Shown one piece after another: positions 1 to 64,000 of a DNA stretch of 64,000 nucleotides (its first letter is position 1; the number at the start of each line of letters is the position of its first letter). The position numbers were made by a program, and so were the translations under genes. A model generated the notes under the pieces. That model was not told where the DNA came from. It made no database searches and saw only the letters and a list, made by a program, of their open reading frames with translations. The stretch is taken from the IMG/VR virus record IMGVR_UViG_3300032293_001706, positions 126,553 to 190,552 of that record; one strand, given 5' to 3'. This DNA is from a virus.

Positions 1-1719
1 ATATCTCCAATTTCAAATGAAGATTTTCTAAAATCGGTTTATGGGGTTAAAAATAAATCAATTTATGAAGGTTGGACAAGAGACCAAACACCAACAGAAT
101 TAAATTTTAAATATTATAATAAATTAATTTTAAATTCCGCTCACTTATATCGTTCAAAAGGAACAAGACGTTCAATTGAATTCTTAATGAAAACTATTGG
201 CGCTCCACAAGCACTTGTCGAATATAATGAAACAATTTATGTTGCGGATAGAACCATTAAATATTCAGATTTTTTAACTAAATATGCTAAAATATCTGGA
301 GGTACATATGTTCAGAACATACCAGGATATTTGGTAGGAAGTGAATATAAGTTTAAAGGACAAACATATACCGCCTTTACAACAAGTCAAAGTATTACAA
401 ATTCTCAATTTACATTAAATGATTATCCAATAAATGAAGATGGGTATCCTATAATGCCACAAGCAACTGATGACTTCTTTTTCCAAAAAGGAGGAGGATG
501 GTATCAACAAACAAAGTTTCATAATTCAGGACAACAAGCGGTTGTAACTAACCAAAATTTCACAGGTGAAAGTCCAAACTCACAACTTCAAACAATACCA
601 CCGTCATATGGGACAGATTATTTAAATAGGTTTATAAACTTTCCAAATATGGATGGTCTTGGTTTTAATCTAAGACAAGTTAAAACAAATGATAAATCAA
701 CATACACAACATCAAGTTCATTTGATTCAAATACATTGGTTGTTAATACAAAAAATGTTGATTTATTTTTAAATGTTGGACAAGGTATTACATATAGTGT
801 ATGGGAAAATTCACGAGACGAAGAATATCCAATACCATATTCAGGACTTTCAAATCCATATCCAACACCAGGAAATTTAGATTGGACGGTTATAAATCCA
901 CAACCACAAATTGAAACTTTCGCAGAATTTGCACAAACATTCTATAAAAACATGATAAATGTAAGAAACAGATGGTATACCACAGATGGTAAATCATCGG
1001 GTTATCCAACATTACAATCTGTTTATTGGAATTACTTACAATCATTAGAAAAGGCGGGTATTGACATTAGTCATTACACCTATCAAAAAATGATTGATTA
1101 TACTATAGGTATTGGTGACTATTGGACAAAATTGGTGGAACAAACAGTACCATCAACAACAATATGGAATGGAGGTATAAAATATGAGAATTCCGCTTTT
1201 CACAGACAAAAATATGTTTATAGAAGACAAAGAGGATGTATCTTTACTGCGGTTCCATGTACTCCATGTCAAGCAATAGGACCGATATTTATGAATGATT
1301 GTATTGATGAAACAATTTCAGGGGCAACATATCCTTGGAGTGGAACATCATCAACAATAGAGTCATTTTCAGACGCATTAATTAAATCTGTTAATCAAGT
1401 TTTATCATCAAGTGGTTATACATTATCAGAATGTGTAAAAGAATCTTTAACTTCAATATGGTATGTTGATTTGAGATTAGACAATACTGTTTTGGTTCAA
1501 GAACCGTTTTATACAGGGTATGGTATAAATGATATTCCAAGTGATAGTGATTGGTTGACCGCTCTTGAAAACAAACTTATGTATCTTTATCAATACGGAT
1601 TAAATTATAATGTAAACGCTGAAAGAGTCATATTATCAAATTCAGGTTGTATGGAACTATTTACAAACAAGACCTTATCATTAAATGTAGGTATAAACGT
1701 ATCAATCAATTGTAATTAA
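1..1719 (+). CDS. Baseplate wedge-like structural protein (5' truncated by window edge)
   Basis: Frame is open from base 1 (ISPISNEDF...LYRSKGTRRSIEFLM), upstream of the ORF-track start at 187. The KGT..SIE.L motif is typical of myovirus baseplate wedge proteins; first gene of the structural block. Confidence 0.55.
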   Translation: MSPISNEDFLKSVYGVKNKSIYEGWTRDQTPTELNFKYYNKLILNSAHLYRSKGTRRSIEFLMKTIGAPQALVEYNETIYVADRTIKYSDFLTKYAKISGGTYVQNIPGYLVGSEYKFKGQTYTAFTTSQSITNSQFTLNDYPINEDGYPIMPQATDDFFFQKGGGWYQQTKFHNSGQQAVVTNQNFTGESPNSQLQTIPPSYGTDYLNRFINFPNMDGLGFNLRQVKTNDKSTYTTSSSFDSNTLVVNTKNVDLFLNVGQGITYSVWENSRDEEYPIPYSGLSNPYPTPGNLDWTVINPQPQIETFAEFAQTFYKNMINVRNRWYTTDGKSSGYPTLQSVYWNYLQSLEKAGIDISHYTYQKMIDYTIGIGDYWTKLVEQTVPSTTIWNGGIKYENSAFHRQKYVYRRQRGCIFTAVPCTPCQAIGPIFMNDCIDETISGATYPWSGTSSTIESFSDALIKSVNQVLSSSGYTLSECVKESLTSIWYVDLRLDNTVLVQEPFYTGYGINDIPSDSDWLTALENKLMYLYQYGLNYNVNAERVILSNSGCMELFTNKTLSLNVGINVSINCN

Positions 1720-3839
1720 TGGCTAATTTTTTATATAATTTTTCAGTAACTGGTGATTGTAATAATTCAGGCTCAGGAGCCATTAATATATCTTTATCGG
1801 GTGGTGTTGCACCATATACAGTAGATTGGGTAAATCCTAACTTAGGTTCAGGTAGCACAAAAACAGGATTAAATTCAGGGACATATGTTGTTCGTGTAAA
1901 CGATTCATTAGGGGATACAAATAATGAGTTTTATATTAATATAATTGTTTCAAGTGGAGGATGTTTAAATGTATCAACAGTTTCAGGAACAACTTGTGGA
2001 GAAAATAACGGAGTTGTTACTTTAAGTGGAACTTCAAATGCATATCCAATTACAATTAAATTATTTAGTGGTACGACAGAAGTATTATCAGGTATAACAT
2101 ATAATGGTGTGTTAAGTTTTACAAATGTACCTTCAGGTGTATTCAGAGCGTATTACCAAGATTATGGTGGTTGTAGTGGGTATTCAGAATCGATTATCGT
2201 CCAACCATCAAGTGAACTTGATTGGGGATTTTATGTTGTAGACAATACTAGTTGTTATGGTAATGTTGGTAAGTTACAAATAACAGGACTTACGGGTACT
2301 GCTCCATATACATACTTATGGAATAACGGTCAGACAGGAACAACAATAACTGGATTAACAGCAGATACATACTCTGTCACAATAACAGATTATTATGGTT
2401 GTCAAAAAACGAAAAGTGCAACTGTAAATAATGCTGACCCATTAACAATTGCCTCAATAACCGCAACAAATCCAACTTGTTTTTCGGGTAATGGGACGGT
2501 TACATTAATACTTACGGGAGGTACGGGACCTTTCTTCTATTCAGGTAGTAATGGTACAACATTAATTTCATATGCAACACAAGTAACATTTTCAGGTTTC
2601 ACACCTGGTGTTGCAACTTTTCTTGTTACTGACGCTACTTTATGTAATACAACTAGCTCGGTTTATTTACAAGCAGATGCGGGATTCACAGTAACTAACA
2701 TACTTGTTAAAAATTCTACATGTTCAGTAGAAGGTGGAAGTGTTACAGTAAATGTGGTTGGGAATGGTCCATTTACATATACTTTAATATATCCTGACTC
2801 AACAACAAATGTAGTAACTCAAGTTTCACCAACAATAGTATATGACAATTTAGATGAAGGCGAATATACAATTGTAATTGAAAATACGACAGGATGTCAA
2901 TATAGTCAGACATTTAATGTTTACACTCAAGATAAATTTTCCGCAACAACTTTTGTAACTGGAACGACTTGTGGATTAAACAATGGTATATGTTATCTTG
3001 AAGTTGGAAGCGGATATACAGGACTACTTGATTTTATTATAACAAGAAATGACATACCGTTAATCCAATATGTTGATGTTGCATTTTCATCAGTAACGTT
3101 TAACAATTTATCTTCAGGAAATTATAAAATACAAATTAGAGACGAGGATAATTGTTCGGTTTATAGAAACATAACAATTCAATCATCAAATAGTTTAGAA
3201 TATATTTTGGTTCCAACAAGTTGTGGTAATAACAACAACGAAGGAACGATAACTACCACAATATTTAACGGAACACCACCTTATACTTATCAATGGTCTG
3301 AAAACGCAAATAACGCTACCACACAGAATCTAACAGGATTAAGTGGTGGGACATATACTTTAACAATAACAGATTATTCAGGATGTAGTTTAACTAAAAG
3401 TGTTATTGTACCTTGTACACCACTTGTTTCAGGTTATGTTTATTTATCAGTTTTATCAGATGGATTTACGGTAACACCAAATTCTGAAAGAGATTTTTCA
3501 TCTATGGTATCTGAAGGTTTTTACGATTTAACAACAGGTAATACAAATTGTATTTTATCTTCTGCGACATATACAGCATTTGTTGAAGTAAGTGGAACAA
3601 CATATACACAACCATTCTTCACAGGAACGACATTAAGTGGAGTCCCAACAGAGTCACAATGGATACAAGCACTTGAAACAATATTGTCAGGGGTTACGGG
3701 TGTTAGCACATATACTTTTGATACCGTTAATAATGTTGTAACAGTTAAATCAGTTTGTAATGGTACTGAAGATGATTTAAGTGATTCAGAGTTTGTAATA
3801 GGATTAACTATTGATTATAATATTAATTGTGAAACTTAA
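1719..3839 (+). CDS. Virion structural/adhesin protein with SprB-like beta-sandwich repeats
   Basis: Repeated GxxPYTYxW...LTGLxxxTYxxTITDxxGC units (SGGVAPYTVDW, TGTAPYTYLWNNGQTGTTITGLTADTYSVTITDYYGC, NGTPPYTYQW...GTYTLTITDYSGC) resemble SprB repeats. Confidence 0.6.
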   Translation: MANFLYNFSVTGDCNNSGSGAINISLSGGVAPYTVDWVNPNLGSGSTKTGLNSGTYVVRVNDSLGDTNNEFYINIIVSSGGCLNVSTVSGTTCGENNGVVTLSGTSNAYPITIKLFSGTTEVLSGITYNGVLSFTNVPSGVFRAYYQDYGGCSGYSESIIVQPSSELDWGFYVVDNTSCYGNVGKLQITGLTGTAPYTYLWNNGQTGTTITGLTADTYSVTITDYYGCQKTKSATVNNADPLTIASITATNPTCFSGNGTVTLILTGGTGPFFYSGSNGTTLISYATQVTFSGFTPGVATFLVTDATLCNTTSSVYLQADAGFTVTNILVKNSTCSVEGGSVTVNVVGNGPFTYTLIYPDSTTNVVTQVSPTIVYDNLDEGEYTIVIENTTGCQYSQTFNVYTQDKFSATTFVTGTTCGLNNGICYLEVGSGYTGLLDFIITRNDIPLIQYVDVAFSSVTFNNLSSGNYKIQIRDEDNCSVYRNITIQSSNSLEYILVPTSCGNNNNEGTITTTIFNGTPPYTYQWSENANNATTQNLTGLSGGTYTLTITDYSGCSLTKSVIVPCTPLVSGYVYLSVLSDGFTVTPNSERDFSSMVSEGFYDLTTGNTNCILSSATYTAFVEVSGTTYTQPFFTGTTLSGVPTESQWIQALETILSGVTGVSTYTFDTVNNVVTVKSVCNGTEDDLSDSEFVIGLTIDYNINCET

Positions 3840-5074
3840 TGGCGTCTAGATTAATAATACAAAATATAACAGGAACAACACCTTATTATGTGTATGTATG
3901 TGATGTGTTTGAAACATTATGTGAATATCTCGGAGTGTTAACAGGAACAACTTTGGGTAGAACTTTCACTCTATCTTCATTATATGACACAGCACCGATA
4001 ATTAGAGTTAAATTAATCGATAATAATGGTTGCGAAGTAAAAAAAGATATTTCGTGTGATGAAAATTGTACTTTCCAATTGGAAATATACAGCGTAGATG
4101 ATAATATATGTTTGGCTTCTCCAACACCTACACCAACGGTTACTCCAACAATCACACCATCAATAACACCAACACCATCTGTAACACCAACAGTTACTCC
4201 AACAACATCTATAACACCTACACCAACGGTTACTCCAACAATCACACCGACACCATCACCTACTTGTCCAGCAGCGGCATCGATAGTTAGTGATGGGTTG
4301 GTTGCATATTTGGACCCTGCAATTTGTAATGGTTTTACACAAGCGACAAACACATTAGAAGATGCCACGGGTAATTTTAGTGGGGATAATTTTGACTTGA
4401 GGGCTTATGTAAGACCAACAACTAGTACATCAACATTATATACTGGCACCTCAATTTATAGTAACATTGGTGGGGGTTCGCTAACTATTAGTGCATCAAC
4501 AGGGTATTTTTACGAACAAGTGAATCCATATGGATACAGTGCATATTCATTCTCAATATGGTTTTACCCATTTAATAATATTACAAGTGCAACATCTGCA
4601 AATAATCTATTAGAACTTAGAACGTATCCTAATGCTAGTGGAATTCAATACTTAGGTCTTGGTAATGTAACAGGACCTTCAGTGTTAAACGGTGAAATTG
4701 TTACAATATTGGGGGATTATCTTCAACCAGGAAATACATATCCTAGAACTGCAGTAATGTCATCAGCATTTACCCAATTTAGTGCAAATACTTGGTATAA
4801 CGTAACATGTAATTGGAATAGTGGTTCATCAAGATATGATATTTATATCAACAATATACTTAGAACGGTTGTTAATTCAAGTGGGGGGAATGTTCCTGTA
4901 ATAAACGCTAACTTATTAGTTGTTGGTGCGGTATGGGGTGATGGTCAAATTTCAACCGCCGCAAGAAATATTTTTACGGGTAACATCGGTGAAATGCATT
5001 TCTATAATAAAGCTCTAACAGGTGCTGAGTTAACTCAAAATTACGACGCATTAAAAACAAGATACGGTTATTAA
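3839..5074 (+). CDS. Fibre/appendage protein: Cys-rich N-module, Pro/Thr linker, LamG/ConA-like lectin domain
   Basis: PTPTVTPT linker; C-terminal SFSIWF...WYNVT...YIN...FTGNIGEMHFYNKALTGAELTQNY pattern typical of LamG-like domains. Confidence 0.65.
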   Translation: MASRLIIQNITGTTPYYVYVCDVFETLCEYLGVLTGTTLGRTFTLSSLYDTAPIIRVKLIDNNGCEVKKDISCDENCTFQLEIYSVDDNICLASPTPTPTVTPTITPSITPTPSVTPTVTPTTSITPTPTVTPTITPTPSPTCPAAASIVSDGLVAYLDPAICNGFTQATNTLEDATGNFSGDNFDLRAYVRPTTSTSTLYTGTSIYSNIGGGSLTISASTGYFYEQVNPYGYSAYSFSIWFYPFNNITSATSANNLLELRTYPNASGIQYLGLGNVTGPSVLNGEIVTILGDYLQPGNTYPRTAVMSSAFTQFSANTWYNVTCNWNSGSSRYDIYINNILRTVVNSSGGNVPVINANLLVVGAVWGDGQISTAARNIFTGNIGEMHFYNKALTGAELTQNYDALKTRYGY

Positions 5075-5102
5075 AAAAAAATAATAACCATATTTATTAT
5101 AT

Positions 5103-6152
5103 ATGCCAACAACAAGACCTTTTGCATACAACACAGGTTCAACAATATCAGGAACAGAACAAGTAGGAAATCTTGCGATAGGTCTTCAAGCTCAAGATTA
5201 TTCATCAAATATTGGGGGTGTGAAATGGTGGATGGGACCTGATGAAGATTTGGGGTATGTTATTGTTCACCAAACTGTAAGTGGTAATCAACCAAATCCT
5301 TTAGGTGTACCAGCATATGTTGGTTTTTGGAGAACTTCAGAAAAAACCGAACAAAGTTTTATTGGTTTGTCAAATTGGGTCGCAGCCGGAACCACCGCAT
5401 TTACAACAGGAGACCAAGCGAAAATATGGTTAAATAGTAATGGATATTGGACATCATTTTCAACTGAAGGTAATATCATTCAAGACGACTTATTTATGGA
5501 ATTAGATGCGTCAAATTATGTTAGTGGTGAATGGGTTGATGAAACAGGAAATGGTAATAACGCAACAATTAATGGGGCGACATGGGTATCAACAGATGGA
5601 GGCATTTTTGATTTGGATGGTATTAATGATAATATTCTCATCCCACATAACTCATCGTTATCGCTATCGACAACAACTCAAAAAACAATTCAAGTTTGGG
5701 TTAAATTTGATACTTTGGGTGGATTAAGTCAACAAATTCCTGTTTTTGGAAAACTATCATCAAGCTTTGGATTTGATGGATATTGGGGAGGATTATTTTC
5801 AAATGGAGGTGTTATCAGGTGTGTAACAAATGGTACTGCAATACAAAGAGTATCCAATTCAACACTCACTGTAACAATAAATACGTGGTATTTAATTACA
5901 TTTATTTCTCAAATAACATCAACATCAAATACAACTAAAGTATATATAAATGATATTGAATATATTACAACAGCACATGGTTCAGATACCTATAATGAAT
6001 CAAATCCTTTATATTTAGGGTTTATAGGGACTGGAGTTGGTTCTCTTTATCTTAATGGTAAAATAGGTGCATGTTATTTTTATACGAAAGGATTAACTTC
6101 TGATGAAGTTTCCACAAATTACAACACAACCAAATCAAAATATGGACTATAA
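5103..6152 (+). CDS. LamG/ConA-like lectin-domain structural protein
   Basis: LDASNY..WVD.TGNGNNATING, FDLDGIND, TIQVWVK, WYLITF, LNGKIGACYFYTKGLTSDEVSTNY motifs. Confidence 0.7.
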   Translation: MPTTRPFAYNTGSTISGTEQVGNLAIGLQAQDYSSNIGGVKWWMGPDEDLGYVIVHQTVSGNQPNPLGVPAYVGFWRTSEKTEQSFIGLSNWVAAGTTAFTTGDQAKIWLNSNGYWTSFSTEGNIIQDDLFMELDASNYVSGEWVDETGNGNNATINGATWVSTDGGIFDLDGINDNILIPHNSSLSLSTTTQKTIQVWVKFDTLGGLSQQIPVFGKLSSSFGFDGYWGGLFSNGGVIRCVTNGTAIQRVSNSTLTVTINTWYLITFISQITSTSNTTKVYINDIEYITTAHGSDTYNESNPLYLGFIGTGVGSLYLNGKIGACYFYTKGLTSDEVSTNYNTTKSKYGL

Positions 6153-6156
6153 CTAA

Positions 6157-6504
6157 ATGAACTCAAAAATATACATAACATCAGTTTCAGGTTCATCGCC
6201 ATATTCATTTTATATGTGTGGAATTAATTTGGAAAATTGTACATTTCTTGGAACGGGAAGTACCACGACACCAACATTAACATTTTTACCAGCAACAATT
6301 TTTGCGGGAGCATCACAAGTAATTTTAAAAATGATTGATGCAAACAATTGTGAAATTTTTAAAGTATTAGATTGCGATTCAAATTGTACGTTTGATATTA
6401 TAATATATGATTATGAAACATATTCTTGTCTATCTAAAGTTTCAATTTTACAAGAAAATGGATTTTTTATCTTACAAGAAAATGGTGACAAGATACTTAT
6501 ATAA
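6157..6504 (+). CDS. Small Cys-rich structural protein, paralogue of the N-module of 3839 and of 23679
   Basis: GSSPYSFYMC...C.FLG...MIDANNCE aligns with GTTPYYVYVC...CEYLG...LIDNNGCE. Confidence 0.55.
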   Translation: MNSKIYITSVSGSSPYSFYMCGINLENCTFLGTGSTTTPTLTFLPATIFAGASQVILKMIDANNCEIFKVLDCDSNCTFDIIIYDYETYSCLSKVSILQENGFFILQENGDKILI

Positions 6505-6520
6505 TATAAATTAAAATAAT

Positions 6521-6940
6521 ATGCCAGATTTAAGAATATCGCAACTACCGTTTATTACTTCAGCAACAAAAAATTCATTATTTGTTGTGGTAGATTATAC
6601 TGTTGAACCATCAGGAACAACAAGTTCGATGGCGTATTCATCCATAACCAATAATACGGATTATTTGGTTACAGGTGTAACTTCTTCACATACCTTAACT
6701 TGGGATAAAACATATTGGGGGATAAGTGCAACAACAAATGTTGATTTAACATTACCGAGTACAACAGGGAAAGAAGGTTATTTTTTAATTATAAAAGATG
6801 AAGCGGGAAGTTGCGGTTCATATAGAATAAGGTTAACACCATCATCAGGTACGATTGATGGAAGTTCATATGTTGATATGAACATAAATTATATGTCTCT
6901 GACTTGTTTGGTTAGAGGTGGTAATTGGTATTTAATTTAA
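6521..6940 (+). CDS. Tail-fibre-associated small protein
   Basis: N-terminal MPDLRISQLP and LTLPS..G...IIKDE.G...I...TIDG module often seen in phage fibre proteins. Confidence 0.5.
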   Translation: MPDLRISQLPFITSATKNSLFVVVDYTVEPSGTTSSMAYSSITNNTDYLVTGVTSSHTLTWDKTYWGISATTNVDLTLPSTTGKEGYFLIIKDEAGSCGSYRIRLTPSSGTIDGSSYVDMNINYMSLTCLVRGGNWYLI

Positions 6941-6941
6941 T

Positions 6942-8165
6942 ATGTCATTTATATATAATAACTCAATAAAATATTCCGATAGTCCAAATTTGGATGCATT
7001 TGGTAGATTAAGAACAAGTAATGTTACTTCATTGTTGGAGTACATGCACATACACGATAAGTTACCTCTAACTGTATCAGAATTAACCGCAGGAACGGCA
7101 ACATCTGTATATGATAAAACTAATTCACAAGTTGTTATGAGTGTATCAACAACCAATGATTTGGTTATAAGACAAGGTAAGTCAAGAGGCATATATCAAC
7201 CAGGAAAAGGACAACTTGTTGAAGCAAGTTTTTCAAATTTTCAATTACAGACAAATGTAATTAAAAGAGTTGGTTATTTTACTTCAACAACTGGTTCACC
7301 ATATAATTCGGTTTTTGATGGATTTTTTCTTGAATCAAATGGTCAAAACAATACGATATCCTTTCAGATATGGCATAGTGGTACGACGGTTTTAAGTGCG
7401 ACAACATCTACTTGGTCAACAACAGACTACAATGTTTCAAATATTGATTGGACAAAAACACAATTAATGTTTGTTGATTTTCAATGGTTAGGTGTTGGTA
7501 GACTTAGATTTGGATTGGTTATAGATGGCGAAGTTAAATTTTTTGTAACAAACACGGCGGCAAATAATTTAACAACGGTTTATATGAAGTCACCAAATCA
7601 ACCTATTAGGTATGAAATAAGAAGTTTAGGTTCAGGTAATTCAGGTAGTTTTAATATGATTTGTGCTCAAGTATCTTTGGAAGGTACAATAAATTCATTA
7701 AATAAATCAACCACAATTCAAGCATTTACCGCACAAACTAAACCAACCGCATATGTCACATATCCAATATTAGGATATAGAATTGGAGCGTCTTATAATG
7801 GTGCAAATATTACATTAAGTGATATTCAAACATTAAACATAACCAATCCATCAAAGGGTGACTACATAACAACAGTTCAATTAAATCCTACATTAAGTTC
7901 AGGTGTAACTTGGAGAACTATACCTAATACACCAATTGAATATGCGTTGTCAACAGGGCAAACAATAACAACTGAAGGACACATTATAACATCGTTTTTA
8001 GGTTCAGGAACTGGTACGCAAGTAGATTCTTTCGAATTTATGGATAATATGTTAAGACCTGGAATTAATGTAAATGGTACTTTTGATGAAGTTTGGTTGT
8101 GTATTAAATCAAATACTGGTAATCAGGATTATAGAGCCGCTATTAATTTAAGTTATTACGAATAA
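6942..8165 (+). CDS. Putative virion structural protein (DAFGRLRxS family)
   Basis: DAFGRLRTSN, YQPGKGQ and QWLGVGRLRFG motifs; lies in the structural operon. Confidence 0.5.
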   Translation: MSFIYNNSIKYSDSPNLDAFGRLRTSNVTSLLEYMHIHDKLPLTVSELTAGTATSVYDKTNSQVVMSVSTTNDLVIRQGKSRGIYQPGKGQLVEASFSNFQLQTNVIKRVGYFTSTTGSPYNSVFDGFFLESNGQNNTISFQIWHSGTTVLSATTSTWSTTDYNVSNIDWTKTQLMFVDFQWLGVGRLRFGLVIDGEVKFFVTNTAANNLTTVYMKSPNQPIRYEIRSLGSGNSGSFNMICAQVSLEGTINSLNKSTTIQAFTAQTKPTAYVTYPILGYRIGASYNGANITLSDIQTLNITNPSKGDYITTVQLNPTLSSGVTWRTIPNTPIEYALSTGQTITTEGHIITSFLGSGTGTQVDSFEFMDNMLRPGINVNGTFDEVWLCIKSNTGNQDYRAAINLSYYE

Positions 8166-8167
8166 TA

Positions 8168-8428
8168 ATGGCATCAGCATATACATTAAATATTTTTGTT
8201 GTTAATACCGATTCGGGTTGTACAAATACAACAATTAGTTCACAAATTGTGACAACCGCATGCACTGAAGAATTTTTAATTAGAATCAGTCAATATTCAG
8301 ATGCTCAAGGACCGTTTAACGTGTATACAGGGTCAACATCAACCACTGCAATTTTTTCAGGTAAAACAAGAACACAAATGATTGATGGTGTTCAAATTAT
8401 TGTGAATAACAACGACCCAATCTGTTAA
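8168..8428 (+). CDS. Small hypothetical structural protein
   Basis: Start tightly coupled to the previous stop; Thr/Ser-rich composition like its neighbours. Confidence 0.45.
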   Translation: MASAYTLNIFVVNTDSGCTNTTISSQIVTTACTEEFLIRISQYSDAQGPFNVYTGSTSTTAIFSGKTRTQMIDGVQIIVNNNDPIC

Positions 8429-8494
8429 AATTGTTTTTTAATTAAAAAAAAAATAAAAACTTCAATATTTATTTATTGAAAGTATTTATTACCA

Positions 8495-10117
8495 ATGAGT
8501 TTTCCATATAATAATCCGCAAACCGCAACAAGACAAAATTCACAATTATCCGTAAATAGACAATCTAATTTCGGAGTTACGTTTTCTGTTTCAAATACAG
8601 GTGGTTATATGGAAGTTGCAAATCTATCTGATTTGGAATGGACATTTTCAGGTCAAACGGGAAATATAACAGGGTCAACAATTCCAATTCAATTTTTTAA
8701 AGGTTCAGGATTTATTCCTGATGTAATAACATTAAATTCTGATTATTTTTCTTCAGGTAGAAGAAGAATTGGAATGTTGGTTTATGTGTATGAAACCGAC
8801 AAAATATATCAATATAATATTGATAATTATGAATCACTTTGGAACGCAGCTACAGGGGCGACTAACACAGTAATATTTACTGATTATGGTGCAAACGTTA
8901 GGTCGACAACACAACAAGGTATTGATTTAATAACTGCGTGGACGGGTTCAACAATTGAAGGACAAAATGGTATTACAAGAACAAACGCAAATTGGGTAAT
9001 ATTCAACGGTTCATATCCTGCAATTACAGGTGGAACGTATTCGGCAAATACAATTGTATTAACAACAAATACAGGTACTGAAATTCAAATCACGGGAATT
9101 ACGTCAGGTCAGGGAGCGGGGATTACAGGTGGAACTTTTGATTATAATGCAAGAAATCTTTACCTCTACGATGTAACAGGTGGAACAATTACAATATCAG
9201 GACTTACTGACACTTACATTACAGGTGGAACATATAACACTGGTACACAAAGTTTAACGTTAAGAGATAACTATGGTGGAACTGTGGTAATAACAGGTTT
9301 TACGACAAGTTCAGGTACGTCGGGTACTTCAGGAAGTAGTGGTTCTAGTGGAAGTTCAGGAACATCAGGCTCTTCGGGAAGTAGTGGTACTTCAGGAAGT
9401 AGTGGTATTAGCGGAAGTTCAGGAACATCAGGCTCTTCGGGAAGTAGTGGTACTTCAGGAAGTTCAGGCTCTTCAGGAAGTAGCGGAAGTTCAGGAACAT
9501 CGGGTATTTCAGGTGTGGATGGAACTAATGGTTCTAGTGGAAGTTCAGGAACATCAGGTTCTTCAGGTAGTAGTGGGGTTAGTGGAAGTTCAGGAACATC
9601 AGGTTCTTCAGGTAGTAGTGGGGTTAGTGGAAGTTCAGGAACATCAGGTTCTTCAGGAACATCAGGTTCTTCAGGAAGTAGTGGTACTTCAGGAAGTAGT
9701 GGGGTTAGTGGAAGTTCAGGAACATCAGGTTCTTCAGGAAAATCAGTAACAGGAGGAACCTTTAATTCACAAACAGTAACATTAACTTTAAATAATAATG
9801 ATAATAGTAGTGTAGTTATTTCTGGTGTTACAGGTAACTATATTACAGGTGGTACTTATTTTAGCGCAACAACAACCTTAGAATTATATGATTCTACAGG
9901 TGGAACTATTTCAGTAACAGGCTTTACCGCTGGTTCAGGTGGAGGAGGTTCAGGAACATCAGGTACTTCAGGAAGTAGTGGTATTAGCGGAAGTTCAGGA
10001 ACATCAGGTACTTCAGGAAGTAGTGGAACAAGTAGTGTAAACATAACATACGGGACTGCCGCTCCTGATAATGGAACGGGAAATGATGGAGATGTGTATT
10101 TACAATATACAGCATAA
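8495..10117 (+). CDS. Fibre protein with collagen-like Gly-X-Ser triplet stalks and repeated TGGT(Y/F) modules
   Basis: Long (GSS/GTS/GVS/GIS)n runs; about seven [IV]TGGT repeats; C-terminal GTAAPDNGTGNDGDVYLQY fibre motif. Confidence 0.65.
   Translation: MSFPYNNPQTATRQNSQLSVNRQSNFGVTFSVSNTGGYMEVANLSDLEWTFSGQTGNITGSTIPIQFFKGSGFIPDVITLNSDYFSSGRRRIGMLVYVYETDKIYQYNIDNYESLWNAATGATNTVIFTDYGANVRSTTQQGIDLITAWTGSTIEGQNGITRTNANWVIFNGSYPAITGGTYSANTIVLTTNTGTEIQITGITSGQGAGITGGTFDYNARNLYLYDVTGGTITISGLTDTYITGGTYNTGTQSLTLRDNYGGTVVITGFTTSSGTSGTSGSSGSSGSSGTSGSSGSSGTSGSSGISGSSGTSGSSGSSGTSGSSGSSGSSGSSGTSGISGVDGTNGSSGSSGTSGSSGSSGVSGSSGTSGSSGSSGVSGSSGTSGSSGTSGSSGSSGTSGSSGVSGSSGTSGSSGKSVTGGTFNSQTVTLTLNNNDNSSVVISGVTGNYITGGTYFSATTTLELYDSTGGTISVTGFTAGSGGGGSGTSGTSGSSGISGSSGTSGTSGSSGTSSVNITYGTAAPDNGTGNDGDVYLQYTA
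9309..9740 (+). repeat. 9-nt-period coding tandem repeat (Gly-X-Ser) with higher-order 45-nt duplications
   Basis: Units ggaagttca/ggaacatca/ggttcttca/ggtagtagt; 45-nt block duplicated at 9539-9583 and 9584-9628; a second short run at about 9948-10035. Confidence 0.9.
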
Positions 10118-10132
10118 AGTTATAATATTTAT

Positions 10133-11002
10133 ATGGGAAGCTTTACAGGGTTAACAGATTTTATAAACACAGTATCAACAAGTGGTAATGTAGAAACCGT
10201 GTTATATCAAAAAATGAATTTTTGGGTTAATACGGGAACTACGGGTATATCTCTTTCTGCTACATTAACAACTTCTTTATGGTGTTGGGATGGAATACCT
10301 GGTTCACCAGGATACCCACCAACAACTGCAGAAATCTGTACAAGAGATACGGCTGGAGCAATAAAACAAGAAAATCCAACATCAGGTAAAGAATTATATT
10401 TAACAAATTTTACTTGTTTTGGTACTTTTATTGGTGTAATGTCATTGTATGATAGATTATGTCACGTATCAGGTTTATCGGGGAATACAACTAATGTTCA
10501 AACAATAAATACGCCAGCATTAACGAGATATAGCGGAAACAGCTCAAGTGGTAATTCTATTTATATTGAGGTATATGAAACTATGTCAGGTAATTCATTT
10601 AATATTACATACACGAATCAAAACGGAGTAGGTTCTCGTGTTACGACAGTTCAAAATCCAAGAGCGGTCAATCAATTATATGGTAGAGGTATGACGATTT
10701 ATGTACCCTTAGCAAGTGGAGACACTGGAGTTAGAAGTGTTGAATCAATACAGGCGGTAAGTGCTAGTACATTACAAGGTAATTTTGGTATTACAATTGC
10801 AAGACCAATTGCAGTATCTGGAGTTGGAGTTGGTGCGGTGGTAAATGACCGAGATTGGATTACAGGACTACCAGGAATTCCAAAAATTGAGAACAACGCA
10901 TGTTTATCTATGTTATTTACGCCGTTTAATGCTCAACCTACCGTTGATAATTCTTCAACATTATGGTATCAATATGGTTTTTTAAGTTTAGTTCAGAGAT
11001 AA
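10133..11002 (+). CDS. Structural protein, paralogue 1 of tandem triplet
   Basis: LYDRLCHVSGL, YTNQNGV, LASGDTGVRSVESI, ACLSML shared with the next two ORFs. Confidence 0.55.
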   Translation: MGSFTGLTDFINTVSTSGNVETVLYQKMNFWVNTGTTGISLSATLTTSLWCWDGIPGSPGYPPTTAEICTRDTAGAIKQENPTSGKELYLTNFTCFGTFIGVMSLYDRLCHVSGLSGNTTNVQTINTPALTRYSGNSSSGNSIYIEVYETMSGNSFNITYTNQNGVGSRVTTVQNPRAVNQLYGRGMTIYVPLASGDTGVRSVESIQAVSASTLQGNFGITIARPIAVSGVGVGAVVNDRDWITGLPGIPKIENNACLSMLFTPFNAQPTVDNSSTLWYQYGFLSLVQR

Positions 11003-11006
11003 AAGA

Positions 11007-11897
11007 ATGGGAGTACTTACAGATTTATCGGACATCACAAGTAGAAGAACAGGATATCAATCAAGTAATCCTGAAAATATTTTTATTTATAAGACAAATA
11101 GTTTACCTTCAACAATAAGAAACACATTAGGTTTTAGAGTAGCATCATGGTATGATTTATGGTTTTATGATGGTCAACCAACTTCAGGTGAAGTACCAAC
11201 GTCGACTCCTACTTTATGTAATAATACAACAGAAGGCAGAATAGTAATTACAAATCCACCTGAAGGGCAACAAAAATGGTTACTTAATTTTAATTATACT
11301 TATCCAAACACTAATGGTATAACAATATTATATGATAGATTATGTCATGTTGGGGGGTTAACCGTTACATCAACAACAACTCAAAATATTAATACACCAA
11401 CTCTAAGCAGATATAGCGGAACATCATCAGTAGGGAATAGAGTTATTTTAGAAATATTAAGTGCAACAACAATATCTAACCCTCTAACGGTTGAAATAGA
11501 GTATACTAATCAAGACGGTGTTGCGAATAGAACATTAACTGCTCAAATATCAACAAATGGTAACTATTTAAGATACGTAACACAAACAAGTTTACCGCCT
11601 TTATCTAGTGGAGATACGGGTGTTAGAAGTGTTGAAACTTTTAGGGTTTTAAGTGGAACATTAGGTGGGGGTTCTGGAGTTGTTTTTGGGTTAGCTATTA
11701 TAAGACCTATAGAACAGTCACAAAGCATGTTGACATCAACAAATGGTTTTAGAGATACAATAATAGGTGTACCAAATGTAACTGAGGTATTATCAGGTGC
11801 TTGTTTATCTTTATTATTTTTAAATTATACCGATTTGACAACATCACTAAACAACTTAACAGGTTCATTCGGATATGTTGGTTTTGTAAATAAGTGA
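11007..11897 (+). CDS. Structural protein, paralogue 2 of tandem triplet
   Basis: LYDRLCHVGGL, YTNQDGV, LSSGDTGVRSVETF, ACLSLL. Confidence 0.55.
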   Translation: MGVLTDLSDITSRRTGYQSSNPENIFIYKTNSLPSTIRNTLGFRVASWYDLWFYDGQPTSGEVPTSTPTLCNNTTEGRIVITNPPEGQQKWLLNFNYTYPNTNGITILYDRLCHVGGLTVTSTTTQNINTPTLSRYSGTSSVGNRVILEILSATTISNPLTVEIEYTNQDGVANRTLTAQISTNGNYLRYVTQTSLPPLSSGDTGVRSVETFRVLSGTLGGGSGVVFGLAIIRPIEQSQSMLTSTNGFRDTIIGVPNVTEVLSGACLSLLFLNYTDLTTSLNNLTGSFGYVGFVNK

Positions 11898-11909
11898 ATA
11901 TTTATTAAT

Positions 11910-12761
11910 ATGGCATTTACATCATATACACAATATTATAACTCAATAATTAATCCTGTTAATAAATACTATTTTAGAGGGGGGGAAATTAATGGAGATA
12001 CTAGAGGGTTATTTAATGATTTTTTTAACCAAGTTTATCCCGTCGGTAACTCACCAAGTAGAACGTTAACACCAGCAACTACGTTAGATAAAAATTCTAT
12101 GGGAGCAATACCCATACCTCAACTATCTAACAGCTCTAATTATCTGTATATATGTGGTGCGGATTTAGGTGTAATATCTAATAATCCTGTTATTGTTTAT
12201 GATAGGTTGGTAATGTTTAGATATAATCCGACGACAAGTACCGCAACAACATTGAATGGATTAAGTGCAACAACAAGATATAGTACCGATAAGAGACTTT
12301 TATTTTTTGTTGAAAATAACGCAAGTAGTTTTACAGCCAGAAAAACATTTACTATTAATTATACAAATCAAGATGGGGTTGCAAATAGAATTGGGTCTGG
12401 ACAAATTGCAGACCTTAATGTGATTTCATTAGCGAATGTTAATTATGGGACATTCGCGAATTTACAATCAGGTGATACCGGAGTTCTAAGTGTTCAATCA
12501 ATAACAATAAATGGGGCGGCAGATTTACAATTATCTATTGTAAAACCTTTATGTGTAATAACCGGATATGGACCTCAAACCTCATCCCAATCATCAATAC
12601 CAAATTTAATCAATGGAGGATTAAACGGGGGTCTTCCTATTATTAATGAAAACGCTTGTTTGGCTATCATGAGACCCCAATCACCTGCGCCGATACGACT
12701 AGCGATATCATCAACTTACATTGGAAACTCAATGGGTAATTTAATAATTGCAGAAGCATGA
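11910..12761 (+). CDS. Structural protein, paralogue 3 of tandem triplet
   Basis: VYDRLV, YTNQDGV, LQSGDTGVLSVQSI, ACLAIM. Confidence 0.55.
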   Translation: MAFTSYTQYYNSIINPVNKYYFRGGEINGDTRGLFNDFFNQVYPVGNSPSRTLTPATTLDKNSMGAIPIPQLSNSSNYLYICGADLGVISNNPVIVYDRLVMFRYNPTTSTATTLNGLSATTRYSTDKRLLFFVENNASSFTARKTFTINYTNQDGVANRIGSGQIADLNVISLANVNYGTFANLQSGDTGVLSVQSITINGAADLQLSIVKPLCVITGYGPQTSSQSSIPNLINGGLNGGLPIINENACLAIMRPQSPAPIRLAISSTYIGNSMGNLIIAEA

Positions 12762-12955
12762 GACTAAATAGATTTTTTAACGATTCTGCAACCGTAGAAA
12801 TAAAGGCAATTCCAATTCAAGGTGTTACAACAGGAGGTAGTAAATTTTGGGTTAAAGTTAGTGGTGTTTGGAAACAAGCAATAACATGGGTTAATGTTAG
12901 TGGTGTTTGGAAAATTGCAACACCATTTTATAAAATAGGGGGTAATTGGAAATGA
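12758..12955 (+). CDS. Small fibre-tip-like protein
   Basis: Tandem WVKVSGVWK / WVNVSGVWK / YKIGGNWK motif typical of phage fibre termini; ATGA overlap with the upstream gene. Confidence 0.5.
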   Translation: MRLNRFFNDSATVEIKAIPIQGVTTGGSKFWVKVSGVWKQAITWVNVSGVWKIATPFYKIGGNWK

Positions 12956-13245
12956 TAATTCAATATTATATGACATATACAGGTGCGGTAGCGAAATACG
13001 CTGAAATTTACGCAACATATCAGTTTGATAACATCTTACCTCAAATATCAATTTCATTGTTTAATGAAGAGTATGTGTATTTGTATGACATTCCTTTGGT
13101 TGTAGATGAAAGTGTTATTTTAGAATGGAGAAGAATTGCGGAAAAAGAACCACAAAAGGCAGGTTTTTTAGATTTTACAATCATTGCTGAATGGGCGTGT
13201 AGTAAAAGTGGAATAATACCTTTAGACCCAAACACATTTAATTAA
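12946..13245 (+). CDS. Hypothetical protein
   Basis: ORF overlapping the upstream stop; converges on the glycosyltransferase gene. Confidence 0.4.
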   Translation: MEMIIQYYMTYTGAVAKYAEIYATYQFDNILPQISISLFNEEYVYLYDIPLVVDESVILEWRRIAEKEPQKAGFLDFTIIAEWACSKSGIIPLDPNTFN

Positions 13246-15526
13246 TCATATTACTAATTTTATCAAAAACGGCAATCGGGTTAATCGATTTCTGACAAAT
13301 GTGTTGTTTTTTTGTTCCTTTATATACAGGACACCAATCCCAATCTTTGGTTTCAAACACAAATTCTTCATCATTCCAACAAAATATACAAGTATTATTA
13401 TTGTATATTCTTGTAACGTTAGTTGTAAATTCGTGACCTTCTTTAGAAAAACCATTTATCATAAATGTGTGTTTTCCTAACGCCCAATTTAACCAAGATA
13501 AACCTGAACCCAACCCAACAAATGCTTCGGCATGGTGTAAATAATTTGCAACAGTTTGAAACGATTCTCCCCACACATTAATGGTATTGGGAATTTCAAA
13601 TTTATGTTTTGTTAATGTGACAACTTTATACCCCAACTCCATAATCATTTTTGATAATGAAACCCAATTTTCATAGGTCCATTCTTTACATCCCATAGTT
13701 GCATTTGGACCAAACACAACATATTTTTCAGAAATAGGTCTTTTAAGTTTGGGTAAATTAAGACCATAATTTAGTTCATAAAAATCCAAACCCAAAATGT
13801 CTGTCGCTGTTTGTTGTAAAGGAATAATATTTACTTGGTTTTTATTTCTATCGGTATCATTCCATTTACCGTCTTTCTTAAACCAACCTAAACGATATAC
13901 TGCTTTGCAATTAACGGTTGAGCCAGGTTCAACAAATTCAATATCTTTATATGAATCCAAACCCGAAAATAATTTATTGTGAAATGTGGACAAAATAACT
14001 TTACATTTATGTTTTTTGGAAAAATCTACAACATAAGGAACCCACGCAATTGTATCACCAATCGAACCAGATTCCATTGATATAAGAACCCTTTGATTTT
14101 CTAATGAAAAATTTTCAATAACTTGACCATTAATTTTTATTATCCAAGGAACGTAATATTTTAATCCACATGCTATCCACATATTGTTTTTAATAAACCC
14201 CGAATGACAAATTTTATTTGTTGAAGAATCAATAAATTCAACAAAATATTCTTCATTTTTTTCACCTAAAATTTCAACTTTTGGACCATCTAAATATGAA
14301 ATAAAAACATCGTTTTTCTTGTTATCAACCAACAAGGGTTTTCTTTTCATAAAATCATTTATGGTATCAACGGCAATTTCACCGACTTTCTCCCAACTGA
14401 AATTATCTCTAATTATTTTTGATTCTTTTAATGATTTTTGTTTATATTTTTTATGGTTTGTATAAACATCTCTTAATTTAAGTTTTAAATCGTTAAAGTC
14501 AGGTTCATAATAATTTCCAACAGAAGTGTTAAAATGGTTGTAATCAGAATCGCTAACAGGTTTTTCACCAATAATACTAACAGGAATACCAAGACCTTCC
14601 GCAAATTCCAACTGACCTGAACAATTCGAATAAATTGATGGAACACCACACGCCATTGCCTCCATCAACGGAATATTCCATCCTTCGGACCTGGCACAAG
14701 ATACAAACGCATCACAAGACTTTAAAATGTCGATATAATCATTCCTTGATGGAAAATGTAAAACCTTAATTCGTTTGTCAGTCAAACCATAACGTTTTAA
14801 TCTTTCCTCTGTTGTTTTTAATCCGTCATTTGAAAAAGGGTTATCAACAGAAATAATTAAATCAACAGGTTCGTCCTTATCAAAAGTTTCTATAAAAGAT
14901 TTGATAATTTCTTTGGTTGATTTTCTATAATCCCAACGGCCTGCAAGAAAGAATTTAAACCTACCATCAGAAGTTAATTTATGTTTCACTTGTGGATTTG
15001 GGAAAAACTCATGACCAACACCTTCAGGAACAACTTTAATTTTATCTGAAGGGTATCCTTGTTTAATCGTTACATCTTTTTGCCATTTTGACGGAACCCA
15101 TAATTCATCAAATTCAAGTAACTTATTAAAAAAATCTTGAGGTTGTAATGTAGATTCCCAAACATTATATGCAATTTTTGGACCAACGTAATTATCATAA
15201 AATACGTAATGATTGGTTTCACATAACACAATATTTAAATCGTGAGAAGTATGGTCTTTACCATCAGGATATATCGGATAATCACTTCTTGAATTATTAG
15301 GTCCGAATAAAATCTGTTGATGTAAAATATCTTTATCAACATCATTTAAGTATGGTTCACCATTATGAGGTGTCGAATTATAACCCTTCCAAGAATTACC
15401 AATTGTAAAGTTCCTAAATTTTACATCAAAGTGTTTGTATAATTCTCTAAAAAAATGTCTTGTGTGATAGTTATATCCTGTAGTTCCAATGTATGAACCA
15501 TGACCAAAAATTTTAACTCTATTCAT
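13238..15526 (-). CDS. Two-domain glycosyltransferase: GT4 (GT-B) plus TibC/Aah-like autotransporter heptosyltransferase domain
   Basis: GT4 motifs GRWDYRKS and EGWNIPLMEAMACG; second half SGSIGDTIAW, AFVGLGSGLSWL, and a 4-Cys iron-finger-like CIFCWN...WCP...ICQ. Confidence 0.75.
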   Translation of the reverse strand: MNRVKIFGHGSYIGTTGYNYHTRHFFRELYKHFDVKFRNFTIGNSWKGYNSTPHNGEPYLNDVDKDILHQQILFGPNNSRSDYPIYPDGKDHTSHDLNIVLCETNHYVFYDNYVGPKIAYNVWESTLQPQDFFNKLLEFDELWVPSKWQKDVTIKQGYPSDKIKVVPEGVGHEFFPNPQVKHKLTSDGRFKFFLAGRWDYRKSTKEIIKSFIETFDKDEPVDLIISVDNPFSNDGLKTTEERLKRYGLTDKRIKVLHFPSRNDYIDILKSCDAFVSCARSEGWNIPLMEAMACGVPSIYSNCSGQLEFAEGLGIPVSIIGEKPVSDSDYNHFNTSVGNYYEPDFNDLKLKLRDVYTNHKKYKQKSLKESKIIRDNFSWEKVGEIAVDTINDFMKRKPLLVDNKKNDVFISYLDGPKVEILGEKNEEYFVEFIDSSTNKICHSGFIKNNMWIACGLKYYVPWIIKINGQVIENFSLENQRVLISMESGSIGDTIAWVPYVVDFSKKHKCKVILSTFHNKLFSGLDSYKDIEFVEPGSTVNCKAVYRLGWFKKDGKWNDTDRNKNQVNIIPLQQTATDILGLDFYELNYGLNLPKLKRPISEKYVVFGPNATMGCKEWTYENWVSLSKMIMELGYKVVTLTKHKFEIPNTINVWGESFQTVANYLHHAEAFVGLGSGLSWLNWALGKHTFMINGFSKEGHEFTTNVTRIYNNNTCIFCWNDEEFVFETKDWDWCPVYKGTKKQHICQKSINPIAVFDKISNMIN

Positions 15527-15562
15527 GTTTAGAATTATAAAATTTATTTTAATTTTATAAAG

Positions 15563-16411
15563 ATGATTAAATTTGAATTACACAACCAACAAAATCCTGA
15601 ATTATTTACTTTTAAAGTAGAATTGGATGAAAAATTAAATACAATAATAAAAGAACCTTTAATTGTTAAATTTTCCACAATATCTAATGATGGAGGGTGG
15701 GAAATAAAATTGAACCCAGGTAATTGGGCAAGTTGGAATGGTGGAGGTTGTAGTAGATGGAATATAATTGTTATGGATAGTAACCGTAATATTTTATTCA
15801 CCAGAGAATATAATTCACTTTATGATGGTAGTGATTTAGATAAAGTTTTTAGTTTATATTGTAAATTAAATAAAAACACAAAAGGAATTGTTGTTGGCGC
15901 TCATAATGGAGAATGGGGACATTGGACACAACCCGTATTAGATAAAGATACAGAATGTCTTATTATTGAAGGTTCTAAACCGCAATTCGATAAGTTAGTG
16001 AAAAACTATGAAAAATATCATAATTGTACATTGATAAATGAAATTGTAACAATAGACGGTAGTGATGTTGAATGGTATACAGGTGGAGAAGGATATACTG
16101 ATTCAATAATAAAACAGGTTAACCAAAGGTTTCTTAAAGAAGAAGAAATAAAAACAGAGTTAAGAAAAAGTGTTTCAATTAATGATTTAATTGAAAAACA
16201 TGGATATCAAGATTATGATTGGTTACATACTGATATCGAGGGATATGATGCTGAATTCATAATGGGGTTAAAATATTTACCTAAATTCATCATTTTTGAA
16301 AATGAACATTCTAAATTCATTAATACGTATAGTAAAGTATATGAATATCTATCTGATTTGAAATATGAAATCATTGAATATGGTATTGATACATTGGCGG
16401 TAAAAAGATGA
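15563..16411 (+). CDS. FkbM-family SAM-dependent methyltransferase
   Basis: IVVGAHNGE, IIEG, LHTDIEGYDAEFI, IIFENEH motifs. Confidence 0.7.
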   Translation: MIKFELHNQQNPELFTFKVELDEKLNTIIKEPLIVKFSTISNDGGWEIKLNPGNWASWNGGGCSRWNIIVMDSNRNILFTREYNSLYDGSDLDKVFSLYCKLNKNTKGIVVGAHNGEWGHWTQPVLDKDTECLIIEGSKPQFDKLVKNYEKYHNCTLINEIVTIDGSDVEWYTGGEGYTDSIIKQVNQRFLKEEEIKTELRKSVSINDLIEKHGYQDYDWLHTDIEGYDAEFIMGLKYLPKFIIFENEHSKFINTYSKVYEYLSDLKYEIIEYGIDTLAVKR

Positions 16412-17403
16412 AACCTGTAGTAATAATTGATGCTTTTATAGAAAATAAAAAACAAGAAAATCTACTTGATAATTTTTTAAATTCTATATGTGGAATATAT
16501 GATATATTCTTAATAAGTAATACGAAAATAAGTCAAGATATTTTGGATAAAGTTAATTACTTTTTTTATGATAAAAAAAATAATTTATTCAAAAATGAGT
16601 ATGATAATTATGAAGGTTTTTATATGTGGTATACATTAGACAGGTTCAAAATTTTCACACATGCAGAACACAAACAAAAACACGGGTTGTCGGTTTTGAT
16701 AAATCTGTTTAGGTCTTTAGAATTTGCAAAAGAGTTAGAATATACTCATTTTATTAGATTGGAAGGAGATGCAATTTTAGGGGAAAAAACAATCCAAGAG
16801 TTTAAGAATTTCTTTAATGAACTAAAAGTTAACAATAAGAAGTTGAAATTTTATCTGAATGAAAATACTAATTCACATTCATTTCAATTTTTTGGTGGTG
16901 AAATAAACACTTTCTTGAAAAATTTTACAAAGATAAAGAAAGAAGAAGATTATCTTTACTTTATTAATCAAAATTATGGTAATAATGATTTTATTACTGT
17001 CGAAAAACTAATGTTTGATTCTATCAAAAAAATACCAAATGATGACGTTATAATAGAAGATGATTTAATTTTAGTTCTGACTGATACCGTTTGGAATCAG
17101 TCAACATCTAACGCTCATTTAGATGAACATATGAAAAAATGTCAAACTGATTTATATAAAGTAAAAAATGACAATAGACTTATACTGTATAGTAGAAGTA
17201 ATTCAGATGGAAGAATGAGTAGAAAAGTAGTTTTAAAAACTAAAAATTCTGAAATTATTTTTGATTATCAAATTAATAATTTAGGTGATTGGTTTATTAA
17301 TTATATCGATGAAGAAATAACGCATATGATTTTATACGATAATAATCATATTGTTTATGAAAAAGAAATTCGAGAAATAAAAAATTACATTGAACTTTTG
17401 TAA
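16408..17403 (+). CDS. Hypothetical, possibly glycosyltransferase-like protein
   Basis: FIRLEGD (DxD-like) motif; lies in the glycan island. Confidence 0.4.
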   Translation: MKPVVIIDAFIENKKQENLLDNFLNSICGIYDIFLISNTKISQDILDKVNYFFYDKKNNLFKNEYDNYEGFYMWYTLDRFKIFTHAEHKQKHGLSVLINLFRSLEFAKELEYTHFIRLEGDAILGEKTIQEFKNFFNELKVNNKKLKFYLNENTNSHSFQFFGGEINTFLKNFTKIKKEEDYLYFINQNYGNNDFITVEKLMFDSIKKIPNDDVIIEDDLILVLTDTVWNQSTSNAHLDEHMKKCQTDLYKVKNDNRLILYSRSNSDGRMSRKVVLKTKNSEIIFDYQINNLGDWFINYIDEEITHMILYDNNHIVYEKEIREIKNYIELL

Positions 17404-17412
17404 AAACAAGAA

Positions 17413-17583
17413 TTATTTTTTCTTGTTATTAATTTTATAATACGTCTTCATTAGTTTGAGACTATCCTTATAGTTTTTTTCGAGTCGTTCTAATTCTTTT
17501 TCATTAACCATATTTTCACATGCGCGGTTGTACGCCTCTTCCGACTCCTTAATTAATTTTTCGATTGTTTTTAATAGTTTCAT
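17413..17583 (-). CDS. 56-aa hypothetical protein (below ORF-track cutoff)
   Basis: MKLLKTIEKLIKESEEAYNRAC...INNKKK, translated by hand; TATTTAT motif on the minus strand at 17589-17595. Confidence 0.55.
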   Translation of the reverse strand: MKLLKTIEKLIKESEEAYNRACENMVNEKELERLEKNYKDSLKLMKTYYKINNKKK

Positions 17584-17662
17584 CAATGATAAATATTATC
17601 TACTTAAATAAAAAAAAGATTTCTTCACTTAATAAGTGTAAAACTTATAATTTATAAAAAAA

Positions 17663-18937
17663 ATGTTAATAATGAGAAAGATAAGAAATTCAAAAATTTT
17701 TGTTCAAATTGCATCATATAGAGACCCACAATTAATACCAACAATTAAAAATATGTTGGAAAACGCAAAAAGACCTGATAAGTTAGTTATTGGTATTGCA
17801 AGACAATTTAGTGAAGAAGACGGGTTTGATGATTTGTCCGAATATTTTTCAGATAAAAGATTTAAAATATTAAACATACCATATACCGAATCTAAAGGAG
17901 TTTGTTGGGCGAGACATTTAACCCAACAATTATATAATGGTGAAGAATATACATTACAAATAGATTCACATATGAGATTCGCACCAAATTGGGACGAAGA
18001 AATGATATCAATGATAAAACAATTACAAAAGAAAGGACATAAAAAACCATTATTGACAGGTTATGTATCATCATTTGACCCTGATAACGACCCAAATGGT
18101 CGGACTAATGAACCTTGGAGAATGGCATTTGATAGGTTCATTCCTGAAGGTGCGGTTTTCTTTCTTCCTGAAGTAATACCAAATTGGAGAGAATTAAAAG
18201 AACCTGTTCCGGCAAGATTTTATTCCGCCCATTATTGTTTTACTTTAGGTGATTTCGCCAACGAAGTACAACATAATCATGAATATTATTTTCATGGTGA
18301 AGAAATATCGATATCCGCAAGAGCATATACTTGGGGTTATGATTTATTTCACCCACATAAAGTATTAATTTGGCACGAATATACAAGAAAGGGTAGAACC
18401 AAACATTGGGATGATAATAAGCGTTGGGGTACAATGAACAACCAATCACATCTTTTAAATAGAAAATTATTTGGTATGGATGGTCTTAAACAAGAAGGAC
18501 ATGATGGACCTTTTGGTTTCGGACCAGTCAGAACGCTAAGGGATTATGAAAAATATTCAGGATTATTATTTGAAAAAAGAGCAGTTCAACAATACACCTT
18601 GGATAAAAAATATCCACCAAATCCTGTTAATTATGAAACAGAAGAAGAATGGTTAAATAGTTTTGCAACCATATTTAAACATTGTATTGACATTCACTTT
18701 TCAAGTGTACCTGAAAATGATTATGATTTTTGGGTTGTTGCATTTCACAATGAAAGTGATGAAACAATCTTTAGAAAAGATGCCGATAAGAATGAAATTA
18801 ATAATATGAGAAATGACCCTGATGGGTATTGTAAAATTTGGAGAGAATTTCAAACAATACATAAACCAAAATATTGGGTGGTTTGGCCACACTCAGAATC
18901 TAAAGGTTGGTGTGAAAGACTAACAGGTAATTTATGA
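17663..18937 (+). CDS. GT60/Skp1 GlcNAc-transferase-like polypeptide glycosyltransferase
   Basis: IFVQIASYRDP, GVCWAR, YTLQIDSHMRF..NWD, FHGEE, WGYDLFHP, IWHEY match the 'GlcNAc' (PF11397-like) family. Confidence 0.75.
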   Translation: MLIMRKIRNSKIFVQIASYRDPQLIPTIKNMLENAKRPDKLVIGIARQFSEEDGFDDLSEYFSDKRFKILNIPYTESKGVCWARHLTQQLYNGEEYTLQIDSHMRFAPNWDEEMISMIKQLQKKGHKKPLLTGYVSSFDPDNDPNGRTNEPWRMAFDRFIPEGAVFFLPEVIPNWRELKEPVPARFYSAHYCFTLGDFANEVQHNHEYYFHGEEISISARAYTWGYDLFHPHKVLIWHEYTRKGRTKHWDDNKRWGTMNNQSHLLNRKLFGMDGLKQEGHDGPFGFGPVRTLRDYEKYSGLLFEKRAVQQYTLDKKYPPNPVNYETEEEWLNSFATIFKHCIDIHFSSVPENDYDFWVVAFHNESDETIFRKDADKNEINNMRNDPDGYCKIWREFQTIHKPKYWVVWPHSESKGWCERLTGNL

Positions 18938-19740
18938 ATAAAGTAGTTATAACTTTAAGTACTGTACCCGAAAGATTAAACCATCAAGTAACAGACGGTT
19001 TTAACGAGGTAATTAAATCACTTTGTGAACAAAACCATAAAAATTATGAAGTTCATATAAATTTACCTTTAATTTATAAAGTAACGGGTGAAGAATATAT
19101 AATTCCAAAATGGTTGGATGAATATTTAAACGAATATCAGCATCTAAAAATTTTTAGAACTGAAGATATTGGACCCGTGACAAAAGTAATTCCGACAATT
19201 AAACGTGAAAGTAAAGATACATTATTAATTGTGGTTGACGATGATTTAATATATCATCCTGACATGATTAATGAGCATCTTAAATGGCAGAAAGAATTAA
19301 AAGGTAATGTAATTCTATATGACGGTAGAAATTTGGTTGAACCAAAATATGGTGATTTACGAGATTTTTGGGTGTTAACTGTTAAAGAAGTTTTAAGAGT
19401 AAAAAATTTACAACATTATAAATCAGTATCTTATTTTGTTAATTACTTCGAAGAAGATTTTTTTGAAAAATTTGTAGGTAAAACAATGTCGGACGATGTA
19501 TTAATGTCCTATTATTTTAAATATAAAAAGATAAAGATGTTTGTCGTACCCTTTAAAGAAGATATTGGTAATATCCAATCATTTGATGAGTGGTATGCAT
19601 ATCATGGTGTTTGTACATTTCCTGTTTTACGACACGCAAATAGTCCTGATAATACGGGGGCAAATCATCCAAATATGTTTGAACCTAAGTTTTTTCTTCC
19701 TGAAGAATTTAAATATATTGATAATTTATCTTTGGATTAA
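18934..19740 (+). CDS. GT-A fold glycosyltransferase
   Basis: VITLSTVPERL, DIGPVTK, IVVDDDLIY, SDDVLMS motifs. Confidence 0.7.
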   Translation: MNKVVITLSTVPERLNHQVTDGFNEVIKSLCEQNHKNYEVHINLPLIYKVTGEEYIIPKWLDEYLNEYQHLKIFRTEDIGPVTKVIPTIKRESKDTLLIVVDDDLIYHPDMINEHLKWQKELKGNVILYDGRNLVEPKYGDLRDFWVLTVKEVLRVKNLQHYKSVSYFVNYFEEDFFEKFVGKTMSDDVLMSYYFKYKKIKMFVVPFKEDIGNIQSFDEWYAYHGVCTFPVLRHANSPDNTGANHPNMFEPKFFLPEEFKYIDNLSLD

Positions 19741-19745
19741 ATAAT

Positions 19746-21416
19746 ATGATGACATTTGTAACAGGTTTATGGGATATAGGTAGGGATGAACTATCTGAAG
19801 GTTGGTCAAGAAGTTATGAACATTATTTAAATAAACTTGAACAACTTTTAAAAACAGATATTAATTTTATAATTTTTGGTGATAAAAAATTAGAAGAATT
19901 TGTTAATCAAATAAGAAGTAACGAAAACACACAATTTATTTTAAGAGAAAAGGAATGGTTTAAACAAACAGTTCCATTTGAAAAAATACAAGAAATACGA
20001 AACAATCCGAATTGGTATAATCAGGCAGGATGGTTAAAAGATTCAACACAAGCAAAATTAGAGTGGTATAATCCACTTGTAATGTCCAAGGTTTTTTTAT
20101 TACATGATGCAAAAATTTTGGATAAATTTAATTCTACCCATTTATTTTGGGTAGATGCGGGGATAACAAATACAGTTCATCCAGGATATTTTACCCACGA
20201 TAAAATTCAAGAAAAGTTACCAAAAGTGTTTGATAAGTTTGGATTTGTCACATTTCCATATATTGCAAATAATGAAATACATGGGTTTTCCTATCCAAAG
20301 ATAAATACTTTTGCTGATTCTGATGTGAATTTAGTATGTAGGGGAGGGTTATTTGGCGGTAGGAAAGAAATAATATCCGACATAAATACAATTTATTATA
20401 ATATCTTAAATGATACAATAAATCAAGGATATATGGGAACAGAAGAATCCATATTCAGTATTATGTTGTATAGACATTCAGATATAATTGATTATGTGGA
20501 GATTGAAGAGAATGGATTGATATCTAAGTTTTGTGAAGATTTAAAAAACGATACATACGAAGTTAAAAATATAAAAGGAAAACGGATTAAAAACCAGAAC
20601 TTAGATATAACAAAAACCGCATTATACGTAATTACTTTTAATAGTTCAAATCAATTTGAAACATTAATAAAATCAATGTTAGAATATGATGAAAATTTTA
20701 TTAAAAAGCCTAAAAAATTTTTATTGGATAATTCAACGGATTTAACAACAACACCTAGATATGAAGAATTATGTAAAGAATATGGGTTTGAACATATTAA
20801 GAAAGACAACATTGGAATTATGGGTGGTAGAGTATTTGTTGCAGAACATTTCGATGAAACAGGACTTGATTTTTATTTTTGGTTTGAAGATGATATGAAT
20901 TTTTATCCAAAAAAAGGTGAAGTATGTAAAAATGGTTTTAACAGATATATATCAAATTTATATGAGACATCTTTGGATATAATTAAAAAAGAAGATTTTG
21001 ATTTTCTGAAGTTAAACTATACCGAATTTTATGGAGATAATGGTGTACAATTTGCATGGTATAATGTACCAAGTGGATTTAGAAAAAAACATTGGCCTGA
21101 TAAACCAAATTTACCCGTAAGAGGGTTAGACCCAAATGCTCCGAGAACAAAATTTAATGAAATAAAATCATATAATAATGTGCCATACGCAAAAGGTGAA
21201 ATCTATTTGTCGAACTGGCCAATAGTTTTAACAAAACAAGGTAATTATAAATGTTATTTGGAAACAAAATTTCAACATCCTTATGAACAGACTTTAATGA
21301 GTTATTCTTTTCAAGAAACCATTAAAAATTTAATAAACCCAGGTGTTTTATTAATTACACCAACAGAACATAATAGATTTGAATATTACGACGCTAATTT
21401 AAGAAAAGAATCGTAA
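19746..21416 (+). CDS. HtrL/YibB-like domain fused to GT-A-like domain
   Basis: TFVTGLWDIGR, FWVDAG, GGLFGG, GTEESIF (HtrL-like); LYVITFN...FLLDNS...WFEDDM (GT-A-like). Confidence 0.65.
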   Translation: MMTFVTGLWDIGRDELSEGWSRSYEHYLNKLEQLLKTDINFIIFGDKKLEEFVNQIRSNENTQFILREKEWFKQTVPFEKIQEIRNNPNWYNQAGWLKDSTQAKLEWYNPLVMSKVFLLHDAKILDKFNSTHLFWVDAGITNTVHPGYFTHDKIQEKLPKVFDKFGFVTFPYIANNEIHGFSYPKINTFADSDVNLVCRGGLFGGRKEIISDINTIYYNILNDTINQGYMGTEESIFSIMLYRHSDIIDYVEIEENGLISKFCEDLKNDTYEVKNIKGKRIKNQNLDITKTALYVITFNSSNQFETLIKSMLEYDENFIKKPKKFLLDNSTDLTTTPRYEELCKEYGFEHIKKDNIGIMGGRVFVAEHFDETGLDFYFWFEDDMNFYPKKGEVCKNGFNRYISNLYETSLDIIKKEDFDFLKLNYTEFYGDNGVQFAWYNVPSGFRKKHWPDKPNLPVRGLDPNAPRTKFNEIKSYNNVPYAKGEIYLSNWPIVLTKQGNYKCYLETKFQHPYEQTLMSYSFQETIKNLINPGVLLITPTEHNRFEYYDANLRKES

Positions 21417-21447
21417 AAAAACAAACTAATGATTATTTATATTTAAT

Positions 21448-23670
21448 ATGGCGTGTTTAAGCGGTGTTACTAGCGGTTCAGGATGGTCTTATGTGGACTG
21501 TGTTGGAAATTTTCAATCAGGGGATACTATTGGGTTGTCAGTTTGTTATGACCCAAATCCTATATCGGGGTATTTACCTATTAACATAACGCAATCAGAA
21601 GTAGAGTGTACTCCAACTAATTATCAATTTTCTGCTTGTTGTAATGGGGCATTATATAAAACAACCTCATTTTCGACTTTCTCAGCAGGAACTTCTTATT
21701 ACATTGAGAGTGATTTATTTACAGGTTGTACAACTGTTGTAACATATTCAGGTGCGGGAACAAGTATAAACTTAACATCAACAGGAGTATCATATGCAAA
21801 TTGTTCTTTATGTGTTGCAGAAACACCTTGTCCACCTGCAAGTGACTTCCAATTCAGGTCATGTTGTGACCCAACCGTTACATTTATTATAAATGATTAT
21901 GTTGCGGAATTAACATCGGGTGAAGTTTATTATATTATAAGTACAGGTTTCACAGGTTGTGCCGAAGTAATACCATATACAGGTTTAGGTGAAAGATATG
22001 ATGCAACTTCATTAACAGGTCCTTATGATGATTGTGCATCTTGTATGGATGATTATCCTTGTTATTGTGTTTGTAAAAATTATTTATTAAATAATACACA
22101 AGAAGTTGATACCTATGTTTCATTTTTTGATTGTTATGGTAATGAACTTACAATTACACTACCGGCAGGAAATAGTCTTGAAATTTGTGCTTGTGAAGAT
22201 ACCGTATTAGTTCCACCTGGAGTTATTTTAACCGATTTAGGCGATTGTACTTTTGAAACTCAAACACCTACACCTACACCAACAGTAACACCAACACCAA
22301 CTGCAACACCAACTTATAGCGCTTGTAGTGAACAGTTTTGTTTAAGAACTGAATATTCACAATTTAGTAATTATGACGGACAATATACAAGTGGTGGGAC
22401 ATATAACTCAAGACCATATTATACAGGTTCAACAACAGGAACAGTATATTATGATGGAACACAATGGTGTTTATCAAATACTTTAGGTGGTAGTTGTGTT
22501 TTATATGGTAAGACACCTTGTTTTTCTAACTGTCCTGACATTGATGAAGAAATTTGGACCGTAGGAGTTTGTCCGACACCAACACCTACTCCAACACCAA
22601 ATATTTGTGTAACAGTAGACTTTAATGCGTTATTTGATTGCGATTATACACCTGATGTAACGGTAACGTGTGAAACACCAACACCTACTCCAAGTGTAAC
22701 ACCCACAATAAATCCTTGTATTGGAGTTGATGCCGATATTGATATCATTAATACCTCACCTACTCCAACACCTACTCCAACAGTAACACCCACACCTTCA
22801 TTAGTTAGAAGTGTTAATGTGTCAGGGGCAACCACATACACATTAGTTGATACAGAATTTATGTGTAATTTCGTTAGAAAAATACAAGATTGTGATACAA
22901 GTGAAATACATTACGTTTCACAAGGTATAAGAACTATTAATAACACAATAGTATCAACAGGACAAACCTTTAGTGCTTATGTTGACGGTGTTTATAAATG
23001 TTTCACATATTTAGGAATAGTATATGACCAAAGTGCTACTCTAACACTAAATTCTATTACCAATTCATTTACAGCTTGTACAGCTTGTACAAACTCATTA
23101 ACACCAACTCCGACACCAACAGCAACTGTAACACCTACAATAAGTGTTACACCATCAGTTACACCATCAGTTACACCATCAGTTACTCCATCAGTTACTC
23201 CAACATTAACTCCGACATTAACTCCGACACCGACTAAGACAGTAACACCAACACCTTCAATAAATTCTTCAGCAACACCTACTCCAACACCGACTAAGAC
23301 ACCAACTCCAACACCGACTAACACACCGACTAACACGATAACACCAACACCAACGAGAACACCAACAAAAACACCGACACCTACACCATCAGTGACATCA
23401 ACAGTCACTCCGACACCGACATTAACGCCAACACCAACATCTACTTTAACTCCAACACCATCACAACAACCAATTAATTATTTAGTTCAAAATTGTACTG
23501 AAAGTAACATTGCGTATGTAAGTAATTTAGGTGGATTAACAATTAATATTGGTGATAAAGTTAAACTTTCAGGTACAGGATATGAAGGTTGTTGGGAAGT
23601 AATTAACTATACATTAAGTGTTCCATCAACAACAATAATCTCGGTTCACGCAACATGTGATTGTAACTAA
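21448..23670 (+). CDS. Cys-rich structural protein with long Pro/Thr mucin-like stalks
   Basis: Many Cys pairs; PTPTPTVTPT repeats at about 22260-22320, 22575-22800 and 23100-23460. Confidence 0.6.
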   Translation: MACLSGVTSGSGWSYVDCVGNFQSGDTIGLSVCYDPNPISGYLPINITQSEVECTPTNYQFSACCNGALYKTTSFSTFSAGTSYYIESDLFTGCTTVVTYSGAGTSINLTSTGVSYANCSLCVAETPCPPASDFQFRSCCDPTVTFIINDYVAELTSGEVYYIISTGFTGCAEVIPYTGLGERYDATSLTGPYDDCASCMDDYPCYCVCKNYLLNNTQEVDTYVSFFDCYGNELTITLPAGNSLEICACEDTVLVPPGVILTDLGDCTFETQTPTPTPTVTPTPTATPTYSACSEQFCLRTEYSQFSNYDGQYTSGGTYNSRPYYTGSTTGTVYYDGTQWCLSNTLGGSCVLYGKTPCFSNCPDIDEEIWTVGVCPTPTPTPTPNICVTVDFNALFDCDYTPDVTVTCETPTPTPSVTPTINPCIGVDADIDIINTSPTPTPTPTVTPTPSLVRSVNVSGATTYTLVDTEFMCNFVRKIQDCDTSEIHYVSQGIRTINNTIVSTGQTFSAYVDGVYKCFTYLGIVYDQSATLTLNSITNSFTACTACTNSLTPTPTPTATVTPTISVTPSVTPSVTPSVTPSVTPTLTPTLTPTPTKTVTPTPSINSSATPTPTPTKTPTPTPTNTPTNTITPTPTRTPTKTPTPTPSVTSTVTPTPTLTPTPTSTLTPTPSQQPINYLVQNCTESNIAYVSNLGGLTINIGDKVKLSGTGYEGCWEVINYTLSVPSTTIISVHATCDCN

Positions 23671-23678
23671 ATATTAAT

Positions 23679-23897
23679 ATGGGAAAACAATACATAATAA
23701 ACTACATAACAGGTACACCTGAATATAATGTGTATGTTTGTGATAATACAGGTTTAAATTGTGTTTATCTTGCGACAATAACAAATTATGATATTCCATA
23801 CACACAAGATATACCAGCACCTTTTGATACAATGAGTTCATTTATTATAAAAATTGTGGACATAAATGGATGCACAATAACTAAATCGTTTTCATGA
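23679..23897 (+). CDS. Small Cys-rich module protein (paralogue of 6157)
   Basis: ITGTPEYNVYVCD...CVYLA...IVDINGCT. Confidence 0.55.
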   Translation: MGKQYIINYITGTPEYNVYVCDNTGLNCVYLATITNYDIPYTQDIPAPFDTMSSFIIKIVDINGCTITKSFS

Positions 23898-25666
23898 GTG
23901 TAATAGTTAAAAACGAATGTGGAGTTCAAACAATTTTACCGTTAGGTATTGATTGTTTTGTGGTTGATGCGACAACACCGGTGTCATTAGATGGAACAAT
24001 ATACTTAAATATTACAGGTGGTACATCTCCATATTTAATTACTTGGGATAATGGGTCAAATTCACAAAATTTATATTCAGTATCTGCTGGTACTTATACA
24101 GCAACTGTTGTTGATTTTTATGGAGACTATACCGCAACAACAACTTGTACAGTTGGGACCGAACAAATTTATGTGGATTATTTTAAAGATTGTTCACAAA
24201 CATATAATCTATATTTAACAGGGTTGACAGACACATATACCGAGGGTTCTATCTATAGGTTAAGTGCAAATACGGGTTGTTGGGAATATTCGGGTAAAGT
24301 TTTAAGTGGTACATATACTTTAAATTTTGATAATATTTTGGAAGGTCCTTATGATACTTGTGAAGAATGTGACCCGCCAACCGAACAACCGTATTTTCCA
24401 AATTCTTTATGTTTATATACAGAGAATCCATATACGACATATCAATTCTTATTTTATGGTTATGTAAATGAAAGACCAGCATATACAGGAACATCTTTAA
24501 ACAGTTTAAGTTATTCCATTCAATGGACGACAGGGTTTACAAATGAATGGAAAGTTATTGGAAAAGAAGACAATACATTAACAAACGGAAACGATACCTA
24601 TAATCCTCTTGGTAGTTGGACTTTAAATGGAACTCAACAAGTTTGGACTGCAGTTTCAGGAACTTGTCCAACGATTAAAGAGTTAACTGCAACACACGCG
24701 ACATCAGACCCAAATTGTGAAAGCACATGTAACGGAAGTAGTATAGTTGTAACAGCAACAGGTGGAATATCACCATATCAATATTCGTTTGATAATGGTT
24801 TATATAGTGTTATACCAAGTAAAACATCGTTATGTCCAGGTTCACATACATATACAGTTTTAGATAGTAGTGGAAATACATTTACAAGTACATTTACAAT
24901 TAATAAAGGGGCGAAAGTATCAACATATACTTTATCTATCACTTTTAAAACCATTGACACTCAAATTGATTACGGAACTGAGGTTAGTAGAAGACTTCAA
25001 TATAATGTTAATGTTTCACCTCAATTACCATCAGGGACAGAAATAACGTTACCGATATTTGTTAATGTTTTGAAAAAAGTTTCAAGTCCTGGTGTTACGA
25101 CAGTTACATATACACCGTATTTGTATAGTGGAAACACTTCAGTATCACCAAGTTCAAACACATTAATAAATACACAAATAACAAAACCAAACCCATATAA
25201 CTTTAATTATCCGTATGAAACAACAGCTTATACATACAGTGTTAATTATAGTAATGTTATTTTAAAAAATGGTTTGACGGTTTCAGGATATGTAGATACT
25301 ACAATCACAAAAGTTTCTGATGGAACACCAACTTGTAATTGCAGTTCGTATTCTGTTGAAAACCCATCATCATCAGTCCAATATTATAATTGGACTAATT
25401 GTACTGGCGGAACTGAAACAGGTTACTTCTTACAACCAGGTCAAACATCAAATATATGTGCTTGTGGGGTTACGGCAACAACACCAAGTTCATTAATCAT
25501 TACAAAAGGTGGTGGAAGTTTAAATTGTTCAGGTGCGGTCACAGATGGTAACATTACGGTAAGTGCTGGTATGGGAGCGGCGTCTATAAACGGAGTTTGT
25601 AATGCTGTTAATATTCAGACACCATCAACAGAACAATTATATAGTCAATTATATCAACTATTCTAA
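23894..25666 (+). CDS. Structural protein with SprB-like repeats
   Basis: TGGTSPYLITWDNG...AGTYTATVVD and TGGISPYQYSFDNG...GSHTYTVLD. Confidence 0.55.
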   Translation: MSVIVKNECGVQTILPLGIDCFVVDATTPVSLDGTIYLNITGGTSPYLITWDNGSNSQNLYSVSAGTYTATVVDFYGDYTATTTCTVGTEQIYVDYFKDCSQTYNLYLTGLTDTYTEGSIYRLSANTGCWEYSGKVLSGTYTLNFDNILEGPYDTCEECDPPTEQPYFPNSLCLYTENPYTTYQFLFYGYVNERPAYTGTSLNSLSYSIQWTTGFTNEWKVIGKEDNTLTNGNDTYNPLGSWTLNGTQQVWTAVSGTCPTIKELTATHATSDPNCESTCNGSSIVVTATGGISPYQYSFDNGLYSVIPSKTSLCPGSHTYTVLDSSGNTFTSTFTINKGAKVSTYTLSITFKTIDTQIDYGTEVSRRLQYNVNVSPQLPSGTEITLPIFVNVLKKVSSPGVTTVTYTPYLYSGNTSVSPSSNTLINTQITKPNPYNFNYPYETTAYTYSVNYSNVILKNGLTVSGYVDTTITKVSDGTPTCNCSSYSVENPSSSVQYYNWTNCTGGTETGYFLQPGQTSNICACGVTATTPSSLIITKGGGSLNCSGAVTDGNITVSAGMGAASINGVCNAVNIQTPSTEQLYSQLYQLF

Positions 25667-25699
25667 TTACGGAAATACAAATCATTATATTTATAAAAA

Positions 25700-27901
25700 A
25701 TGGCATATATTTTAAAAGATACTTCAGCGTTACTTAACACACAAATAACTGATGTGGGAAGGAGAAAATTATCACAAGGTAATTTTAATATTTCTTATTT
25801 CCAATTAGGAGATAGTGAAGTTTGTTACAATTGTATTAGCGGTCAAAATTTATCAAACTTACAAGTTTTTGTACCTGAATTTAATGCGCAAAATAATACA
25901 GGGGTTCCACAAAGTAATAGATTGGGGGTTAAATATCCAATATATCTTTCAAGTTCAACGGGGGATACAAATACATTTGGAATTCCATTTCAAGACTCAC
26001 AAGTTGTTGATGTTTTTAATACACCAAAACCACGTGGGTTCTTTACAGGTGGTTCAGGAAATTTCTCCGCTTTTACAAATTCCGCATTAACGGTAACATC
26101 AAATTATAGTTTTAAATTATCAGGAGTGTCTGGTACTAGCAAATTTGTTGTTACATCAGGTGCTTGTGACGTTACCGTTACAGGTACACCACAAGTGAAT
26201 CAATTTGTCACACTATTCTTTGATAATTCTGCAAATTGTGGGGTTGTTAATTTTCCTTATCCGATATTAACGTATAAAGTATGTGGGGTTACAGGTAATA
26301 CAATTGAAGTTGATAGAAATCTTCCAATATTTAATACTTTTTCAGGTTCAGGAAGGGCAATTTTCTATCCATCAGGTATGACACCATATTATGACAGTTA
26401 TACTCCAGAACCTTACTACGATAGCGGAGTTTTTTCATTTGAGTTAAATTGTGAAATCCAAAATTCTGATGTTGAAGTATGGAATATGAATCAACCTTGG
26501 AGTGAAACACCGGCAGGGTTAACATATACACAATATAAAGACCATAACGAATTTGGGTCCGTAAATTACATTGGAACAAAAGAATATTTAGGATATCAAT
26601 CAGATACAGGACAGACCTTTGAAAATAAAACAGGAACAATATATCCGACAAATACATTTTATAAAAACTCTTTCCAAGAACAAATTGATGTTTTTCCATC
26701 AGAACAAAAGGTAATATCGATTATTCATTACACAAATCAAAGTATTGATAACTTTTATGGCGAAAAATTCGCAATGGAACCTTTTGATGATACACAATCA
26801 GGTGCTACAGGTCAAGCAAGAAACTTTAAATTAACTTTACCTACTTTGATGTGGCACAAATCACAGAATAACACAATAGGTGAAACATTCTATGTGGACC
26901 CACCAAATTTTGAATCTTTGGATTTAGTTCAACCATATTTCATGAAATCAAATGATGATGACAATTTTAATAATCCGGGATTAAGATACTATCATTTATG
27001 GGATACAAATGCTGACGCTAATGGTTATCCAAATAGAGTTGGTAAAGTATTTCCTGATTTAAAAATTGTAACCATTGATGATGAAGAATTATGTGTGACA
27101 CTTTCATATAAATCAAATAGAAATTATACACTGCCAGCGCCAAGAATAGGATTGGTAGTTCCCAATACATTTAATCAGAATATCTCCTCAACAGATGGGG
27201 TTTTAAGTGCTGAAACCGAAACAATGTTTGTTACATATAGATTTGGTAATACAGGTTCAACAAATGGTATGCATTGTAATTATTACTCCAAAATTAAAGG
27301 GTCTACAATCACAGGACAAACTGATGATGTTATTGTAAGATTCGGTTCAGAGTTTCCATTTTTAATTGAAGAAATGACATCACAACCTTCAGGGTTTACC
27401 TGTAATTCAGTTAAATTAATTTGTCAAAAAGTAACAACAGGTGAAAGACCAGACCCAATGAGTTGGGTTGAAATTGATGTTACATCGGCAATTACAGCAA
27501 ACACAGGTTCAATAAATATAAGTGCGGCAGAGTTAACAGGAACAACGTTCCAAATTACAAAAAGTTCATATGAAAGTGCAAGTTTATATAGTTTAGAAAG
27601 TTATATTGATTTACCATTGTTAAATTATAATACAGGTATGACTTTTGGTGAAGAATATTATTTTTATGGTAATATTGAAACAGATGTTCAGGCAACAATA
27701 TATGAAATGAGATATTTGGTTAATTTAGCAAACAGTCAATATATCCGTTCATCCAATCCAACTTGGAATTTTGGGGACAATGTGTATTTTACAGAGATTG
27801 GTCTGTTTGATAATGATAAAAATATGTTAATATATTCAAAACTACAAAGTCCCGCAAAAAGACAAGGGGTTCAACAAATAACAATAAAGTATGATTTTTA
27901 A
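25700..27901 (+). CDS. Baseplate/tail-collar-like structural protein
   Basis: N-terminal TQITDVGRRKL...ISYFQLGDSE and C-terminal FTEIGLFDNDKNMLIYSKL, typical of tail-collar/baseplate proteins. Confidence 0.6.
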   Translation: MAYILKDTSALLNTQITDVGRRKLSQGNFNISYFQLGDSEVCYNCISGQNLSNLQVFVPEFNAQNNTGVPQSNRLGVKYPIYLSSSTGDTNTFGIPFQDSQVVDVFNTPKPRGFFTGGSGNFSAFTNSALTVTSNYSFKLSGVSGTSKFVVTSGACDVTVTGTPQVNQFVTLFFDNSANCGVVNFPYPILTYKVCGVTGNTIEVDRNLPIFNTFSGSGRAIFYPSGMTPYYDSYTPEPYYDSGVFSFELNCEIQNSDVEVWNMNQPWSETPAGLTYTQYKDHNEFGSVNYIGTKEYLGYQSDTGQTFENKTGTIYPTNTFYKNSFQEQIDVFPSEQKVISIIHYTNQSIDNFYGEKFAMEPFDDTQSGATGQARNFKLTLPTLMWHKSQNNTIGETFYVDPPNFESLDLVQPYFMKSNDDDNFNNPGLRYYHLWDTNADANGYPNRVGKVFPDLKIVTIDDEELCVTLSYKSNRNYTLPAPRIGLVVPNTFNQNISSTDGVLSAETETMFVTYRFGNTGSTNGMHCNYYSKIKGSTITGQTDDVIVRFGSEFPFLIEEMTSQPSGFTCNSVKLICQKVTTGERPDPMSWVEIDVTSAITANTGSINISAAELTGTTFQITKSSYESASLYSLESYIDLPLLNYNTGMTFGEEYYFYGNIETDVQATIYEMRYLVNLANSQYIRSSNPTWNFGDNVYFTEIGLFDNDKNMLIYSKLQSPAKRQGVQQITIKYDF

Positions 27902-27924
27902 AAATTTATTCGTATATTTGTGCT

Positions 27925-28188
27925 ATGACAATGTGGGATAATGCTCATTTTTTTCTTTTTAATCTAAAAGAAGGCGAAGGATATAATGATGTAATTTGTA
28001 CAAAAAGAACCGCAAAAAAAATATATTTATCAAATGGACTTATTGTTAGGTATAAAAAAGTAAATAATTTTTTTTATCTAACATCATCATCCGTTAAAGT
28101 AGGTCATCGTAGTTATGATAGAATTAACCAAATTTTAAGGGATATTGAGGGTTTTTTAATTTATAAAATGCATTGTAACATTTGGTAA
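27925..28188 (+). CDS. Hypothetical protein
   Basis: ORF preceded by a TATATTTG box at about 27913-27920. Confidence 0.5.
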   Translation: MTMWDNAHFFLFNLKEGEGYNDVICTKRTAKKIYLSNGLIVRYKKVNNFFYLTSSSVKVGHRSYDRINQILRDIEGFLIYKMHCNIW

Positions 28189-28212
28189 ATAAAAAAAATA
28201 GTAGTATCTTTG
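28181..28212 (+). promoter_or_regulatory. Bacteroidota sigmaA-type promoter (-33 TTTG, -7 TAnnTTTG)
   Basis: TTTG (28181-84), 20 nt, TATCTTTG (28205-12), then ATG at 28220. Confidence 0.75.
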
Positions 28213-28219
28213 TATTGTT

Positions 28220-28351
28220 ATGGAACAGAAAGATTGGAAACAGGGAATGTCAAATGGACACATAGCTCAAATAGTTCGTAGAAAGAATGTAATGAGGGTG
28301 GTACAGTCCAAAAAAGTGTACAACAGAAAGAAAGAACAGAAAAACTGGTAA
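28220..28351 (+). CDS. 43-aa basic peptide, ArfA-like
   Basis: MEQKDWKQGMSNGHIAQIVRRKNVMRVVQSKKVYNRKKEQKNW; the R-V-V-x-S-K-K-x-Y-N-R-K tail resembles ArfA-like peptides. Not in the ORF track. Confidence 0.5.
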   Translation: MEQKDWKQGMSNGHIAQIVRRKNVMRVVQSKKVYNRKKEQKNW

Positions 28352-28393
28352 CCCCAAAAAAAAACTGTTCCATATCTGTAACACGACGAAAAT

Positions 28394-28425
28394 AAAGAGG
28401 ACCAAAAGTCCTCTTTTTCTTTTTT
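28394..28425 (+). terminator. Intrinsic terminator
   Basis: AAAGAGGAC-CAAAA-GTCCTCTTT followed by a T tract. Confidence 0.8.
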
Positions 28426-28429
28426 GTTA

Positions 28430-28436
28430 TATTTAT
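28430..28436 (+). promoter_or_regulatory. Recurrent TATTTAT(A) motif, candidate phage late promoter (representative copy)
   Basis: Same motif 0-30 nt upstream of starts: plus strand at 5091, 8483, 10126, 11899, 21434, 25688, 28430, 29878, 41008, 46515, 51249, 52325, 57779; minus strand at 17589, 39658, 57530, 57739. Confidence 0.6.
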
Positions 28437-28454
28437 CATTAACAAGACCTTTAA

Positions 28455-29654
28455 ATGGAAGAAGAAATTATATTTGAATTGTTAGATGATTTTACATCTG
28501 GTGGGAAGTTATATTATGATGATGAATATAAGTCAATATGGATGATAAATCCAGATACAAAACAATGGATATTTGAATTCAAAAAAACAGGAACTTTATG
28601 GTATTCTTATCCGGTTTTTACCAAAATTTTTAAATACGTTTCGATGGATTATCCTGATTTTAACCCGTATATTAAAAAGTGGGTTGAAAGAATCCTTCAA
28701 AAGGAGGCTAAAAACACCCAATCAATGGGGGGTCAGGAGACATTTTGGGTTGAAAGAATCCTTCAAAAGGAGGTTAAAAACACCATTGAACTTAATGGCT
28801 CAGCCGCCCCAACGGTTGAAAGAATCCTTCAGCAAGATAATAATTTAGACTTAAATGAAAACATTAATGAAAGTGAAGAATCCCCATTAGTTGATGAAGA
28901 AATTATATTTGAATTATTAGATGATTTTACATCTGATGGGAAGCTATATTATGATGATAAAACGGAATCCATATGGATGATAAATCCAGATACAAAAGAA
29001 TGGATATTTGAATTCGAAAAATCAGGAGATTTATGGTATCATTATAAAGTTTTTGAAAGTATTTTTAAATACATTTCGATGGAATATCCTGATTTTGAAC
29101 CATACATAACAAAGTGGGCTGAAAGAATCCTCCAAAAGGAGGTTAAAGACACCGCAAACTCGTATTGGGTGCTGCCGATGGCCGCTGAAAGAATCCTTCA
29201 AAAGGAGATTAAAGACACCATTTTTGTGCAACATCTGCAAAACTCTGGAGTTGAAAGAATCCTTCAACAAGATAATAATTTAGACTTAAATGAAAACATT
29301 AATGATGGCGAAGAACCATCATCAGTTGATGAAGAAATTATATTTGAGTTGTTAGATGATTTTACTAATGATTATGATAAGTATCAATCTTATAATGGAG
29401 ATACTTTTCTTATTAATCCTAATAAGAAAGATTGGTTAATAGAAATAGATGAAGAAAACTATTTATGGTATAACAAAGATATATTTGTAAAAATTTTCAA
29501 ATACGTTTCGATGGAATACCCTGATTTTGAACCATATATAACAAAGTGGGTTGAAAAAAAAATTAACATTAAAATTAAAGAAACTTATGATATTTTCTGG
29601 GGTAGAGGGGGTAAAATAATAGATGTAATTACAAATGGATTTAAAGAAACATAA
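28455..29654 (+). CDS. Three tandem copies of a ~75-aa domain (EEEIIFELLDDF...PDFxPYIxKW), each followed by in-frame repeat/spacer units
   Basis: Internal triplication visible in the translation; modules joined by QDNNLDLNENIN linkers; TATTTAT motif at 28430-28436. Confidence 0.85.
   Translation: MEEEIIFELLDDFTSGGKLYYDDEYKSIWMINPDTKQWIFEFKKTGTLWYSYPVFTKIFKYVSMDYPDFNPYIKKWVERILQKEAKNTQSMGGQETFWVERILQKEVKNTIELNGSAAPTVERILQQDNNLDLNENINESEESPLVDEEIIFELLDDFTSDGKLYYDDKTESIWMINPDTKEWIFEFEKSGDLWYHYKVFESIFKYISMEYPDFEPYITKWAERILQKEVKDTANSYWVLPMAAERILQKEIKDTIFVQHLQNSGVERILQQDNNLDLNENINDGEEPSSVDEEIIFELLDDFTNDYDKYQSYNGDTFLINPNKKDWLIEIDEENYLWYNKDIFVKIFKYVSMEYPDFEPYITKWVEKKINIKIKETYDIFWGRGGKIIDVITNGFKET
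28683..28831. CRISPR. CRISPR-like mini-array A1, in frame within CDS (2 full and 1 partial repeat, 2 spacers)
   Basis: Repeats 28683-718 and 28749-784 (GTTGAAAGAATCCTTCAAAAGGAGG[C/T]TAAAAACACC), partial 28815-831; both spacers exactly 30 nt. Confidence 0.7.
29118..29267. CRISPR. CRISPR-like mini-array A2, in frame within CDS (2 full and 1 partial repeat, 2 spacers)
   Basis: Repeats 29118-153 and 29184-219, partial 29250-267; both spacers 30 nt and unrelated to the A1 spacers. Confidence 0.7.
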
Positions 29655-29665
29655 TGAGAAAAAAA

Positions 29666-29697
29666 GTTGGTTATGTTAAAAAATTGGCCTATATTTG
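29666..29697 (+). promoter_or_regulatory. Bacteroidota sigmaA-type promoter
   Basis: GTTG (29666-69), 20 nt, TATATTTG (29690-97). Confidence 0.65.
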
Positions 29698-29703
29698 TAA
29701 TAG

Positions 29704-29873
29704 GAAATCGATGAAAAAAGTCCAAAGGTTTTGAGGACATAAAAATAAAAAACCTGATTGGAAAGGTTGAAGGTAACCCTCCCAATGAACCCGAAAGAAA
29801 ATCTTCTTAGCAAGTCTACCGCGAACTAGAGTTAGACAAAAAAAGAGGGCCAAAAGTCCTCTTTTTCTTTTTT
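29704..29873 (+). ncRNA. Candidate structured small RNA
   Basis: Lies between a host-type promoter and a terminator; no ORF longer than about 14 codons from an ATG; hairpins at 29720-38, 29758-85 and 29814-37. Confidence 0.35.
29840..29873 (+). terminator. Intrinsic terminator (near-copy of 28394-28425)
   Basis: AAAAAGAGGGC-CAAAA-GTCCTCTTTTT plus T tract; one G-U pair on the plus strand. Confidence 0.8.
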
Positions 29874-29902
29874 GTTATATTTATAAGTAATAAGACCTTT
29901 AA

Positions 29903-30976
29903 ATGGAAGAAGAAATTATATTTGAGTTATTAGATGATTTTACATCTGATGGAAAGTTATATTATGATGATGAATATGACTCCATATGGATGATAAATCC
30001 AAAAACAAAAAAATGGATATTTGAATTCGAAAAATCAGGAAATTTATGGTATTCTTATTCAATTTTTAACAAAATTTTTAAATACGTATCGATGGAATTC
30101 CCTGATTTTGAACCATACATAACAAAGTGGGCTGAAAGAATCCTCCAAAAAGAGGTTAAAGACACCTTTCATGGTCTTCGAAACTTTCCCGCTCCAGTTG
30201 AAAGAATCCTTCAAAAAGAGGTTAAAGACACCCGGATGGACAGCTATACATCAACAGCGGTGGTTGAAAGAATCCTTCAAAAAGAGGTTAAAGACACCTC
30301 ATCCAGTTCGCTTTTCTTAGGGAAGGTGGTTGAAAGAATCCTTCAAAAAGAGGTTAAAGACACCGAACATTTTGAAGAGCGTTTCATTGAAGTGGTTGAA
30401 AGAATCCTTCAAAAAGATAATAGTTTGGATTTAAATGAAAGTTCACCGATTAAATTAATCCAATTATTTAAAGAAGTTTTAATTGAAGGTCAAATAGATG
30501 GAACATTAGTTAATAAAACTTATGATGGTTATAATGTTAAATTTATTTTATCTAAACATGCCGATGAAAGAAGAAATAGAGTTGATAATTATTCAGAAAT
30601 AACATATGAAGAACTAATATCCGCAATTGAGGAAGCAATTCCTAAGATTGTTGATAAAGCGTTTAAAACACATAAACGAAATATTGTAGGACCTGTTAAC
30701 AATGGAATGATATATATTAGAGATAGTAAGACAGGACAATTAAATAAAAAAGACGCTCAAGAGTTTTTCATCTACAAAAAAGAATCAGAATTACAAATTA
30801 AATGTAAGGTTTTAAATTTTGATAAAAATAAGGGTTATATTGAAATTATAATAAAAACTTTAATGAAAAGTCGTACAGATAAATTAAATATGAACGACCC
30901 GAAAAGAAACACCCTGTATTTAAATATTTTTGAAAACATTAATAACTTTGAGAATTATTTTATAATAGAAATATAA
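29903..30976 (+). CDS. ~75-aa domain, in-frame array and C-terminal domain with SxHAxER motif (possible RNase/toxin fold)
   Basis: N-terminus near-identical to module 2 of 28455; C-terminal LSKHADERRNR; TATTTAT motif at 29878-84. Confidence 0.8.
   Translation: MEEEIIFELLDDFTSDGKLYYDDEYDSIWMINPKTKKWIFEFEKSGNLWYSYSIFNKIFKYVSMEFPDFEPYITKWAERILQKEVKDTFHGLRNFPAPVERILQKEVKDTRMDSYTSTAVVERILQKEVKDTSSSSLFLGKVVERILQKEVKDTEHFEERFIEVVERILQKDNSLDLNESSPIKLIQLFKEVLIEGQIDGTLVNKTYDGYNVKFILSKHADERRNRVDNYSEITYEELISAIEEAIPKIVDKAFKTHKRNIVGPVNNGMIYIRDSKTGQLNKKDAQEFFIYKKESELQIKCKVLNFDKNKGYIEIIIKTLMKSRTDKLNMNDPKRNTLYLNIFENINNFENYFIIEI
30131..30417. CRISPR. CRISPR-like array A3, in frame within CDS (4 full and 1 partial repeat, 4 spacers)
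   Basis: Repeats start at 30131, 30197, 30263 and 30329 (GTTGAAAGAATCCTTCAAAAAGAGGTTAAAGACACC), partial 30395-417; strict 66-nt period. Confidence 0.75.
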
Positions 30977-31047
30977 TTATTTACTACTATTTAAATAATG
31001 TTAAATTATTTTTATAGATTTAAGAAATCTGTAAAATTTTTAACAAA

Positions 31048-31656
31048 ATGGATAAAAAAATTGCAAAATTAAAAAATTCCCCAAAAGTGTTGGGACTCGA
31101 CATCAGCACAAAAGTTATCGGATTCGCTTTATTCGACATTCAAAGTAAAAAACTTCTCGAATTAACACACTTTTCGCCTGTAATCAAACCACAACCTGAA
31201 GATAAAATAGAGGAGATGATTTTGAAGGTAAACGCCTTTATCAAAAAACTTCAAGATTACAAAGATATGGGAATTACTAAAGTTATTATTGAGGAACCAT
31301 TGTTAGGTTCAAATAACGTTCATACGGTTGGAACATTAATGAGATATAATGCAATGATAACAAAATCAATACATGATGCATTGAATATCGTGCCAAATTA
31401 TATCTCAACATATAATTCAAGAAAGTATGCTTGGCCACAACTTATGAGTAAAAACGACAAAAATAGGGAAACTCTATTTGGTGGTTATCCTAAAGATATT
31501 GACAAAAAACAAGTGGTTTGGGAACTTGTTTCAAAAGAAGAACCACAAATAGTTTGGTTGTATACGAAAAACATGACATTAAAAAAAGAATGTTTTGACC
31601 AAGCTGACGCATATACCTGTGTCAGGGGGTATATGAAAATGAATTCTTTTTGGTGA
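31048..31656 (+). CDS. RuvC-like Holliday junction resolvase
   Basis: VLGLDISTKVIGFALFD, IIEEP, FDQADAY (RNase H-fold acidic residues). Confidence 0.75.
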   Translation: MDKKIAKLKNSPKVLGLDISTKVIGFALFDIQSKKLLELTHFSPVIKPQPEDKIEEMILKVNAFIKKLQDYKDMGITKVIIEEPLLGSNNVHTVGTLMRYNAMITKSIHDALNIVPNYISTYNSRKYAWPQLMSKNDKNRETLFGGYPKDIDKKQVVWELVSKEEPQIVWLYTKNMTLKKECFDQADAYTCVRGYMKMNSFW

Positions 31657-31692
31657 TTTGATATCAAGATTTTTTTTATTATCTTTCTTAAA

Positions 31693-32616
31693 GTGGAAGA
31701 TAACGCAATTTTAGTTGAACTTATTGAAGGTGTTTTTGGTAAAATAAGGAAACATTACCCAAACCACGGACAATTAAGTGTTGATTGTCCTGTATGTTCA
31801 TATGATATAAAAGGTTTAGATAAACTTGATGGTAAGGGCAACTTAGAGATTAATTATGCGGAGCATGTTTTTAAATGTTGGGCTTGTGGAGAATCAAATA
31901 ACACACAAGGACATTTGGGATATCTTATTGATAGATATGGGAAAAAGAAAGACAAAGACCTATATAAATTAATTAGACCAGATGAATTCATAAGAACAGA
32001 AAAGAAATATGACAAATTAAAACTACCGAAAGATTTCAAATTAGCAACCGACGGGAACAAATATCATATCCCGTTTAGGGAAATGAGGAATTATCTTAAA
32101 AGTAGAGGGATAACAGATGAAATGATTAAAAAACATAACATTGGTTATTCTTTGGAAGGTGAATATGCATTTAGGGTTATCATCCCATCTTATGATAAAA
32201 ATGGGGAATTAAATTATTTTACAGGTAGGTCATGGAATCCAAAATCAAAATTAAAATATAAAAACCCTGAAGCTGAGAAACAAATAGTTATCTTTAATGA
32301 AAATCTAATTGATTGGGAAAAAGACATATATATCTGTGAAGGACCATTCGATTCACTTTTTTTGGAAAACTCAATTGCTCTTCTCGGTAAAAAATTATCT
32401 GATACCTTGTTTACTGAATTGTATGAAAAAACGAAGAAGGATATAATTATTGTTTTGGATTCTGATGCTTGGGAAGATTCCAAAAAAATATACTTTAATT
32501 TAAGTGGCGGAAAATTATATGGGAGAATTAAAGTTGTTAAACTTCCTGAAGGAAAGGACATTGCGGATTTAAGAGGTAATATACTACCTGAATACTTTAT
32601 ACAATTAGAAAAATGA
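31693..32616 (+). CDS. DNA primase (Zn finger plus TOPRIM)
   Basis: CPVC...FKCWAC zinc-binding domain; YLKSRGI; ICEGPFD; IIVLDSD; KDIAD. Confidence 0.85.
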   Translation: MEDNAILVELIEGVFGKIRKHYPNHGQLSVDCPVCSYDIKGLDKLDGKGNLEINYAEHVFKCWACGESNNTQGHLGYLIDRYGKKKDKDLYKLIRPDEFIRTEKKYDKLKLPKDFKLATDGNKYHIPFREMRNYLKSRGITDEMIKKHNIGYSLEGEYAFRVIIPSYDKNGELNYFTGRSWNPKSKLKYKNPEAEKQIVIFNENLIDWEKDIYICEGPFDSLFLENSIALLGKKLSDTLFTELYEKTKKDIIIVLDSDAWEDSKKIYFNLSGGKLYGRIKVVKLPEGKDIADLRGNILPEYFIQLEK

Positions 32617-33395
32617 TGGAAACAATAATAGAATTATCAAAATTTAACGATGTTAAATATTTTGACGGACCACACAAATATTATGTAGGAACAAAAGAAT
32701 ATGTTTCGGCGACAACCTTTATTGGGAAATACAAGGCAAAATTTCAAACACAATTATTGGCTGAAAAATATGCTGAAAAAAGAGGATTAGACGTTAACGA
32801 GGTAATTGCAGAATGGGAATTAAAGAAAGACATATCAACGGTAAAAGGAACTCTTCTTCATAATATGGCTGAGAATTGGTGGAATAATAAATCATTTCCA
32901 TACGATTCATCATTAGTTATTAAAAAATTTGGTTATGACATAATCGAAGAGAACTATAGAAAATGTGAAACAATTTTTCATAGATTTTATGAAGATGCAA
33001 AACAAAATCTAATACCTGTAAAAATGGAATTGGTTGTTTGTGACCATGACTATGAAATTGCCGGAATGGTAGATTGTTTATTCTATAACAAAAAGTCAGG
33101 AATGTTGGAGATTTGGGATTATAAAACAAATAAAGAAATTAAAAGTAGTAACAATTTTGGTAATAAAATGTTACATCCAATTTCCCATCTTGATGAGTGT
33201 GAAATGAATACATATTCACTTCAGTTGGGTTTATATAAACATATTATTCAAAAAAATACAAATTTAAATATTGGTAACTGTTATTTGTTGTGGATAAATG
33301 AAAATAACGATACTTATAAGATATTCACTTGTAAGGATTTATATGCTGAATTAAAATTAATGATAGAAGATTATGAAAATACCAAGAACTCGTAA
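32613..33395 (+). CDS. PD-(D/E)XK (RecB/lambda-exo-like) nuclease
   Basis: GTLLH, IAGMVDCLF, IWDYKT, YSLQLGLY motifs. Confidence 0.8.
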   Translation: MMETIIELSKFNDVKYFDGPHKYYVGTKEYVSATTFIGKYKAKFQTQLLAEKYAEKRGLDVNEVIAEWELKKDISTVKGTLLHNMAENWWNNKSFPYDSSLVIKKFGYDIIEENYRKCETIFHRFYEDAKQNLIPVKMELVVCDHDYEIAGMVDCLFYNKKSGMLEIWDYKTNKEIKSSNNFGNKMLHPISHLDECEMNTYSLQLGLYKHIIQKNTNLNIGNCYLLWINENNDTYKIFTCKDLYAELKLMIEDYENTKNS

Positions 33396-33483
33396 AGCAA
33401 AACTAAAGAAAAAGAAAAAGTATTTTGAAAAGTACACAAAGACATTAAAGAAATATTTAAAGGTTAGATATAATTGGGATTAA
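33373..33483 (+). CDS. 36-aa Lys-rich peptide
   Basis: MKIPRTRKAKLKKKKKYFEKYTKTLKKYLKVRYNWD, translated by hand; overlaps the nuclease stop. Confidence 0.3.
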   Translation: MKIPRTRKAKLKKKKKYFEKYTKTLKKYLKVRYNWD

Positions 33484-33536
33484 TTTATTGATTAAACCCA
33501 ATTAAATTGTTATATTTAATCATCAAAATATATTAA

Positions 33537-34319
33537 ATGATTAAAAAACTCGTACATTTTTCAGATTTACACATTCGTTTATTTAAGGACCATGATTTAT
33601 ATCGCAAAATTATTAGTGATATGTTCTCAGAATTCCGAAAAATAAACCCTGATAGAATTGTTTTCACAGGTGATTTAGTTCACTCCAAAAATCAGATGAC
33701 ACCCGAATTAATTAATATGGTTTCTTGGGTGTTAACTGAATGCTCTAAAATTGCAAAAACAATTTTAATAATTGGAAATCATGATTTTCTTGAGAACAAT
33801 ACCGAAAGATTAGACGCTTTAAGTCCAATTATTGATTCACTAAATAATGACAATATCATATATTTGAAAAATCGTGGGGTTTATTCCGACTCAAATATAG
33901 ATTGGTGTGTTTATTCACTATATGAACATAATCTACCACCTGATATTAATCCTAACTCCACGAACACCAAGATTGGGTTATTTCACGGACCTGTAGTGGG
34001 GCTATCTACGGATATTGGATATAAGTTTGAAGACGGGTTCGATAGTAGTAAATTTTCAGGTTGTGATGTTGTATTATGTGGTGACATCCACAAAAGACAG
34101 ATATTTAACATACCTAATGGAAAAAAGGCGTATATGGTGGGTTCAAGTATACAGCAAAATTTTGGGGAAAAAGTAACCAATCATGGATTCGGAATTTATG
34201 ATGTGTTGGAAGATAAATATGAGTTTGTCGACCTAAAAAACCCAAAACCATTTTTAGTGTTTAAAATCGACGATTACTCTGTCATTGAAACAGGAACTGA
34301 AACGTTAAAAAACTATTAA
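33537..34319 (+). CDS. SbcD/Mre11/gp47-like metallophosphoesterase nuclease subunit
   Basis: HFSDLHI, FTGDLVH, IGNHD, GLFHG, LCGDIH, YMVGSSIQQNFGE. Confidence 0.9.
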   Translation: MIKKLVHFSDLHIRLFKDHDLYRKIISDMFSEFRKINPDRIVFTGDLVHSKNQMTPELINMVSWVLTECSKIAKTILIIGNHDFLENNTERLDALSPIIDSLNNDNIIYLKNRGVYSDSNIDWCVYSLYEHNLPPDINPNSTNTKIGLFHGPVVGLSTDIGYKFEDGFDSSKFSGCDVVLCGDIHKRQIFNIPNGKKAYMVGSSIQQNFGEKVTNHGFGIYDVLEDKYEFVDLKNPKPFLVFKIDDYSVIETGTETLKNY

Positions 34320-34687
34320 TGGAACAACTTATTATTGAACTCAACTCACTTGAATTACAAGAGATAGAAAAATTCTGTGAAATTAATAATTTTAATATCG
34401 ATGAAACTGTTACCAAGTGTTTTAAAAACGGATTTATCATCGAGAAATACGGATTTTTAGGAAAAGAAATTGAAATCCCTGTTGAAAAAATAGAGAATAC
34501 TGATGATGATTTGAAAGTAAAACAATTACAACAGACAATTCAGGATTTAACATTAAAAATTCGTGAAAAAGAAAATGAAATTAAAGAATTGAAAGATACA
34601 ATAAAAAATTTTAATATTAATAACGAAAAAACACAAGTAACGTATTTACGTTCATCAAATTTAGAAGATAATTTATATAAAGATTAA
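34319..34687 (+). CDS. Hypothetical coiled-coil protein
   Basis: Coupled ORF with a heptad-like C-terminal half. Confidence 0.5.
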   Translation: MEQLIIELNSLELQEIEKFCEINNFNIDETVTKCFKNGFIIEKYGFLGKEIEIPVEKIENTDDDLKVKQLQQTIQDLTLKIREKENEIKELKDTIKNFNINNEKTQVTYLRSSNLEDNLYKD

Positions 34688-34693
34688 AAATAT

Positions 34694-35029
34694 ATGTGGT
34701 TAATAATTTGGATTTTAGCGGCTTATGGAATGAGCCAAATTTTAGTGTATGGTTCAATATTTGAATCAACAAGACAAAAAATTCATAAATGGGGGGACAA
34801 CGAATATGCCCCACTACAAGGGATAGGTAAGTTTATATCGGGTTTAATCCAATGCATGATGTGTGTATCTACATGGATTGGATTTTTTATGAGTTTAGTT
34901 CTATTTTCACCAATAGAATATTGTTTTAATGCTCATGTTATAATTTCAACATTTTTTGATGGAATGTTAGCATCAGGTTCAGTATGGGCAGTTAATTCAA
35001 TAATCGAATGGTATGAAGCGAAAAAATAA
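34694..35029 (+). CDS. Small membrane protein with CxxC (DUF1360-like)
   Basis: Three hydrophobic segments; IQCMMCVSTWIG. Confidence 0.55.
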   Translation: MWLIIWILAAYGMSQILVYGSIFESTRQKIHKWGDNEYAPLQGIGKFISGLIQCMMCVSTWIGFFMSLVLFSPIEYCFNAHVIISTFFDGMLASGSVWAVNSIIEWYEAKK

Positions 35030-35043
35030 TAAATTTTAATAAT

Positions 35044-35250
35044 ATGCCAGTATCTAGAAACAGAAAAAATCAGAAGAAAAAAGCTGCTCAACGCACTAAA
35101 ACACAGAAACAACAAGTAAAGAAAATACAAGACTTGTATACACAAAAAATGGTTGAAAAACTAAAAGAAATGCATGAAGAATATGTAGAAAACTCAGGTA
35201 AAACTGAAAATGATGGATTTATTCAACCCACCGATAATACCGAACTATAA
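35044..35250 (+). CDS. Small basic hypothetical protein
   Basis: MPVSRNRKNQKKK N-terminus. Confidence 0.5.
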   Translation: MPVSRNRKNQKKKAAQRTKTQKQQVKKIQDLYTQKMVEKLKEMHEEYVENSGKTENDGFIQPTDNTEL

Positions 35251-35815
35251 TTTTATGACACATAATTTAGATATAACTTCTTTAGAAAACCCATACATAC
35301 AAGTGGTGTGGGAAGACACTGCGGAAAATTTTACACAAGAAAGAATTAAAAGTGTTAGAAGTTATTTCTCCAAAAAATATAATTCAACAAATGTAAATGT
35401 TTTAACTAAGGTAAAAACGACTGATGATGTTCAACAAACAGTTGACGTGTCCGTAAATATTATGGATAGGAATTATCAGTTGGAGTTGGTTAAAGAAGTG
35501 TTGAAACAAAGAGGACAGGAAAAACTTTTAGATGATATTTTGGAATTGGATAAATTCGTTGACTCAAAAATGTCATCAGATGAAGTTCAAGCATTTAAAA
35601 AGTGGTATATTAAAAAAATAGAGTTCAGCAACTTTTTATCTTATGGTGAGAATCAAGTATTAGATTTTGAAAAATGTAATGGTATCACTGTAGTTGAGTC
35701 GAATCCCCCTAATTTTGGTGGAAAATGTATTAGGTATAATACAAAAATTGATATAGAGTATGATTTAGATTTTATTATTAAAAAATTAGGTTTTATACCT
35801 GATGAATTAAAATAA
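35210..35815 (+). CDS. SbcC/Rad50/gp46 N-terminal fragment fused to 29-aa split-intein N fragment
   Basis: IKKIEFSNFLSYG...ESNPPNFGGK (Walker A) followed by C-IRYNTKIDIEY (intein block A, Cys at 35726). Confidence 0.85.
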   Translation: MMDLFNPPIIPNYNFMTHNLDITSLENPYIQVVWEDTAENFTQERIKSVRSYFSKKYNSTNVNVLTKVKTTDDVQQTVDVSVNIMDRNYQLELVKEVLKQRGQEKLLDDILELDKFVDSKMSSDEVQAFKKWYIKKIEFSNFLSYGENQVLDFEKCNGITVVESNPPNFGGKCIRYNTKIDIEYDLDFIIKKLGFIPDELK

Positions 35816-35836
35816 TAAAACCAAATACTTTTTAAT

Positions 35837-36871
35837 TTGATGGAAATATTTATATGTTATATGAATAAAAAATATAATTTTAGTAATGAAGAAATTAACG
35901 ATATGATAAAAAAATATGTTGATGAACTAAAACCAATATCGTTAATTGCAAAAAACTACAATGTAGACCCATCAGTTATTAAAAAAAGATTAAAAGACTC
36001 AGGAATAAAAATAGTGAAAGGTTCCGCATTTAATATTAAATTTTGGTTGGAGAAAGGATTGTCACTTGATGAGGCCAAAGAAAAAATTAAAATAATAAAA
36101 CCAAGTTTAATTGAATATTGGTTACACAAAGGGTATTCATTAGAAGAATCTAAATTCCAAACTGAATTACATTTAATGAATACAGAAAGGGCTTATATTC
36201 ATAAATATGGCGAAGATGAAGGTAAAAAATTATTCTTCTTGAAGAAAGAAAAGGAAGGTAAATACCATTCACCTAGAAGAATTGAATATTGGATTAAAAA
36301 TGGTTATTCAATTGAGGAATCAAGACAAAAAATAAAAGACAATCAAAATAAATTTAGTCTTGAAAAATGTATTCAAAATAATGGGTTCGATGAAGGATTA
36401 AATATTTTTACAAGAAGACAGATTAAATGGCAAGAAACACTTGTAAAAAATGGTAATCTTAAAAAAGGTTTTTCTAAAATATCACAAGAATTATTTTACA
36501 TTTTAATGGAAAAATACGATATTAATGAAAGAAGGATGATTAATTTTGCAACACATAATGGCGAATATAAATTAAAAAATCCTGAAGGTGGCGTTTTTAT
36601 TTATGATTTTACCGATTTAATAAATAATAAGATTATTGAGTATCATGGGGATATGTATCACGCTAACCCTAAAAAATATAAAAAAGACGATTATCCTCAT
36701 CCATTTAGAAAAACTCTTAATTCACAACAAATATGGAATAAAGATGAAAAAAAAATAAAAGAAGCTAATAACAATAATTTTGATGTTTTAATAATTTGGG
36801 ATTCCGAATATAGATGGGGAAATAAAAATAAAATAGTTGAAAAATGTCTTAATTTTTTAAATAAAAAATGA
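35837..36871 (+). mobile_element. Free-standing Vsr-like homing endonuclease between the split-intein halves
   Basis: C-terminal YDF...KIIEYHGDMYHANP...IWNKD.KK...VLIIWDSEY; repeated W.xxGYS.EE. modules upstream. Confidence 0.8.
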
Positions 36872-39093
36872 AAAAAACAATAACAATTAAAGAGTGTTTT
36901 AATTTATTTGAGAAATATGGTAACATAGGACTTAAAGTTAATACGCCATATGGATACAAAAATATTAATGGATGTGAGATAACGGAAAAAAATGCAAATA
37001 TTTTAAAAGTTGTGTTAGAAAATGACAAATATCTCGAATGTTCTATAAATCACAAAATAAAAACAAGTAAAGGGGATTTTGTTAAATCTTCAGAATTAAA
37101 TACAGATAGTTATGTTCAAACCAAAGAAGGCTCAATAAAAGTTAAGAGTGTTATTAATGAAGGATTAATCGAAGATTTATTCGATATTGAAGTTGATGAT
37201 GTCAGACAGTATTATTCTAATGATATAGTATCACACAATTCAGTTTTAAGCGTTGACTTACCTTTATTTTTATTTTTTAATACTACAACAAAAACAAGTA
37301 AAGCTGAGGAAATTTTTAACAGATTTAGTAATAAAGATAAAGTTTATGTGAAAGGTGAAATTAGAATTGATGGCGAAGATTATATTTTAGTAAGACAAAT
37401 AACAAGAAAACTATCCAAATCTGGTGAATGGAATGTTAAAACAGAATTAGATTTCTTTAAGAAATTACCAAACGGAGAATTACAAAATTTTACGGGAGAA
37501 CAAAGAAGAGAAACTGAAAGTTTTATCAAATCTTCAATTGGAACTATGGAAGATTTCTTAATGACCATTTTAACAACTGCGTCAAATTTGGAAGATTTAA
37601 TTGAATCAAAACCAACTGCTAGAGGACAAGTCTTATCAAGATTTTTAGGTTTGGAATTCTTAAAAAGAAAAGAAGAAATTGGTAAAGAGGTATATTCCAC
37701 TTTTAGTAAATCAATGATTTCAAATCTTTATAATACAGAAACACTGAAGAATGAAATTCTTGATTTAAATAATAGTATTCTAAAATATAGAAATGAGATT
37801 AATGACATTAATGAGAAAATATCTGATTGTAATCAAAAACTTGAAACAGGTAAAAAGTTTAAAGAAGAATTGTTATCTCAAAAGTATAATGACATTGACC
37901 ACGAATTATTAATTTTAAACCCAAATAACCTAAATAATGAAATTGAATCGGTTAAAAATAAAATTAGTGATATAGATAGACAGATTCAACAAATAAAAGT
38001 TATTGAACCCAAAGAGTTTTATCACGAAGATAAACATGATGAAATCAAAGACCAAATATCTACCAAACATAAACAAAAAACAATGGTTGATATTAAAATT
38101 GATGGATTAGTTCAATTATCTAAAACTGTTTCAGGAGGAATTAAATGTGAACATTGTGGCATTGATTTAATGAATGCTCAAATCACAGCTGCAAAACTTG
38201 CCGAGATGGATTCATTAAGAAATGAAAGTAGAATATTTGGGGATGAAATTTCTGAATTGCAAATACAAGAAAAAGGTTATGTACAACTTAAAAAAGATTT
38301 TGATGAATACGAGAGAAATAAACTAATCAAAGAAAAGTATGAACTAAGTCTTGAGTCTGAAAATTTAAAACTTGAAAAGCATCAAAGCAAATTGGAAAGG
38401 TATTATGAAGTTCAAGAAAAAATTCAAAAAAACAAACAGATTGAAGAAAAATTAATCAAGGCTAACTTACGTATTGAGGAAATTGAAAGAGATAAAACAC
38501 AATACAATAATAAGATATCTTCAAATAATACAATGATTGGAAATTTTGAAAAAGATATTGCACAAAAGAATGATAAGATTTTAAAAATTGCTGAAGAATT
38601 TGAAAAAGAAAAAATCTACAAAACTTATTTGGACATCTATGGTAAAAATGGAATATCAAAATTAATAATGAAGACAATGATGCCTCTGATAAATGATGAA
38701 CTACAAAGATTGTTACAGGATAGTGCATTTTTTAGATTAGAAGTAAGAATTAACGATAAGAATGAAGTTGAATTTATCATGATTGATAATAATACTCAAG
38801 TTGAAAAGTTGATGTCTTCAGGTTCGGGTTATGAAAGAACAATTGCTTCACTGGCTTTAAGAGCGGTATTAAGTAAGATATGTTCATTACCAAAACCAAA
38901 TATAGTTGTAATGGATGAAGTATTCGGGAAAATATCAAATGATAATCTTGATATGGTAGGTGACTTTTTCGTTAAGATTAAAGAATATTTTGAGAAAATT
39001 TTTGTTATTAGTCACAACCCTTTGATAAATAACTGGGCGGATAATACTGTTAGGATTACTAAGTCAGATAATATATCAAAAGTGATTCAGTAA
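36868..39093 (+). CDS. 124-aa split-intein C fragment fused to SbcC/Rad50/gp46 C-terminal part
   Basis: Intein block B CSINH, block F LFDIEV, terminal SHN|S (Asn ends 37239); zinc hook CEHC, signature SSGSGYE, Walker B VVMDE. Confidence 0.9.
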   Translation: MKKTITIKECFNLFEKYGNIGLKVNTPYGYKNINGCEITEKNANILKVVLENDKYLECSINHKIKTSKGDFVKSSELNTDSYVQTKEGSIKVKSVINEGLIEDLFDIEVDDVRQYYSNDIVSHNSVLSVDLPLFLFFNTTTKTSKAEEIFNRFSNKDKVYVKGEIRIDGEDYILVRQITRKLSKSGEWNVKTELDFFKKLPNGELQNFTGEQRRETESFIKSSIGTMEDFLMTILTTASNLEDLIESKPTARGQVLSRFLGLEFLKRKEEIGKEVYSTFSKSMISNLYNTETLKNEILDLNNSILKYRNEINDINEKISDCNQKLETGKKFKEELLSQKYNDIDHELLILNPNNLNNEIESVKNKISDIDRQIQQIKVIEPKEFYHEDKHDEIKDQISTKHKQKTMVDIKIDGLVQLSKTVSGGIKCEHCGIDLMNAQITAAKLAEMDSLRNESRIFGDEISELQIQEKGYVQLKKDFDEYERNKLIKEKYELSLESENLKLEKHQSKLERYYEVQEKIQKNKQIEEKLIKANLRIEEIERDKTQYNNKISSNNTMIGNFEKDIAQKNDKILKIAEEFEKEKIYKTYLDIYGKNGISKLIMKTMMPLINDELQRLLQDSAFFRLEVRINDKNEVEFIMIDNNTQVEKLMSSGSGYERTIASLALRAVLSKICSLPKPNIVVMDEVFGKISNDNLDMVGDFFVKIKEYFEKIFVISHNPLINNWADNTVRITKSDNISKVIQ

Positions 39094-39097
39094 GGTC

Positions 39098-39643
39098 TTA
39101 CTTACCTTTTACACTTTTGGAACCTCTTTTTTGGTTTATCTTTGCAACCGCTTTATAAACCCTCTCAATTAAAGAATCACCATATAAAACATATAGTGTT
39201 TCAATAATTGACTGAGGGTTTTTTCTCATGTACCTTAATACATCATCAGGTACTTGGTCCCAATATTTACCAAAAATAGTTGATAATTCAAATTCACGGG
39301 GCATTTTTGATACCCAAGGTTCAACAGTGAAATTATCTTCATCACTTTCTTGAACCATATCTTTCCTTTTTAGTTCGTTCATCAAAAAATCGAACACTTG
39401 GTCCATATTATTCTTGGCTTCAGAAATATGGTCTGCAGCCCAATCGTGACCATCATTAAGAATACCATCCACTTCATCATGGTTTAATTCTAATAATTTC
39501 TCCGCTTGTCTGTGCATTTGAGAAAGATTACTAAAGAACATATAGTACTCAATTTCTGACATATTTCCTTCATTCAGTTTGTCTTTCTGAATTTTTTTAA
39601 CTAATTTTGAAAGCTGAGATTCATTAACGATAATTGTTTTCAT
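39098..39643 (-). CDS. Hypothetical protein (IxNESQL/LNE-motif family)
   Basis: MKTIIVNESQLSKLVKKIQKDKLNEG; TATTTAT motif on the minus strand at 39658-64. Confidence 0.6.
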   Translation of the reverse strand: MKTIIVNESQLSKLVKKIQKDKLNEGNMSEIEYYMFFSNLSQMHRQAEKLLELNHDEVDGILNDGHDWAADHISEAKNNMDQVFDFLMNELKRKDMVQESDEDNFTVEPWVSKMPREFELSTIFGKYWDQVPDDVLRYMRKNPQSIIETLYVLYGDSLIERVYKAVAKINQKRGSKSVKGK

Positions 39644-39663
39644 AAAAATATTTACAGATAAAT

Positions 39664-40200
39664 ATGCGGAAGAGCAGAAAAAGTGACGAAAAAACTAAAT
39701 ACTTTTTAGTTGCGTTTGGAGACTTTAGTGGTAAAAAAGAGTTACTTACACAAATACTTATGCAGTTTCAACCAATATTAGCATCTAACTTCCTAAAATT
39801 TAATTTTGGTGATGATTATATATTAGCCCATTTTGAAACTAATGAAAAACATAGGGATGTAATAGAGTTTTGTGATATCATTTTGTCAGGTACATTAAAA
39901 AATTATATGGTCATACCACATAATAAAGATGTCTTTATATCCTTTCCGACAAATTTTAAAGATTTTTTACTTGATTTGGATAGTAATACAAAATTTGAGA
40001 ATGACATAATGTCAGTAGATGATTTCACGGATGAAGATGAAGAGATAATGGAACAAATATTGTCAGCGATGCTCCACCAAAAAGAAATTGAACCTAAAAT
40101 ATCATTAAACGAGTTATTGGAGAAGGTACATACCAAAGGATTTAAAAATTTAACAAAAAAAGAAAAAAACATACTTTATGAATATTCAAAAAGAGTCTAA
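39664..40200 (+). CDS. Hypothetical protein
   Basis: C-terminal LNELLEKVHTKGFKNLTKKE motif; overlaps the sigma gene. Confidence 0.55.
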   Translation: MRKSRKSDEKTKYFLVAFGDFSGKKELLTQILMQFQPILASNFLKFNFGDDYILAHFETNEKHRDVIEFCDIILSGTLKNYMVIPHNKDVFISFPTNFKDFLLDLDSNTKFENDIMSVDDFTDEDEEIMEQILSAMLHQKEIEPKISLNELLEKVHTKGFKNLTKKEKNILYEYSKRV

Positions 40201-41002
40201 CACATTTTCAAAAAACACAGGTGTAATCAATCAAGAAGAAATTTCTTCATACCTTAAAGACATTAGAAAACTAAAAGTAATGACAGTAGAACGAGAAAAA
40301 GAACTGTCTGAAAGAATGTTATCGGGTGAATGTAGTGAAAGAGAAAAACAAGAAATTTACAATGAACTTCTCGAAGGTAATCTCAGATTTGTAATTACTG
40401 TTGCAAAACAATATCAAAACCAAGGGTTGGATTTACCAGACCTAATTGCTGAAGGTAATTTGGGTCTTATGAAGGCTATTCAGAGTTTTGATTGGTCAAA
40501 GAAACTTAGGTTTATATCATATGCCGTATGGTGGGTTAAACAGTCAATTATTCAATCATTGAATGAAAATGCAAGAACAATTAGACTTCCTGTTAACGTA
40601 GTACAAGAATTGCATAAAGCAAAAAAAGAAGTTGAAAAAGGATTGTCAGAATTAGATGACAAGTTTTCCATACTACCATCAACGATTAACTTGGAGTCAA
40701 CCATTAATGAAGACGGTGACACATTGCTGGACATGATTGAAAACCCAAACGCAATTCAACCAGATGAAGAATTAAATAATGAACACAATATTAAAGACAA
40801 ACTTATGTCAACAATGAAAGTTTTAGATGAACGAGAAAGGGCAATTGTTGAAGATTATTTTGGTCTAACAGGTACTCCAAGAACCTTGGAAGATATTGGG
40901 GAAGACTTTAACCTAACAAAGGAAAGGGTTAGACAAATTAAAGAAAAAGCTTTGAGAAAGTTGAGAAACGAATGTTCTATACTTTTAGACTATTTGCAAT
41001 AA
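40178..41002 (+). CDS. RNA polymerase sigma-70 factor, Bacteroidota primary-sigma-like
   Basis: NLRFVITVAKQYQNQGLDLPDLIAEGNLGL, FISYAVWWVKQSI, RTIRLP, region 4 TLEDIG..FNLTKERVRQIKEKALRKLR; no region 1.1. Confidence 0.92.
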   Translation: MNIQKESNTFSKNTGVINQEEISSYLKDIRKLKVMTVEREKELSERMLSGECSEREKQEIYNELLEGNLRFVITVAKQYQNQGLDLPDLIAEGNLGLMKAIQSFDWSKKLRFISYAVWWVKQSIIQSLNENARTIRLPVNVVQELHKAKKEVEKGLSELDDKFSILPSTINLESTINEDGDTLLDMIENPNAIQPDEELNNEHNIKDKLMSTMKVLDERERAIVEDYFGLTGTPRTLEDIGEDFNLTKERVRQIKEKALRKLRNECSILLDYLQ

Positions 41003-41028
41003 AATTATATTTATAAATTAAAAACATT

Positions 41029-41313
41029 ATGAAATTTTTAGATTTTTTGAAAAAAAACCAACAACAAATATTGGTATTTCTTTTTATTCTTCTTCTATTT
41101 AGAACTTGTGGAGTTGGTTCAGAGGTTACAAGATTAAGAAAAGAAGTTGAATCACAAAGGAAAATATTGGTTAACTTACCAACAAAGAACGACATTAAGA
41201 TTGAAGGTCTTAAAGTTGAAAAAAGAATGATTCAATCAACAGACAGAACTATGATGGATGTTGAACGTCAAAATGAAATTGAAAGAGAAATAGAAAAAAT
41301 ACAATCAAAGTAA
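41029..41313 (+). CDS. Small membrane-anchored protein (lysis cluster)
   Basis: N-terminal hydrophobic segment; TATTTAT motif at 41008-14. Confidence 0.5.
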   Translation: MKFLDFLKKNQQQILVFLFILLLFRTCGVGSEVTRLRKEVESQRKILVNLPTKNDIKIEGLKVEKRMIQSTDRTMMDVERQNEIEREIEKIQSK

Positions 41314-41315
41314 AA

Positions 41316-42170
41316 ATGAAAAAGTGGTTAAATAAAAATCTTAATTCTGTTATTATTGGAAGTTTTCTTATTCCAATTCTACTGGTTGCATTTGTATCAA
41401 TATCGCACGTAACAACTTTCTATAAACTTTCTAACCCATTTGTATGGGCTATTTATCTATCAGTTGCAGTTGAGGTGGCAGCTCTTGCGGCTCTTGCTGG
41501 TGTATCAGCAAAGTTTGGAAAATTTATTTATATACCTTTTGGTATTGTTACGTTAATACAGTTTATAGGTAATTTCTTTTTTTCATATACTTGGATTAAT
41601 ATTAACTCTAAAGAATTTAAGGATTGGGTTGATATGGTAGGGGCAATTTTAGAACCAATGGGTATTGATTCTGCCGACCTATCTAGTCAAAGAAGAGTCC
41701 TTGGATTTTTAACAGGTGGTTTACTACCATTCATTTCATTAACTTTCGCACACATGTTGATTGTTTATTCGAATAAAATAAAAGATGAAGTTGTTGAGAA
41801 AGTCGACACTAATCAAGTTGAAAAGAATAACCGTTCAAAAAAGAATAAACAAAACGATGATATGGTTAAAGTTGAAGATTTGACCGAAAAAGATATTGAA
41901 AGAATATCAAGAAGAACCGCAAGGAGAGAAAAAGAAAGAATGGATAAAGAAAAACCATATGTTCCATCACAAGAAGACTTGGAAAAATTAAAAAATATTA
42001 TGGAAAAACAATTTGGATTTACTGAACCTAAAAATGAAAACCAAGAAATAAAGGTTGAGGATAATACCCCACAAGTTACCCCTGAACCAAGTTATTTTGT
42101 TGATGATGAACCGGTAATGGACGAAGAAAATAAATCGAATAGATTGGTTTATTCAAAAGATGAAGGATGA
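41316..42170 (+). CDS. Multi-pass membrane protein, holin candidate
   Basis: Four hydrophobic segments and a charged tail; directly upstream of the amidase. Confidence 0.45.
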   Translation: MKKWLNKNLNSVIIGSFLIPILLVAFVSISHVTTFYKLSNPFVWAIYLSVAVEVAALAALAGVSAKFGKFIYIPFGIVTLIQFIGNFFFSYTWININSKEFKDWVDMVGAILEPMGIDSADLSSQRRVLGFLTGGLLPFISLTFAHMLIVYSNKIKDEVVEKVDTNQVEKNNRSKKNKQNDDMVKVEDLTEKDIERISRRTARREKERMDKEKPYVPSQEDLEKLKNIMEKQFGFTEPKNENQEIKVEDNTPQVTPEPSYFVDDEPVMDEENKSNRLVYSKDEG

Positions 42171-42720
42171 AAGTCAAGGGAAATCCCAAATTATATTAAC
42201 ACACACGTCAAGAATAGGAGAGGATTACTTAAAATCTCTCGATTTTAGATATAATGGTAACTACGATAAGTTACCACATTATCTTATTTTAAAAACGGGT
42301 GAAATTAAAAAAATATTGGACGAAAGTAAAAGCTCCAATTTTTTTGATTTAAAAAAAATTAACGATAATTCTATAATTATTTCTTTGGAGAACTTAGGTT
42401 GGCTAAATAAAATACCCAACTCAAATAAGTTCTCCAATTGGATTGGAAATAAAGTGGAAAAAGTTAAAGAAAAAAGGTGGAGATTAAAATCATATTGGGA
42501 TTTATATACTGAAGAACAGACAGAATCATTAATTAAATTATGTAATGAAGTCTGTGAAAGACATCAAATAGAGAAAAAATTTATTGGGAATAATACCTTA
42601 ATTTCGGGTGCTGAGAACTTTAAAGGTATAATAACAAGAAGTAATTTAAAAGAAGATTACACAGATTTGTCGCCATCTTTCAACTTCGTATATTTATTAG
42701 AAAGATTTAACTATGAATAA
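42160..42720 (+). CDS. N-acetylmuramoyl-L-alanine amidase (Amidase_2-like)
   Basis: IILTHT, PHYLI...G.I, IIISLEN, EQTESLIKLC, DLSPSF. Confidence 0.65.
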   Translation: MKDESQGKSQIILTHTSRIGEDYLKSLDFRYNGNYDKLPHYLILKTGEIKKILDESKSSNFFDLKKINDNSIIISLENLGWLNKIPNSNKFSNWIGNKVEKVKEKRWRLKSYWDLYTEEQTESLIKLCNEVCERHQIEKKFIGNNTLISGAENFKGIITRSNLKEDYTDLSPSFNFVYLLERFNYE

Positions 42721-43249
42721 CGAGTATGATGAAATAAAAAATCTACTAAAGAAAAGTAGAATGTTGACCGAACAAACAGGTCCTGGTCCAATTAATCTTG
42801 CAAAAGATATTGAAAAAAACGTAACACAAAGTGTTGAGGTTGAAGAAGGAACACCAAAAGAAAAGAATAAGAAATACAGAATATCGGGGGGTATTTTATC
42901 TATATATGGTGACACAACAACTGAAATAACGTTAACCACAGATGATAAAATTGCATTTCAGGAAACAATGGATGAATTTGTTAATGAAGTTTCTGATTTG
43001 GTTGATTTTGAACCTTTAAATTTATATAAAAACTCTGTTGAATGGAGCGGAAAAATTATTGACTTTGATGTTGAGTTTTTTATGACTATTGGTGAGGAAA
43101 ATGGAGTTTATATAAATGGGAATCAATTAAAACTTGATGAAAAGTTTATGGATGTAATTTCTAAATTGGTGACTTTTTATAATAAGTTTAAATCTAAATG
43201 GGCTAGAGTAATAGCATCTAAGAAAAAAACTAAAGTAACTCAAAAATAA
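42713..43249 (+). CDS. Hypothetical protein
   Basis: Coupled ORF; LKKSRMLTEQ motif. Confidence 0.55.
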   Translation: MNNEYDEIKNLLKKSRMLTEQTGPGPINLAKDIEKNVTQSVEVEEGTPKEKNKKYRISGGILSIYGDTTTEITLTTDDKIAFQETMDEFVNEVSDLVDFEPLNLYKNSVEWSGKIIDFDVEFFMTIGEENGVYINGNQLKLDEKFMDVISKLVTFYNKFKSKWARVIASKKKTKVTQK

Positions 43250-43250
43250 T

Positions 43251-43541
43251 ATGAAAAGAAGAATTAAATTAACAGAATCAGAATTGATTAAATTGATAAC
43301 TCGTGTTATTAATGAGCAAGATGATGTCAGAAGTAGTAAATTATCTTTTGATGAATATATTGGTGATATCGTAGATGAACTTAATAAAAGATTTGATTTA
43401 ACATCAAAAGAAATTGACGAAATAGTTGAATGGTATAGAGATGATATAGAAGATGGTTTCTTTGGTGGTAAAGGATATATTAATGCAAAAACATTAGTCA
43501 ATTCTTTTGTTACGGATGGAAAACTGAAATGGAAAAGATAA
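43251..43541 (+). CDS. Hypothetical protein (KLTESEL..LI..VINE family)
   Basis: MKRRIKLTESELIKLITRVINEQ. Confidence 0.55.
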   Translation: MKRRIKLTESELIKLITRVINEQDDVRSSKLSFDEYIGDIVDELNKRFDLTSKEIDEIVEWYRDDIEDGFFGGKGYINAKTLVNSFVTDGKLKWKR

Positions 43542-43715
43542 TTTATTACTTATAACGCCTGAATAATCTAATTCATAAGTTTTTGATGGCATTTCTTCTT
43601 CGTACACATCTAAAAAGTTTTTTTTTTGAAGAACACTCATCAGAATTGAATACAAGCGGTATATCTGATATTTATATAAGAACAATAAAATTTATGGTTG
43701 TAAATAAAAAATAAT

Positions 43716-44060
43716 ATGAAAGTATTTAACATATTTTTATCATTAGCTGTCGTTTTTTTAATCATTTTAAGTTTTGAATTTTATTTTGGTAGAAGTAAAA
43801 CTAATATAGAAATTGAAAAAATTAGGAGACAAAACGATTCTCTTTTTTTAGTTATTTCACAAAACAATCATCTTATTGATAGTATTGGGAAGAATAATGA
43901 AATTTTATTTTCCAAAAATGATTCATTAAAACAAAGATTAACAACTCTAAACCAAAAATCTGAAAATTATAGAAAACAACATGAAAAAGATATTGACTAC
44001 ATTAATGATTTGTCTGATAACGATATTGCCAAACTATTCGCAGACAAGTTCAACGATTAA
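43716..44060 (+). CDS. Membrane-anchored coiled-coil protein, i-spanin-like
   Basis: N-terminal TM segment plus coiled coil; overlaps the next ORF. Confidence 0.45.
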   Translation: MKVFNIFLSLAVVFLIILSFEFYFGRSKTNIEIEKIRRQNDSLFLVISQNNHLIDSIGKNNEILFSKNDSLKQRLTTLNQKSENYRKQHEKDIDYINDLSDNDIAKLFADKFND

Positions 44061-44397
44061 TAGTAAAGACACAATGGTAATGGTTCCAGTATCATCATTA
44101 AGAAAGGCATTAATAGTACTAGAAGAAAAAAAATATTGTAATCAACAACTTGGTATTGTTAGAGACAGTATTTTAAATCAAAAAGAGATTATTAATAATA
44201 ATGATACAATCATTTCAAATCAGAATAAGGTAATATCACTTTTATCTGAAAATAATAAAAATTATGAGAAAATTATAATAAATAAAGATACGGAAATTAA
44301 ACATTACCAAAATCTTTATAACAAAGAAAAAAGAAACAAGTGGATTGCCATTGGTGGAGGAGCGTTCACATTTATAGTTTCAATTTTCTTTTTGTGA
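43981..44397 (+). CDS. Signal-peptide coiled-coil protein with C-terminal TM, spanin-partner-like
   Basis: Signal-like N-terminus, coiled coil, KWIAIGGGAFTFIVSIFFL; 80-nt overlap with the previous ORF. Confidence 0.45.
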   Translation: MKKILTTLMICLITILPNYSQTSSTINSKDTMVMVPVSSLRKALIVLEEKKYCNQQLGIVRDSILNQKEIINNNDTIISNQNKVISLLSENNKNYEKIIINKDTEIKHYQNLYNKEKRNKWIAIGGGAFTFIVSIFFL

Positions 44398-44404
44398 TAT
44401 TTAT

Positions 44405-45763
44405 ATGACACCACCGAAAAACCCACAAATCTTTAGTTTGTGGGATGTAAGGTGATTTTAATTTAACATAAATTATTTTTTTTTCAAAAAATGAAACTTT
44501 TTGTAATTTAATATATATTTATACTATATAAGGTAATTTAGTATAAATGTTAAAATCATATAAATATAAACTTAATCCGAATGAGGAGCAAATTGTTTTG
44601 TTAAATAAACATTTTGGTTCTATTAGGTTTGCGTATAATTATTTTCTTAATGAAAGAAAAAAAGAATATGAAACAAATAAGCAAAGTTTAAATTATTATG
44701 ATAATGCAAAATCATTAACCGAACTAAAAAAACAAGAAGAATACTCTTGGTTAAACGAAATTAATTCACAATCATTACAAGTATCATTAAAACATTTGGA
44801 TGATGCATATAACGGATTTTTTAAAAAAAGAACAGGTTTTCCAAAATTTAAATCAAAACACACAAAAAATAGTTTTAAGGTTCCACAGTTTGTTAAATTG
44901 GAAAAAGGCAAGTTAAAAATACCAAAATTTAATAAGGCAATTGATGTTATTTTACATAGAAGTTTTAATGGCAAAATTAAATCTTGTACAATATCAAAAA
45001 CACCAACAAATGAATATTTTGTTTCCATCCTTGTGGAAACCAAACATAAGAAATTGGACAAAACCGGAAAATCAATCGGGATTGATTTGGGGCTGAAAGA
45101 TTTTCTTACAACCAGCGATGGTTATAAATATAAAAATAATCGTTATACAAAAACTTATCAAACATTACTTAAAAAAGCTCAACAACATTTGAGTAGAAAA
45201 ACAAGAGGTTCAAACAAATATCAAAAACAAAAACTGAAAGTTGCAAAACTACACAAGAAGATAACCAATTCTCGTTTAGATAATTTGCACAAAGTATCCA
45301 CAGATTTGATTCGAAAATACGATTTAATTGTATTAGAAGACTTAAATATTAAAGGAATAATTAAAAATCATAAACTTTCAAAACATATTGCTGATGCCAG
45401 TTGGTCAAAGTTCATAGAACTTTTAAAATATAAAGCGGAATGGAATGAAAAAGAAATTGTTAGAATTGATAGATTTTTTCCTTCCAGTAAAACTTGCAAT
45501 TGTTGTGGATATATAAATCAAAATCTAAAATTAAATATGAGAGAATGGACTTGTCCATCTTGTAATACAAAATTAGATAGAGATTTAAATGCTAGCCAAA
45601 ACATCCTTAATGAAGGATATAAAATAATATCGGACGGGACATCCGATAACAGAAGTCGAGGCGAAATAAGACCAACTTTAGTTGGCACAACCGATGAAAC
45701 TTTTAAAGTTCTGAATATTTATAATTCAGAAGCCCAACCATCTTTAGTGGTTGGGTAGTTCAC
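44405..45763 (+). mobile_element. IS200/IS605-family (IS1341-like, tnpB-only) element
   Basis: Left hairpin CCCACAAA-TCTTTAG-TTTGTGGG (44422-44), right hairpin CCCAACCA-TCTTTAG-TGGTTGGG (45733-55), ending TAGTTCAC; preceded by TTTAT; no tnpA in the window. Confidence 0.8.
44547..45758 (+). CDS. tnpB: TnpB RNA-guided endonuclease
   Basis: HTH (KSYKYKLNP), RuvC-I GIDLGL, RuvC-II LEDLN, Zn ribbon CNCC...CPSC, RuvC-III DRDLNA; catalytic D-E-D intact. Confidence 0.95.
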   Translation: MLKSYKYKLNPNEEQIVLLNKHFGSIRFAYNYFLNERKKEYETNKQSLNYYDNAKSLTELKKQEEYSWLNEINSQSLQVSLKHLDDAYNGFFKKRTGFPKFKSKHTKNSFKVPQFVKLEKGKLKIPKFNKAIDVILHRSFNGKIKSCTISKTPTNEYFVSILVETKHKKLDKTGKSIGIDLGLKDFLTTSDGYKYKNNRYTKTYQTLLKKAQQHLSRKTRGSNKYQKQKLKVAKLHKKITNSRLDNLHKVSTDLIRKYDLIVLEDLNIKGIIKNHKLSKHIADASWSKFIELLKYKAEWNEKEIVRIDRFFPSSKTCNCCGYINQNLKLNMREWTCPSCNTKLDRDLNASQNILNEGYKIISDGTSDNRSRGEIRPTLVGTTDETFKVLNIYNSEAQPSLVVG

Positions 45764-45767
45764 AGTT

Positions 45768-46511
45768 ATGTCAAATCCAACGTCAAAAAAATTTCAGGAA
45801 GAAAAAGATAAGGTTTCGTTTGATAATGAATTCGCAAGGAAAATAAAAATAGAAAACGAAACTAAGGAAGCCACTTCATCTGCTGGCTCAGGACAATTCA
45901 CAGCACCGGCATTTTCTTTATTTGCCGATGAAGCCCCTAAAAAAACAAAACCTAAAGGAGGATTCGTTGAAATGAAAGAGAATAAATTAAAAGGAGGTGT
46001 TTCAGATGGTAAAACATTAGAAGATATTGCTAAAAAGCACAAAGTATCTTTATCATCAGTTATGAATCAATTTATTATGGGTATTAAGATTGAAAAAGAA
46101 CATACTGAAGATACAAACATTGCTGAAGAAATTGCAATGGACCACCTATATGAAGACCCAAATTATTATACCAATCTTAAAAGAATTGAAAAAGGTGAAT
46201 TTAAGGAAGCGACAGGGGCGGCATCTGCCGGTCAATATTCAGGACCATCATTTCTTGCAAAATCACAAAATAAAAAAGATTGGAGAGGAGCGGCAAAACC
46301 CCTATATAAAGGCGGAAAATTTGTAAGAGTTAAGAAGAAATGTAAAACATTTCCATATTGTAACCAAGGAGATATTAAAGCGTTAGAACTTTGGGAAGAC
46401 GATAAATTAACTGAAGCAATAAAAAACGTATCAAAAAGTAAAAAAATTCATGAAAATGTTATCAGAGCAATCATTTTAAATGAAATTGAGAAAAAACTTT
46501 TTGGTAATTAA
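45768..46511 (+). CDS. Hypothetical protein with DUF5661-like insert
   Basis: GIKIEKEHT...AEEIAMDHL.EDPNYYT segment flanked by two EAT.xA.xGQ(F/Y).P motifs. Confidence 0.55.
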   Translation: MSNPTSKKFQEEKDKVSFDNEFARKIKIENETKEATSSAGSGQFTAPAFSLFADEAPKKTKPKGGFVEMKENKLKGGVSDGKTLEDIAKKHKVSLSSVMNQFIMGIKIEKEHTEDTNIAEEIAMDHLYEDPNYYTNLKRIEKGEFKEATGAASAGQYSGPSFLAKSQNKKDWRGAAKPLYKGGKFVRVKKKCKTFPYCNQGDIKALELWEDDKLTEAIKNVSKSKKIHENVIRAIILNEIEKKLFGN

Positions 46512-46534
46512 AAGTATTTATATAGAAAAGAAAA

Positions 46535-47806
46535 ATGGAAAAATCAATTTCAAAATTAGTAAACAGATTCATTAATGAATCTTTCGTAGATATTACAGAT
46601 AAAACTGCAGAAGAAGCATTTAAAGAAGTTACTGAAAGGTTACACGGTAAACAACACAAGTTGGATGTCGCAAAACCAAAAGGAAAAATTACAAAGGCGG
46701 ATTTTGACATGTTAAGAAAAAGAAAAAAATCTGGTAAACATATGGAAGAAGCCGAAACTGAAGAAGGTAATGAATTTACAGGTGAATTGGCAAAGGCTAG
46801 AAAAGAAGGTAAAGACACATTTAAGGTAGGTGATAAAACATATCCTGTAAAAGAAAATGTGAATAGAAAAATTGAAAGAATCATTGAAAGAAGAAAAAGA
46901 GAATTGGAAGAAAAATCTGAAGATAGCGTTGACGTTATTAAAACAGGTTCTTACCACGGTAAAGACCTAAAAGAACTTCAAAGAGAATTGGCTTCAATGA
47001 ATTCAAAAATTGATAAGTATGAGGAAGATGGTAAAGAAGTACCAGGAAGATTAAAAAGAGAATTACAACAGATTAAAAACGCTATTAAATTCAAAAGAAA
47101 AAATTTGAAAGAAAATAAAGTTATATTCACAGAGTCACAATTAATTGATTTTATTGAAAGAATTGTTGAGTCTGAGATTAAAACAGATAAAGAAACTTCT
47201 AAGAGTTTAAATACGTCTAAGAAAGTTAATAGCGATGCAATAAATTCCGTTGTTAATAAAATGAAAGACTATATGAAAAATATGGGTACAGAATACAATC
47301 CAAACTCTGAAAGTTTTCCTAAAGGAAATGAAAAAATGGCAAGACAAGGAAAAGATGGTGAAGTAACTGATGGGGTTAAGAAAGCATATAAAGCGTCTCC
47401 AAGTATTGAAGAATATATAGAAAATTTTACAGCGGCAGGACTTGAAAATATAGATTACGACAATATAAAACCTAATGAAGATTGGGTAACAGATAATATT
47501 GAAGGGTCTTCAAGAACAGGAAATAATCCTGAATGGGCAAATGCGGTTGAAACACCTGTTAATAAGAAAATAAATGAAAAAAGAAAGAAAAATCTTTTGG
47601 CGGTACTTAAAAAACAGGCATACAATAAATCACCACAACCTGTTCATTCTGATGAAGCAGGAGAATCAGTTCCAAGTTCATTAGCAGGAGCAAAGAATGC
47701 GGAAGTTAATAAGATAATGACAAGTGAATCATTAAAAGCGAAAAAAGTTATTAATGAGATGGAAAAAATGAAAAACTTGTTTAACTATAATCAAAAAACA
47801 CAGTAA
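46535..47806 (+). CDS. Large charged hypothetical protein (probable head-associated)
   Basis: FINES and VIFTESQLIDFIERIVES motifs; TATTTAT at 46515-21. Confidence 0.55.
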   Translation: MEKSISKLVNRFINESFVDITDKTAEEAFKEVTERLHGKQHKLDVAKPKGKITKADFDMLRKRKKSGKHMEEAETEEGNEFTGELAKARKEGKDTFKVGDKTYPVKENVNRKIERIIERRKRELEEKSEDSVDVIKTGSYHGKDLKELQRELASMNSKIDKYEEDGKEVPGRLKRELQQIKNAIKFKRKNLKENKVIFTESQLIDFIERIVESEIKTDKETSKSLNTSKKVNSDAINSVVNKMKDYMKNMGTEYNPNSESFPKGNEKMARQGKDGEVTDGVKKAYKASPSIEEYIENFTAAGLENIDYDNIKPNEDWVTDNIEGSSRTGNNPEWANAVETPVNKKINEKRKKNLLAVLKKQAYNKSPQPVHSDEAGESVPSSLAGAKNAEVNKIMTSESLKAKKVINEMEKMKNLFNYNQKTQ

Positions 47807-47850
47807 AAATAATATTTTCTTTAATTGGTCCATACTTATATTTCATAATA

Positions 47851-48339
47851 ATGGAAATGAAGTATAATATGGACCAATTTTTTAATTGGTTAACCAAACC
47901 AATGTCACCCGAAGAAATTGATGCTTGGTATAAAGCAAATAACATTATTCTTGAGGTTAGTGACTTGTTTAAAGACTTTTGTTTTTCTCTTTTAAAATTA
48001 ATAGAGGAAACTTATTTGGGTGATGAAGATAATGAAAAAAATGTAACAACGATTGGTCTAACACAAGAAGATAAATTATCGCATTTCACATGGTGTTGGA
48101 AAAAAACAATTAATAATTTTGAGAAAGAAAATATTATCTTTATCGATAATAAAGAAACATTTGAATATTTTAAAGTTTTCTTTATGGAGGTGTTTTATAA
48201 CCAAACACAGGACGAGATTAAGAAGTCTTTAACTAGTTTTTTCACTCAAATTTTCGATAAGAATACAAGAAGAAGTAAATCAGATGTTGAAATGTTTACG
48301 GAGCTGTATAAGTCATTAGAAAGAAGCTTACAAATTTAA
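47851..48339 (+). CDS. Hypothetical protein
   Basis: Intact 162-aa ORF. Confidence 0.55.
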   Translation: MEMKYNMDQFFNWLTKPMSPEEIDAWYKANNIILEVSDLFKDFCFSLLKLIEETYLGDEDNEKNVTTIGLTQEDKLSHFTWCWKKTINNFEKENIIFIDNKETFEYFKVFFMEVFYNQTQDEIKKSLTSFFTQIFDKNTRRSKSDVEMFTELYKSLERSLQI

Positions 48340-48394
48340 TAATTCTATTTACATTATACCATAAAAATTTAACTTTAAATACAAACAAATAACT

Positions 48395-48571
48395 ATGGAA
48401 ACATTAGAACAAATCAAACTCCTAATTGAAACTTTGTCAACAGACACCAATAAGTTTTATCAAGGTAATCAATCCGCAGGAACAAGAGCAAGAAAACAAT
48501 GTCAAGAATTGAAGGCTCTTGCGCAGAAATTAAGAACCGAGATATTGGAAGAAAGAAAAAATGATAACTAA
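48395..48571 (+). CDS. Hc1 (histone H1-like) family nucleoid protein
   Basis: METLEQIK...GNQSAGTRARKQCQELKALAQKLR; GNxxAGTRARK is the Hc1-family core. Not in the ORF track. Confidence 0.75.
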   Translation: METLEQIKLLIETLSTDTNKFYQGNQSAGTRARKQCQELKALAQKLRTEILEERKNDN

Positions 48572-48749
48572 TTTACTGTCAAATATCAGTCTTTTTGTTT
48601 TTGTTTTTACCTTCTTGGTATTGATAAGGTTTATTTTCAAATTTATAAGTTCCCTCGTATCCTATGAAAAAATGACAATAGAAATGAGGGAACTTATTTT
48701 TTATGGTATTTGTTTGTCTTATGTTATTACATATATTTTTAGAGTATGA
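48561..48749 (+). CDS. Small two-TM protein
   Basis: Two hydrophobic segments; overlapping starts and stops. Confidence 0.5.
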   Translation: MITNLLSNISLFVFVFTFLVLIRFIFKFISSLVSYEKMTIEMRELIFYGICLSYVITYIFRV

Positions 48750-49147
48750 GTTTATATAAAGAAATTGAAAATATTATTGAATACACCAACTCAATTAGAA
48801 AACTTGAAAAATATTTAAGTTTTGATATCGTATTCCCCGCAACTTGGTCAATTTTAAAGACTCAAGTTGATGAAACAAAAACCGTTTTTCATAAAACTGA
48901 TGAAAAAGGTAAAACAGTTTCATTTTTATCTGATTTGAATGAAGAATCTGTAACAGAAACCGTTGGCAGAATTGAAAAGATAATTACATATAATAAAGAA
49001 AAAGAGGAAAAACAAAGATTGTTTAACTTAAAAGTAACCGAGCTTAAAAATCTCTTTGAGAAAGAAGGATTGGATGAATTAAAAAGCTTAAAATTTGATT
49101 TAGATGAAACGCCAAAACTCGGAGGAGCCGAAGAACCAATACCTTGA
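48746..49147 (+). CDS. Hypothetical protein
   Basis: ATGA-coupled ORF. Confidence 0.55.
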   Translation: MSLYKEIENIIEYTNSIRKLEKYLSFDIVFPATWSILKTQVDETKTVFHKTDEKGKTVSFLSDLNEESVTETVGRIEKIITYNKEKEEKQRLFNLKVTELKNLFEKEGLDELKSLKFDLDETPKLGGAEEPIP

Positions 49148-49328
49148 TAGGTTGTTAACCACATATGAAAAATCAAAAGAATCGGATTCTTTTGAAATAA
49201 AAAAATATAAGACTGAAATCATTAATGATATCAGAAAATTAAATAAAGAAGAGATTGTAAATACACTTAAAGAAGATAAGAAAATTACAATATGGATGAG
49301 AATAAAGAAAACACTAGGAATTGGTTAA
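49104..49328 (+). CDS. Hypothetical protein
   Basis: Overlapping ORF in an operon-like run. Confidence 0.45.
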   Translation: MKRQNSEEPKNQYLDRLLTTYEKSKESDSFEIKKYKTEIINDIRKLNKEEIVNTLKEDKKITIWMRIKKTLGIG

Positions 49329-49516
49329 ATGATTTGGCGACTATTGTTGAATCTATTGAAAAAACTTTTATTTCTGAAAATTGTAAGATAGTTGTGGAAT
49401 TAGAAGAAGAAAAGTTCAGAAAATTTCAAAAAAATTTTAGGGATATTGATAAAATTAACGATGAAATCGTGGTTGTAATCGATAAGGTTGAATTTACTTT
49501 CTTTCTGAAAAAGTAG
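49292..49516 (+). CDS. Hypothetical protein
   Basis: Overlapping ORF in an operon-like run. Confidence 0.45.
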   Translation: MDENKENTRNWLNDLATIVESIEKTFISENCKIVVELEEEKFRKFQKNFRDIDKINDEIVVVIDKVEFTFFLKK

Positions 49517-50135
49517 TACTTTGTCTGTATAATCTTTTTTTATCAACACCATTCTTTTCAAGTAACTCATATAGATATTTTCTATGAGCCGTATCAAGGT
49601 CCTTAACAAATAACCCATCACTTCTTTTTTCACTTACCATATATTCTTGTAAAACATATAGGAACCTTTCCGATTCTTTTATGTTTTTCATTGAAAAAAT
49701 GTTTATCTGGTCGTCAATTTGAACGACAACTTTATTATTTATGGTGTATATACTTTTAAGTTCTTTTGTTTTAAAATAAAACGAAATGAATTGTTCAAAA
49801 GTAATTCTTTTATTTTTATTCCAGTCAAATATTTTTTCGGGAATATTATAATCTTCAAGACGTAATATCTTATAATCAGAATCAACAAGTTCCAACTTTA
49901 AGTTTCGACCCAATTCATCTTGTTTATATTCTAATATGTTCAAATTATCGTTTAATGACAATAATAATAATTCGTGTTTTACTTCATTTGCATTTTCAAC
50001 CTCTAAACCGAATTTAACCTTTTTTGATTCTTCTATTTTTTTATTAAAATACGATTCGGCTTTCTTTTTTGTTATAAAAGATTTGAAAATTTTTTTTCTT
50101 TTCTTATTTTTAAACAATACAACTAAATAGTTCAC
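49494..50135 (-). CDS. Hypothetical protein
   Basis: 213-aa open frame in AT-rich DNA. Confidence 0.6.
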
Positions 50136-50136
50136 A

Positions 50137-51117
50137 ATGAAAGATTACTATAAAATATTAGGAATTAAAGAGGATACAAGTCAAGCTGAGATAAAAAAAA
50201 CTTACAGAAGTTTATCTAAACAATATCATCCTGATGTTAACCCTGAAGGTAAAGAAAAATTTCAGGAAATATCCGAAGCATATAACATTATTGGTGACGA
50301 AAATAAGAGAAAACAATATGATGAGGAAAGAAAAAATCCATATTCACATAATGAATTTGGAGACCTTTCAGACCTAATTAATAGAGGATTCAACCCATTT
50401 ACCCAACAAAGAAGACAAAGAGCACCAGATAAGGTCGTAACATTGAATTTAACGGCATTTGAATCGTTTTTAGGGGTAAAGAAAGATTTAAAGTTTCAAA
50501 GAAAAGAATCTTGTAACACTTGTAATGGCCAAGGTGGTGAGAGAATTAAATGTAATGATTGTTCTGGTTTCGGTGTTAAACAAAGTAGGAGTCAAGTAGG
50601 CGGAATGATATACATCCAAAACGTTACATGTTCATCATGCCAAGGATTTGGTTATTCATTAACTAATGTGTGTTTTAATTGTTCAGGACAAGGTGTGAAG
50701 GATAGTTTATCTTCAATAACTATAGATATCCCAAAATCTGTAGATGACGGTGATTTTTTAAGAGTTCCAAATTCAGGTGATTTTAGACCTAATTTGGGGG
50801 TGGGTGACTTGATAGTACAGATTAAGATAATTAATGACGGAAAACATCAAAAAATGGGTCAAAATCTTTATTATAATTTAATGTTATCACCTGAAGATAT
50901 TTTTAAGAAAAAAGACATCAAATTAGAACATCCTGAAGGACAATTAATGATTAAATTCCCAACAAAATTTAACACTTCAATACCTGTGAGATTAAGAGGT
51001 AAGGGATATTATTTCCAAGAAGGAAGGGGAGATTTTATCATTAAAATCGATATTGATGGTGGTCTATCTAATATAGACGAAGAAAAACTTGAAAAAATTA
51101 GGAATATTTTAGAATAA
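50137..51117 (+). CDS. dnaJ: DnaJ chaperone
   Basis: [11 protein letters not shown] motif, four CxxCxGxG repeats, C-terminal domain. Confidence 0.92.
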
Positions 51118-51246
51118 AGACATAATGTACTTTATGATAAAAACAGTACCAACCAATGATGTTATTAATAAATAAACTGAAAAAGGAATAACAATTTGAT
51201 TATAACTTTTTAAAGTTCTTTTTTTACATTTCTTACAATCGCTCAT
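51109..51246 (-). CDS. 45-aa CxxC plus TM peptide
   Basis: MSDCKKCKK...hydrophobic tail; start taken at the internal ATG 51246. Confidence 0.45.
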
Positions 51247-51259
51247 GATATTTATAATT

Positions 51260-51430
51260 ATGAATAATCTAATTTTAGAAGTATTACGTCTATACGTAAA
51301 TGAAAAAGAACAAAAAAAGTTTAAAAAAAATAGAAAATATAAAAAATCGTATTGTTTATCGACACCTTGTAATAAAATGGGTTTCACACAAAAAGCTTCT
51401 TGTCGACCATATAAAAATTGTTATAACTAA
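51260..51430 (+). CDS. 56-aa basic Cys-containing protein
   Basis: YCLSTPCNKMGFTQKASCRPYKNC; TATTTAT at 51249-55. Confidence 0.5.
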   Translation: MNNLILEVLRLYVNEKEQKKFKKNRKYKKSYCLSTPCNKMGFTQKASCRPYKNCYN

Positions 51431-51469
51431 TAATTGCTTTTTTAATTTTTTTTTACTATAATTGAAAAT

Positions 51470-52315
51470 ATGTTAAGCTGGATAGGAGGAAAATCACGTA
51501 TAGGCCGGTGGCTAGTGGAATATTACCCACAAGATATGGAAATATATACTGAAAGTTTTGGTGGTATGATGTGGTCATACTATAATATGGACTTGAGTAA
51601 GTTTCCAAATTTAAAAAAAATCGTATATAACGATTTAAACTTTCTTAATTACAATTTGTTTCTTTGTATACAGAATCCTTCAGAATTAAAAAGGGCTATG
51701 GATGAAATTACGGTACAACAACTCGGTGTAACAAACACACCACCGCAGTTTAAAGAAAAATTCATACAATTTCAAAAAGAATTATTTTCAACCGATTTCA
51801 CGACAACCACACCAAATTATGAAGTTGCGTCAAAATATGTATATATTGTAACAAGTGTATTTTCAGGTTCAAAACCTGAAACATCTTCATTTATTGACCT
51901 TAAAGGAAAATATAAAGCGAAATATCTTTCATTTAAAGACAAGTTAACGAACCCCAAGTGGATTGATTATTTTCTGAAAATAACAGATGTGGAAAACTTA
52001 GATTTTGAAGATTTGATTATGAAATATGATGGTGAAAAAACCTTTCATTATGTGGATGCACCATATTGGAAAACAGAATCATATTATTCAAATCATGATT
52101 TTGATAGGGATGACCATGAAAGATTGTCTTTGGTTTTGAAAAAAATAAGTGGTAAGTTTGCAATGTCGTATTATGATTTTGAGTTATTACATCAATGGTT
52201 CCCTGAAACTGATTTTAGATGGGAAAAGAAAGAATTTGCTAAAGCCGCGGCAGCAAAAAAAGGTAAAACTCAAAATATGGGCGAAGAACTTTTAATTATG
52301 AACTACAATTTGTAA
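51470..52315 (+). CDS. dam: DNA adenine methyltransferase (Dam/D12 class)
   Basis: SWIGGKS, ESFGG, VYNDLN, catalytic DAPY (DPPY variant). Confidence 0.8.
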   Translation: MLSWIGGKSRIGRWLVEYYPQDMEIYTESFGGMMWSYYNMDLSKFPNLKKIVYNDLNFLNYNLFLCIQNPSELKRAMDEITVQQLGVTNTPPQFKEKFIQFQKELFSTDFTTTTPNYEVASKYVYIVTSVFSGSKPETSSFIDLKGKYKAKYLSFKDKLTNPKWIDYFLKITDVENLDFEDLIMKYDGEKTFHYVDAPYWKTESYYSNHDFDRDDHERLSLVLKKISGKFAMSYYDFELLHQWFPETDFRWEKKEFAKAAAAKKGKTQNMGEELLIMNYNL

Positions 52316-52331
52316 GAATCGCAATATTTAT

Positions 52332-54188
52332 ATGGAAAACACAATAGAGATGAGATTAACACCGTTATTGACAAAAGTCATTTTAAAAGAAGTTTCACAA
52401 AAACTAAAAAAAGAACTTATTACTAAGTTTAAACAACAAACAAATGATAATGAAAAAACAATTGACGCTATTATCAATGGGTTTGAAAAATATAAAGAAG
52501 GTTTAGACACCGATAAACGAGATATTACTCGATATGGCTATGATGATTTAAAATCATTGGTTGTCGGTAAAGAAATGGAAAAAAGTGTAAGCGCAACACT
52601 TACCCAATTGAAGAAATCTTGGGATACAAAAAAAGAATCACTTCCTGATGAACAAAAAGGACCATACAGATATGAAAGTTCTGTTTTAAAGAACTTACTT
52701 ACTAAATTCTATGATATTTATCCTTTTATTTCTGAGAAAGAAAGGGACATTAAAAATTATGATTATCTATCATTAACCGAATTCATTAATAAAAATTATG
52801 CTAAAATAATGAATAAGGTTATTAGTGATAAGATGTCAAAAGACCAAGACTTTGTACAGGCAGGTTCAAACCCTGATACACTATTATTTTATACTCAAGC
52901 GTTTATTCAAAATAGAGCCAGAGTACCAAGAGGTACTAAACCAATTTATTTTATGACTTTTCATGAATTGGAACAATTGGTTGATGGTTATCTATCTGAA
53001 GGTGATGAAAATGCTGAAAAATATAAAGAAGATTTGTCAGGTATTGATATTGTTTATGACAAAAATAATCTATTGGTTTTTGCTCCAAAAACCAAAGACC
53101 AATGTGTTAAGTTAAAAAATGGTAGAAGTTGGTGTACAAGTAGAGAAGGTGGAGGAAACTTATATTATAACTATAGACTCAATAACGAAAGAACTCTTTA
53201 TTATGTTATTGACCAAGACAAACCATTTAAGGATTTAAATTATGCTGTAGTTATATTGGTTGACCCTGATGGTAGAAAGTCTCTGGCCGATGGTTCAAAT
53301 TCTGGCAAATATTCAGGACACCAAAATATTCCTTGGAGTGAAATTTCAGATAAATTACCGAAATTGGCTAATTTGGAATCTTTATTTGTACCAAAACCAT
53401 TAACACAAGAAGAAAGACAGTTAATTAAAAAAGTTACAGGTGTTAGAGTTGGTGACAATCCATATGACGCTTTAGGGGATGAACAATCAGTTGAGATGTG
53501 GTTGGAATATAACAGCCCTAAGTTAAATGACACACAATTTGAAAACTTATCAACAGAACTTCAAAAGAAATATATTTCTTTAGGATTTGATTTAACAGGG
53601 TCACAACTTAGAGTTGCATCAGAGTCAGTTTTGAATTATTATATAAATAAGAAAAAAGAAAAATTGGCAAACACATCATTTGATAGGTTATCTGCGGATG
53701 ATATAGAACTTTTAAGTCTACCGATGATGAAAAGATTAAAAGAATCATTGAAAGAAAAATTTGCAGTTAGCTTGGTTACAGGTACTGGTGATAATAAGTC
53801 AATTGATATTAAATTCCCTGAAAGTCCAACGGCTAAATTTATTGCTCTTTATGGTTTTGACGACTTCTTTAATTTGTTACCTAAAGATATTGTAAGACTT
53901 GAAATTAGCGGTACAGCCAATAAAGCATTCCCGATACCTAGTACAATTTCTGAACTTGAAAATTTACAAGGTATTCTTATTGAAGGGCTTGTTTCTGAGG
54001 TTCCTGATGAAATATGCAAGTTGAATAATCTAAAATACTTATCACTTCAGAACAGTACAACTTTGAAATCACTTCCAGACTGTATGGCAAATATGAAAAA
54101 CCTTAGATTGATGAGTATTAGGGGTTGTCCAAATCTTGTTTTATCCGATAATTTAAAATCTAAGATTAAGATTTACGACAGTAACTAA
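52332..54188 (+). CDS. Hypothetical protein with 'WCT' domain and C-terminal leucine-rich repeats
   Basis: PKTKDQCVKL..GRSWCTS...LYYVID; LRRs PSTISELENLQGI..PDEICKLNNLKYLSL..LKSLPDCMANMKNLRLMSI. Confidence 0.6.
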   Translation: MENTIEMRLTPLLTKVILKEVSQKLKKELITKFKQQTNDNEKTIDAIINGFEKYKEGLDTDKRDITRYGYDDLKSLVVGKEMEKSVSATLTQLKKSWDTKKESLPDEQKGPYRYESSVLKNLLTKFYDIYPFISEKERDIKNYDYLSLTEFINKNYAKIMNKVISDKMSKDQDFVQAGSNPDTLLFYTQAFIQNRARVPRGTKPIYFMTFHELEQLVDGYLSEGDENAEKYKEDLSGIDIVYDKNNLLVFAPKTKDQCVKLKNGRSWCTSREGGGNLYYNYRLNNERTLYYVIDQDKPFKDLNYAVVILVDPDGRKSLADGSNSGKYSGHQNIPWSEISDKLPKLANLESLFVPKPLTQEERQLIKKVTGVRVGDNPYDALGDEQSVEMWLEYNSPKLNDTQFENLSTELQKKYISLGFDLTGSQLRVASESVLNYYINKKKEKLANTSFDRLSADDIELLSLPMMKRLKESLKEKFAVSLVTGTGDNKSIDIKFPESPTAKFIALYGFDDFFNLLPKDIVRLEISGTANKAFPIPSTISELENLQGILIEGLVSEVPDEICKLNNLKYLSLQNSTTLKSLPDCMANMKNLRLMSIRGCPNLVLSDNLKSKIKIYDSN

Positions 54189-54199
54189 TAATTTCTAAA

Positions 54200-54466
54200 A
54201 TGAATTTAGACGTTGAAATTTATTTATCAAATTTTAAAGATTTCTTTAAAAGAAATCCTAATGACTTGTTAGAATTAATTGGAGAAACAGACGAACAAAA
54301 ATTTTTTGAACTAGTTGAAGAAAAAGTAATTAAAAATCATGAAAAAGGTGAACAGTTTGAACTCACAAAAAATCAAGTGATTGAAATTATAATTGACTTA
54401 AAAAAATCTAAAATTGTCGATAACACAATAATTGAAACTAACTTTGGAAAAATTTTTTTAAATTAA
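54200..54466 (+). CDS. Hypothetical protein
   Basis: Intact ORF. Confidence 0.5.
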   Translation: MNLDVEIYLSNFKDFFKRNPNDLLELIGETDEQKFFELVEEKVIKNHEKGEQFELTKNQVIEIIIDLKKSKIVDNTIIETNFGKIFLN

Positions 54467-54522
54467 ATTTGAAATTTAATTATTTTAAACTATCATTAAA
54501 CTAAAATTAAGAAAAAAATAAA

Positions 54523-54672
54523 ATGGCAGGAAAATCAAAAACCAGTTCAAGCTTCTCATCTATTTACAAGATTAAACCTAAAGTAAACAGACCTGGAGTT
54601 CACGCAAAAACAAAATCTTCAAACCATAAAAGGTCAAAAAACTATGTGAAAAAGTATCGTGGACAGGGATAA
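54523..54672 (+). CDS. 49-aa basic protein (RPGVHAKTK...YRGQG family)
   Basis: Translated by hand; recurrent small phage-protein motif; not in the ORF track. Confidence 0.6.
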   Translation: MAGKSKTSSSFSSIYKIKPKVNRPGVHAKTKSSNHKRSKNYVKKYRGQG

Positions 54673-54988
54673 CAAACAATTAATACCTAAACATATTTTG
54701 GATATTTATTCTAATATCCATCCTGAAAAACCAATCCCATCTATTTGGGATTTTGGTTTTGTGGAAAAATCAATTTTAAGTATAACAAAAAAAAATCCTT
54801 ATTATGAAACGATAATGAGTGACGGTTCAATACTTGAAACGTATTATCGTACTCCTGAATACGATATTTACATAATTAATTCAATAGAATCCTTTGAATT
54901 ATATTTTTTATATGACTCTGAAGTTAAAGAATCTGTACAAATTGCCGCAAATTTATTTAATAAACATAAAGTTAAAATAGAAGAATAA
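54659..54988 (+). CDS. Hypothetical protein
   Basis: ORF coupled to thioredoxin. Confidence 0.45.
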   Translation: MDRDNKQLIPKHILDIYSNIHPEKPIPSIWDFGFVEKSILSITKKNPYYETIMSDGSILETYYRTPEYDIYIINSIESFELYFLYDSEVKESVQIAANLFNKHKVKIEE

Positions 54989-54989
54989 A

Positions 54990-55304
54990 ATGGAACTAAA
55001 TCCTGAACAACTAAAAGAAAAATTAAATTCAAATGAAAAATTCATTGTGGATTTTTATGGTACGTGGTGTATGCCCTGTAAACAACTTGTACCAATTCTT
55101 GAAAGAGTTAACACAAAACTAAAAGAAGATAAATCAGAAGTGTCAATTTATAAGTTTGATATAGACCAAGATATGGAATTAACGAAATCTTTATCAGTAT
55201 CTGTATTACCAACAATTAAATTTTACTCCAATGGAGAAAACATAAAAACATTTAAAGGTTTAATGAGTGATTTTGCACTTTTAAAAGAAATTGAAACACT
55301 ATAA
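54990..55304 (+). CDS. trxA: Thioredoxin
   Basis: VDFYGTWCMPCK, FDID, SVLPT. Confidence 0.85.
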   Translation: MELNPEQLKEKLNSNEKFIVDFYGTWCMPCKQLVPILERVNTKLKEDKSEVSIYKFDIDQDMELTKSLSVSVLPTIKFYSNGENIKTFKGLMSDFALLKEIETL

Positions 55305-55594
55305 TGAAAAAAATTTTTTTATTTACAATGAAAGGATGTCCACATTGTTTGGATTTAAAAGAAATGTTATATGATGAAGATATTGATTTTGTTGAAAAAG
55401 ACATTGATGAAAATGATTCTGAATATGAAGAATTTAAGTCCATTGTTGACGGAAATGAATATGTACCAGCATTTCTATGTGTCAAAATAGACCAAAATAA
55501 AATTGAAGACTATGCAGCTTTAGTTCCCGAAAGAGATTTTCAGGAACTAAGCGAAGCGGTTGAAATGGTTAAGAATTTCTTAACCAAAGATTAA
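55304..55594 (+). CDS. Glutaredoxin-like protein
   Basis: FTMKGCPHC, YVPAF. Confidence 0.8.
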   Translation: MKKIFLFTMKGCPHCLDLKEMLYDEDIDFVEKDIDENDSEYEEFKSIVDGNEYVPAFLCVKIDQNKIEDYAALVPERDFQELSEAVEMVKNFLTKD

Positions 55595-56457
55595 ACAAAT
55601 CTTATATCTCTAAGTCTATCTCTTTTTAACCAAGAATAGTTAGTGTTTTCCTGTAATATCTCGTTTGAAAAGTTATAATTATCCAAATTCAAATGAGATA
55701 TTACTTTTTCAGGTTCAAAATCAAAAATATCAAGTACTAAACTTTCCACCCAATTCTTATTATATAAGAATGAATTACTTTCTATTGAAAGATTAATGGT
55801 TTCCCAATTTATATCATTAATGCTAGAATCAGTTGATAAATTTATGGTAACATCTTTACAAATATTAGATTCAAAAAGAGTGTGTGCAATATATTTGGAT
55901 AACATGTGAAAATATTTAACACTCCTAATGTCCTTACCAAAAATAGGGTCAGACTTAAAAGTTTTATTTGTGCTTAGTAGTTCAGTATATTCAGATGGAA
56001 TTTCAAGATGTGATTCATTAAAGACCACATTAACATATTTGTTATTTTTAAACACTTTAATGTTAGTATATAATCCTTGACGATTCCAATTTAATATTTG
56101 TTGATATTCATCAAAGGAATCTGTATAATCTTTAAATTCTTTATTATATGTGTTACTATAAAATATAGTAGTAGTTTCTCTTTCAACACCATATGAAACC
56201 ATATCAAACACCTTAACAATTATCCTCATTGATTCGGGTATGGTGTCCATAAAATTGTTAAACAGTTCTGTTAAATTTATTTTTTTTGTTGATGATGTTT
56301 TACCAAAAACAATTAAAAATTCACTTACATTAGAGACACTAATATCTACAAAATGTTTCGGGTTATCAGATTTTATTTCTTCGACAATAGAATTTGCCAG
56401 TAAATTACAAAGGTTTTCACCAAAATAGGGGTTGTAAATCATATTTTCACTAATCAT
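55591..56457 (-). CDS. Degenerate S-adenosylmethionine synthetase (MetK) homologue
   Basis: N- and C-terminal parts align by eye with MetK (NPK..V, V.G..S, GKD.RS...KYIA, FD..P...L.L, W.K.D); HPDK motif and central domain missing. Confidence 0.7.
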   Translation of the reverse strand: MISENMIYNPYFGENLCNLLANSIVEEIKSDNPKHFVDISVSNVSEFLIVFGKTSSTKKINLTELFNNFMDTIPESMRIIVKVFDMVSYGVERETTTIFYSNTYNKEFKDYTDSFDEYQQILNWNRQGLYTNIKVFKNNKYVNVVFNESHLEIPSEYTELLSTNKTFKSDPIFGKDIRSVKYFHMLSKYIAHTLFESNICKDVTINLSTDSSINDINWETINLSIESNSFLYNKNWVESLVLDIFDFEPEKVISHLNLDNYNFSNEILQENTNYSWLKRDRLRDIRFV

Positions 56458-56487
56458 GTGAAAATATTAAAAAATAAATATCATTAG

Positions 56488-57525
56488 TTAAATATTATCT
56501 TTAAAATATTCATTATAATTTGAAACAACTTCAGACCAAGATGGGCTTGTATTATCTAAGTATACACGTAAACCTTCATATGTGTCTTTTATAAAAGTAT
56601 CTAATCTACCATGATAATCAAGTAATTCATTTGAATCCTCCATTTTCCCTAAATAAGAACTAATAGAGTCTTTAACCATATTATCAAAAACATTTGTAAT
56701 ATTTACACCATATTCATAGTTGTTAACTTTTTCACCATTTTTTAAAGTTTTTGTTTTTGTAAAATTTTCGTATAAAGGTTCATCTCTAGATAAAAGTAAA
56801 AATTTTCTAATGACATTAGTTACTAAACTATAGTATTCATCTGAAAGGGCCGATTCGTAAGCCTGATTATATAAAGAGTTCAAATCAACTTTTAAGTCAT
56901 TAAATTCATCACAATTTTTTATTAAATCGTAAATCTCTTTAGATTCAACTATCTTATTTAACCTATCAGTGGTCAGTATAAACGTATTATCGTCATTATC
57001 AGACTCAATAAAATCAAGTATAACTCCACTACTACCATTATAATATAATTCTTTATTAAGACCATTTTCTTTAATTATTTCAATGAGTTTTTTAAAGTTA
57101 TCATTAGATAAATCATCTATTATTGATGACTCATAATTTTCATAATAAAAACCATAATCTAAATTACCTTCTAATATATTTCTAATAAATTCTTCACTGG
57201 CACTATTTCTTGAACTGCTAAATAAATCGGATAAATCACCAATTTCACTTAACATTAAATAATATTTATTATTCTCGTATTTAACATCAGGTAATTGTTC
57301 CGCAAAAAAGTTAAGAACATCCTTTATTGATTTTTCTTTAATCCAAAAATCAAAATATTCGTTAGGTAAAAGGTCAATCATCGAATCATCTAAATGTTCG
57401 CCACTAATAATACCCTCATCAATTAGATGATTGAAAAAAATATCAAAATGTTTGAAGAAGTACTTACTAATTATATCTGTTAGTTCATCACGGTCTCCAT
57501 TACTTATTATTTCTTCTAAATCCAT
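56488..57525 (-). CDS. Acidic hypothetical protein
   Basis: 345-aa ORF; TATTTAT motif on the minus strand at 57530-36. Confidence 0.6.
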   Translation of the reverse strand: MDLEEIISNGDRDELTDIISKYFFKHFDIFFNHLIDEGIISGEHLDDSMIDLLPNEYFDFWIKEKSIKDVLNFFAEQLPDVKYENNKYYLMLSEIGDLSDLFSSSRNSASEEFIRNILEGNLDYGFYYENYESSIIDDLSNDNFKKLIEIIKENGLNKELYYNGSSGVILDFIESDNDDNTFILTTDRLNKIVESKEIYDLIKNCDEFNDLKVDLNSLYNQAYESALSDEYYSLVTNVIRKFLLLSRDEPLYENFTKTKTLKNGEKVNNYEYGVNITNVFDNMVKDSISSYLGKMEDSNELLDYHGRLDTFIKDTYEGLRVYLDNTSPSWSEVVSNYNEYFKDNI

Positions 57526-57540
57526 ATTAATAAATATAAA

Positions 57541-57562
57541 AAAAGGGGAAAAATCCCCTTTT
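57541..57562. terminator. Hairpin, likely bidirectional intrinsic terminator
   Basis: AAAAGGGGA-AAAA-TCCCCTTTT. Confidence 0.7.
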
Positions 57563-57583
57563 AATCCAACACTAAAGATAAAT

Positions 57584-57709
57584 TTATTTTTTAACAGTTT
57601 TTTGGTAATACTTCTGAACTGTTTTTTTAACAGCGTTTACAACTGATTCATTAGTTGTTTGAACTGGTTGTGTTGGTTGTTGAGGTTTTTTGCATCCGCA
57701 TCCTGACAT
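57584..57709 (-). CDS. 41-aa MSGCGCK peptide
   Basis: MSGCGCKKPQQPTQPVQ...VKK, translated by hand; TATTTAT on the minus strand at 57739-45. Confidence 0.55.
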   Translation of the reverse strand: MSGCGCKKPQQPTQPVQTTNESVVNAVKKTVQKYYQKTVKK

Positions 57710-57800
57710 AATTGTAGTTTTTAAATTAGTTTATTATTATAAATATGTGAATAATGTATAAATATAGAAACGATAGTATATTTATAAATAAAATAAAGAA

Positions 57801-59588
57801 ATGAGTCTATTGCAAATATTAACAGAAGGTAGAAAAGAAGATTTTGTTGCAAGGTTTTCAAAAAAATTTAATGAAACTCAATTACAACAAATAATTAACG
57901 TTTCTGAATCATTACCAGGACAAAACAAGTATTTAAATTTTATTGGTAACGTAGTTAACCCTAATAATTTTGACACTGATATGTCTAAATTAGAAAGTTT
58001 ATTAGAAAGATTTTCAACAATAGGTCCTAACTTACCAATAAAAGATATCAACCAATATAAAACAATAGAACAGTTAAAAAATGTTATAGACGAATATAAC
58101 AATAAAATAAGAAGAGAGGTAAAAAGTGATGAGCAATCTGATTTAGTATATGAAGATGACGATATGGTTGTAATTCAACCAAAAACTTATGAGGCGTCTT
58201 GTAAATATGGTGCTGGTACAAAATGGTGTACGACCTCAACCAAATCCCATTTTGATAATCATAATAAAAATGGTAAATTATTTTATTTCATTGATAAAAA
58301 GAAACCAACATCAGACCCACTTTATAAAGTGGCGTTATATTACACTTTTGATGATAATATGAAGTTTTATAATGCAACTGATGACGTTATAAAATCAGGT
58401 TGGATTTTTGGTTCAAAAAAGTTAAAAAATATTTTGGATAGAGTGGTTGTATATATTCAAACAAATTTTGGTGAAGAGTATGAACGAATAAGAGAAGAAA
58501 ATAGAATCCGTCGTGAAGAAGAAGCTCGTAAAATGAGGGAAAGAATGGCAGAACAACAACAAAGGAGAGAAGAAGATTTGTGGAAATTACCAACTGACGA
58601 TGAGGAGGCTCTCAAAGCAAATGCGTTATTTAAATTTCTTGTCACTGAAAATAATATTGATTATATGACAGATGAAGAAAAACAAAGGTTACGTGATTTA
58701 AAACAAGAATTAGAAAGATTACAAGAAATATATAATGAAACTGAAAACGCAGATGAAAACACTGATTTAGTGTCGAATATTGAAGTAATTGAGAATGAAA
58801 TAAATGAACTTGAAGAAAAAATAGATGTTTATTATTTAATACCTGAACAGTATCCACATTATGGATTACAAATGTTTGATTATAACGATGAACAATGGGT
58901 GGTAGGAACTGAAGATGAATTTGATGAAGCCGCTTATGAATCTGCTAAATCATTGATAGATGAACTTGGGATTGAATCATTTAATTCATCATTTGTTGAA
59001 GGACATATAGACGATAAAAAAGTTAAAGATTATATTAAAGATTTTTTCTATGATATGGTATATGAAGAACCTAGTGCTTATTTAGATGATAGTGATAGAG
59101 AACTAAGTAAATCTCAGATGAGAGAAATTAACGAACTTCAAAAAGAAAAAACTACTCTCCAAGTAAAGATTAAAATGTTAGAACAAGAAAAAAAACAATT
59201 AAACATGGAAGAAGATACTTGGGAAGTAGACTATGATGAAATGAATGATAATATAACCGAGATGGAAGATAGAATTTCAGAAATTGAAGATGAAATTGAA
59301 AGTATAACATCTAACCCAGAAGGGGACTTTTCAGATGAAAAAATTGAAGGAGAAATAGAATCTCAAGTAGATTATTATGGTGGAAATGCAAAAAACTTCT
59401 ATGACAATTTTTGGGGTGATAATGATTTTACAAAATGGATGGTAAATAACAGGTTAATAGACATTGAAAGTTTAATTAAAGACTACATAGAATCAGATGG
59501 ATATGGTAATGTTTTAAGTAGTTATGATGGGGATTACTATACAGAAGAAATTGAAAACGTTAATTATTACATTATAAGAGTTAATTAA
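57801..59588 (+). CDS. Hypothetical protein with 'WCT' domain and acidic coiled coils
   Basis: PKTYEASCKYGAGTKWCT...LFYFID, paralogous to part of 52332; TATTTAT at 57779-85. Confidence 0.6.
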   Translation: MSLLQILTEGRKEDFVARFSKKFNETQLQQIINVSESLPGQNKYLNFIGNVVNPNNFDTDMSKLESLLERFSTIGPNLPIKDINQYKTIEQLKNVIDEYNNKIRREVKSDEQSDLVYEDDDMVVIQPKTYEASCKYGAGTKWCTTSTKSHFDNHNKNGKLFYFIDKKKPTSDPLYKVALYYTFDDNMKFYNATDDVIKSGWIFGSKKLKNILDRVVVYIQTNFGEEYERIREENRIRREEEARKMRERMAEQQQRREEDLWKLPTDDEEALKANALFKFLVTENNIDYMTDEEKQRLRDLKQELERLQEIYNETENADENTDLVSNIEVIENEINELEEKIDVYYLIPEQYPHYGLQMFDYNDEQWVVGTEDEFDEAAYESAKSLIDELGIESFNSSFVEGHIDDKKVKDYIKDFFYDMVYEEPSAYLDDSDRELSKSQMREINELQKEKTTLQVKIKMLEQEKKQLNMEEDTWEVDYDEMNDNITEMEDRISEIEDEIESITSNPEGDFSDEKIEGEIESQVDYYGGNAKNFYDNFWGDNDFTKWMVNNRLIDIESLIKDYIESDGYGNVLSSYDGDYYTEEIENVNYYIIRVN

Positions 59589-59598
59589 AAAAAAAAAT

Positions 59599-60330
59599 AT
59601 GAATACAAATTGGATGTTATGTGAACCGATTGATTTTGAATATCAAGAATATAAGATGATGGCGTATTTTCAAAAAGTTAGTAATGATTTGGATAACTTT
59701 AAATTATATCCACACTTTAGAGATATTTCATTAAACTACGCAAATTTTTCAAATTTAAAATCAAAGGACAAATATATAAAATTAATTAGTAAATTAGATG
59801 ATATTGATGAGGAAATTTTAATTACTGATTTAGAATATTATGACGTACCACAAATGTCACCAAAAGATTATTCTGAATACAGAACAATAATAGATTTCGG
59901 AGAATCAAAATTTAAAGACTATTTTTTAATCGCCAAATCAATTTGGACGATAATATATGAATCACTTTGGATTGATGTACTTGAAAATGAAAACGAATTA
60001 AAACGAGGAAAAGGATTCTTATTCTTTCAATATGGGGATATTAATTATCTATACAGGTACGAGAAAAAGAAATTAAAAAGAAATAAAAAAGAGACAAAAA
60101 TAGTTTTAACTCCAATCAAAATATCTGCTGATAATTTAAATATTAGTGACTTAATATCGGAAGACAAATATGAAATAAAAAAACCAGGACATCCAATATT
60201 TTTTATTAAAATTAGAAAAAACACAGAAAATATTGTTCCTTTAAATGAAACAATATTACCTCTTATTAAAAGAAGAATTGCAACTTTTCAAACCAAAGAA
60301 ACACAAAAAAAAGGACAGTTTTATAACTGA
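59599..60330 (+). CDS. Hypothetical protein
   Basis: N-terminal W..EPIDFEYQEYKMMAYFQKV. Confidence 0.6.
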   Translation: MNTNWMLCEPIDFEYQEYKMMAYFQKVSNDLDNFKLYPHFRDISLNYANFSNLKSKDKYIKLISKLDDIDEEILITDLEYYDVPQMSPKDYSEYRTIIDFGESKFKDYFLIAKSIWTIIYESLWIDVLENENELKRGKGFLFFQYGDINYLYRYEKKKLKRNKKETKIVLTPIKISADNLNISDLISEDKYEIKKPGHPIFFIKIRKNTENIVPLNETILPLIKRRIATFQTKETQKKGQFYN

Positions 60331-60367
60331 TTTGTTTTTTTAAAATCTTTTGCATAGATTTGTAGTT

Positions 60368-60970
60368 ATGAAAGCTCTTTTTTTGGACCATGATGGTGTT
60401 ATTTGTCTCAGAGACCAATGGGGAAGTAGATTTAAAAAGGAAACGAAGCTTAGAGAAAAGACAGGAATATCAAGAAATTTGAGTTCACCTGACTATGTAC
60501 TGCCTGTTGATTGTAGATTTGATAATTTTGATAAAAAGGCAATCAAAATCCTTAATAAAATTTTGGAAGTAACAGATGTTGAAATTGTTGTATCTTCAGA
60601 TTGGAAAAATTGGGCAAATGTTGAAGAAATGGGGGAATATTACCTATCACAAGGTATTATTAAAAAACCAATCGCATTTACACCAAGGCTGAGTGAATGT
60701 ACCAATTATGATAATGAAACATTTCCTTGGAGCCGTCAATGGGACTTGGAACAAAGTCGTTCACTTGAAATCAAACAATATCTTCAAAATAACCCACAAG
60801 TAACACATTGGGTTGCGGTAGATGATTTGAATATGGGTAAAACAGGAATGAGTTACAGCATAAAGTTTGAACATGATTGGGGACTTGATAATTTTGTCCA
60901 TACACCACTTTCAAATGAAGGAATTAAACAAAGTGGGGTAAAAGAAAAAATAATTAATTTCTTGATGTAA
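60368..60970 (+). CDS. HAD-superfamily (Swiss-army-knife-type) phosphatase
   Basis: FLDHDGV, IVVSSDW, SLEIKQYL, WVAVDDL; ATG start chosen at 60368. Confidence 0.8.
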   Translation: MKALFLDHDGVICLRDQWGSRFKKETKLREKTGISRNLSSPDYVLPVDCRFDNFDKKAIKILNKILEVTDVEIVVSSDWKNWANVEEMGEYYLSQGIIKKPIAFTPRLSECTNYDNETFPWSRQWDLEQSRSLEIKQYLQNNPQVTHWVAVDDLNMGKTGMSYSIKFEHDWGLDNFVHTPLSNEGIKQSGVKEKIINFLM

Positions 60971-61008
60971 TATTGATAAAAAAATAATTAAAACCTATAA
61001 TTTAAAAT

Positions 61009-61182
61009 ATGAAGACAATTAGGAATAAAAAAACAGGAGAACTAAAACGTCTAAACGACAGAGAAGCCCACAAAATGATTGTAACAACTTATTTAGGTTG
61101 GGAGTATGTACCAAAACAGATTTGGAAAAATGAAACAAGAACAGAATCTGTTAAAAAGAATAATCCCAAACTTAAAAAATAA
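61009..61182 (+). CDS. 57-aa hypothetical protein
   Basis: MKTIRNKKTGELKRLND.EA....GWEYVPKQIWK, translated by hand. Confidence 0.55.
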   Translation: MKTIRNKKTGELKRLNDREAHKMIVTTYLGWEYVPKQIWKNETRTESVKKNNPKLKK

Positions 61183-61183
61183 T

Positions 61184-61375
61184 ATGAATCAGAAAGAGGA
61201 AAAACTTTTGATGTCGAAATTAAGGAGTCCTCTCCATATTAGTTACATTGCACATATTCTCAAATGTGACATTGAAAAAGCGACTGAAATTATTCAAGAA
61301 TTGGAAAAAAACGATATTGTTGTTGAATACAACAGAGAAGTTGCAAAAGGATATTACGTAATAAAAAATAAATAA
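61184..61375 (+). CDS. Small winged-HTH-like protein
   Basis: HISYIAHILKCDIEKATEIIQELEKNDIV..GYY pattern. Confidence 0.45.
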   Translation: MNQKEEKLLMSKLRSPLHISYIAHILKCDIEKATEIIQELEKNDIVVEYNREVAKGYYVIKNK

Positions 61376-61376
61376 T

Positions 61377-62570
61377 ATGAAAGTTTTTTTAGAATATATT
61401 TGGTTGGATGGTTATAAACCAGAACCAAATCTTAGAAGTAAGGTAAAAGTAATTGACCATAATCAATATAATATTAAATTAGATGATTGTCCCGAATGGT
61501 CATTTGATGGTTCATCGACAAAACAAGCGGAAGGACATTTTTCAGATTGCATTTTAAAACCTGTTAAAATTTATCCAAACCCATTAAACACTAGCAAAAA
61601 ACCATCATTTTTTGTTTTTTGTGAAGTTATGAATCCAGACGGAACACCGCATAGTTCAAATACAAGGGCATCAATTAGGTCAACGGTTCCATTATCAGAC
61701 TCATTTGAAAAAATAACACCGAGCAGTTCAAACGAAGGAGAATTAATCAGTGAAGAAGATGAAGATTTATGGTTTGGGTTTGAACAGGAATATACAATTA
61801 TTAAAGATGGTAGACCACTTGGTTTTCCGATTAATGGGTATCCTGAACCGCAAGGAAAATATTATTGTGGTGTTGGAAACGGACAGGTAAATGGACGTGA
61901 ATTTGTTCAAAAACATATGGAATATTGTATTGGTGCAGGAATTGACATTACAGGAACAAATGCGGAAGTTCTTTTGGGACAATGGGAATACCAAGTTTTT
62001 TCAAAAGGTAAATTGAAAGCTGGTGACGACCTTTGGATTTCTAGATATATTCTACAACAAATGTCCGAAGATTATGGTTTTACCATTGAGTTCCATCCAA
62101 AACCTGTAAGCGGAGACTGGAATGGCTCTGGTCTACACTGCAATTTTTCAAATGGGAAAATGAGGGATATTGGTGGGGAAGAATACTTCAAAAGTATATT
62201 TTCTACTTTTGATTCAAGACATATAGAACACATTGAAAATTATGGTTCAGATAATAACCTAAGATTGACTGGAAAGCATGAAACACAATCAATTGACAAG
62301 TTTAGTTGGGGAATTTCTGACAGAGGAGCATCCATAAGAGTTCCTTTAAGTACCTCAAAAGAATGGAAAGGATATGTCGAAGATAGAAGGCCAGCATCAA
62401 ATGCAGACCCTTATAGAATTATTAAGGTGATTTCCGAATCTCTAAAACTTTCAGAAACAACCAATAATGTTAGACATATGATGTATGCTAATGTTAATCT
62501 TGATGACATTACAAACAAATATGGTATGATTTCAAATGAAGAACTTTTAAAAGATTATATTAATGACTAA
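61377..62570 (+). CDS. glnII: Glutamine synthetase type II
   Basis: EYIWLDG, WSFDGSST, GFEQEY, NAEV..GQWEYQ, HPKP..GDWNGSG.H.N, RLTG.HET, DRGASIRVP, EDRRPASN. Confidence 0.93.
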   Translation: MKVFLEYIWLDGYKPEPNLRSKVKVIDHNQYNIKLDDCPEWSFDGSSTKQAEGHFSDCILKPVKIYPNPLNTSKKPSFFVFCEVMNPDGTPHSSNTRASIRSTVPLSDSFEKITPSSSNEGELISEEDEDLWFGFEQEYTIIKDGRPLGFPINGYPEPQGKYYCGVGNGQVNGREFVQKHMEYCIGAGIDITGTNAEVLLGQWEYQVFSKGKLKAGDDLWISRYILQQMSEDYGFTIEFHPKPVSGDWNGSGLHCNFSNGKMRDIGGEEYFKSIFSTFDSRHIEHIENYGSDNNLRLTGKHETQSIDKFSWGISDRGASIRVPLSTSKEWKGYVEDRRPASNADPYRIIKVISESLKLSETTNNVRHMMYANVNLDDITNKYGMISNEELLKDYIND

Positions 62571-62733
62571 TTCAGAGAATACAGAAAAGTGTATCAATTG
62601 TGGAATAGACACCGAAATACCAATAAGACAAAATATCGATTTAAGATATGGATATGTTGAAGGTGCGGGTCAATTATGTTCAGAGTGTTTTAAAAAAATC
62701 TACAAAAAAGTAACGGAACAAAATAATGATTAA
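62563..62733 (+). CDS. 56-aa Zn-ribbon protein
   Basis: CINCG...YVEGAGQLCSEC, translated by hand. Confidence 0.6.
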   Translation: MTNSENTEKCINCGIDTEIPIRQNIDLRYGYVEGAGQLCSECFKKIYKKVTEQNND

Positions 62734-63217
62734 TTCTAAGACAAAAAGAATAATTTTGGTTGGAAAAGCGGCTTCAGGTAAAGATTTTTTAAGAAAAAAG
62801 TTTGAGAGTCGTGGTTTCACATTTGGTGTTAGTTACACAACAAGACCAAAAAGAAAGGGTGAAGAGGAAGGAAAAGATTATTATTTCTTAACTGAAGAAG
62901 AATCAAATAAAATGATTGAAGATGGGTTATTTTATGAATGTATATACTTTAATGGATGGTTATATGGTACAACCAAAGAACAGTTCTATCGTGACGATTT
63001 ATTCATTATGACACCAAAAGGGATATCTAAAATCAAACCTGAAGATAGAGAGAGTTCTTTTATTATTTATACTGATATAGATAGACAAACACGAATGAAT
63101 CGTTTATCAGAAAGAGAAATGCCTGGAGATAGTTTATTAAGAAGAATAGACGCTGATGAAATTGATTTTATGGATTTTAATGATTATGATATGAGAATCA
63201 CAAATCCTAATTTTTAA
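62726..63217 (+). CDS. gmk: Guanylate kinase-like protein
   Basis: GKAASGK P-loop, SYTTRPKR.GE..G.DYYF, YGT. Confidence 0.85.
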   Translation: MINSKTKRIILVGKAASGKDFLRKKFESRGFTFGVSYTTRPKRKGEEEGKDYYFLTEEESNKMIEDGLFYECIYFNGWLYGTTKEQFYRDDLFIMTPKGISKIKPEDRESSFIIYTDIDRQTRMNRLSEREMPGDSLLRRIDADEIDFMDFNDYDMRITNPNF

Positions 63218-63218
63218 A

Positions 63219-64000
63219 ATGGAAAAACAAATAATATTAGAATTTCTTAATGACTTCACAAAAGGTTATGATATATATCATCATAATGGTTCCATGTGGT
63301 TTATTTTAACCGAAGATAGAAAGTGGTTAATAGAATTAGATAAAAAAGGAACTTTGTGGTATAACTATCATTTTTTTTCGGGTATTTTTAGGTATGTAGC
63401 AATGGAATACCCTGATTTTACACCATATATAACAAAGTGGGTTGAAGACACCATTCAAAATGGGGTTAAGAACACCTACTTGCCGTTCAGGTTTTCCACG
63501 AAGCGAGTTGAAGACACCATTCAAAATGGGGTTAAGAACACCCACCAAACCAGTGGGTGCCGTGAAATTGGAGTTGAAGACACCATTCAAAATGGGGTTA
63601 AGAACACCGTTTGTGGTGAGCGATTCGCAGCAGGGAATGTTGAAGACACCATTCAAAATGGGGTTAAGAACACCAGAAATAAAAACTACGAGCCTGAAGG
63701 TTACGTTGAAGACACCATTCAAAATGGGGTTAAGAACACCTATTCAGACGTGATATATCACGTCTCCTACGTTGAAGACACCATTCAAAATGGGGTTAAG
63801 AACACCTATTTTGACTTCGAAAAACCCCTGCAGGAAGTTGAAGACACCATTCAAAATGGGGTTAAGAACACCCATTGCGTAGCGTCGTCCGTAGGTGATG
63901 GCGTTGAAGACACCATTCAAAATGGGGTTAAGAACACCAGTGCGTTTAAATTTGCAATAATGAACGCAGTTGAAGACACCATTCAAAATGGGGTTAAGAA
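63219..64000 (+). CDS. ~74-aa conserved domain fused in frame to the CRISPR-like array (3' truncated; absent from ORF track)
   Basis: ATG 63219, MEKQIILEFLNDF...MEYPDFTPYITKW, then (VEDTIQNGVKNT + 10 variable aa)n with no stop to the window end. Confidence 0.85.
   Translation, partial: MEKQIILEFLNDFTKGYDIYHHNGSMWFILTEDRKWLIELDKKGTLWYNYHFFSGIFRYVAMEYPDFTPYITKWVEDTIQNGVKNTYLPFRFSTKRVEDTIQNGVKNTHQTSGCREIGVEDTIQNGVKNTVCGERFAAGNVEDTIQNGVKNTRNKNYEPEGYVEDTIQNGVKNTYSDVIYHVSYVEDTIQNGVKNTYFDFEKPLQEVEDTIQNGVKNTHCVASSVGDGVEDTIQNGVKNTSAFKFAIMNAVEDTIQNGVK
63441..64000. CRISPR. CRISPR-like array B: at least 9 identical 36-nt repeats and 8 unique 30-nt spacers
   Basis: GTTGAAGACACCATTCAAAATGGGGTTAAGAACACC at 63441, 63507, 63573, 63639, 63705, 63771, 63837, 63903 and 63969 (cut by the window edge). 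Confidence 0.85.

Follow-up and report, generated by a model that had tools for sequence, protein, structure and literature searches.

DNA from the chromosome of a bacterial host has very probably been captured, 30 nt at a time, into translated CRISPR-like arrays in the genome of a jumbo phage of a lake. Since the spacers of these arrays come from a chromosome and are kept in the frame of a protein, the captured DNA appears to write new peptides of 10 residues beside a small phage domain.

The window, by which I mean the whole stretch of 64,000 nt analyzed here, is the terminal part of a virus record of 190,552 bp and 30% GC (IMG/VR IMGVR_UViG_3300032293_001706) that is 63% complete. Related near-complete records measure about 270–320 kb, and the size of the phage is ~300 kb. 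Its capsid protein is T4-like, with best matches (at 42–46%) to a Microcystis phage record, an uncultured phage and Flavobacterium phages. The arrays considered here belong to a locus of two genes, and a paralogous gene lies at the end of the window. The features are as follows.

28423–28454, plus strand: TATTTAT late-promoter-like motif, upstream of gene 1
28455–29654, plus strand: gene 1 (399 aa), three domain+array modules with linkers between them that carry I/L-x-E motifs
28455–28682, plus strand: domain copy 1, ending at an invariant Trp; predicted helix, four strands and two helices, with the fold completed by the first repeat
28683–28831, plus strand: array A, repeats at 28683 and 28749, spacers 28719–28748 and 28785–28814, then a 17-nt partial repeat
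28832–28889, plus strand: acidic linker with LNE/INE motifs, disordered in the structural model; candidate prohead-protease sites
28890–29117, plus strand: domain copy 2
29118–29267, plus strand: array B, repeats at 29118 and 29184, spacers 29154–29183 and 29220–29249, then an 18-nt partial repeat
29325–29549, plus strand: domain copy 3, the most diverged of the four
29550–29654, plus strand: decayed array (36-nt repeat remnant, 30-nt spacer, 36-nt repeat remnant, stop)
29903–30976, plus strand: gene 2 (357 aa), consisting of domain, array C, linker and an unrelated C-terminal region of 181 aa (no Pfam match)
29903–30130, plus strand: domain copy 4
30131–30417, plus strand: array C, repeats at 30131, 30197, 30263 and 30329, four 30-nt spacers, then a 23-nt partial repeat
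30167–30196, plus strand: spacer C1, an exact (30/30) antisense copy of part of a chromosomal DUF255/YyaL-type gene of genome G1114, encoding a new peptide
63219–64000, plus strand: paralogous gene with an in-frame array of eight spacers, cut by the end of the contig

The geometry is that of a CRISPR array, with unique spacers of set length between near-identical repeats, and here an earlier note on this DNA holds up. The four copies of the domain start at 28455, 28890, 29325 and 29903. Between the 36-nt repeats lie 2 + 2 + 4 spacers, each of exactly 30 nt, with a G+C content of 115/240 (48%), and the arrays end in partial repeats of the lengths given above (17, 18 and 23 nt), each whole array lying in one open frame. 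Pairwise identity among the spacers is 4–11/30, the level of chance. The account of the domain copies needs amending: three do have intact arrays, and the fourth (29325) is not without one, being followed by the decayed unit of 36 + 30 + 36 nt and then a stop. The note had also proposed that spacers turn over much faster than the coding DNA beside them, and this is borne out, the domain copies being 80–90% identical (pS 0.14–0.30) and the spacers unrelated. Spacers related to one another as diverged duplicates were looked for at the two-gene locus and not seen; one pair elsewhere in the genome, identical at 20/30, may be an old duplicate. An assembly artefact is unlikely, given the same sequence in other assemblies and hundreds of independent relatives. 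The whole locus is 100% identical in assemblies L203 and L206, as is the end of array C in L204, all possibly from one sample.

Over the whole genome the domain occurs 11 times, at four loci, and the spacers number 25. At G000 C1:18458–20611 (L001), three domain+array modules are fused to a nucleotidyltransferase-like C-terminal region (a weak match to PF01909), and the orthologue of this gene has two modules and other spacers. Three further domain copies with decaying arrays lie at G000 C1:40054–41976 (L002, minus strand), two genes from the major capsid gene.

The spacers were searched first against a sample of 400 Bacteroidia genomes and then against genomes order by order. In the sample, matches coincided with two spacers, 30167–30196 (in a DUF255 gene) and 63477–63506 (in a Glu/Leu/Phe/Val dehydrogenase gene). 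The search by order gave exact matches in one cluster of Bacteroidia, G1113–G1120 (2.2–3.4 Mb). Thirteen of the 25 spacers match chromosomal genes of this cluster (nine at 30/30, three at 29/30, one at 27/30), and the matches coincide with the ends of the spacers. As in a CRISPR array, then, the spacers come from outside DNA, and the cluster is likely to be the host of the phage. When each site is assigned to its longest ORF, four spacers are sense and in phase, five sense and out of phase, and four antisense. The genes hit include what I take to be panB, relA/spoT, accA and nuoE. The gene at 63219 has seven of its eight spacers matched at 29–30/30. At the two-gene locus two of eight are traced, C1 and the array B spacer 29220–29249 (27/30, to G1114), both of them exact or near-exact bacterial chromosomal sequence. 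No clear PAM consensus stands beside the 13 protospacers.

Searches elsewhere returned little. INPHARED phages gave neither a homologue of the domain nor a spacer match, and plasmids gave no spacer match. Two spacers had no exact match in IMG/VR, and none of the fresh spacers of the family (see below) matches DNA of related phages. No convincing spacer match was found in 151 Polynucleobacter genomes, in a 400-genome sample that was probably Flavobacteriales, or in an order of 34 genomes. Random untemplated synthesis, an idea prompted by the spacer GC content near 50%, is excluded by the natural dinucleotide signature and the exact protospacers, and targeted hypermutation of a single template is rejected for most spacers.

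The arrays grow from one end, that of the domain. Both the identity of neighboring repeats and the share of spacers that are 30 nt long drop with distance from the domain, and the share of spacers also present in a divergent locus rises from 0.30 in the first unit to 0.76 in units beyond the tenth. The orthologue of the 63219 gene in L032 lies by a neighboring gene that is 97.6% identical, yet only the last, most distal spacer is common to the two arrays. All proximal repeats of the L032 array carry one new repeat variant, as expected if each insertion copies the first repeat. An orthologue of another locus, P0004, has no spacer in common with its counterpart, but it contains a tandem duplicate of one spacer, and another is present in two of its arrays, which implies that recombination is at work too. 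Polar growth and a degenerate trailer are further features that these arrays share with CRISPR arrays.

The domain does occupy the growing end of the array, where a leader would be, as had been pointed out, but two suggestions built on that position found no support. One was that the domain-coding DNA serves as a coding leader. In the last codons ahead of the repeat, third positions are conserved at just 43–56% outside the Trp codon, so a coding leader of fixed sequence is not supported, and no conserved DNA leader was detected. The other would have the domain act upon its own array, and no match to an integrase or nucleic-acid-binding fold stood out, the end of the domain being itself encoded by the first repeat. 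It is the repeat that seems to be constrained as DNA at the growing end, since proximal repeats retain genome-rare codons (GGG in 142/165 and ACC in 127/155, against 0.11 and 0.13) that are lost distally. The codons directly before the repeat are under no comparable constraint, Trp excepted.

The best reading of the array, judging from sequence, is as a translated reading frame that is filtered by translation. A frame-blind scan of the family for fresh spacers returned 106, every one of them (106/106) 30 nt long, with stops at 0/1060 in-frame codons versus 61/954 and 62/954 in the other frames. Because 73.5% of host-like 30-mers are stop-free, the eight stop-free spacers of the two-gene locus prove little (P about 0.085, not significant). 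For all 25 spacers of the genome (25/25) the chance of being stop-free in host-like DNA is 5e-4, and for 106/106 it is about 7e-15. Old spacers common to different phages change length in triplets and have pN 0.079 and pS 0.222 (pN/pS about 0.36), values from clusters defined at >=70% identity, a cut-off that biases both figures; by sequence, the old units are under selection. In three relatives the distal part is interrupted by a frameshift or a stop. A CRISPR array has a non-coding leader and is itself non-coding, its transcript being processed to crRNA, and here both the leader position and the array form an ORF under selection. The earlier interpretation, supported in part, overlooked this selection on the reading frame, and also that the spacers come from the likely host.

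Sister arrays in the same phage clade (L040, L076, L017, L178, L155 and L167), located behind other paralogous domains or between genes, have spacers of 28–31 nt, of which 6/16 are 30 nt, and stops are present in them. This points to an imprecise writer and to selection as the source of the exact 30 nt. The arrays behind other paralogous phage domains (L040:1400–1620, L076:1060–1300, L017:2372–2500 and L178:147–1130) have repeats in two different codon registers, and the orthologues L040 and L076 have no common spacer. The intergenic ones (L155:8230–8500 and L167:19210–19450) are VI-B-like mini-arrays in related phages, their first and last repeats partial, with no cas gene seen nearby.

The domain itself (~88 aa) is uncharacterised. 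It belongs to no family in Pfam or PHROGs, and a search of Rfam gave nothing. In the confident domain that AlphaFold predicts over residues 1–90 (pLDDT 92–97), the end of the last helix is made by the first repeat, as is a strand that continues into the first spacer. The model gives the second repeat as a helix of lower confidence and the distal units as disordered. Stand-alone paralogue-like proteins have a similar motif at their C-terminal end, so the repeat would be the domain's own C-terminus and each insertion would swap the peptide beside the fold. In structure searches nothing stood out in PDB (best Z 4.3–4.5), Foldseek gave no match, ESM Atlas no usable one, and the BFVD matches were to uncharacterised phage proteins only. 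A profile search found 1096 longer proteins among 8000 candidates, as well as 449 clusters at 50% identity, and nearly all members share one plan: the domain, the invariant Trp and units of 12 + 10 residues. Distant paralogue families (L150, L125, L159, L208, L209) have in-frame arrays of the same 12 + 10-residue geometry with other repeat peptides. The family loci fetched are virus or metagenome contigs, and among 185,579 prokaryote genomes there was one family match, on a MAG contig of 3.4 kb.

In T4, the prohead protease cuts internal head proteins at I/L-x-E. By analogy with its substrates, the TATTTAT motif, the LNE/INE linkers and the similar N-terminal leaders of about 15 relatives suggest packaging in the head and ejection, and the product is probably late, head-packaged and cut at the I/L-x-E linkers. 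TATTTAT stands upstream of 51/168 ORFs versus about 10 expected, a fivefold enrichment, and it precedes both gene 1 and gene 2, the 300-nt block that contains the motif at 28423–28454 being duplicated upstream of gene 2 with 89% identity. The intergenic stretch 29655–29902 has a Bacteroidota-type promoter motif and hairpins (no match in Rfam), and its 3' part is duplicated upstream of 28455. The likeness to T4-type internal head proteins (PMC5694885) lies in the late-type promoter motif, the linkers and the leaders; no sequence or fold match goes with it, packaging here being read from the motifs and the promoter.

What writes the arrays is more probably to be sought outside the phage. No Cas1 was found in 34 related phage records, eight of them at least 90% complete (the phage's own being 63% complete), the single weak match being to an unrelated phage protein, and no gene is a constant neighbor of the arrays, the commonest family occurring near 33/80 loci. 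By that search no cas1 gene shares the replicon. The array is CRISPR-like in acquisition, and it falls outside CRISPR membership in this respect and in being coding. Compared with published VI-B/VI-F repeats (from the supplement of PMC13187072), the repeat agrees at 19–24/36 on the minus strand and 16–22/36 on the plus strand, versus about 9.5 for shuffles, and the sister arrays resemble those repeats in the sense direction. A 36-nt repeat resembling Cas13b repeats, with a 30-nt spacer, fits type VI-B; the hairpin does not, the GUUG/CAAC terminal stem being mismatched at one end and the folding z-scores (−1.1 to 0.3) no better than those of shuffles. Five MAGs of the host cluster yielded no Cas13b effector and no 36-nt array, in a search without a positive control. 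In one MAG of the eight, G1118, cas9, a II-C cas1 and cas2 accompany an array whose spacers are 30 nt long (L330:349–7167, where a 362-aa ORF of no assigned family lies between cas1 and cas2 and the contig end cuts the array). Cas1 was not found in the best-matching MAG, and the MAGs may be incomplete. The G1118 repeat is 47 nt versus 36 nt in the phage, and the two are similar at their ends only; a Cas1–Cas2 with ~30-nt spacers is found in the presumed host, a host-like repeat in the phage is not. In Flavobacterium columnare, a II-C Cas1–Cas2 fills in trans a 36-bp VI-B array that has no cas1; its spacers are 28–32 bp, roughly half originating in the bacterium's own DNA, and a ruler is believed to determine how long the repeat is (PMC8092290). 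A II-C Cas1–Cas2 of the G1118 type would be the likeliest writer here.

The process I envisage runs as follows. In a small phage domain, the final 12 codons would serve also as a 36-bp repeat of CRISPR type. On infection, an integrase that captures spacers (most likely type II-C Cas1–Cas2 of the host, working in trans) would act on the first repeat, inserting there a piece of host chromosome of ~30 bp and duplicating the repeat. An insert of 30 bp would add exactly 22 codons, putting a new 10-residue peptide beside the domain and displacing older ones distally; since the array has to be translated, inserts of other lengths or with stops would be lost. Units would be deleted, copied and shuffled by recombination among repeats and paralogues, and some old peptides would then be retained by purifying selection. 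The late product would probably be packaged in the head, cut at its I/L-x-E linkers and delivered by ejection to the next host, where the peptides would offer a variable surface for interactions. This full model, with a host Cas1–Cas2 as writer and adaptive peptides, I favor by a little. It counts against it that sister paralogues tolerate frame-breaking inserts, implying capture also where no peptide cassette results. A broader reading is that the phage has a diversity-generating system in which CRISPR adaptation writes a de novo library of 10-residue peptides, sampling the host genome in six frames, onto an injected folded scaffold, with selection keeping the useful ones; to this I give somewhat less than even credence.

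Alternatively, the peptides may have no function at all. Host adaptation machinery would write into repeat-like gene ends and the result would be a tolerated by-product or a decoy, perhaps useful as a sponge, inserts surviving only if the downstream protein is not cut off. The acceptance by sister genes of 28–31-nt inserts with stops fits this, as do the further domains downstream in genes 1 and 2, the disorder of distal units in the models and the identity of new spacers with unmutated host DNA. I nevertheless consider it unlikely: ORFs of the 63219 type end directly after the last repeat, yet their spacers are stop-free; old spacer peptides, common to divergent phages, show the low pN/pS noted above; and repeats retain integration-type nucleotides against codon bias, though this last observation is partly self-selecting.

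The other two alternatives concern the writer and the product. A phage integrase unrecognisable as Cas1 might insert host DNA freed by chromosome degradation, which would sit well with the mismatch between 47-nt and 36-nt repeats, the lack of a clear PAM, the rarity of Cas1 in host MAGs, the several unrelated repeat sequences and two codon registers across paralogue families, and the very fast turnover. But near-complete relatives have no Cas1-like gene, the loci have no constant neighbor, and repeat ends, repeat length and the spread of spacer lengths match type II-C/VI-B, and I regard such an enzyme as quite improbable. Less probable still is that the open frame is secondary and that antisense transcripts yield Cas13b-like crRNAs, by which host genes would be silenced or a host effector sequestered. 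Phages are known to carry crRNA-like anti-defence arrays (10.1101/2024.10.29.618823), the minus-strand repeat does resemble VI-B repeats and the spacers do match host genes. However, the terminal stem is broken and folds poorly, the spacers come from both strands of their targets, and the exact 30-nt length, the avoidance of stops and the synonymous drift of old units would be left unexplained.

I return to capture into a translated array and to the systems it can be compared with. In diversity-generating retroelements (DGRs), adenines are mutated as a template repeat is reverse-transcribed. DGRs and the arrays alike are phage systems by which a protein is varied in its C-terminal part; unlike DGRs, the arrays add whole foreign 30-mers, the spacers being unrelated host fragments rather than a variable region that differs from its template at adenines only. 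The F. columnare VI-B array (PMC8092290) is similar in its 36-bp repeat with a GTTG start, spacers centered on 30 bp, polar growth, lack of its own cas1/cas2 and many self-derived spacers, and its repeat matches the phage repeat on the minus strand at 21–24/36 for the tested variants and 19/36 for the variant at 29118. The phage array differs from it in lying within a translated ORF, with coding DNA at the leader position, a broken terminal stem, no effector and no PAM seen, and in that only in-frame units persist. The compact cas-less arrays of huge phages (PMC7162821) are also short, carried by phages of >200 kb, without genes for integration or interference, and in some cases with host-chromosome spacers, but they are read as non-coding sources of guides, whereas the arrays described here are a reading frame subject to selection at the protein level, in many paralogous genes. 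The Cracr/Racr crRNA-like anti-CRISPR RNAs of phages (10.1101/2024.10.29.618823) share the phage-borne repeat–spacer units resembling host repeats; they act as RNA on cas or toxin promoters, whereas the targets traced here are ordinary genes in either orientation.

A full-text literature search aimed at translated CRISPR arrays found no description of them. CRISPR arrays are known as non-coding memories, and here what is captured would be expressed as protein, with translation as the filter; proteins would vary by a route other than DGRs, phase variation or slippage. The arrays offer a datable record of new peptides made from out-of-frame or antisense host DNA and later subject to purifying selection, so that the birth of peptides de novo becomes directly measurable. 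The spacers also indicate which bacteria uncultured jumbo phages are likely to infect. They bear, besides, on how 36-bp arrays are filled in Bacteroidota with 47-bp II-C repeats, a question left by PMC8092290.

Other parts of the window deserve brief mention. Directly upstream of the array gene at 63219, positions 61377–63217 hold phage genes for glutamine synthetase and guanylate kinase, and the contigs that carry the top GlnA relatives are all short or of phage size. Pro/Thr-rich and Ser/Gly-rich low-complexity coding repeats at 4100–4270, 9300–10070 and 22250–23470 lie in probable structural genes. An ORF of 403 aa at 44547–45758 resembles a TnpB/IS605-type gene, and an IS605 OrfB, likewise of 403 aa, occurs in a relative at another place in the region.

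Follow-up and report, generated by a model that had tools for sequence, protein, structure and literature searches.

The repeats of this phage locus raise the question of why a hairpin at their center persists while the residues that it encodes change. The window analyzed here is a stretch of 64,000 nt (positions 126,553-190,552 of IMGVR_UViG_3300032293_001706; coordinates below are window positions) from a T4-like lake jumbo phage, which is represented in IMG/VR by a 190 kb contig that is ~63% complete. A sequence-only reading had noted that two 36-nt repeat types, denoted as A and B, differ by changes that keep a central stem, and had proposed selection on nucleic-acid structure, probably in a minus-strand RNA antisense to the gene.

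Compensatory changes in the central stem

Of the 36 repeat positions, 9 distinguish type A from type B (7, 8, 9, 11, 13, 21, 23, 30, and 31). Comparing the two types, we confirmed two compensatory pairs in a 5-bp stem, where pair 11-23 is C-G in type B and T-A in type A, and pair 13-21 is A-T and C-G, respectively. The stem is CCATT-CAA-AATGG in type B and TCCTT-CAA-AAGGA in type A, and the encoded residues are TIQNG and ILQKE, as had been reported.

63451..63463, + strand: central hairpin of the type B repeat, CCATT-CAA-AATGG, at repeat positions 11-23; it recurs every 66 nt
29128..29142, + strand: type A repeat carrying T15C, which in an alternative register forms a perfect CCTCC-AAAA-GGAGG stem (-7.7 kcal/mol, z -1.9)

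The plus-strand hairpin of type B folds at -6.9 kcal/mol (z -0.97). All four stem changes between the types are non-synonymous, and two of them fall on the most conserved residues of the family, Asn7 (92%) and Gly8 (97%), with base complementarity kept. The variants T15C (at 29118 and 30131) and G21A (at 30131-30329) were both present. They had been described as breaking the pairing on the plus strand while becoming G-U wobbles on the minus strand, which is correct in the register originally considered; in type A, however, the repeat can also pair in a second register (CCTTC-AAAA-GGAGG), where T15C makes the plus-strand stem perfect.

In random null models of the four stem substitutions, a 5-bp Watson-Crick stem in the same register was retained with P = 0.005 and any central Watson-Crick stem of at least 5 bp with P = 0.06-0.10. 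With G-U pairs allowed, P was 0.32-0.39, and by folding energy 0.26-0.31. The chance level of stem retention depends on the test chosen. Several alternative registers exist in this pyrimidine-run/purine-run sequence, so some stem is easier to keep by chance.

Translated arrays behind a conserved N-terminal domain

The repeats alternate with spacers of 30 nt, and these arrays lie in frame after an N-terminal domain (N-domain) of ~74-75 residues in five paralogous genes; the N-domain itself has 11 paralogous copies within the phage genome.

63219..63440, + strand: N-domain of the type B gene (74 residues by translation), ending in ...PDFTPYITKW, in the position of a CRISPR leader
63441..64000, + strand: type B array, in which eight 30-nt spacers separate nine identical 36-nt repeats, the last of them truncated at the contig end
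28455..29654, + strand: gene with three N-domain modules, the first two with a type A mini-array each and the third with none
29903..30976, + strand: single gene in which a type A array follows an N-domain and precedes an unrelated C-terminal domain

The type B array holds eight exact copies at 63441-63938 and a ninth that starts at 63969, and each unit translates in frame to VEDTIQNGVKNT and 10 variable residues. Type A is present as eight copies with one to three mismatches (at 28683, 28749, 29118, 29184, 30131, 30197, 30263, and 30329), and its canonical sequence occurs four further times in the genome at 19499-19732. Each mini-array of the three-module gene comprises two repeats, two spacers, and a truncated terminal repeat, and the gene at 29903..30976 has the four repeats from 30131 to 30329, four spacers, and a truncated repeat at 30395. 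P0100 represents a further repeat type, VEDILKTGVRHI.

Each of the genome's 26 spacers has a length of exactly 30 nt, a layout that conforms to CRISPR arrays in general. Their GC content is 45.8%, compared with 30% for the genome, and they contain no stop codon in the gene frame versus 6-17 in the other five frames; shuffling gave an expectation of 14.4 stops, and 0 of 20,000 shuffles was stop-free. The lack of stops is best explained by translation of the arrays as 22-residue units of a phage protein. Across the family, spacers resemble one another no more than random pairs do (27.9% identity), and their peptides show the abundance of Ser, Leu, and Arg expected from random translation. A diversity-generating retroelement was considered as a source of the variable segments and rejected, because these segments do not exhibit template-like similarity.

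The arrays are also polar, with truncated terminal repeats and a decay that rises with distance from the N-domain (83 arrays). Mismatches to the master repeat number 3.6-4.3 beside the N-domain versus 8-10 distally (rho 0.39), and the share of perfect stems drops from 0.60-0.75 to 0.2-0.3 over the same course. Older repeats have lost the stem and retained the peptide.

Spacers copied from a host chromosome

Eight phage spacers have counterparts in a single Bacteroidota genome bin (G002), with 27-30 of 30 bases identical and five of the matches complete (30/30), as expected of copied protospacers; six of these eight belong to the eight spacers of the type B array.

63477..63506, + strand: type B spacer 1, a 30/30 copy of a bacterial chromosome segment
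63609..63968, + strand: type B spacers 3-8; against G002, spacers 3, 4, and 6 match at 30/30, spacer 5 at 29/30, and spacer 8 at 27/30, and spacer 7 has no match
30167..30196, + strand: first spacer of the type A array with G21A, 30/30 in G002 and 29/30 in G001

A 26-mer of type B spacer 1 is exact in two bins, one of an uncultured Flavobacteriaceae and one of Bacteroidota. Judged from these matches, the host named by the spacers is a freshwater Bacteroidota lineage. No PAM was visible in the flanks of the eight protospacers, and comparison of the spacers with cultured phages gave no significant match.

Comparison with known CRISPR systems

The sequence-only reading recognized the structure of the repeats and did not name them as CRISPR-type. 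Hairpins with compensatory stem changes are established in CRISPR repeats (Kunin, Sorek and Hugenholtz 2007, PMC1896005), and the phage repeats resemble those clusters in being short direct repeats with a central stem-loop, whose types differ by paired changes that keep the stem. They differ in that the phage repeats are codons of a translated gene, old copies decay in the DNA, and no cas genes were found nearby. Huge phages are known to carry CRISPR arrays without Cas1/Cas2, with some spacers matching the host chromosome (Al-Shayeb et al. 2020, PMC7162821), and the arrays here are likewise phage-borne, without an acquisition module, and equipped with spacers that match host genes. While those arrays were described as non-coding guides, the present ones lie in frame behind a conserved domain and avoid stops, and their repeats are conserved as peptide with drifting synonymous sites. 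In Flavobacterium columnare, arrays are filled in trans by the Cas1-Cas2 of a type II-C system (Hoikkala et al. 2021, PMC8092290). That system and the type II-C array of a genome from the host's family (G042) have 36-nt repeats and 30-nt spacers, as in the phage. The repeat of G042 (GTTGAAG...CACAAC) shares only its ends with type B (GTTGAAG...AACACC), whereas its middle is unrelated and lacks the central hairpin.

Cas1/Cas2 were found neither in the 190-kb contig, at its ~63% completeness, nor in two host bins, and ten large ORFs outside the window (591-998 residues) had no Cas match in Pfam or PADLOC. No CRISPR-DR family of Rfam matched either repeat, a scan of bacterial genome contigs for the repeat gave no match, and the master repeat was absent at up to 3 mismatches from 125 genomes of the host's family. 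The arrays were also compared with two known types. For type VI-B (Cas13b), the 36/30-nt lengths and the 5' end GTTG fit, but the 3' end is CACC instead of CAAC, and spacer orientation to target transcripts is not consistent (relative to the host gene, taken as the longest frame over each match, six of the eight spacers with a match are sense and two antisense). For type II-C, blastn-short searches of the incomplete contig with both repeats gave no sign of an anti-repeat (tracrRNA): outside the arrays, complementary matches reached 15 nt at most and did not rise above chance level.

Since the repeats belong to in-frame, CRISPR-style arrays that store exact 30-base copies of host DNA, the hairpin is most likely a CRISPR-repeat palindrome and not part of an antisense RNA. 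Paired changes that maintain a hairpin are what a working CRISPR repeat usually shows, and finding them within translated phage genes argues for assembly of the arrays by a CRISPR-type reaction and against ordinary protein repeats.

The stem in the wider repeat family

The main alternative is that structure is not selected at all, and that the palindrome simply follows from the peptide motif (Thr-Ile-Gln-Asn-Gly, ACC ATT CAA AAT GGG) and from single-base descent, with the compensated pairs arising by chance. The looser nulls and the energy-based null above agree with this explanation, while the same-register test does not. Among 597 type-B-like repeats there was neither a compensated T-A at 11-23 nor a C-G at 13-21: T21 accompanies C13 in ten cases and G21 in none, and A23 is found opposite C11 in four cases and opposite T11 in none. 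RNAalifold found no consensus structure in 144 repeats. Folding z-scores of single repeats are ordinary, only -0.7 to -2.0, and the counts exceeding those of shuffles derive from one lineage, both of which count against stem selection. Furthermore, the stem decays in old repeats where the peptide stays, type C has no stable stem, and the G21A variant, which is active as judged by its 30/30 spacer, folds at only -3.0 kcal/mol. For type A, an argument from codon choice is circular, because its rare codons follow from single-base steps off type B.

Several observations speak against chance. Thr at stem position 12 is encoded by ACC in 85% of cases, compared with 66% for Thr at codon 12. In an unrelated phage (L187), the C-G to T-A double change at 11-23 has arisen independently, at the otherwise 97% conserved Gly. 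Its two leader-proximal repeats are identical, carry T11-A23, and are accompanied by fresh GC-rich spacers, and its N-domain is nested deep among those of type B, separate from type A (branch support 99/98). In type D, the stem is restored by a shifted register (CCCTT-AAAA-GAGGG, -8.8 kcal/mol), and types A and D have both given up the nearly invariant Asn in ways that restore pairing. Compensated changes total three, with pair 11-23 changed in two independent lineages and pair 13-21 in one. A perfect stem is present in 18 of 21 repeat sequences found as identical adjacent copies versus 282 of 597 unique repeats, and repeats of recent duplication are free to vary at positions 5-9 and 24-33, whereas changes in their stem are almost always compensated. 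Searching IMG/VR with the type A peptide pattern gave only single matches, probably due to chance, and patterns requiring C13 gave no further type A, only isolated type-B-like units (Ile to Leu) and type D.

Type A and L187 show what is expected of structured CRISPR repeats, a stem kept by compensatory changes between related types, with moderate statistical support. Taken together, the earlier proposal of selection beyond coding is plausible in that conserved residues changed while pairing was kept, with L187 and type D pointing the same way, and it is weakened by the missing RNAalifold consensus and the ordinary energies; these sequence comparisons give moderate support for selection on the hairpin. 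We consider the absence of such selection possible, on balance rather doubtful.

We give about an even chance to the explanation in which the hairpin forms the palindromic center of CRISPR-type repeats in translated arrays that capture host DNA, with the stem maintained only in the propagated copy. The arrays would grow at the N-domain end by capturing exact pieces of the host chromosome. Selection at the nucleic-acid level would act on the stem only in the copy that each acquisition passes on, whereas older copies would drift, with just the peptide motif retained. More tentatively, the hairpin may be the recognition element of a spacer-capture reaction by which phages write host DNA into their own proteins, each capture adding one 22-residue unit with a new 10-residue segment. 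If so, the compensatory changes would mean that nucleic-acid structure, not the peptide, defines the repeat, and the arrays would represent a device derived from CRISPR adaptation for varying a protein.

The molecule under constraint

With the hairpin taken as a CRISPR-type palindrome, the constrained molecule may be the double-stranded repeat seen by a spacer-integrating enzyme or a plus-strand transcript bound by a Cas-type protein, and we lean slightly toward the former. In either case, the hairpin gives experimenters a precise handle on whether spacer capture or RNA binding depends on structure.

A stem acting in the mRNA is improbable. Such a hairpin every 66 nt would pace ribosomes or stabilize the message while the 22-residue units fold, which suits arrays that are under selection for translation, the better folding of the plus strand in types B, D, and A with T15C, and the U-G intermediates on the path from C-G to T-A, which are common on this strand. 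However, older units lose the stem and are still part of the protein, and 5-bp stems are weak obstacles to ribosomes.

The minus-strand antisense RNA originally proposed is unsupported and very improbable, since T15C strengthens the plus-strand stem and the lowest-energy minus-strand fold of type A uses another stem, with that of type B reaching only -4.3 kcal/mol (z +0.27). In its favor, G21A leaves a C-A mismatch on the plus strand but a G-U wobble on the minus strand, whichever of the two registers is used, and the type II-C arrays of F. columnare are transcribed from within repeats toward the leader (PMC8092290), so array transcripts need not start in the leader. Nevertheless, two transitions fall on the expected strand by chance one time in four. 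The common single-sided variants of the type B family are plus-strand wobbles (T11-G23, 152; T12-G22, 115), counts that are confounded by the Gly codon and AT pressure, and single-sided variants among the 597 repeats track coding constraint and AT pressure with no strand preference.

The array-bearing protein family

Searching public proteins with an N-domain profile gave 439 cluster representatives, and the translated-array family is present in more than 119 IMG/VR contigs. The N-domain was absent from the cultured phages searched, where the repeat part matched only weakly, to WNxIK repeats of tape-measure proteins. A related-locus search of IMG/VR with the N-domain gave no confirmed relative, and a word-index protein search recovered only the window's own paralog. 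In AlphaFold2 models, pLDDT was 81-91 for residues 1-80, covering the N-domain, and only 38-56 for the repeat part. This low-pLDDT repeat model aligned in VIA-align with Z of about 11 to pectate lyases and phage tailspikes, which raises the question of a right-handed parallel β-helix with stacked strands and ~22 residues per coil. In contigs from other runs, the type B array terminates in ...QNGVKNND-stop just past the window and is followed by another paralog. Contigs of other runs over the type B array break up at the repeats.

Translated repeat arrays carry host DNA

The window makes up the final 64 kb of its source contig from IMG/VR. This contig is linear, 190,552 bp in length with 30% GC and ~63% complete by CheckV, and belongs to a T4-like phage with a Gp20 portal, a Gp23 capsid protein, a T4-type terminase and a family B DNA polymerase. 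A SprB-repeat protein, a Gly/Ser/Thr-rich tandem repeat and Thr-Pro-rich repeats are encoded at window 1719-3839, 9307-9758 and 22263-23473, in line with a Bacteroidota host. Two insert-bearing genes are located outside the window (genome 27976-30972 and 80801-83704): the portal gene, containing an intein splicing domain, and the second, a SNF2 helicase with a LAGLIDADG/Hint insert.

All type A and type B repeats are in frame and lie within five paralogous genes. A 75-aa N-terminal domain (N-domain, 11 copies) with the C-terminal end ...PYITKW precedes every array, and a truncated repeat closes each one. Type A occurs eight times in the window and at two more loci elsewhere in the genome, and type B is positioned as follows:

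63441-63938: type B repeat, eight exact copies plus a ninth truncated at the contig end, period 66 nt

In contigs of other runs that align at 63997, the type B array terminates just past the window end as ...QNGVKNND-stop, and a paralog starting MEEQII directly follows, so the type B gene is made up of just the N-domain and its array, with such genes placed in tandem.

Every one of the 26 spacers is 30 nt long, and their GC content is 45.8%. Stop codons are absent from the spacers in the gene frame, compared with 6-17 per frame in the remaining five; 14.4 were expected from shuffles, and every one of the 20000 shuffles contained a stop. Two genome bins, one from an uncultured Flavobacteriaceae and one from a Bacteroidota, contain an exact match to a 26-mer from the first type B spacer. 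When the whole type B array was searched by BLAST against both bins, six spacers matched the bin G002: four over 30/30 bases, one over 29/30 and one over 27/30. A 30/30 match was likewise obtained for the leading spacer of the array that starts at 30131. The protospacers lie in ordinary genes in both orientations, and no PAM was visible around the matches. Based on the stop-free 30-nt spacers and the host-genome matches, the arrays are CRISPR-style stores of host DNA that are translated as protein.

Paired changes in the repeat hairpin

The differences between the two repeat types, A and B, fall at positions 7, 8, 9, 11, 13, 21, 23, 30 and 31, and, as the sequence-only reading described, two pairs are compensatory (11-23 from C-G to T-A, 13-21 from A-T to C-G), retaining a 5-bp stem with the loop CAA. 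Each of the four stem changes is non-synonymous, and TIQNG becomes ILQKE in the peptide. The residues sacrificed are Asn7 and Gly8, the best conserved in the family, and pairing is exactly preserved. A same-register test of stem retention gave P = 0.005. A perfect stem is seen in 18 of the 21 repeat sequences found as identical neighbouring copies, a set in which positions 5-9 and 24-33 show free variation. L187 is an unrelated lake contig whose two youngest repeats share a single sequence with T11-A23 (VEDIIQNEVRST), and the spacers after them are GC-rich. Since the N-domain of the L187 gene falls deep within the type B clade and well away from type A, the change from C-G to T-A at 11-23 arose at least two times. 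Type D (VEDTLKRGVKDT), present in two contigs, forms the shifted-register stem CCCTT-AAAA-GAGGG at -8.8 kcal/mol. We give real selection on the hairpin at the nucleic-acid level about an even chance.

Chance combined with ancestry, with no structural selection, is a possible though rather doubtful explanation. Against selection on the stem, looser null models gave P = 0.06-0.39, folding z-scores were a mere -0.7 to -2.0, and RNAalifold predicted no structure on 144 repeats. Pair counts above shuffles all came from the type A lineage, and three pairs were changed on both sides, no more than in shuffles (253 of 500). Among 597 type-B-like repeats, C13 was never found with G21, nor A23 with T11. 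Moreover, the active G21A variant folds weakly and type C lacks the stem.

The molecule possibly under constraint

Young repeats have an intact stem, whereas old repeats have lost it and still encode the peptide, which favors a constraint on the copy duplicated at each acquisition; a role of the stem at the mRNA level is improbable. The constrained molecule would be the repeat that the integrating enzyme acts on or, possibly, the nascent transcript. The repeats adjacent to the N-domain at 29118-29153 and 30131-30166 (GCTG...CCTCC) are two bases off from the identical repeats downstream, a pattern that copying the first repeat with every acquisition would not produce; the N-domain module may have undergone gene conversion extending into these first repeats.

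The T15C and G21A variants are present as reported, but T15C, which had been taken to break the plus-strand stem, turns U-G into C-G in the register CCTTC-AAAA-GGAGG and gives a perfect plus-strand stem at -7.7 kcal/mol. A hairpin in a minus-strand antisense RNA, as had been proposed, is very unlikely, given this effect of T15C, type A minus-strand folds that favour another stem, an unremarkable type B minus-strand fold and single-sided variants that show no strand bias and track the Gly codon and AT pressure.

Comparison with known CRISPR systems

Stems retained through compensatory changes are known in CRISPR repeats (PMC1896005), as are phage arrays without Cas1/Cas2 whose spacers match the host (PMC7162821). 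Unlike in those systems, the repeats here serve as codons in a family of translated genes, and the stem is kept only by propagating copies. Cas1, Cas2, an effector and an anti-repeat were not found in the incomplete (~63%) phage contig, nor was Cas1 in either of the host bins, both incomplete. In G042, a genome from the same family as the host, a type II-C locus (C14:90000-103000) comprises a Cas9-like gene, Cas1, Cas2 and an array whose 39 repeats are 36 nt long and separated by 30-nt spacers. The repeat of this locus starts with GTTGAAG and ends with CACAAC, resembling the phage repeat ends, but lacks the central stem of the phage repeats. The locus fits capture in trans, as demonstrated experimentally in Flavobacterium columnare (PMC8092290), and leaves the hairpin unexplained.

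The family in other phages

A degenerate DNA pattern for EDTIQNGVK matched in more than 119 IMG/VR contigs, and an N-domain profile matched 439 cluster representatives. Twelve repeat residues are conserved while the synonymous sites of their codons drift, as in Val9 (95%; GTG/GTA/GTT) and Gly8 (97%; GGG/GGT/GGA). Repeats next to the N-domain are nearest to the master sequence and distal ones are decayed. In 442 unique units, the spacers share 27.9% identity, no greater than random pairs, and encode peptides with many Ser, Leu and Arg residues. A low-confidence structural model suggests that each 22-residue unit could form one beta-helix coil. Some ten-residue cassettes (such as SPESIEDSFA, ELHKGVRPLA and EDGDWLDGDER) recur across phages (L110, L139, L142, L004, L006 and others), so units would be inherited or exchanged between arrays.

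A 37-nt stretch of a microvirus DNA pilot protein gene (PQ007143.1, 2713-2749) matches the type B repeat at 91.5% identity (E 0.2), probably by chance. TIQNGVK, the constant segment of the unit, is similar to 11-residue WNxIK repeats found in the tape-measure proteins of phages of Gram-positive bacteria (tblastn E down to 1e-10), for example in the tape-measure gene of Bacillus phage PBC1 (L150), and this resemblance may be convergence.

Follow-up and report, generated by a model that had tools for sequence, protein, structure and literature searches.

We confirmed that the spacers of CRISPR-type arrays carried by a freshwater jumbo phage, which lie in frame inside protein genes, are free of in-frame stop codons, and a family-wide count (0 stops in 3960 codons) is decisive for this openness. 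We consider it likely that these arrays mark a large phage gene family in which the arrays are translated, captures bearing stops are purged, and the units are integrated by a host module acting in trans. The phage is represented by a 190-kb contig that is 63% complete. The window analyzed here, a stretch of 64,000 nucleotides (positions 126,553 to 190,552 of IMG/VR record IMGVR_UViG_3300032293_001706), ends where the contig ends and holds 16 spacers, each of 30 nt and flanked by 36-nt repeats, in three open reading frames (ORFs), at a strict period of 66 nt or 22 codons. As originally predicted, these spacers span from 28719 (first start) to 63968 (last end); genes C, D, and E contribute 4, 4, and 8 of them, respectively, and the whole contig carries 26. 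The features are as follows.

28455-29654, + strand: gene C, 399 aa, three tandem N-domain modules (from the ORF list, the translation, and the N-domain alignment)
28683-28832, + strand: array C1, repeats starting at 28683 and 28749, truncated terminal repeat at 28815
28719-28748 and 28785-28814, + strand: spacers of array C1
29118-29267, + strand: array C2, repeats starting at 29118 and 29184, truncated terminal repeat at 29250
29154-29183 and 29220-29249, + strand: spacers of array C2
29903-30976, + strand: gene D, 357 aa, N-domain at 29903-30130, 4-spacer array, 182-aa C-terminal domain
30131-30417, + strand: array D, repeats starting at 30131, 30197, 30263, and 30329, truncated terminal repeat at 30395
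30167-30196, 30233-30262, 30299-30328, and 30365-30394, + strand: spacers of array D
63219-64000, + strand: gene E, N-domain at 63219-63440, then an array running off the contig end
63441-64000, + strand: array E, nine repeats of a second type, with the ninth truncated at the contig end
63477-63506 to 63939-63968, + strand: the eight spacers of array E

The arrays follow immediately after a folded protein domain, and no AT-rich non-coding leader precedes them. In gene C, modules 1 and 2 are each followed by a 2-spacer array and module 3 stands without one; no tRNA or tmRNA was found between genes C and D. Spacers of the window arrays are mutually unrelated and constant in length, as are the direct repeats. 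All nine repeats of array E are identical, as are the inner repeats of array D, the first repeat of which (30131) is a variant with two changes relative to the inner ones, and terminal repeats are degenerate beyond their first 17 to 23 nt. The 36-bp repeat starts with GTTG, has ACACC at its 3' end, and encodes a conserved 12-residue motif, which reads VERILQKEVKDT here and VEDTIQNGVKxT in gene E and most relatives. Since the unit of 66 bp comprises exactly 22 codons, the frame can never shift. Among sequencing runs, none from RNA was listed for the region; Logan contigs for it were fragmentary and showed solely that, in one other run, the repeat ending at 28784 is followed by a different 30-nt spacer, which is likewise free of stops.

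Recounting the window spacers gave no stop in 160 in-frame codons and six in the in-register antisense frame, in exact agreement with the original prediction, and the junction peptides quoted there were present in the ORF translations. The remaining four frames each contained 4 to 11 stops in 144 codons. The chance of such a count had been put at roughly 2e-4, and shuffling the bases within each spacer gave P = 1.1e-4. A fairer null draws on the DNA from which the spacers derive: 30-mers sampled at random from the matched host genes (described below), on either strand in any phase, were open in 74% of cases and carried a stop in ∼26%. Against this null, the probability is 0.74^16 = 0.008 for the window, so that the earlier figure was somewhat optimistic for the window alone, and 4e-4 for the contig, in which 26 of 26 spacers are open (0/260 codons).

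In 289 homologous arrays from metagenomes and IMG/VR, the 396 distinct spacers contained no in-frame stop in the 3960 codons, compared to 4.3 to 8.2% stops in the other five frames of the same spacers, in any of which only 49 to 70% of spacers were open. Stops at the random rate, which would have spoken against the prediction, are thus not seen in the homologues. The architecture was found on 163 independent contigs, with at least 54 open codons upstream of every array, and last spacers were open in 38 of 38 cases even with fewer than 50 aa after the array. Because ∼26% of random host 30-mers carry a stop, the openness most likely reflects selection on a translated array. These counts support the original proposal that the array is kept open by selection, and we infer from them that the arrays are read as protein.

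The spacers differ in composition from the phage, as had been noted from the letters alone, with 46.9% GC in the window spacers versus 30.0% in the contig and a CpG content per dinucleotide of 0.056 versus 0.016. They had been described as foreign or near-random sequence. The first part held: 11 of the 16 window spacers, and 15 of the 26 on the contig, match dispersed loci of a single Bacteroidota family, many at 30/30 positions. The second did not, since these are real fragments of host genes; 14 of the 15 matched loci are genic (accA, relA/spoT, panB, thrS, gdh, and others) and one is a non-coding repeat element. For one spacer, a 24-mer matched two Bacteroidota metagenome-assembled genomes (MAGs), and the remaining 6 nt agreed too. 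The best-matching genomes, G001 and G002, are both incomplete MAGs. In array D, spacer 1 matches a DsbH-like thioredoxin gene of the family (30/30, antisense), spacer 2 a PKD/T9SS protein gene (30/30, sense but out of frame), and spacer 3 a threonyl-tRNA synthetase gene (30/30, antisense). Spacer 2 of array C2 matches a fatty-acid desaturase gene of G002 (27/30, antisense), seven of the eight spacers of array E match the family, six of them in G002, and neither spacer of array C1 has a reported match there. Control arrays from two other phages gave 0/7 and 1/12 (marginal) matches, and the phage's own contig was the source of no spacer. One Bacteroidota lineage has supplied the 30-bp spacers as fragments of its chromosome, irrespective of strand and codon phase. 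On this sequence evidence the matched family is probably the host of the phage; its CRISPR loci contained no convincing spacer against this phage.

These matches contradict the notion that the arrays are an ordinary protein tandem repeat mimicking CRISPR, or a product of chance or assembly. A period divisible by three, repeats inside ORFs, and a motif conserved as protein would all be expected of a tandem repeat. Its spacers, however, would not be mutually unrelated and exact copies of bacterial genes, its other frames would not carry stops at normal rates, and an artefact would not recur on 163 independent contigs; we regard its probability as negligible.

The original prediction had also raised the question of whether capture keeps to the coding strand and its reading frame, and the answer is no. 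Among the 14 genic protospacers, five are sense and in frame, four are sense and out of frame, and five are antisense. The idea that such capture alone explains the openness, with no selection on translation, could draw on the in-frame share of 5/14, which exceeds the unfiltered expectation of 1/6 (P = 0.07), but this share is statistically compatible with the 0.225 predicted when random captures are filtered for stops (P = 0.19). Nine protospacers that are out of frame or antisense contradict the idea, since all of them, like the further non-coding one, are open, and we consider it highly improbable. As capture is not in frame, openness would have to come from selection, or from another filter, at or after capture.

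Spacer differences among related arrays occurred at proximal, internal, and distal positions and not solely next to the N-domain; deletions and recombination could also yield a pattern of this kind. In the small sample of 15 protospacers no protospacer-adjacent motif (PAM) was seen, since no flanking position within 15 nt on each side had more than 8/15 of one base. The differences at internal and distal positions, together with the variant first repeat of array D, suggest that array growth is not leader-polarized in the way of canonical adaptation.

We propose that a Cas1-Cas2-type integrase produces the units without a phage gene for it, and that this integrase would most likely be the type II adaptation module of the host, acting in trans as it does on type VI-B arrays that lack Cas1. 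Neither this phage contig nor any of four array-bearing relatives that are 93 to 100% complete yielded a Cas1 or Cas2. Cas1 is present in 19 of the 125 genomes of the matched bacterial family, one of which (G064) has a type II cas9-cas1-cas2 locus with 47-nt repeats and 30-nt spacers. An unrecognized phage enzyme, or recombination or repair, might instead insert 30-bp host fragments and duplicate the repeat, which would fit the lack of cas1 and cas2 in all phages examined, the lack of a visible PAM, the apparently unpolarized insertions, and the finding of no Cas1 in the best-matching G001 and G002, incomplete as these MAGs are. We nevertheless think this unlikely, because staggered integration by Cas1-Cas2 leaves precisely this mark, a 30-bp insert and a 36-bp repeat duplication that are both exact, because the type II systems of the matched family have spacers of the same 30 nt, and because a precedent for action in trans is documented (PMC8092290).

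This precedent comes from Flavobacterium columnare and other Bacteroidota, in which 36-bp VI-B (Cas13b) arrays are filled in trans by the Cas1 of a II-C system (Hoikkala 2021, PMC8092290). Both kinds of array have 36-bp repeats starting with GTTG, lack adaptation genes of their own, and take many spacers from the host chromosome (self-derived spacers in the VI-B case). VI-B arrays coexist with a type II system whose repeats are longer, by ∼11 bp in most species (PMC8092290), and here some members of the matched family have such a system, with 47 versus 36 nt. Unlike VI-B arrays, however, those described here are borne by phages rather than bacteria and form in-frame parts of ORFs, preceded by a coding "leader" and containing zero stops; their repeats end in ACACC rather than ACAAC, no PAM is apparent, and growth does not appear leader-polarized.

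Alternatively, the arrays might serve mainly as guide RNAs, with crRNA-like products steering a host effector, or an unidentified phage effector, against host genes, and the frame might be kept open only for synthesis of the downstream domain or for protection of the transcript by ribosomes. The matches to host housekeeping genes, the VI-B-like length and GTTG start of the repeat, and the occurrence in huge phages of Cas1-less arrays, some with host-targeting spacers (PMC7162821), would all fit. So would constraint on synonymous sites of the repeat beyond the needs of the protein. Across 389 distinct repeats variation shows a three-base periodicity, which speaks for constraint at the protein level; in addition, 64 to 80% of repeats employ the rare codons GGG and ACC, versus 11% in the background, which suggests constraint at the nucleotide level as well. 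Counting against our favored reading of CRISPR-type units, the stability of the repeat hairpin did not exceed that of shuffled sequences (z-scores of -0.97 to +0.27), Rfam returned neither a CRISPR repeat family nor any other significant match, and most stem variants of the common repeat type are one-sided and pair-breaking, so that covariation gives no support for a hairpin.

Several observations speak against guide RNAs. A search of five phage genomes for a Cas9-type RuvC_III domain came up empty, though the model matched no control genome either, and a TnpB-like gene occurs in this phage alone and is absent from the four array-bearing relatives. With nine sense and five antisense protospacers, most spacers would be unable to pair with host mRNA, and no PAM is visible. 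The phage-like repeat is absent from G001 and G002 and from all 125 genomes of the matched family, whose type II repeats resemble it in little more than starting with GTTG and ending in an ACA(A/C)C-like sequence; this absence weighs against our favored reading, too. Last spacers, moreover, stay open despite very short tails. We consider a main role as guide RNA quite improbable, and such a role is not needed to explain the data.

On the protein side, a profile of the N-domain matched 371 protein clusters, and homologues keep older, degenerate copies of the motif with linkers of variable length. AlphaFold2 predicted the N-domain of gene D with a pLDDT of 94 to 97, its last helix (residues 70 to 86) entering the first repeat. 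The array part stayed below 50, and the model thus lends no support to a structured role of the modules. Pfam and PHROGs gave no informative family for the array genes, and the 182-aa C-terminal domain of gene D matched no family; phrog_36119 and phrog_27331, both of unknown function, match the C termini of genes A and B outside the window. Fold searches yielded no clear match (best PDB Z of 5.2; only uncharacterized phage proteins in BFVD), an IMG/VR search with back-translated N-domain patterns found zero relatives, and a word-indexed protein search returned nothing beyond the window's own paralogue.

Returning to arrays that are translated and filled in trans, we suggest the following course of events. 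In the gene family to which C, D, and E belong, a CRISPR-type array with a coding repeat comes after a small folded domain at the N terminus, and ribosomes would read the array as modules of 12 + 10 residues within a flexible segment between the N-domain and the downstream part. Each capture would duplicate the motif and add a 10-residue linker, the sequence of which would be irrelevant as long as it is open. Purifying selection would remove captures with in-frame stops; roughly one random capture in four should bear a stop, and no such spacer is present. The most likely consequence would be a protein that is lengthened and diversified. The stronger version, that a CRISPR-type integrase writes 22-residue modules from host DNA in any frame and that, once stops are purged, these modules are long retained under protein-level selection, is plausible, but we hold it only tentatively.

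Phage diversity-generating retroelements mutate a fixed template through reverse transcription. The arrays resemble them in that a short protein segment is rewritten on an unchanged scaffold, but they owe their variable segments to unrelated stretches of host DNA, each flanked by duplicated repeats. Off-target spacer integration creating neo-CRISPR loci was reportedly seen by Nivala et al. in 2018. Ectopic spacer acquisition is reported from Streptococcus thermophilus (PMC7999890). As in the present arrays, such integration uses repeat-like sites outside the canonical leader-repeat junction, including internal repeats. There these are rare laboratory events; the arrays here form a widespread, selected gene family. 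The CRISPR arrays of huge phages that lack Cas1, Cas2, and Cas4, some with spacers against the host chromosome (Al-Shayeb 2020, PMC7162821), are similar in being compact, in residing in jumbo phages, in lacking acquisition genes, and in their bacterial-chromosome spacers. Those arrays were described as non-coding and are often located beside effectors, whereas the present ones lie in protein genes and are apparently translated, with several per genome, always behind one conserved domain, and no in-frame stops at all.

In the literature searched, which lay largely outside subscription journals, translated CRISPR-type arrays lying in frame were not described. CRISPR arrays are generally viewed as memory banks that do not code for protein. 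In this phage family, the CRISPR architecture is part of an ORF and has been kept readable over hundreds of arrays. If our reading is true, the integrase reaction of an immune system creates new phage protein sequence from host DNA, and protein repeats could then expand, and de novo peptides arise, by a new route. This reading raises the testable questions of whether Cas1-Cas2 can act in trans on invading DNA and how much arbitrary sequence a protein linker tolerates. Phage-borne spacers may also help to assign hosts to uncultured jumbo phages, which is testable as well; in the present case, a single Bacteroidota family with T9SS-sorted proteins is indicated. Should the arrays indeed write protein, they would drive both the de novo formation of coding sequence and the expansion of repeats and, at the same time, keep a readable log of past hosts.

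Tandem Repeats Finder and a pattern search located 36-nt repeats, each encoding a 12-residue motif, in strict 66-nt spacing at three sites of the window, each inside a plus-strand open reading frame (ORF):

28455-29654, plus strand: gene C, ORF holding 36-nt repeats, 2 + 2 spacers
29903-30976, plus strand: gene D, ORF holding 36-nt repeats, 4 spacers
63219 to contig end, plus strand: gene E, ORF holding 36-nt repeats, 8 spacers
63441-64000, plus strand: array E (the array of gene E), inside which the contig ends

Every one of the 16 spacers is exactly 30 nt long, and on re-extraction none of their 160 codons was a stop in the ORF frame, just as the original prediction had stated. The six stops previously counted by hand in the in-register antisense frame were obtained again, and the remaining four frames held 4 to 11 stops in 144 codons. 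When bases were shuffled within these spacers, zero in-frame stops had a probability of P = 1.1e-4. Two more genes of the same kind lie on the contig outside the window, and the contig total of 26 spacers contains no in-frame stop in 260 codons. The window spacers have a GC content of 46.9% and are ∼3.4-fold richer in CpG than the genome. The module of N-domain and array is fused to differing C-terminal domains and is itself also tandemly repeated. Because the contig stops inside array E, the full length of this array and the C terminus of gene E lie beyond it, the probable cause being an assembly break within the identical repeats.

The same terminator-like hairpin, along with a TATTTAT-type promoter-like stretch, precedes both gene C and gene D (window 28400-28454 and 29655-29902). 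The region between them, in which tRNA, tmRNA and Rfam families were sought and none found, includes a GC-richer segment of ∼140 nt (roughly 29700-29840) that aligns with 10 mismatches to a 602-nt contig of high (76x) depth from one lake run. In a contig from sequencing run X2, the repeat ending at 28784 is immediately followed by a different 30-nt spacer, likewise GC-rich and stop-free (compare window 28785-28814), and this single contig suggests spacer turnover between strains.

Run against a library of 1.84 billion representatives, a profile of the N-terminal domain (N-domain), built from an alignment of the 11 copies on this contig, matched 371 protein clusters. Many of the best 150 of these clusters have 22-residue periodic modules composed of the 12-residue motif, among homologues mostly VEDTIQNGVKxT, and 10 variable residues. 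We then searched the DNA of metagenome contigs and IMG/VR for pairs of motif-coding repeats at a distance of 66 nt, with no constraint on the spacers, which avoids gene-caller bias. This yielded 163 loci with 289 chained arrays and, with near-identical ones collapsed, 396 distinct spacers. All 396 were open in frame (0 stops in 3,960 codons, versus 4.3 to 8.2% in the five other frames), whereas any other frame was open in 49 to 70%. Homologous arrays with in-frame stops at the random rate were clearly not what we found, and the stop-free observation is confirmed and much strengthened. In a smaller, metagenome-only set, one spacer had an in-frame stop; its contig has 1.45-fold coverage, and a stop-free near-twin exists. 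At least 54 open codons lie upstream of every array, and where the array is followed by a tail of under 50 residues, the last spacer was still open in 38 of 38 distinct cases. The family-wide count supports the earlier proposal that the arrays may be translated and selected to stay open, as judged from sequence.

The virus record comprises 190,552 bp at 30.0% GC, the window being its terminal 64 kb. Since CheckV rates this record as 63% complete and other array-bearing contigs of 272 to 304 kb as 93 to 100% complete, we regard it as a jumbo phage of roughly 300 kb. In-frame long tandem repeats of other kinds (window 4124-4255, 9307-9758 and 22263-23473), with Thr/Pro-rich units of 6 to 36 nt and Ser/Gly-rich units of 9 to 90 nt, are of the sort usually seen in phage fibres or linkers and have no relation to the arrays. 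One further ORF deserves mention:

44547-45758, plus strand: TnpB/Cas12f-like zinc-ribbon ORF, 403 aa (PF07282 match, E = 1.4e-25)

It is found in this phage and absent from four near-complete array-bearing relatives, and therefore looks like an IS605-type insertion with no tie to the arrays.

As for the origin of the spacers, the 24-nt core of array E's first spacer matches two Bacteroidota metagenome-assembled genomes (G001 and G002) exactly, and the 6 bases of this spacer not used in the query match there as well. When the arrays were compared by BLAST with these two genomes and with the 125 of their family, matches were obtained for 7 of 8 spacers in array E, 3 of 4 in array D and 1 of 4 in gene C, mostly 30/30 and at dispersed loci; the family likewise matched four spacers from an array lying beyond the window. 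Against the same 125 genomes, control arrays of two other phages yielded no match among 7 spacers and a single marginal one among 12, and no spacer derived from the phage's own contig. According to Pfam, the protospacers lie in ordinary genes (accA, relA/spoT, panB, a Glu/Leu/Phe/Val dehydrogenase gene, a threonyl-tRNA synthetase gene, a nuoE-like gene, and genes for a multicopper oxidase with a T9SS sorting tail and a PKD/CHU_C protein). Dispersed matches in such genes indicate transfer from bacterium to phage, with the host lineage as the simplest source; the description of the spacers as foreign thus holds and can be refined to the host chromosome. Spacer 63741-63770 is an internal palindrome, with its protospacer at G002:C202:6880-7100. 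It matches a short element present in at least three copies within ∼300 bp of bacterial contig, which is therefore more likely to be a non-coding, REP-like repeat than a gene. Captured fragments (26 contig spacers) have 46% GC, versus 51.5% (sd 9.3) for random 30-mers of the matched loci; a stop filter would shift GC in the opposite direction, which suggests a preference for AT-richer DNA at capture or retention.

Capture in frame from the coding strand, which the original prediction had raised, does not account for the openness and was rejected: the 14 protospacers located in genes comprise 5 that are sense and in frame, 4 that are sense but out of frame and 5 that are antisense, and one further protospacer lies in the non-coding palindromic repeat. 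The in-frame share of 5/14 does not differ from the 0.225 expected after a stop filter (P = 0.19). A 30-mer drawn from the matched host genes at random with respect to strand and phase has a 74% chance of being open. Under this null the earlier probability of 2e-4 weakens to 0.74^16 = 0.008 for the window; it is 4e-4 for the contig and vanishingly small for 396 spacers. The spacers are consistent with capture at random and subsequent loss of units that contain a stop.

The exact 30-bp insert, exact duplication of the 36-bp repeat and a terminal repeat decaying after 17 to 23 nt together make up a Cas1-Cas2 integration footprint. Neither Cas1 nor Cas2 was found in the phage contig and the four near-complete relatives, nor was a Cas9-type RuvC_III domain, the model for which also matched no control genome. 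Cas1 is present in 19 of the 125 family genomes, one of which (G064) has cas9-cas1-cas2 with 47-nt repeats and 30-nt spacers, as well as a 93% protospacer match. Type II-C Cas1 fills, in trans, those type VI-B arrays that have 36-bp repeats but no cas1; many spacers of VI-B arrays are self-derived, and II-C repeats are ∼11 bp longer in most species (Hoikkala et al., PMC8092290); the phage and G064 repeats show the same 36/47 relation. Several observations speak against the phage arrays being merely a copy of this arrangement: absence of phage-like repeats from the 125 family genomes, no PAM in 15 protospacers, differences between related phage arrays at internal and distal as well as proximal positions, and a first repeat in array D that differs from the identical inner ones. 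Because of these, we hold it somewhat more likely than not that a host integrase acting in trans builds the units, and a route other than Cas1-Cas2 in trans is an unlikely but real alternative. A function of the arrays as guide RNAs directed at the host, which has been suggested for certain huge-phage arrays (PMC7162821), is a less probable reading; here such guides would come without an effector, a PAM or a consistent strand.

Among 389 distinct repeats, variation at positions not covered by the search pattern follows a three-base period: codons for Val, Lys and Thr are free at third positions and fixed at first and second, which speaks for constraint on the repeat as protein in addition to its role as a DNA signal. 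Degenerate, older copies of the motif persist in homologues, where linkers differ in length and some recur. The codons CAA, AAT and GTT are nearly fixed, and the rare codons GGG and ACC occur in 64 to 80% of repeats versus an 11% background; because the repeats are not independent samples, the P values for this codon usage are too strong. The synonymous-site pattern suggests an additional, nucleotide-level constraint of the type that an integrase or RNA recognition site would impose; a repeat hairpin had no statistical support.

In an AlphaFold2 model of gene D made with an 80-sequence alignment, residues 1 to 86 had pLDDT values of 94 to 97, with the last helix (residues 70 to 86) entering the first repeat, and the N-domain had no clear match among solved folds. 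The remaining array had pLDDT values below 50, and this part of the protein appears flexible. We found no published description of in-frame, translated CRISPR-type arrays in the literature searched. The simplest reading is that each capture would duplicate the motif and add a linker, whose content would be irrelevant as long as it stays open.

Follow-up and report, generated by a model that had tools for sequence, protein, structure and literature searches.

A CRISPR-like array lying in frame within a jumbo-phage gene carries spacers matching a Bacteroidota chromosome

The contig examined here, IMG/VR record IMGVR_UViG_3300032293_001706 (hereafter G000; 190,552 bases, 30.0% G+C, CheckV completeness 63%), is that of a T4-like freshwater jumbo phage, and carries genes for a T4-type capsid, portal and head protease as well as SbcCD-like genes. 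The window that we analysed is its last 64 kb (G000:126553–190552), and positions below are window positions unless another sequence is named. At the end of the window, on the plus strand, lies a gene (63219–64000) of at least 260 codons whose reading frame is still open where the contig stops; given that window and contig end together, its stop codon lies beyond the readable sequence. The first 74 residues form a domain of no known family (63219–63440; a helix, a beta sheet and two helices), and from the very next codon after its last residues, ...YITKW, the gene consists of a CRISPR-like array (63441–64000). Eight 36-nt repeats, identical over their full length, start at 63441, 63507, 63573, 63639, 63705, 63771, 63837 and 63903, while a ninth (63969–64000) is cut at 32 nt because the contig ends there. 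An earlier reading, made from the sequence alone, had counted nine identical repeats, which holds for the eight complete ones. Its other descriptions of the array were borne out: each of the eight spacers is exactly 30 nt, their combined G+C on recounting is 110/240 in an AT-rich genome, and the 66-nt period, equal to 22 codons, preserves the frame, the translation being (VEDTIQNGVKNT + 10 aa)n. Upstream (60350–63217), genes for a HAD protein of RNA-repair type, glutamine synthetase II and guanylate kinase stand in an order that recurs at an orthologous locus, L005, where the array gene stops immediately after its last repeat and is followed by a second copy of the domain.

For the domain (model pLDDT 79–95, blocks 1–80), searches of Pfam and PHROG returned nothing significant, Foldseek found no match in the PDB at E 0.001 or better, the ESM Atlas gave no usable match, matches in BFVD were to uncharacterised phage proteins only, and VIA-align of a poor single-sequence model reached a best Z of 4.4. 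Such an absence of fold matches does not amount to a new fold. The array was modelled as a beta-solenoid of low confidence (pLDDT 33–61), to be compared with solenoid or leucine-rich-repeat-like proteins, and its best fold match (Z 8.8, rmsd 3.6, 127 aligned) stands amid unrelated solenoids. Our best guess is that the product of the 63219 gene is a repeat scaffold that displays variable peptides against host factors. Elsewhere in G000 we noted leucine-rich-type repeats of 20–21 residues and, in large putative virion proteins, low-complexity tracts of Pro-Thr and Gly-Thr-Ser (window 4100–4300, 9275–10070 and 22250–23480; G000 25038–25934 and 69199–69262).

The same architecture recurs within G000, which holds 11 copies of the domain in five ORFs, most of them leading into an array whose repeat is related, and 26 spacers across all arrays. 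Two paralogues lie in the window on the plus strand. The first (28455–29654) has three domain modules joined by acidic INE or LNE linkers, with arrays at 28683–28834 and 29118–29269 and a third array that has decayed; the second (29903–30976) consists of the domain, a four-spacer array (30131–30415), an LNE linker and an unrelated C-terminal domain. Repeats start at 28683, 28749, 29118, 29184, 30131, 30197, 30263 and 30329, and the last unit of each of these arrays is a 5'-half repeat. The sequence-only reading had reported three arrays at 28.7–30.4 kb with a different repeat; the arrays are real, but the repeat proves to be related, with 27/36 positions identical, in register, to that at 63441. 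Four further array-bearing modules lie outside the window, at 18.7–19.8 kb and 41.3–41.7 kb of G000. The ORFs there (L003, G000 18554–20611, plus strand; L004, G000 40054–41976, minus strand) are three-module polyproteins with arrays and with INE linkers between modules, whose C-termini are fused to unrelated domains, one of them nucleotidyltransferase-like by eye.

INE or LNE is found at every module boundary of the four paralogues. In T4, the internal head proteins are cleaved by gp21 at L/I-X-E (PMC9026906). The boundaries fit this specificity, and G000 has a capsid, portal and head protease of the T4 type; the four paralogues may therefore be internal head polyproteins that are packaged and injected. 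It is important to note that the likeness is one of a three-residue motif in sequence, which makes this the weakest step of our account. The 63219 gene has no INE or LNE linker and is located after metabolic genes, and we infer that the polyprotein reading does not extend clearly to it.

A degenerate pattern combining spacers 5 and 6, run against 185,579 species genomes, matched a single place, where the start of accA in a 2.2-Mb Bacteroidota MAG from a river is identical to spacer 6 over its full length. Six of the eight spacers match this MAG with E values of 1e-6 to 3e-10, far beyond chance, a seventh has an exact match in a close relative, and matches are present in only 8 of 61 relatives of the MAG. 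All lie in ordinary host genes. Spacer 1 (63477–63506) is a 30/30 match to the antisense strand of a Glu/Leu/Phe/Val dehydrogenase gene. Spacers 2 (63543–63572) and 3 (63609–63638), also 30/30, follow the sense strand, in shifted frames, of genes for a 2Fe-2S thioredoxin-like (NuoE-type) protein and a multicopper oxidase, while spacer 4 (63675–63704; 30/30) keeps both the strand and the frame of a DUF4140/DUF4139 gene. Spacer 6 (63807–63836; 30/30) takes the 5' end of accA in the host frame, and its peptide, YFDFEKPLQE, is AccA's own. Matches of 29/30 were found for spacer 5 (63741–63770), in a gene without a Pfam family (sense strand, shifted frame), and for spacer 8 (63939–63968), the oldest seen, in the start region of a rhodanese-thioredoxin gene; for spacer 7 (63873–63902), the genomes searched yielded no source. 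Spacer 5 contains a 20-nt palindrome, and the spacer has a second copy (88%) in its host gene at a distance of ~190 nt.

Thus seven of the eight spacers of this array match one freshwater Bacteroidota clade, five exactly. The total for G000 is 18 of 26, with 12 exact; in the paralogue at 29903–30976 all four spacers match (three exactly), and in that at 28455–29654 one of four does, at 27/30. Two sister phages have matches to the same clade for 4 of 7 spacers, with two or three differences each. The protospacers occupy both strands and five of six frames, and fresh spacers have a G+C content of 46.5%, compared with 51% for the host loci, and dinucleotides unlike those of the phage. The spacers have been copied, 30 nt at a time, from the chromosome of one Bacteroidota clade, on either strand and in several frames. 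This clade is probably the host of G000, an assignment from spacers of the kind made for huge phages (PMC7162821). Spacer matches in phage DNA outside arrays were not seen among the phage loci compared; neither a spacer source nor a domain homologue was found in cultured phages; spacer 8 has no exact match in IMG/VR, nor spacers 5 and 6 in JGI metagenomes. The spacers of a further locus, L009, had no match in 401 genomes of the class, in a search run without a positive control and with two candidates scored per genome.

Comparison of related arrays reveals where units enter. The array in L005 has only the last spacer in common with ours (spacer 8, 30/30). Its newer repeats all differ from those of the 63441 array by the same two-base variant, whereas its last repeat retains the 63441 form, as expected if the first repeat is copied at each insertion. 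Relatives of the domain form 743 clusters at 90% identity and 482 at 50%, with up to 11 copies per genome, and in pairs of arrays with close domains 155 share only the last unit and 27 only the first (212 distinct arrays; the rows are related, so the counts are not independent). In the same related set, 10-residue spacers make up 75% of those in first position, against 29% of those in last position. Spacers flanked by identical repeats are all 30 nt (G+C 46.5%), whereas 39% of those flanked by decayed repeats are 30 nt (G+C 37%). Each new unit is inserted beside the domain, the first repeat being copied, and distal units decay. The codons at the 3' end of the domain (...KW) form a conserved, leader-like junction, and it is here that new units enter. 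The terminal repeat is degenerate, and between phages the repeats drift, with their ends and core kept. In old units the DNA decays while the protein motif stays, and a number of the older peptides have become fixed and occur widely. Old units can also be found in more than one gene, which we read as recombination through the repeats. Spacer edges appeared random in 51 fresh spacers. Microhomology as an insertion mechanism was set aside, given that the upstream flank of protospacers showed none with the repeat (P 0.49) and the downstream flank a marginal excess only (37/114, P 0.045).

The reading frame of the arrays is under selection. In host coding DNA, a 30-mer drawn at random has a probability of 0.708 of containing no stop, yet all 26 spacers in G000 are stop-free in frame (P 1.3e-4), as are all 27 spacers in arrays with no domain downstream (P 9e-5). 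Across 391 units of the main family (family A), defined at the DNA level without regard to frame, every unit is a multiple of three in length and stop-free, where ~205 with stops were expected; the remaining five frames hold many stops. The relatives having been retrieved through protein similarity, intact genes are favoured among them; this bias largely spares the G000 count of 26/26. Units persist only if they are free of stops and keep the frame. Three apparent in-frame stops were dismissed as units of a second family read one base off register. These observations, together with the chromosomal protospacers and the polar gain with copying of the first repeat, support a proposal of the sequence-only reading, namely that 30-nt inserts build a variable peptide array; they are not those of a static tandem repeat, nor of an untranslated array with adjacent cas genes.

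The repeat is under selection at the DNA level too. In fresh repeats, 22 of 23 glycines are encoded by GGG and 25 of 25 terminal threonines by ACC, codons with genome-wide shares in G000 of 11% and 13%, and this bias relaxes in old units. Family B has a distantly related domain (HHalign 82%) and a repeat that is 25/36 identical in the same 36-nt register, both families sharing a core, CAAAATGGGG, at repeat positions 16–25. In family B the repeat is translated in another frame, with a shift of one base relative to the codon grid, giving VEEHYKMGVTTT (L040:1122–1367 and L063:2–306, both minus strand; also L041 and L088–L099). Family B and allied short arrays include spacers of 29 and 31 nt that shift the frame, a scatter of lengths like that seen in true arrays. 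Short coding arrays with frame-shifting spacers of 29 nt, 31 nt or less lie at L010:4581–4725, L083:6750–6840 and L041:5007–5180; two of their proteins begin MKxIITESQY, like T4 capsid-targeting sequences.

With CRISPR arrays in general this array shares identical direct repeats, unique spacers of fixed length, protospacers, polar acquisition and a degenerate terminal repeat. It resembles CRISPR in acquisition, yet it belongs to neither type VI-B nor type II-C, because the locus has no effector or adaptation genes, and it is not a diversity-generating retroelement (DGR). The type VI-B (Cas13b) arrays of Bacteroidota described by Smargon et al. (10.1101/092577) are alike in their 36-nt repeat, 30-nt spacer, lack of cas1 and cas2 of their own, polar growth and chromosomal spacers; the phage array differs in that it lies on a phage and inside an ORF purged of stops, without cas13b or csx27/28, shows no significant acquisition motif or mRNA-strand bias, and grows, when aligned on the repeat core, at the end away from that of the VI-B leader. 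The II-C arrays of Bacteroidota, which are present in the host clade, likewise have 30-nt spacers, GTTG-type repeat ends and the core in register, but neither cas9 nor tracrRNA was found at the array locus, no significant PAM is seen, and the nearest host repeat is 47 nt long. The compact arrays lacking cas1 and cas2 that Al-Shayeb et al. described in huge phages (PMC7162821), with some spacers from the host chromosome, share with ours the jumbo-phage setting, short length, host-like repeats, absence of adaptation genes and spacers from the likely host. Those arrays were treated as non-coding guides, whereas here the array is coding, follows a conserved domain in the same protein, is in some cases joined to further domains downstream, and has old units that persist as protein. 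At the level of sequence, the phage repeat shares 22/36 positions with the Cas13b-linked repeat of a host relative (G060), taken in reverse, and 21/36 with the 36-nt II-C repeat of a host relative; random 36-mers reach 21 matches with a probability of 2e-4 or less. The 22/36 comparison is independent, while a separate pattern search was partly shaped by a VI-B repeat and hence is not.

With a probability of roughly 0.6, we conclude that a Bacteroidota-type class 2 CRISPR array has been domesticated as the 3' coding sequence of a phage gene, probably being filled by the Cas1-Cas2 of the host during infection. Degradation of the host chromosome during infection would supply fragments for integration by Cas1-Cas2, most likely the host type II-C enzyme acting in trans, with the last codons of the domain treated as its leader. 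Each event would add a constant piece of 12 residues and a new peptide of 10, since 36 and 30 nt make 66; phages receiving a stop or a frameshift would mostly be purged, and the product would be a repeat protein whose units each contain a variable part, and which probably serves to bind or distract host factors. Such filling in trans has a precedent in Flavobacterium columnare, where Hoikkala et al. (PMC8092290) found that II-C Cas1-Cas2 fills a VI-B array without cas1, chromosomal DNA included, the spacers acquired carrying the II-C motif; the 21 protospacers identified here show no significant motif, which counts against the host enzyme. The host Cas machinery is the likeliest source of the inserts. 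A host-clade genome, G010, has a type II-C locus (cas9-cas1-cas2) with spacers of 29–30 nt. Between cas1 and cas2 of that locus lies a 362-aa gene (L147:765–1851), YhcG/PDDEXK-like by eye.

Best placed among the alternatives, though we consider it unlikely, is the same capture and translation carried out by an integrase that the phage itself encodes and that has escaped recognition. Such an enzyme would sit well with the finding that no significant PAM motif flanks the 21 protospacers (position −5 shows a weak G/T preference: G10, T8, A3, C0), and with the length of the nearest host repeat, that of the G010 II-C locus, which is 47 nt as against 36 nt in the phage array. Cas1 was found in one of the eight closest host MAGs, which are incomplete, and the polarity appears reversed: once the repeat cores are superimposed, growth of the phage arrays takes place at what would be, in VI-B and II-C arrays, the end far from the leader (polarity from PMC8092290). 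Read from the growing end, phage and compared CRISPR repeats alike begin GTTG. The free drift of repeats between phages, with ends and core kept, would also fit. What tells against a phage integrase is that Cas1 and RT were not found in G000 or in five relatives that are 91–100% complete, nor Cas2 in G000, and that among the best 25 matches listed for 150 G000 proteins (PADLOC, NCBIfam, PHROG) there is no cas1, cas2 or integrase, the only cas-type matches being to TnpB/Cas12f and one Csx1 model. The spacer length, furthermore, is that of the host II-C system. Weighing these points, we infer odds of roughly three to one for host Cas1-Cas2 over a phage integrase. The sequence-only reading had likewise recognised no cas1, cas2, effector, RT or integrase, and Cas13b, too, was not found in G000 or four near-complete relatives, nor upstream within the window, by a model that as a positive control gave its match in G060. 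The TnpB gene (44547–45758, plus strand; IS200/IS605 type) scores also with Cas12f and Cas12u models and has no adjoining array that we could find, and one window protein matches, at 3e-44, a PADLOC Csx1 model marked 'found elsewhere'.

The next alternative, which we also regard as doubtful, is that the arrays are a tolerated accident, the junction being by chance a substrate for host Cas1-Cas2, the frame being kept for the sake of the C-terminus or fused domain, and the peptides being neutral. Beyond the stop filter, we see no preference for the host strand (14/21 spacers, expected 51%, P 0.19) or the host frame (7/21, P 0.31), and therefore the peptides look unselected at entry; their composition is that of random frames, high in S, L and R, and frameshifts are tolerated in the short family B arrays. 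Neutrality does not readily explain why fresh repeats keep rare codons and the 36-nt register across lineages and frames, which suggests a substrate that is being maintained, nor why arrays with nothing downstream are still free of stops. Hundreds of clusters, up to 11 copies in a genome, and the old peptides that have become fixed and widely shared also weigh against it.

Less probable still is that the working product is RNA, either antisense crRNAs of the Cas13b type or decoys against host mRNAs, with the frame secondary. The minus-strand repeat does have the orientation and length of VI-B repeats and a 30-nt spacer (10.1101/092577), arrays without cas genes that target host chromosomes exist in huge phages (PMC7162821), and 14–15 of 21 spacers would pair with host mRNA. 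This share, however, is not significantly different from the 51% expected (P 0.19), compared with 15/15 in natural VI-B arrays (PMC8092290); Cas13b occurs in 1 of 101 host relatives and in none of the closest; the repeat hairpin is insignificant (z −1 to 0.3); stops are purged in the coding frame only; and the 21 protospacers yield no significant PAM. The suggestion that the array provides guides for a host effector, the RNA half of the other proposal in the sequence-only reading, finds little support in the strand, PAM and Cas13b data. A search of Rfam, tracrRNA included, gave no match. In G060, an intact array of eight repeats lies next to a cas13b that is broken into two frames (L210/L211, G060:C1:1416485–1419710).

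DGRs place hypervariable segments on a constant scaffold by means of an RT, a template repeat and adenine-specific change. The phage protein has such a layout, and its strict period and the protein-like decay of old units might suggest hypermutation of the DGR kind, synthesis of random sequence, or a tandem protein repeat that is merely static. We give these virtually no credence, given that the spacers copy whole fragments of distinct host loci, often exactly, with no RT found, no template repeat, a flat positional base composition and adenine-rich repeats left untouched. That one spacer was hypermutated into another was ruled out separately, two similar G000 spacers mapping to different host loci.

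In the full-text literature, most subscription journals being outside its coverage, we found no description of translated or coding CRISPR arrays. To our knowledge, the CRISPR arrays described so far function through RNA, and proteins are diversified in known systems by mutation, by inversion or by recombining stored cassettes. In the present case, captured spacers appear to give a phage protein new 10-residue peptides made from foreign DNA, under selection for translation. We lean slightly towards a broader view, in which jumbo phages diversify a protein by CRISPR adaptation, using either the Cas1-Cas2 of the host or an integrase of their own, with 10-residue cassettes from host DNA and peptides selected in conflict with the host. 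If true, this would be a new use of CRISPR adaptation, possibly one with a PAM-free integrase that accepts coding sequence as its leader. It would also provide an example from nature of random frames turning into coding sequence, with peptides that can be followed in dated order from newly captured to fixed, and a direct record of host assignment for uncultured jumbo phages.

Non-coding mini-arrays were also observed at L067:8270–8520 and L082:19240–19480, with 36-nt repeats of the form GTTG...CAAC and spacers of 28–30 nt. They adjoin the 3' end of a TnpB/Cas12f-like gene, from which they are separated by a conserved intergenic stretch of ~200 nt, and are probably a phage type V-like system without cas1. 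By a hand count, the repeat of the L067 mini-array is identical to the coding repeat at ~21/36 positions.
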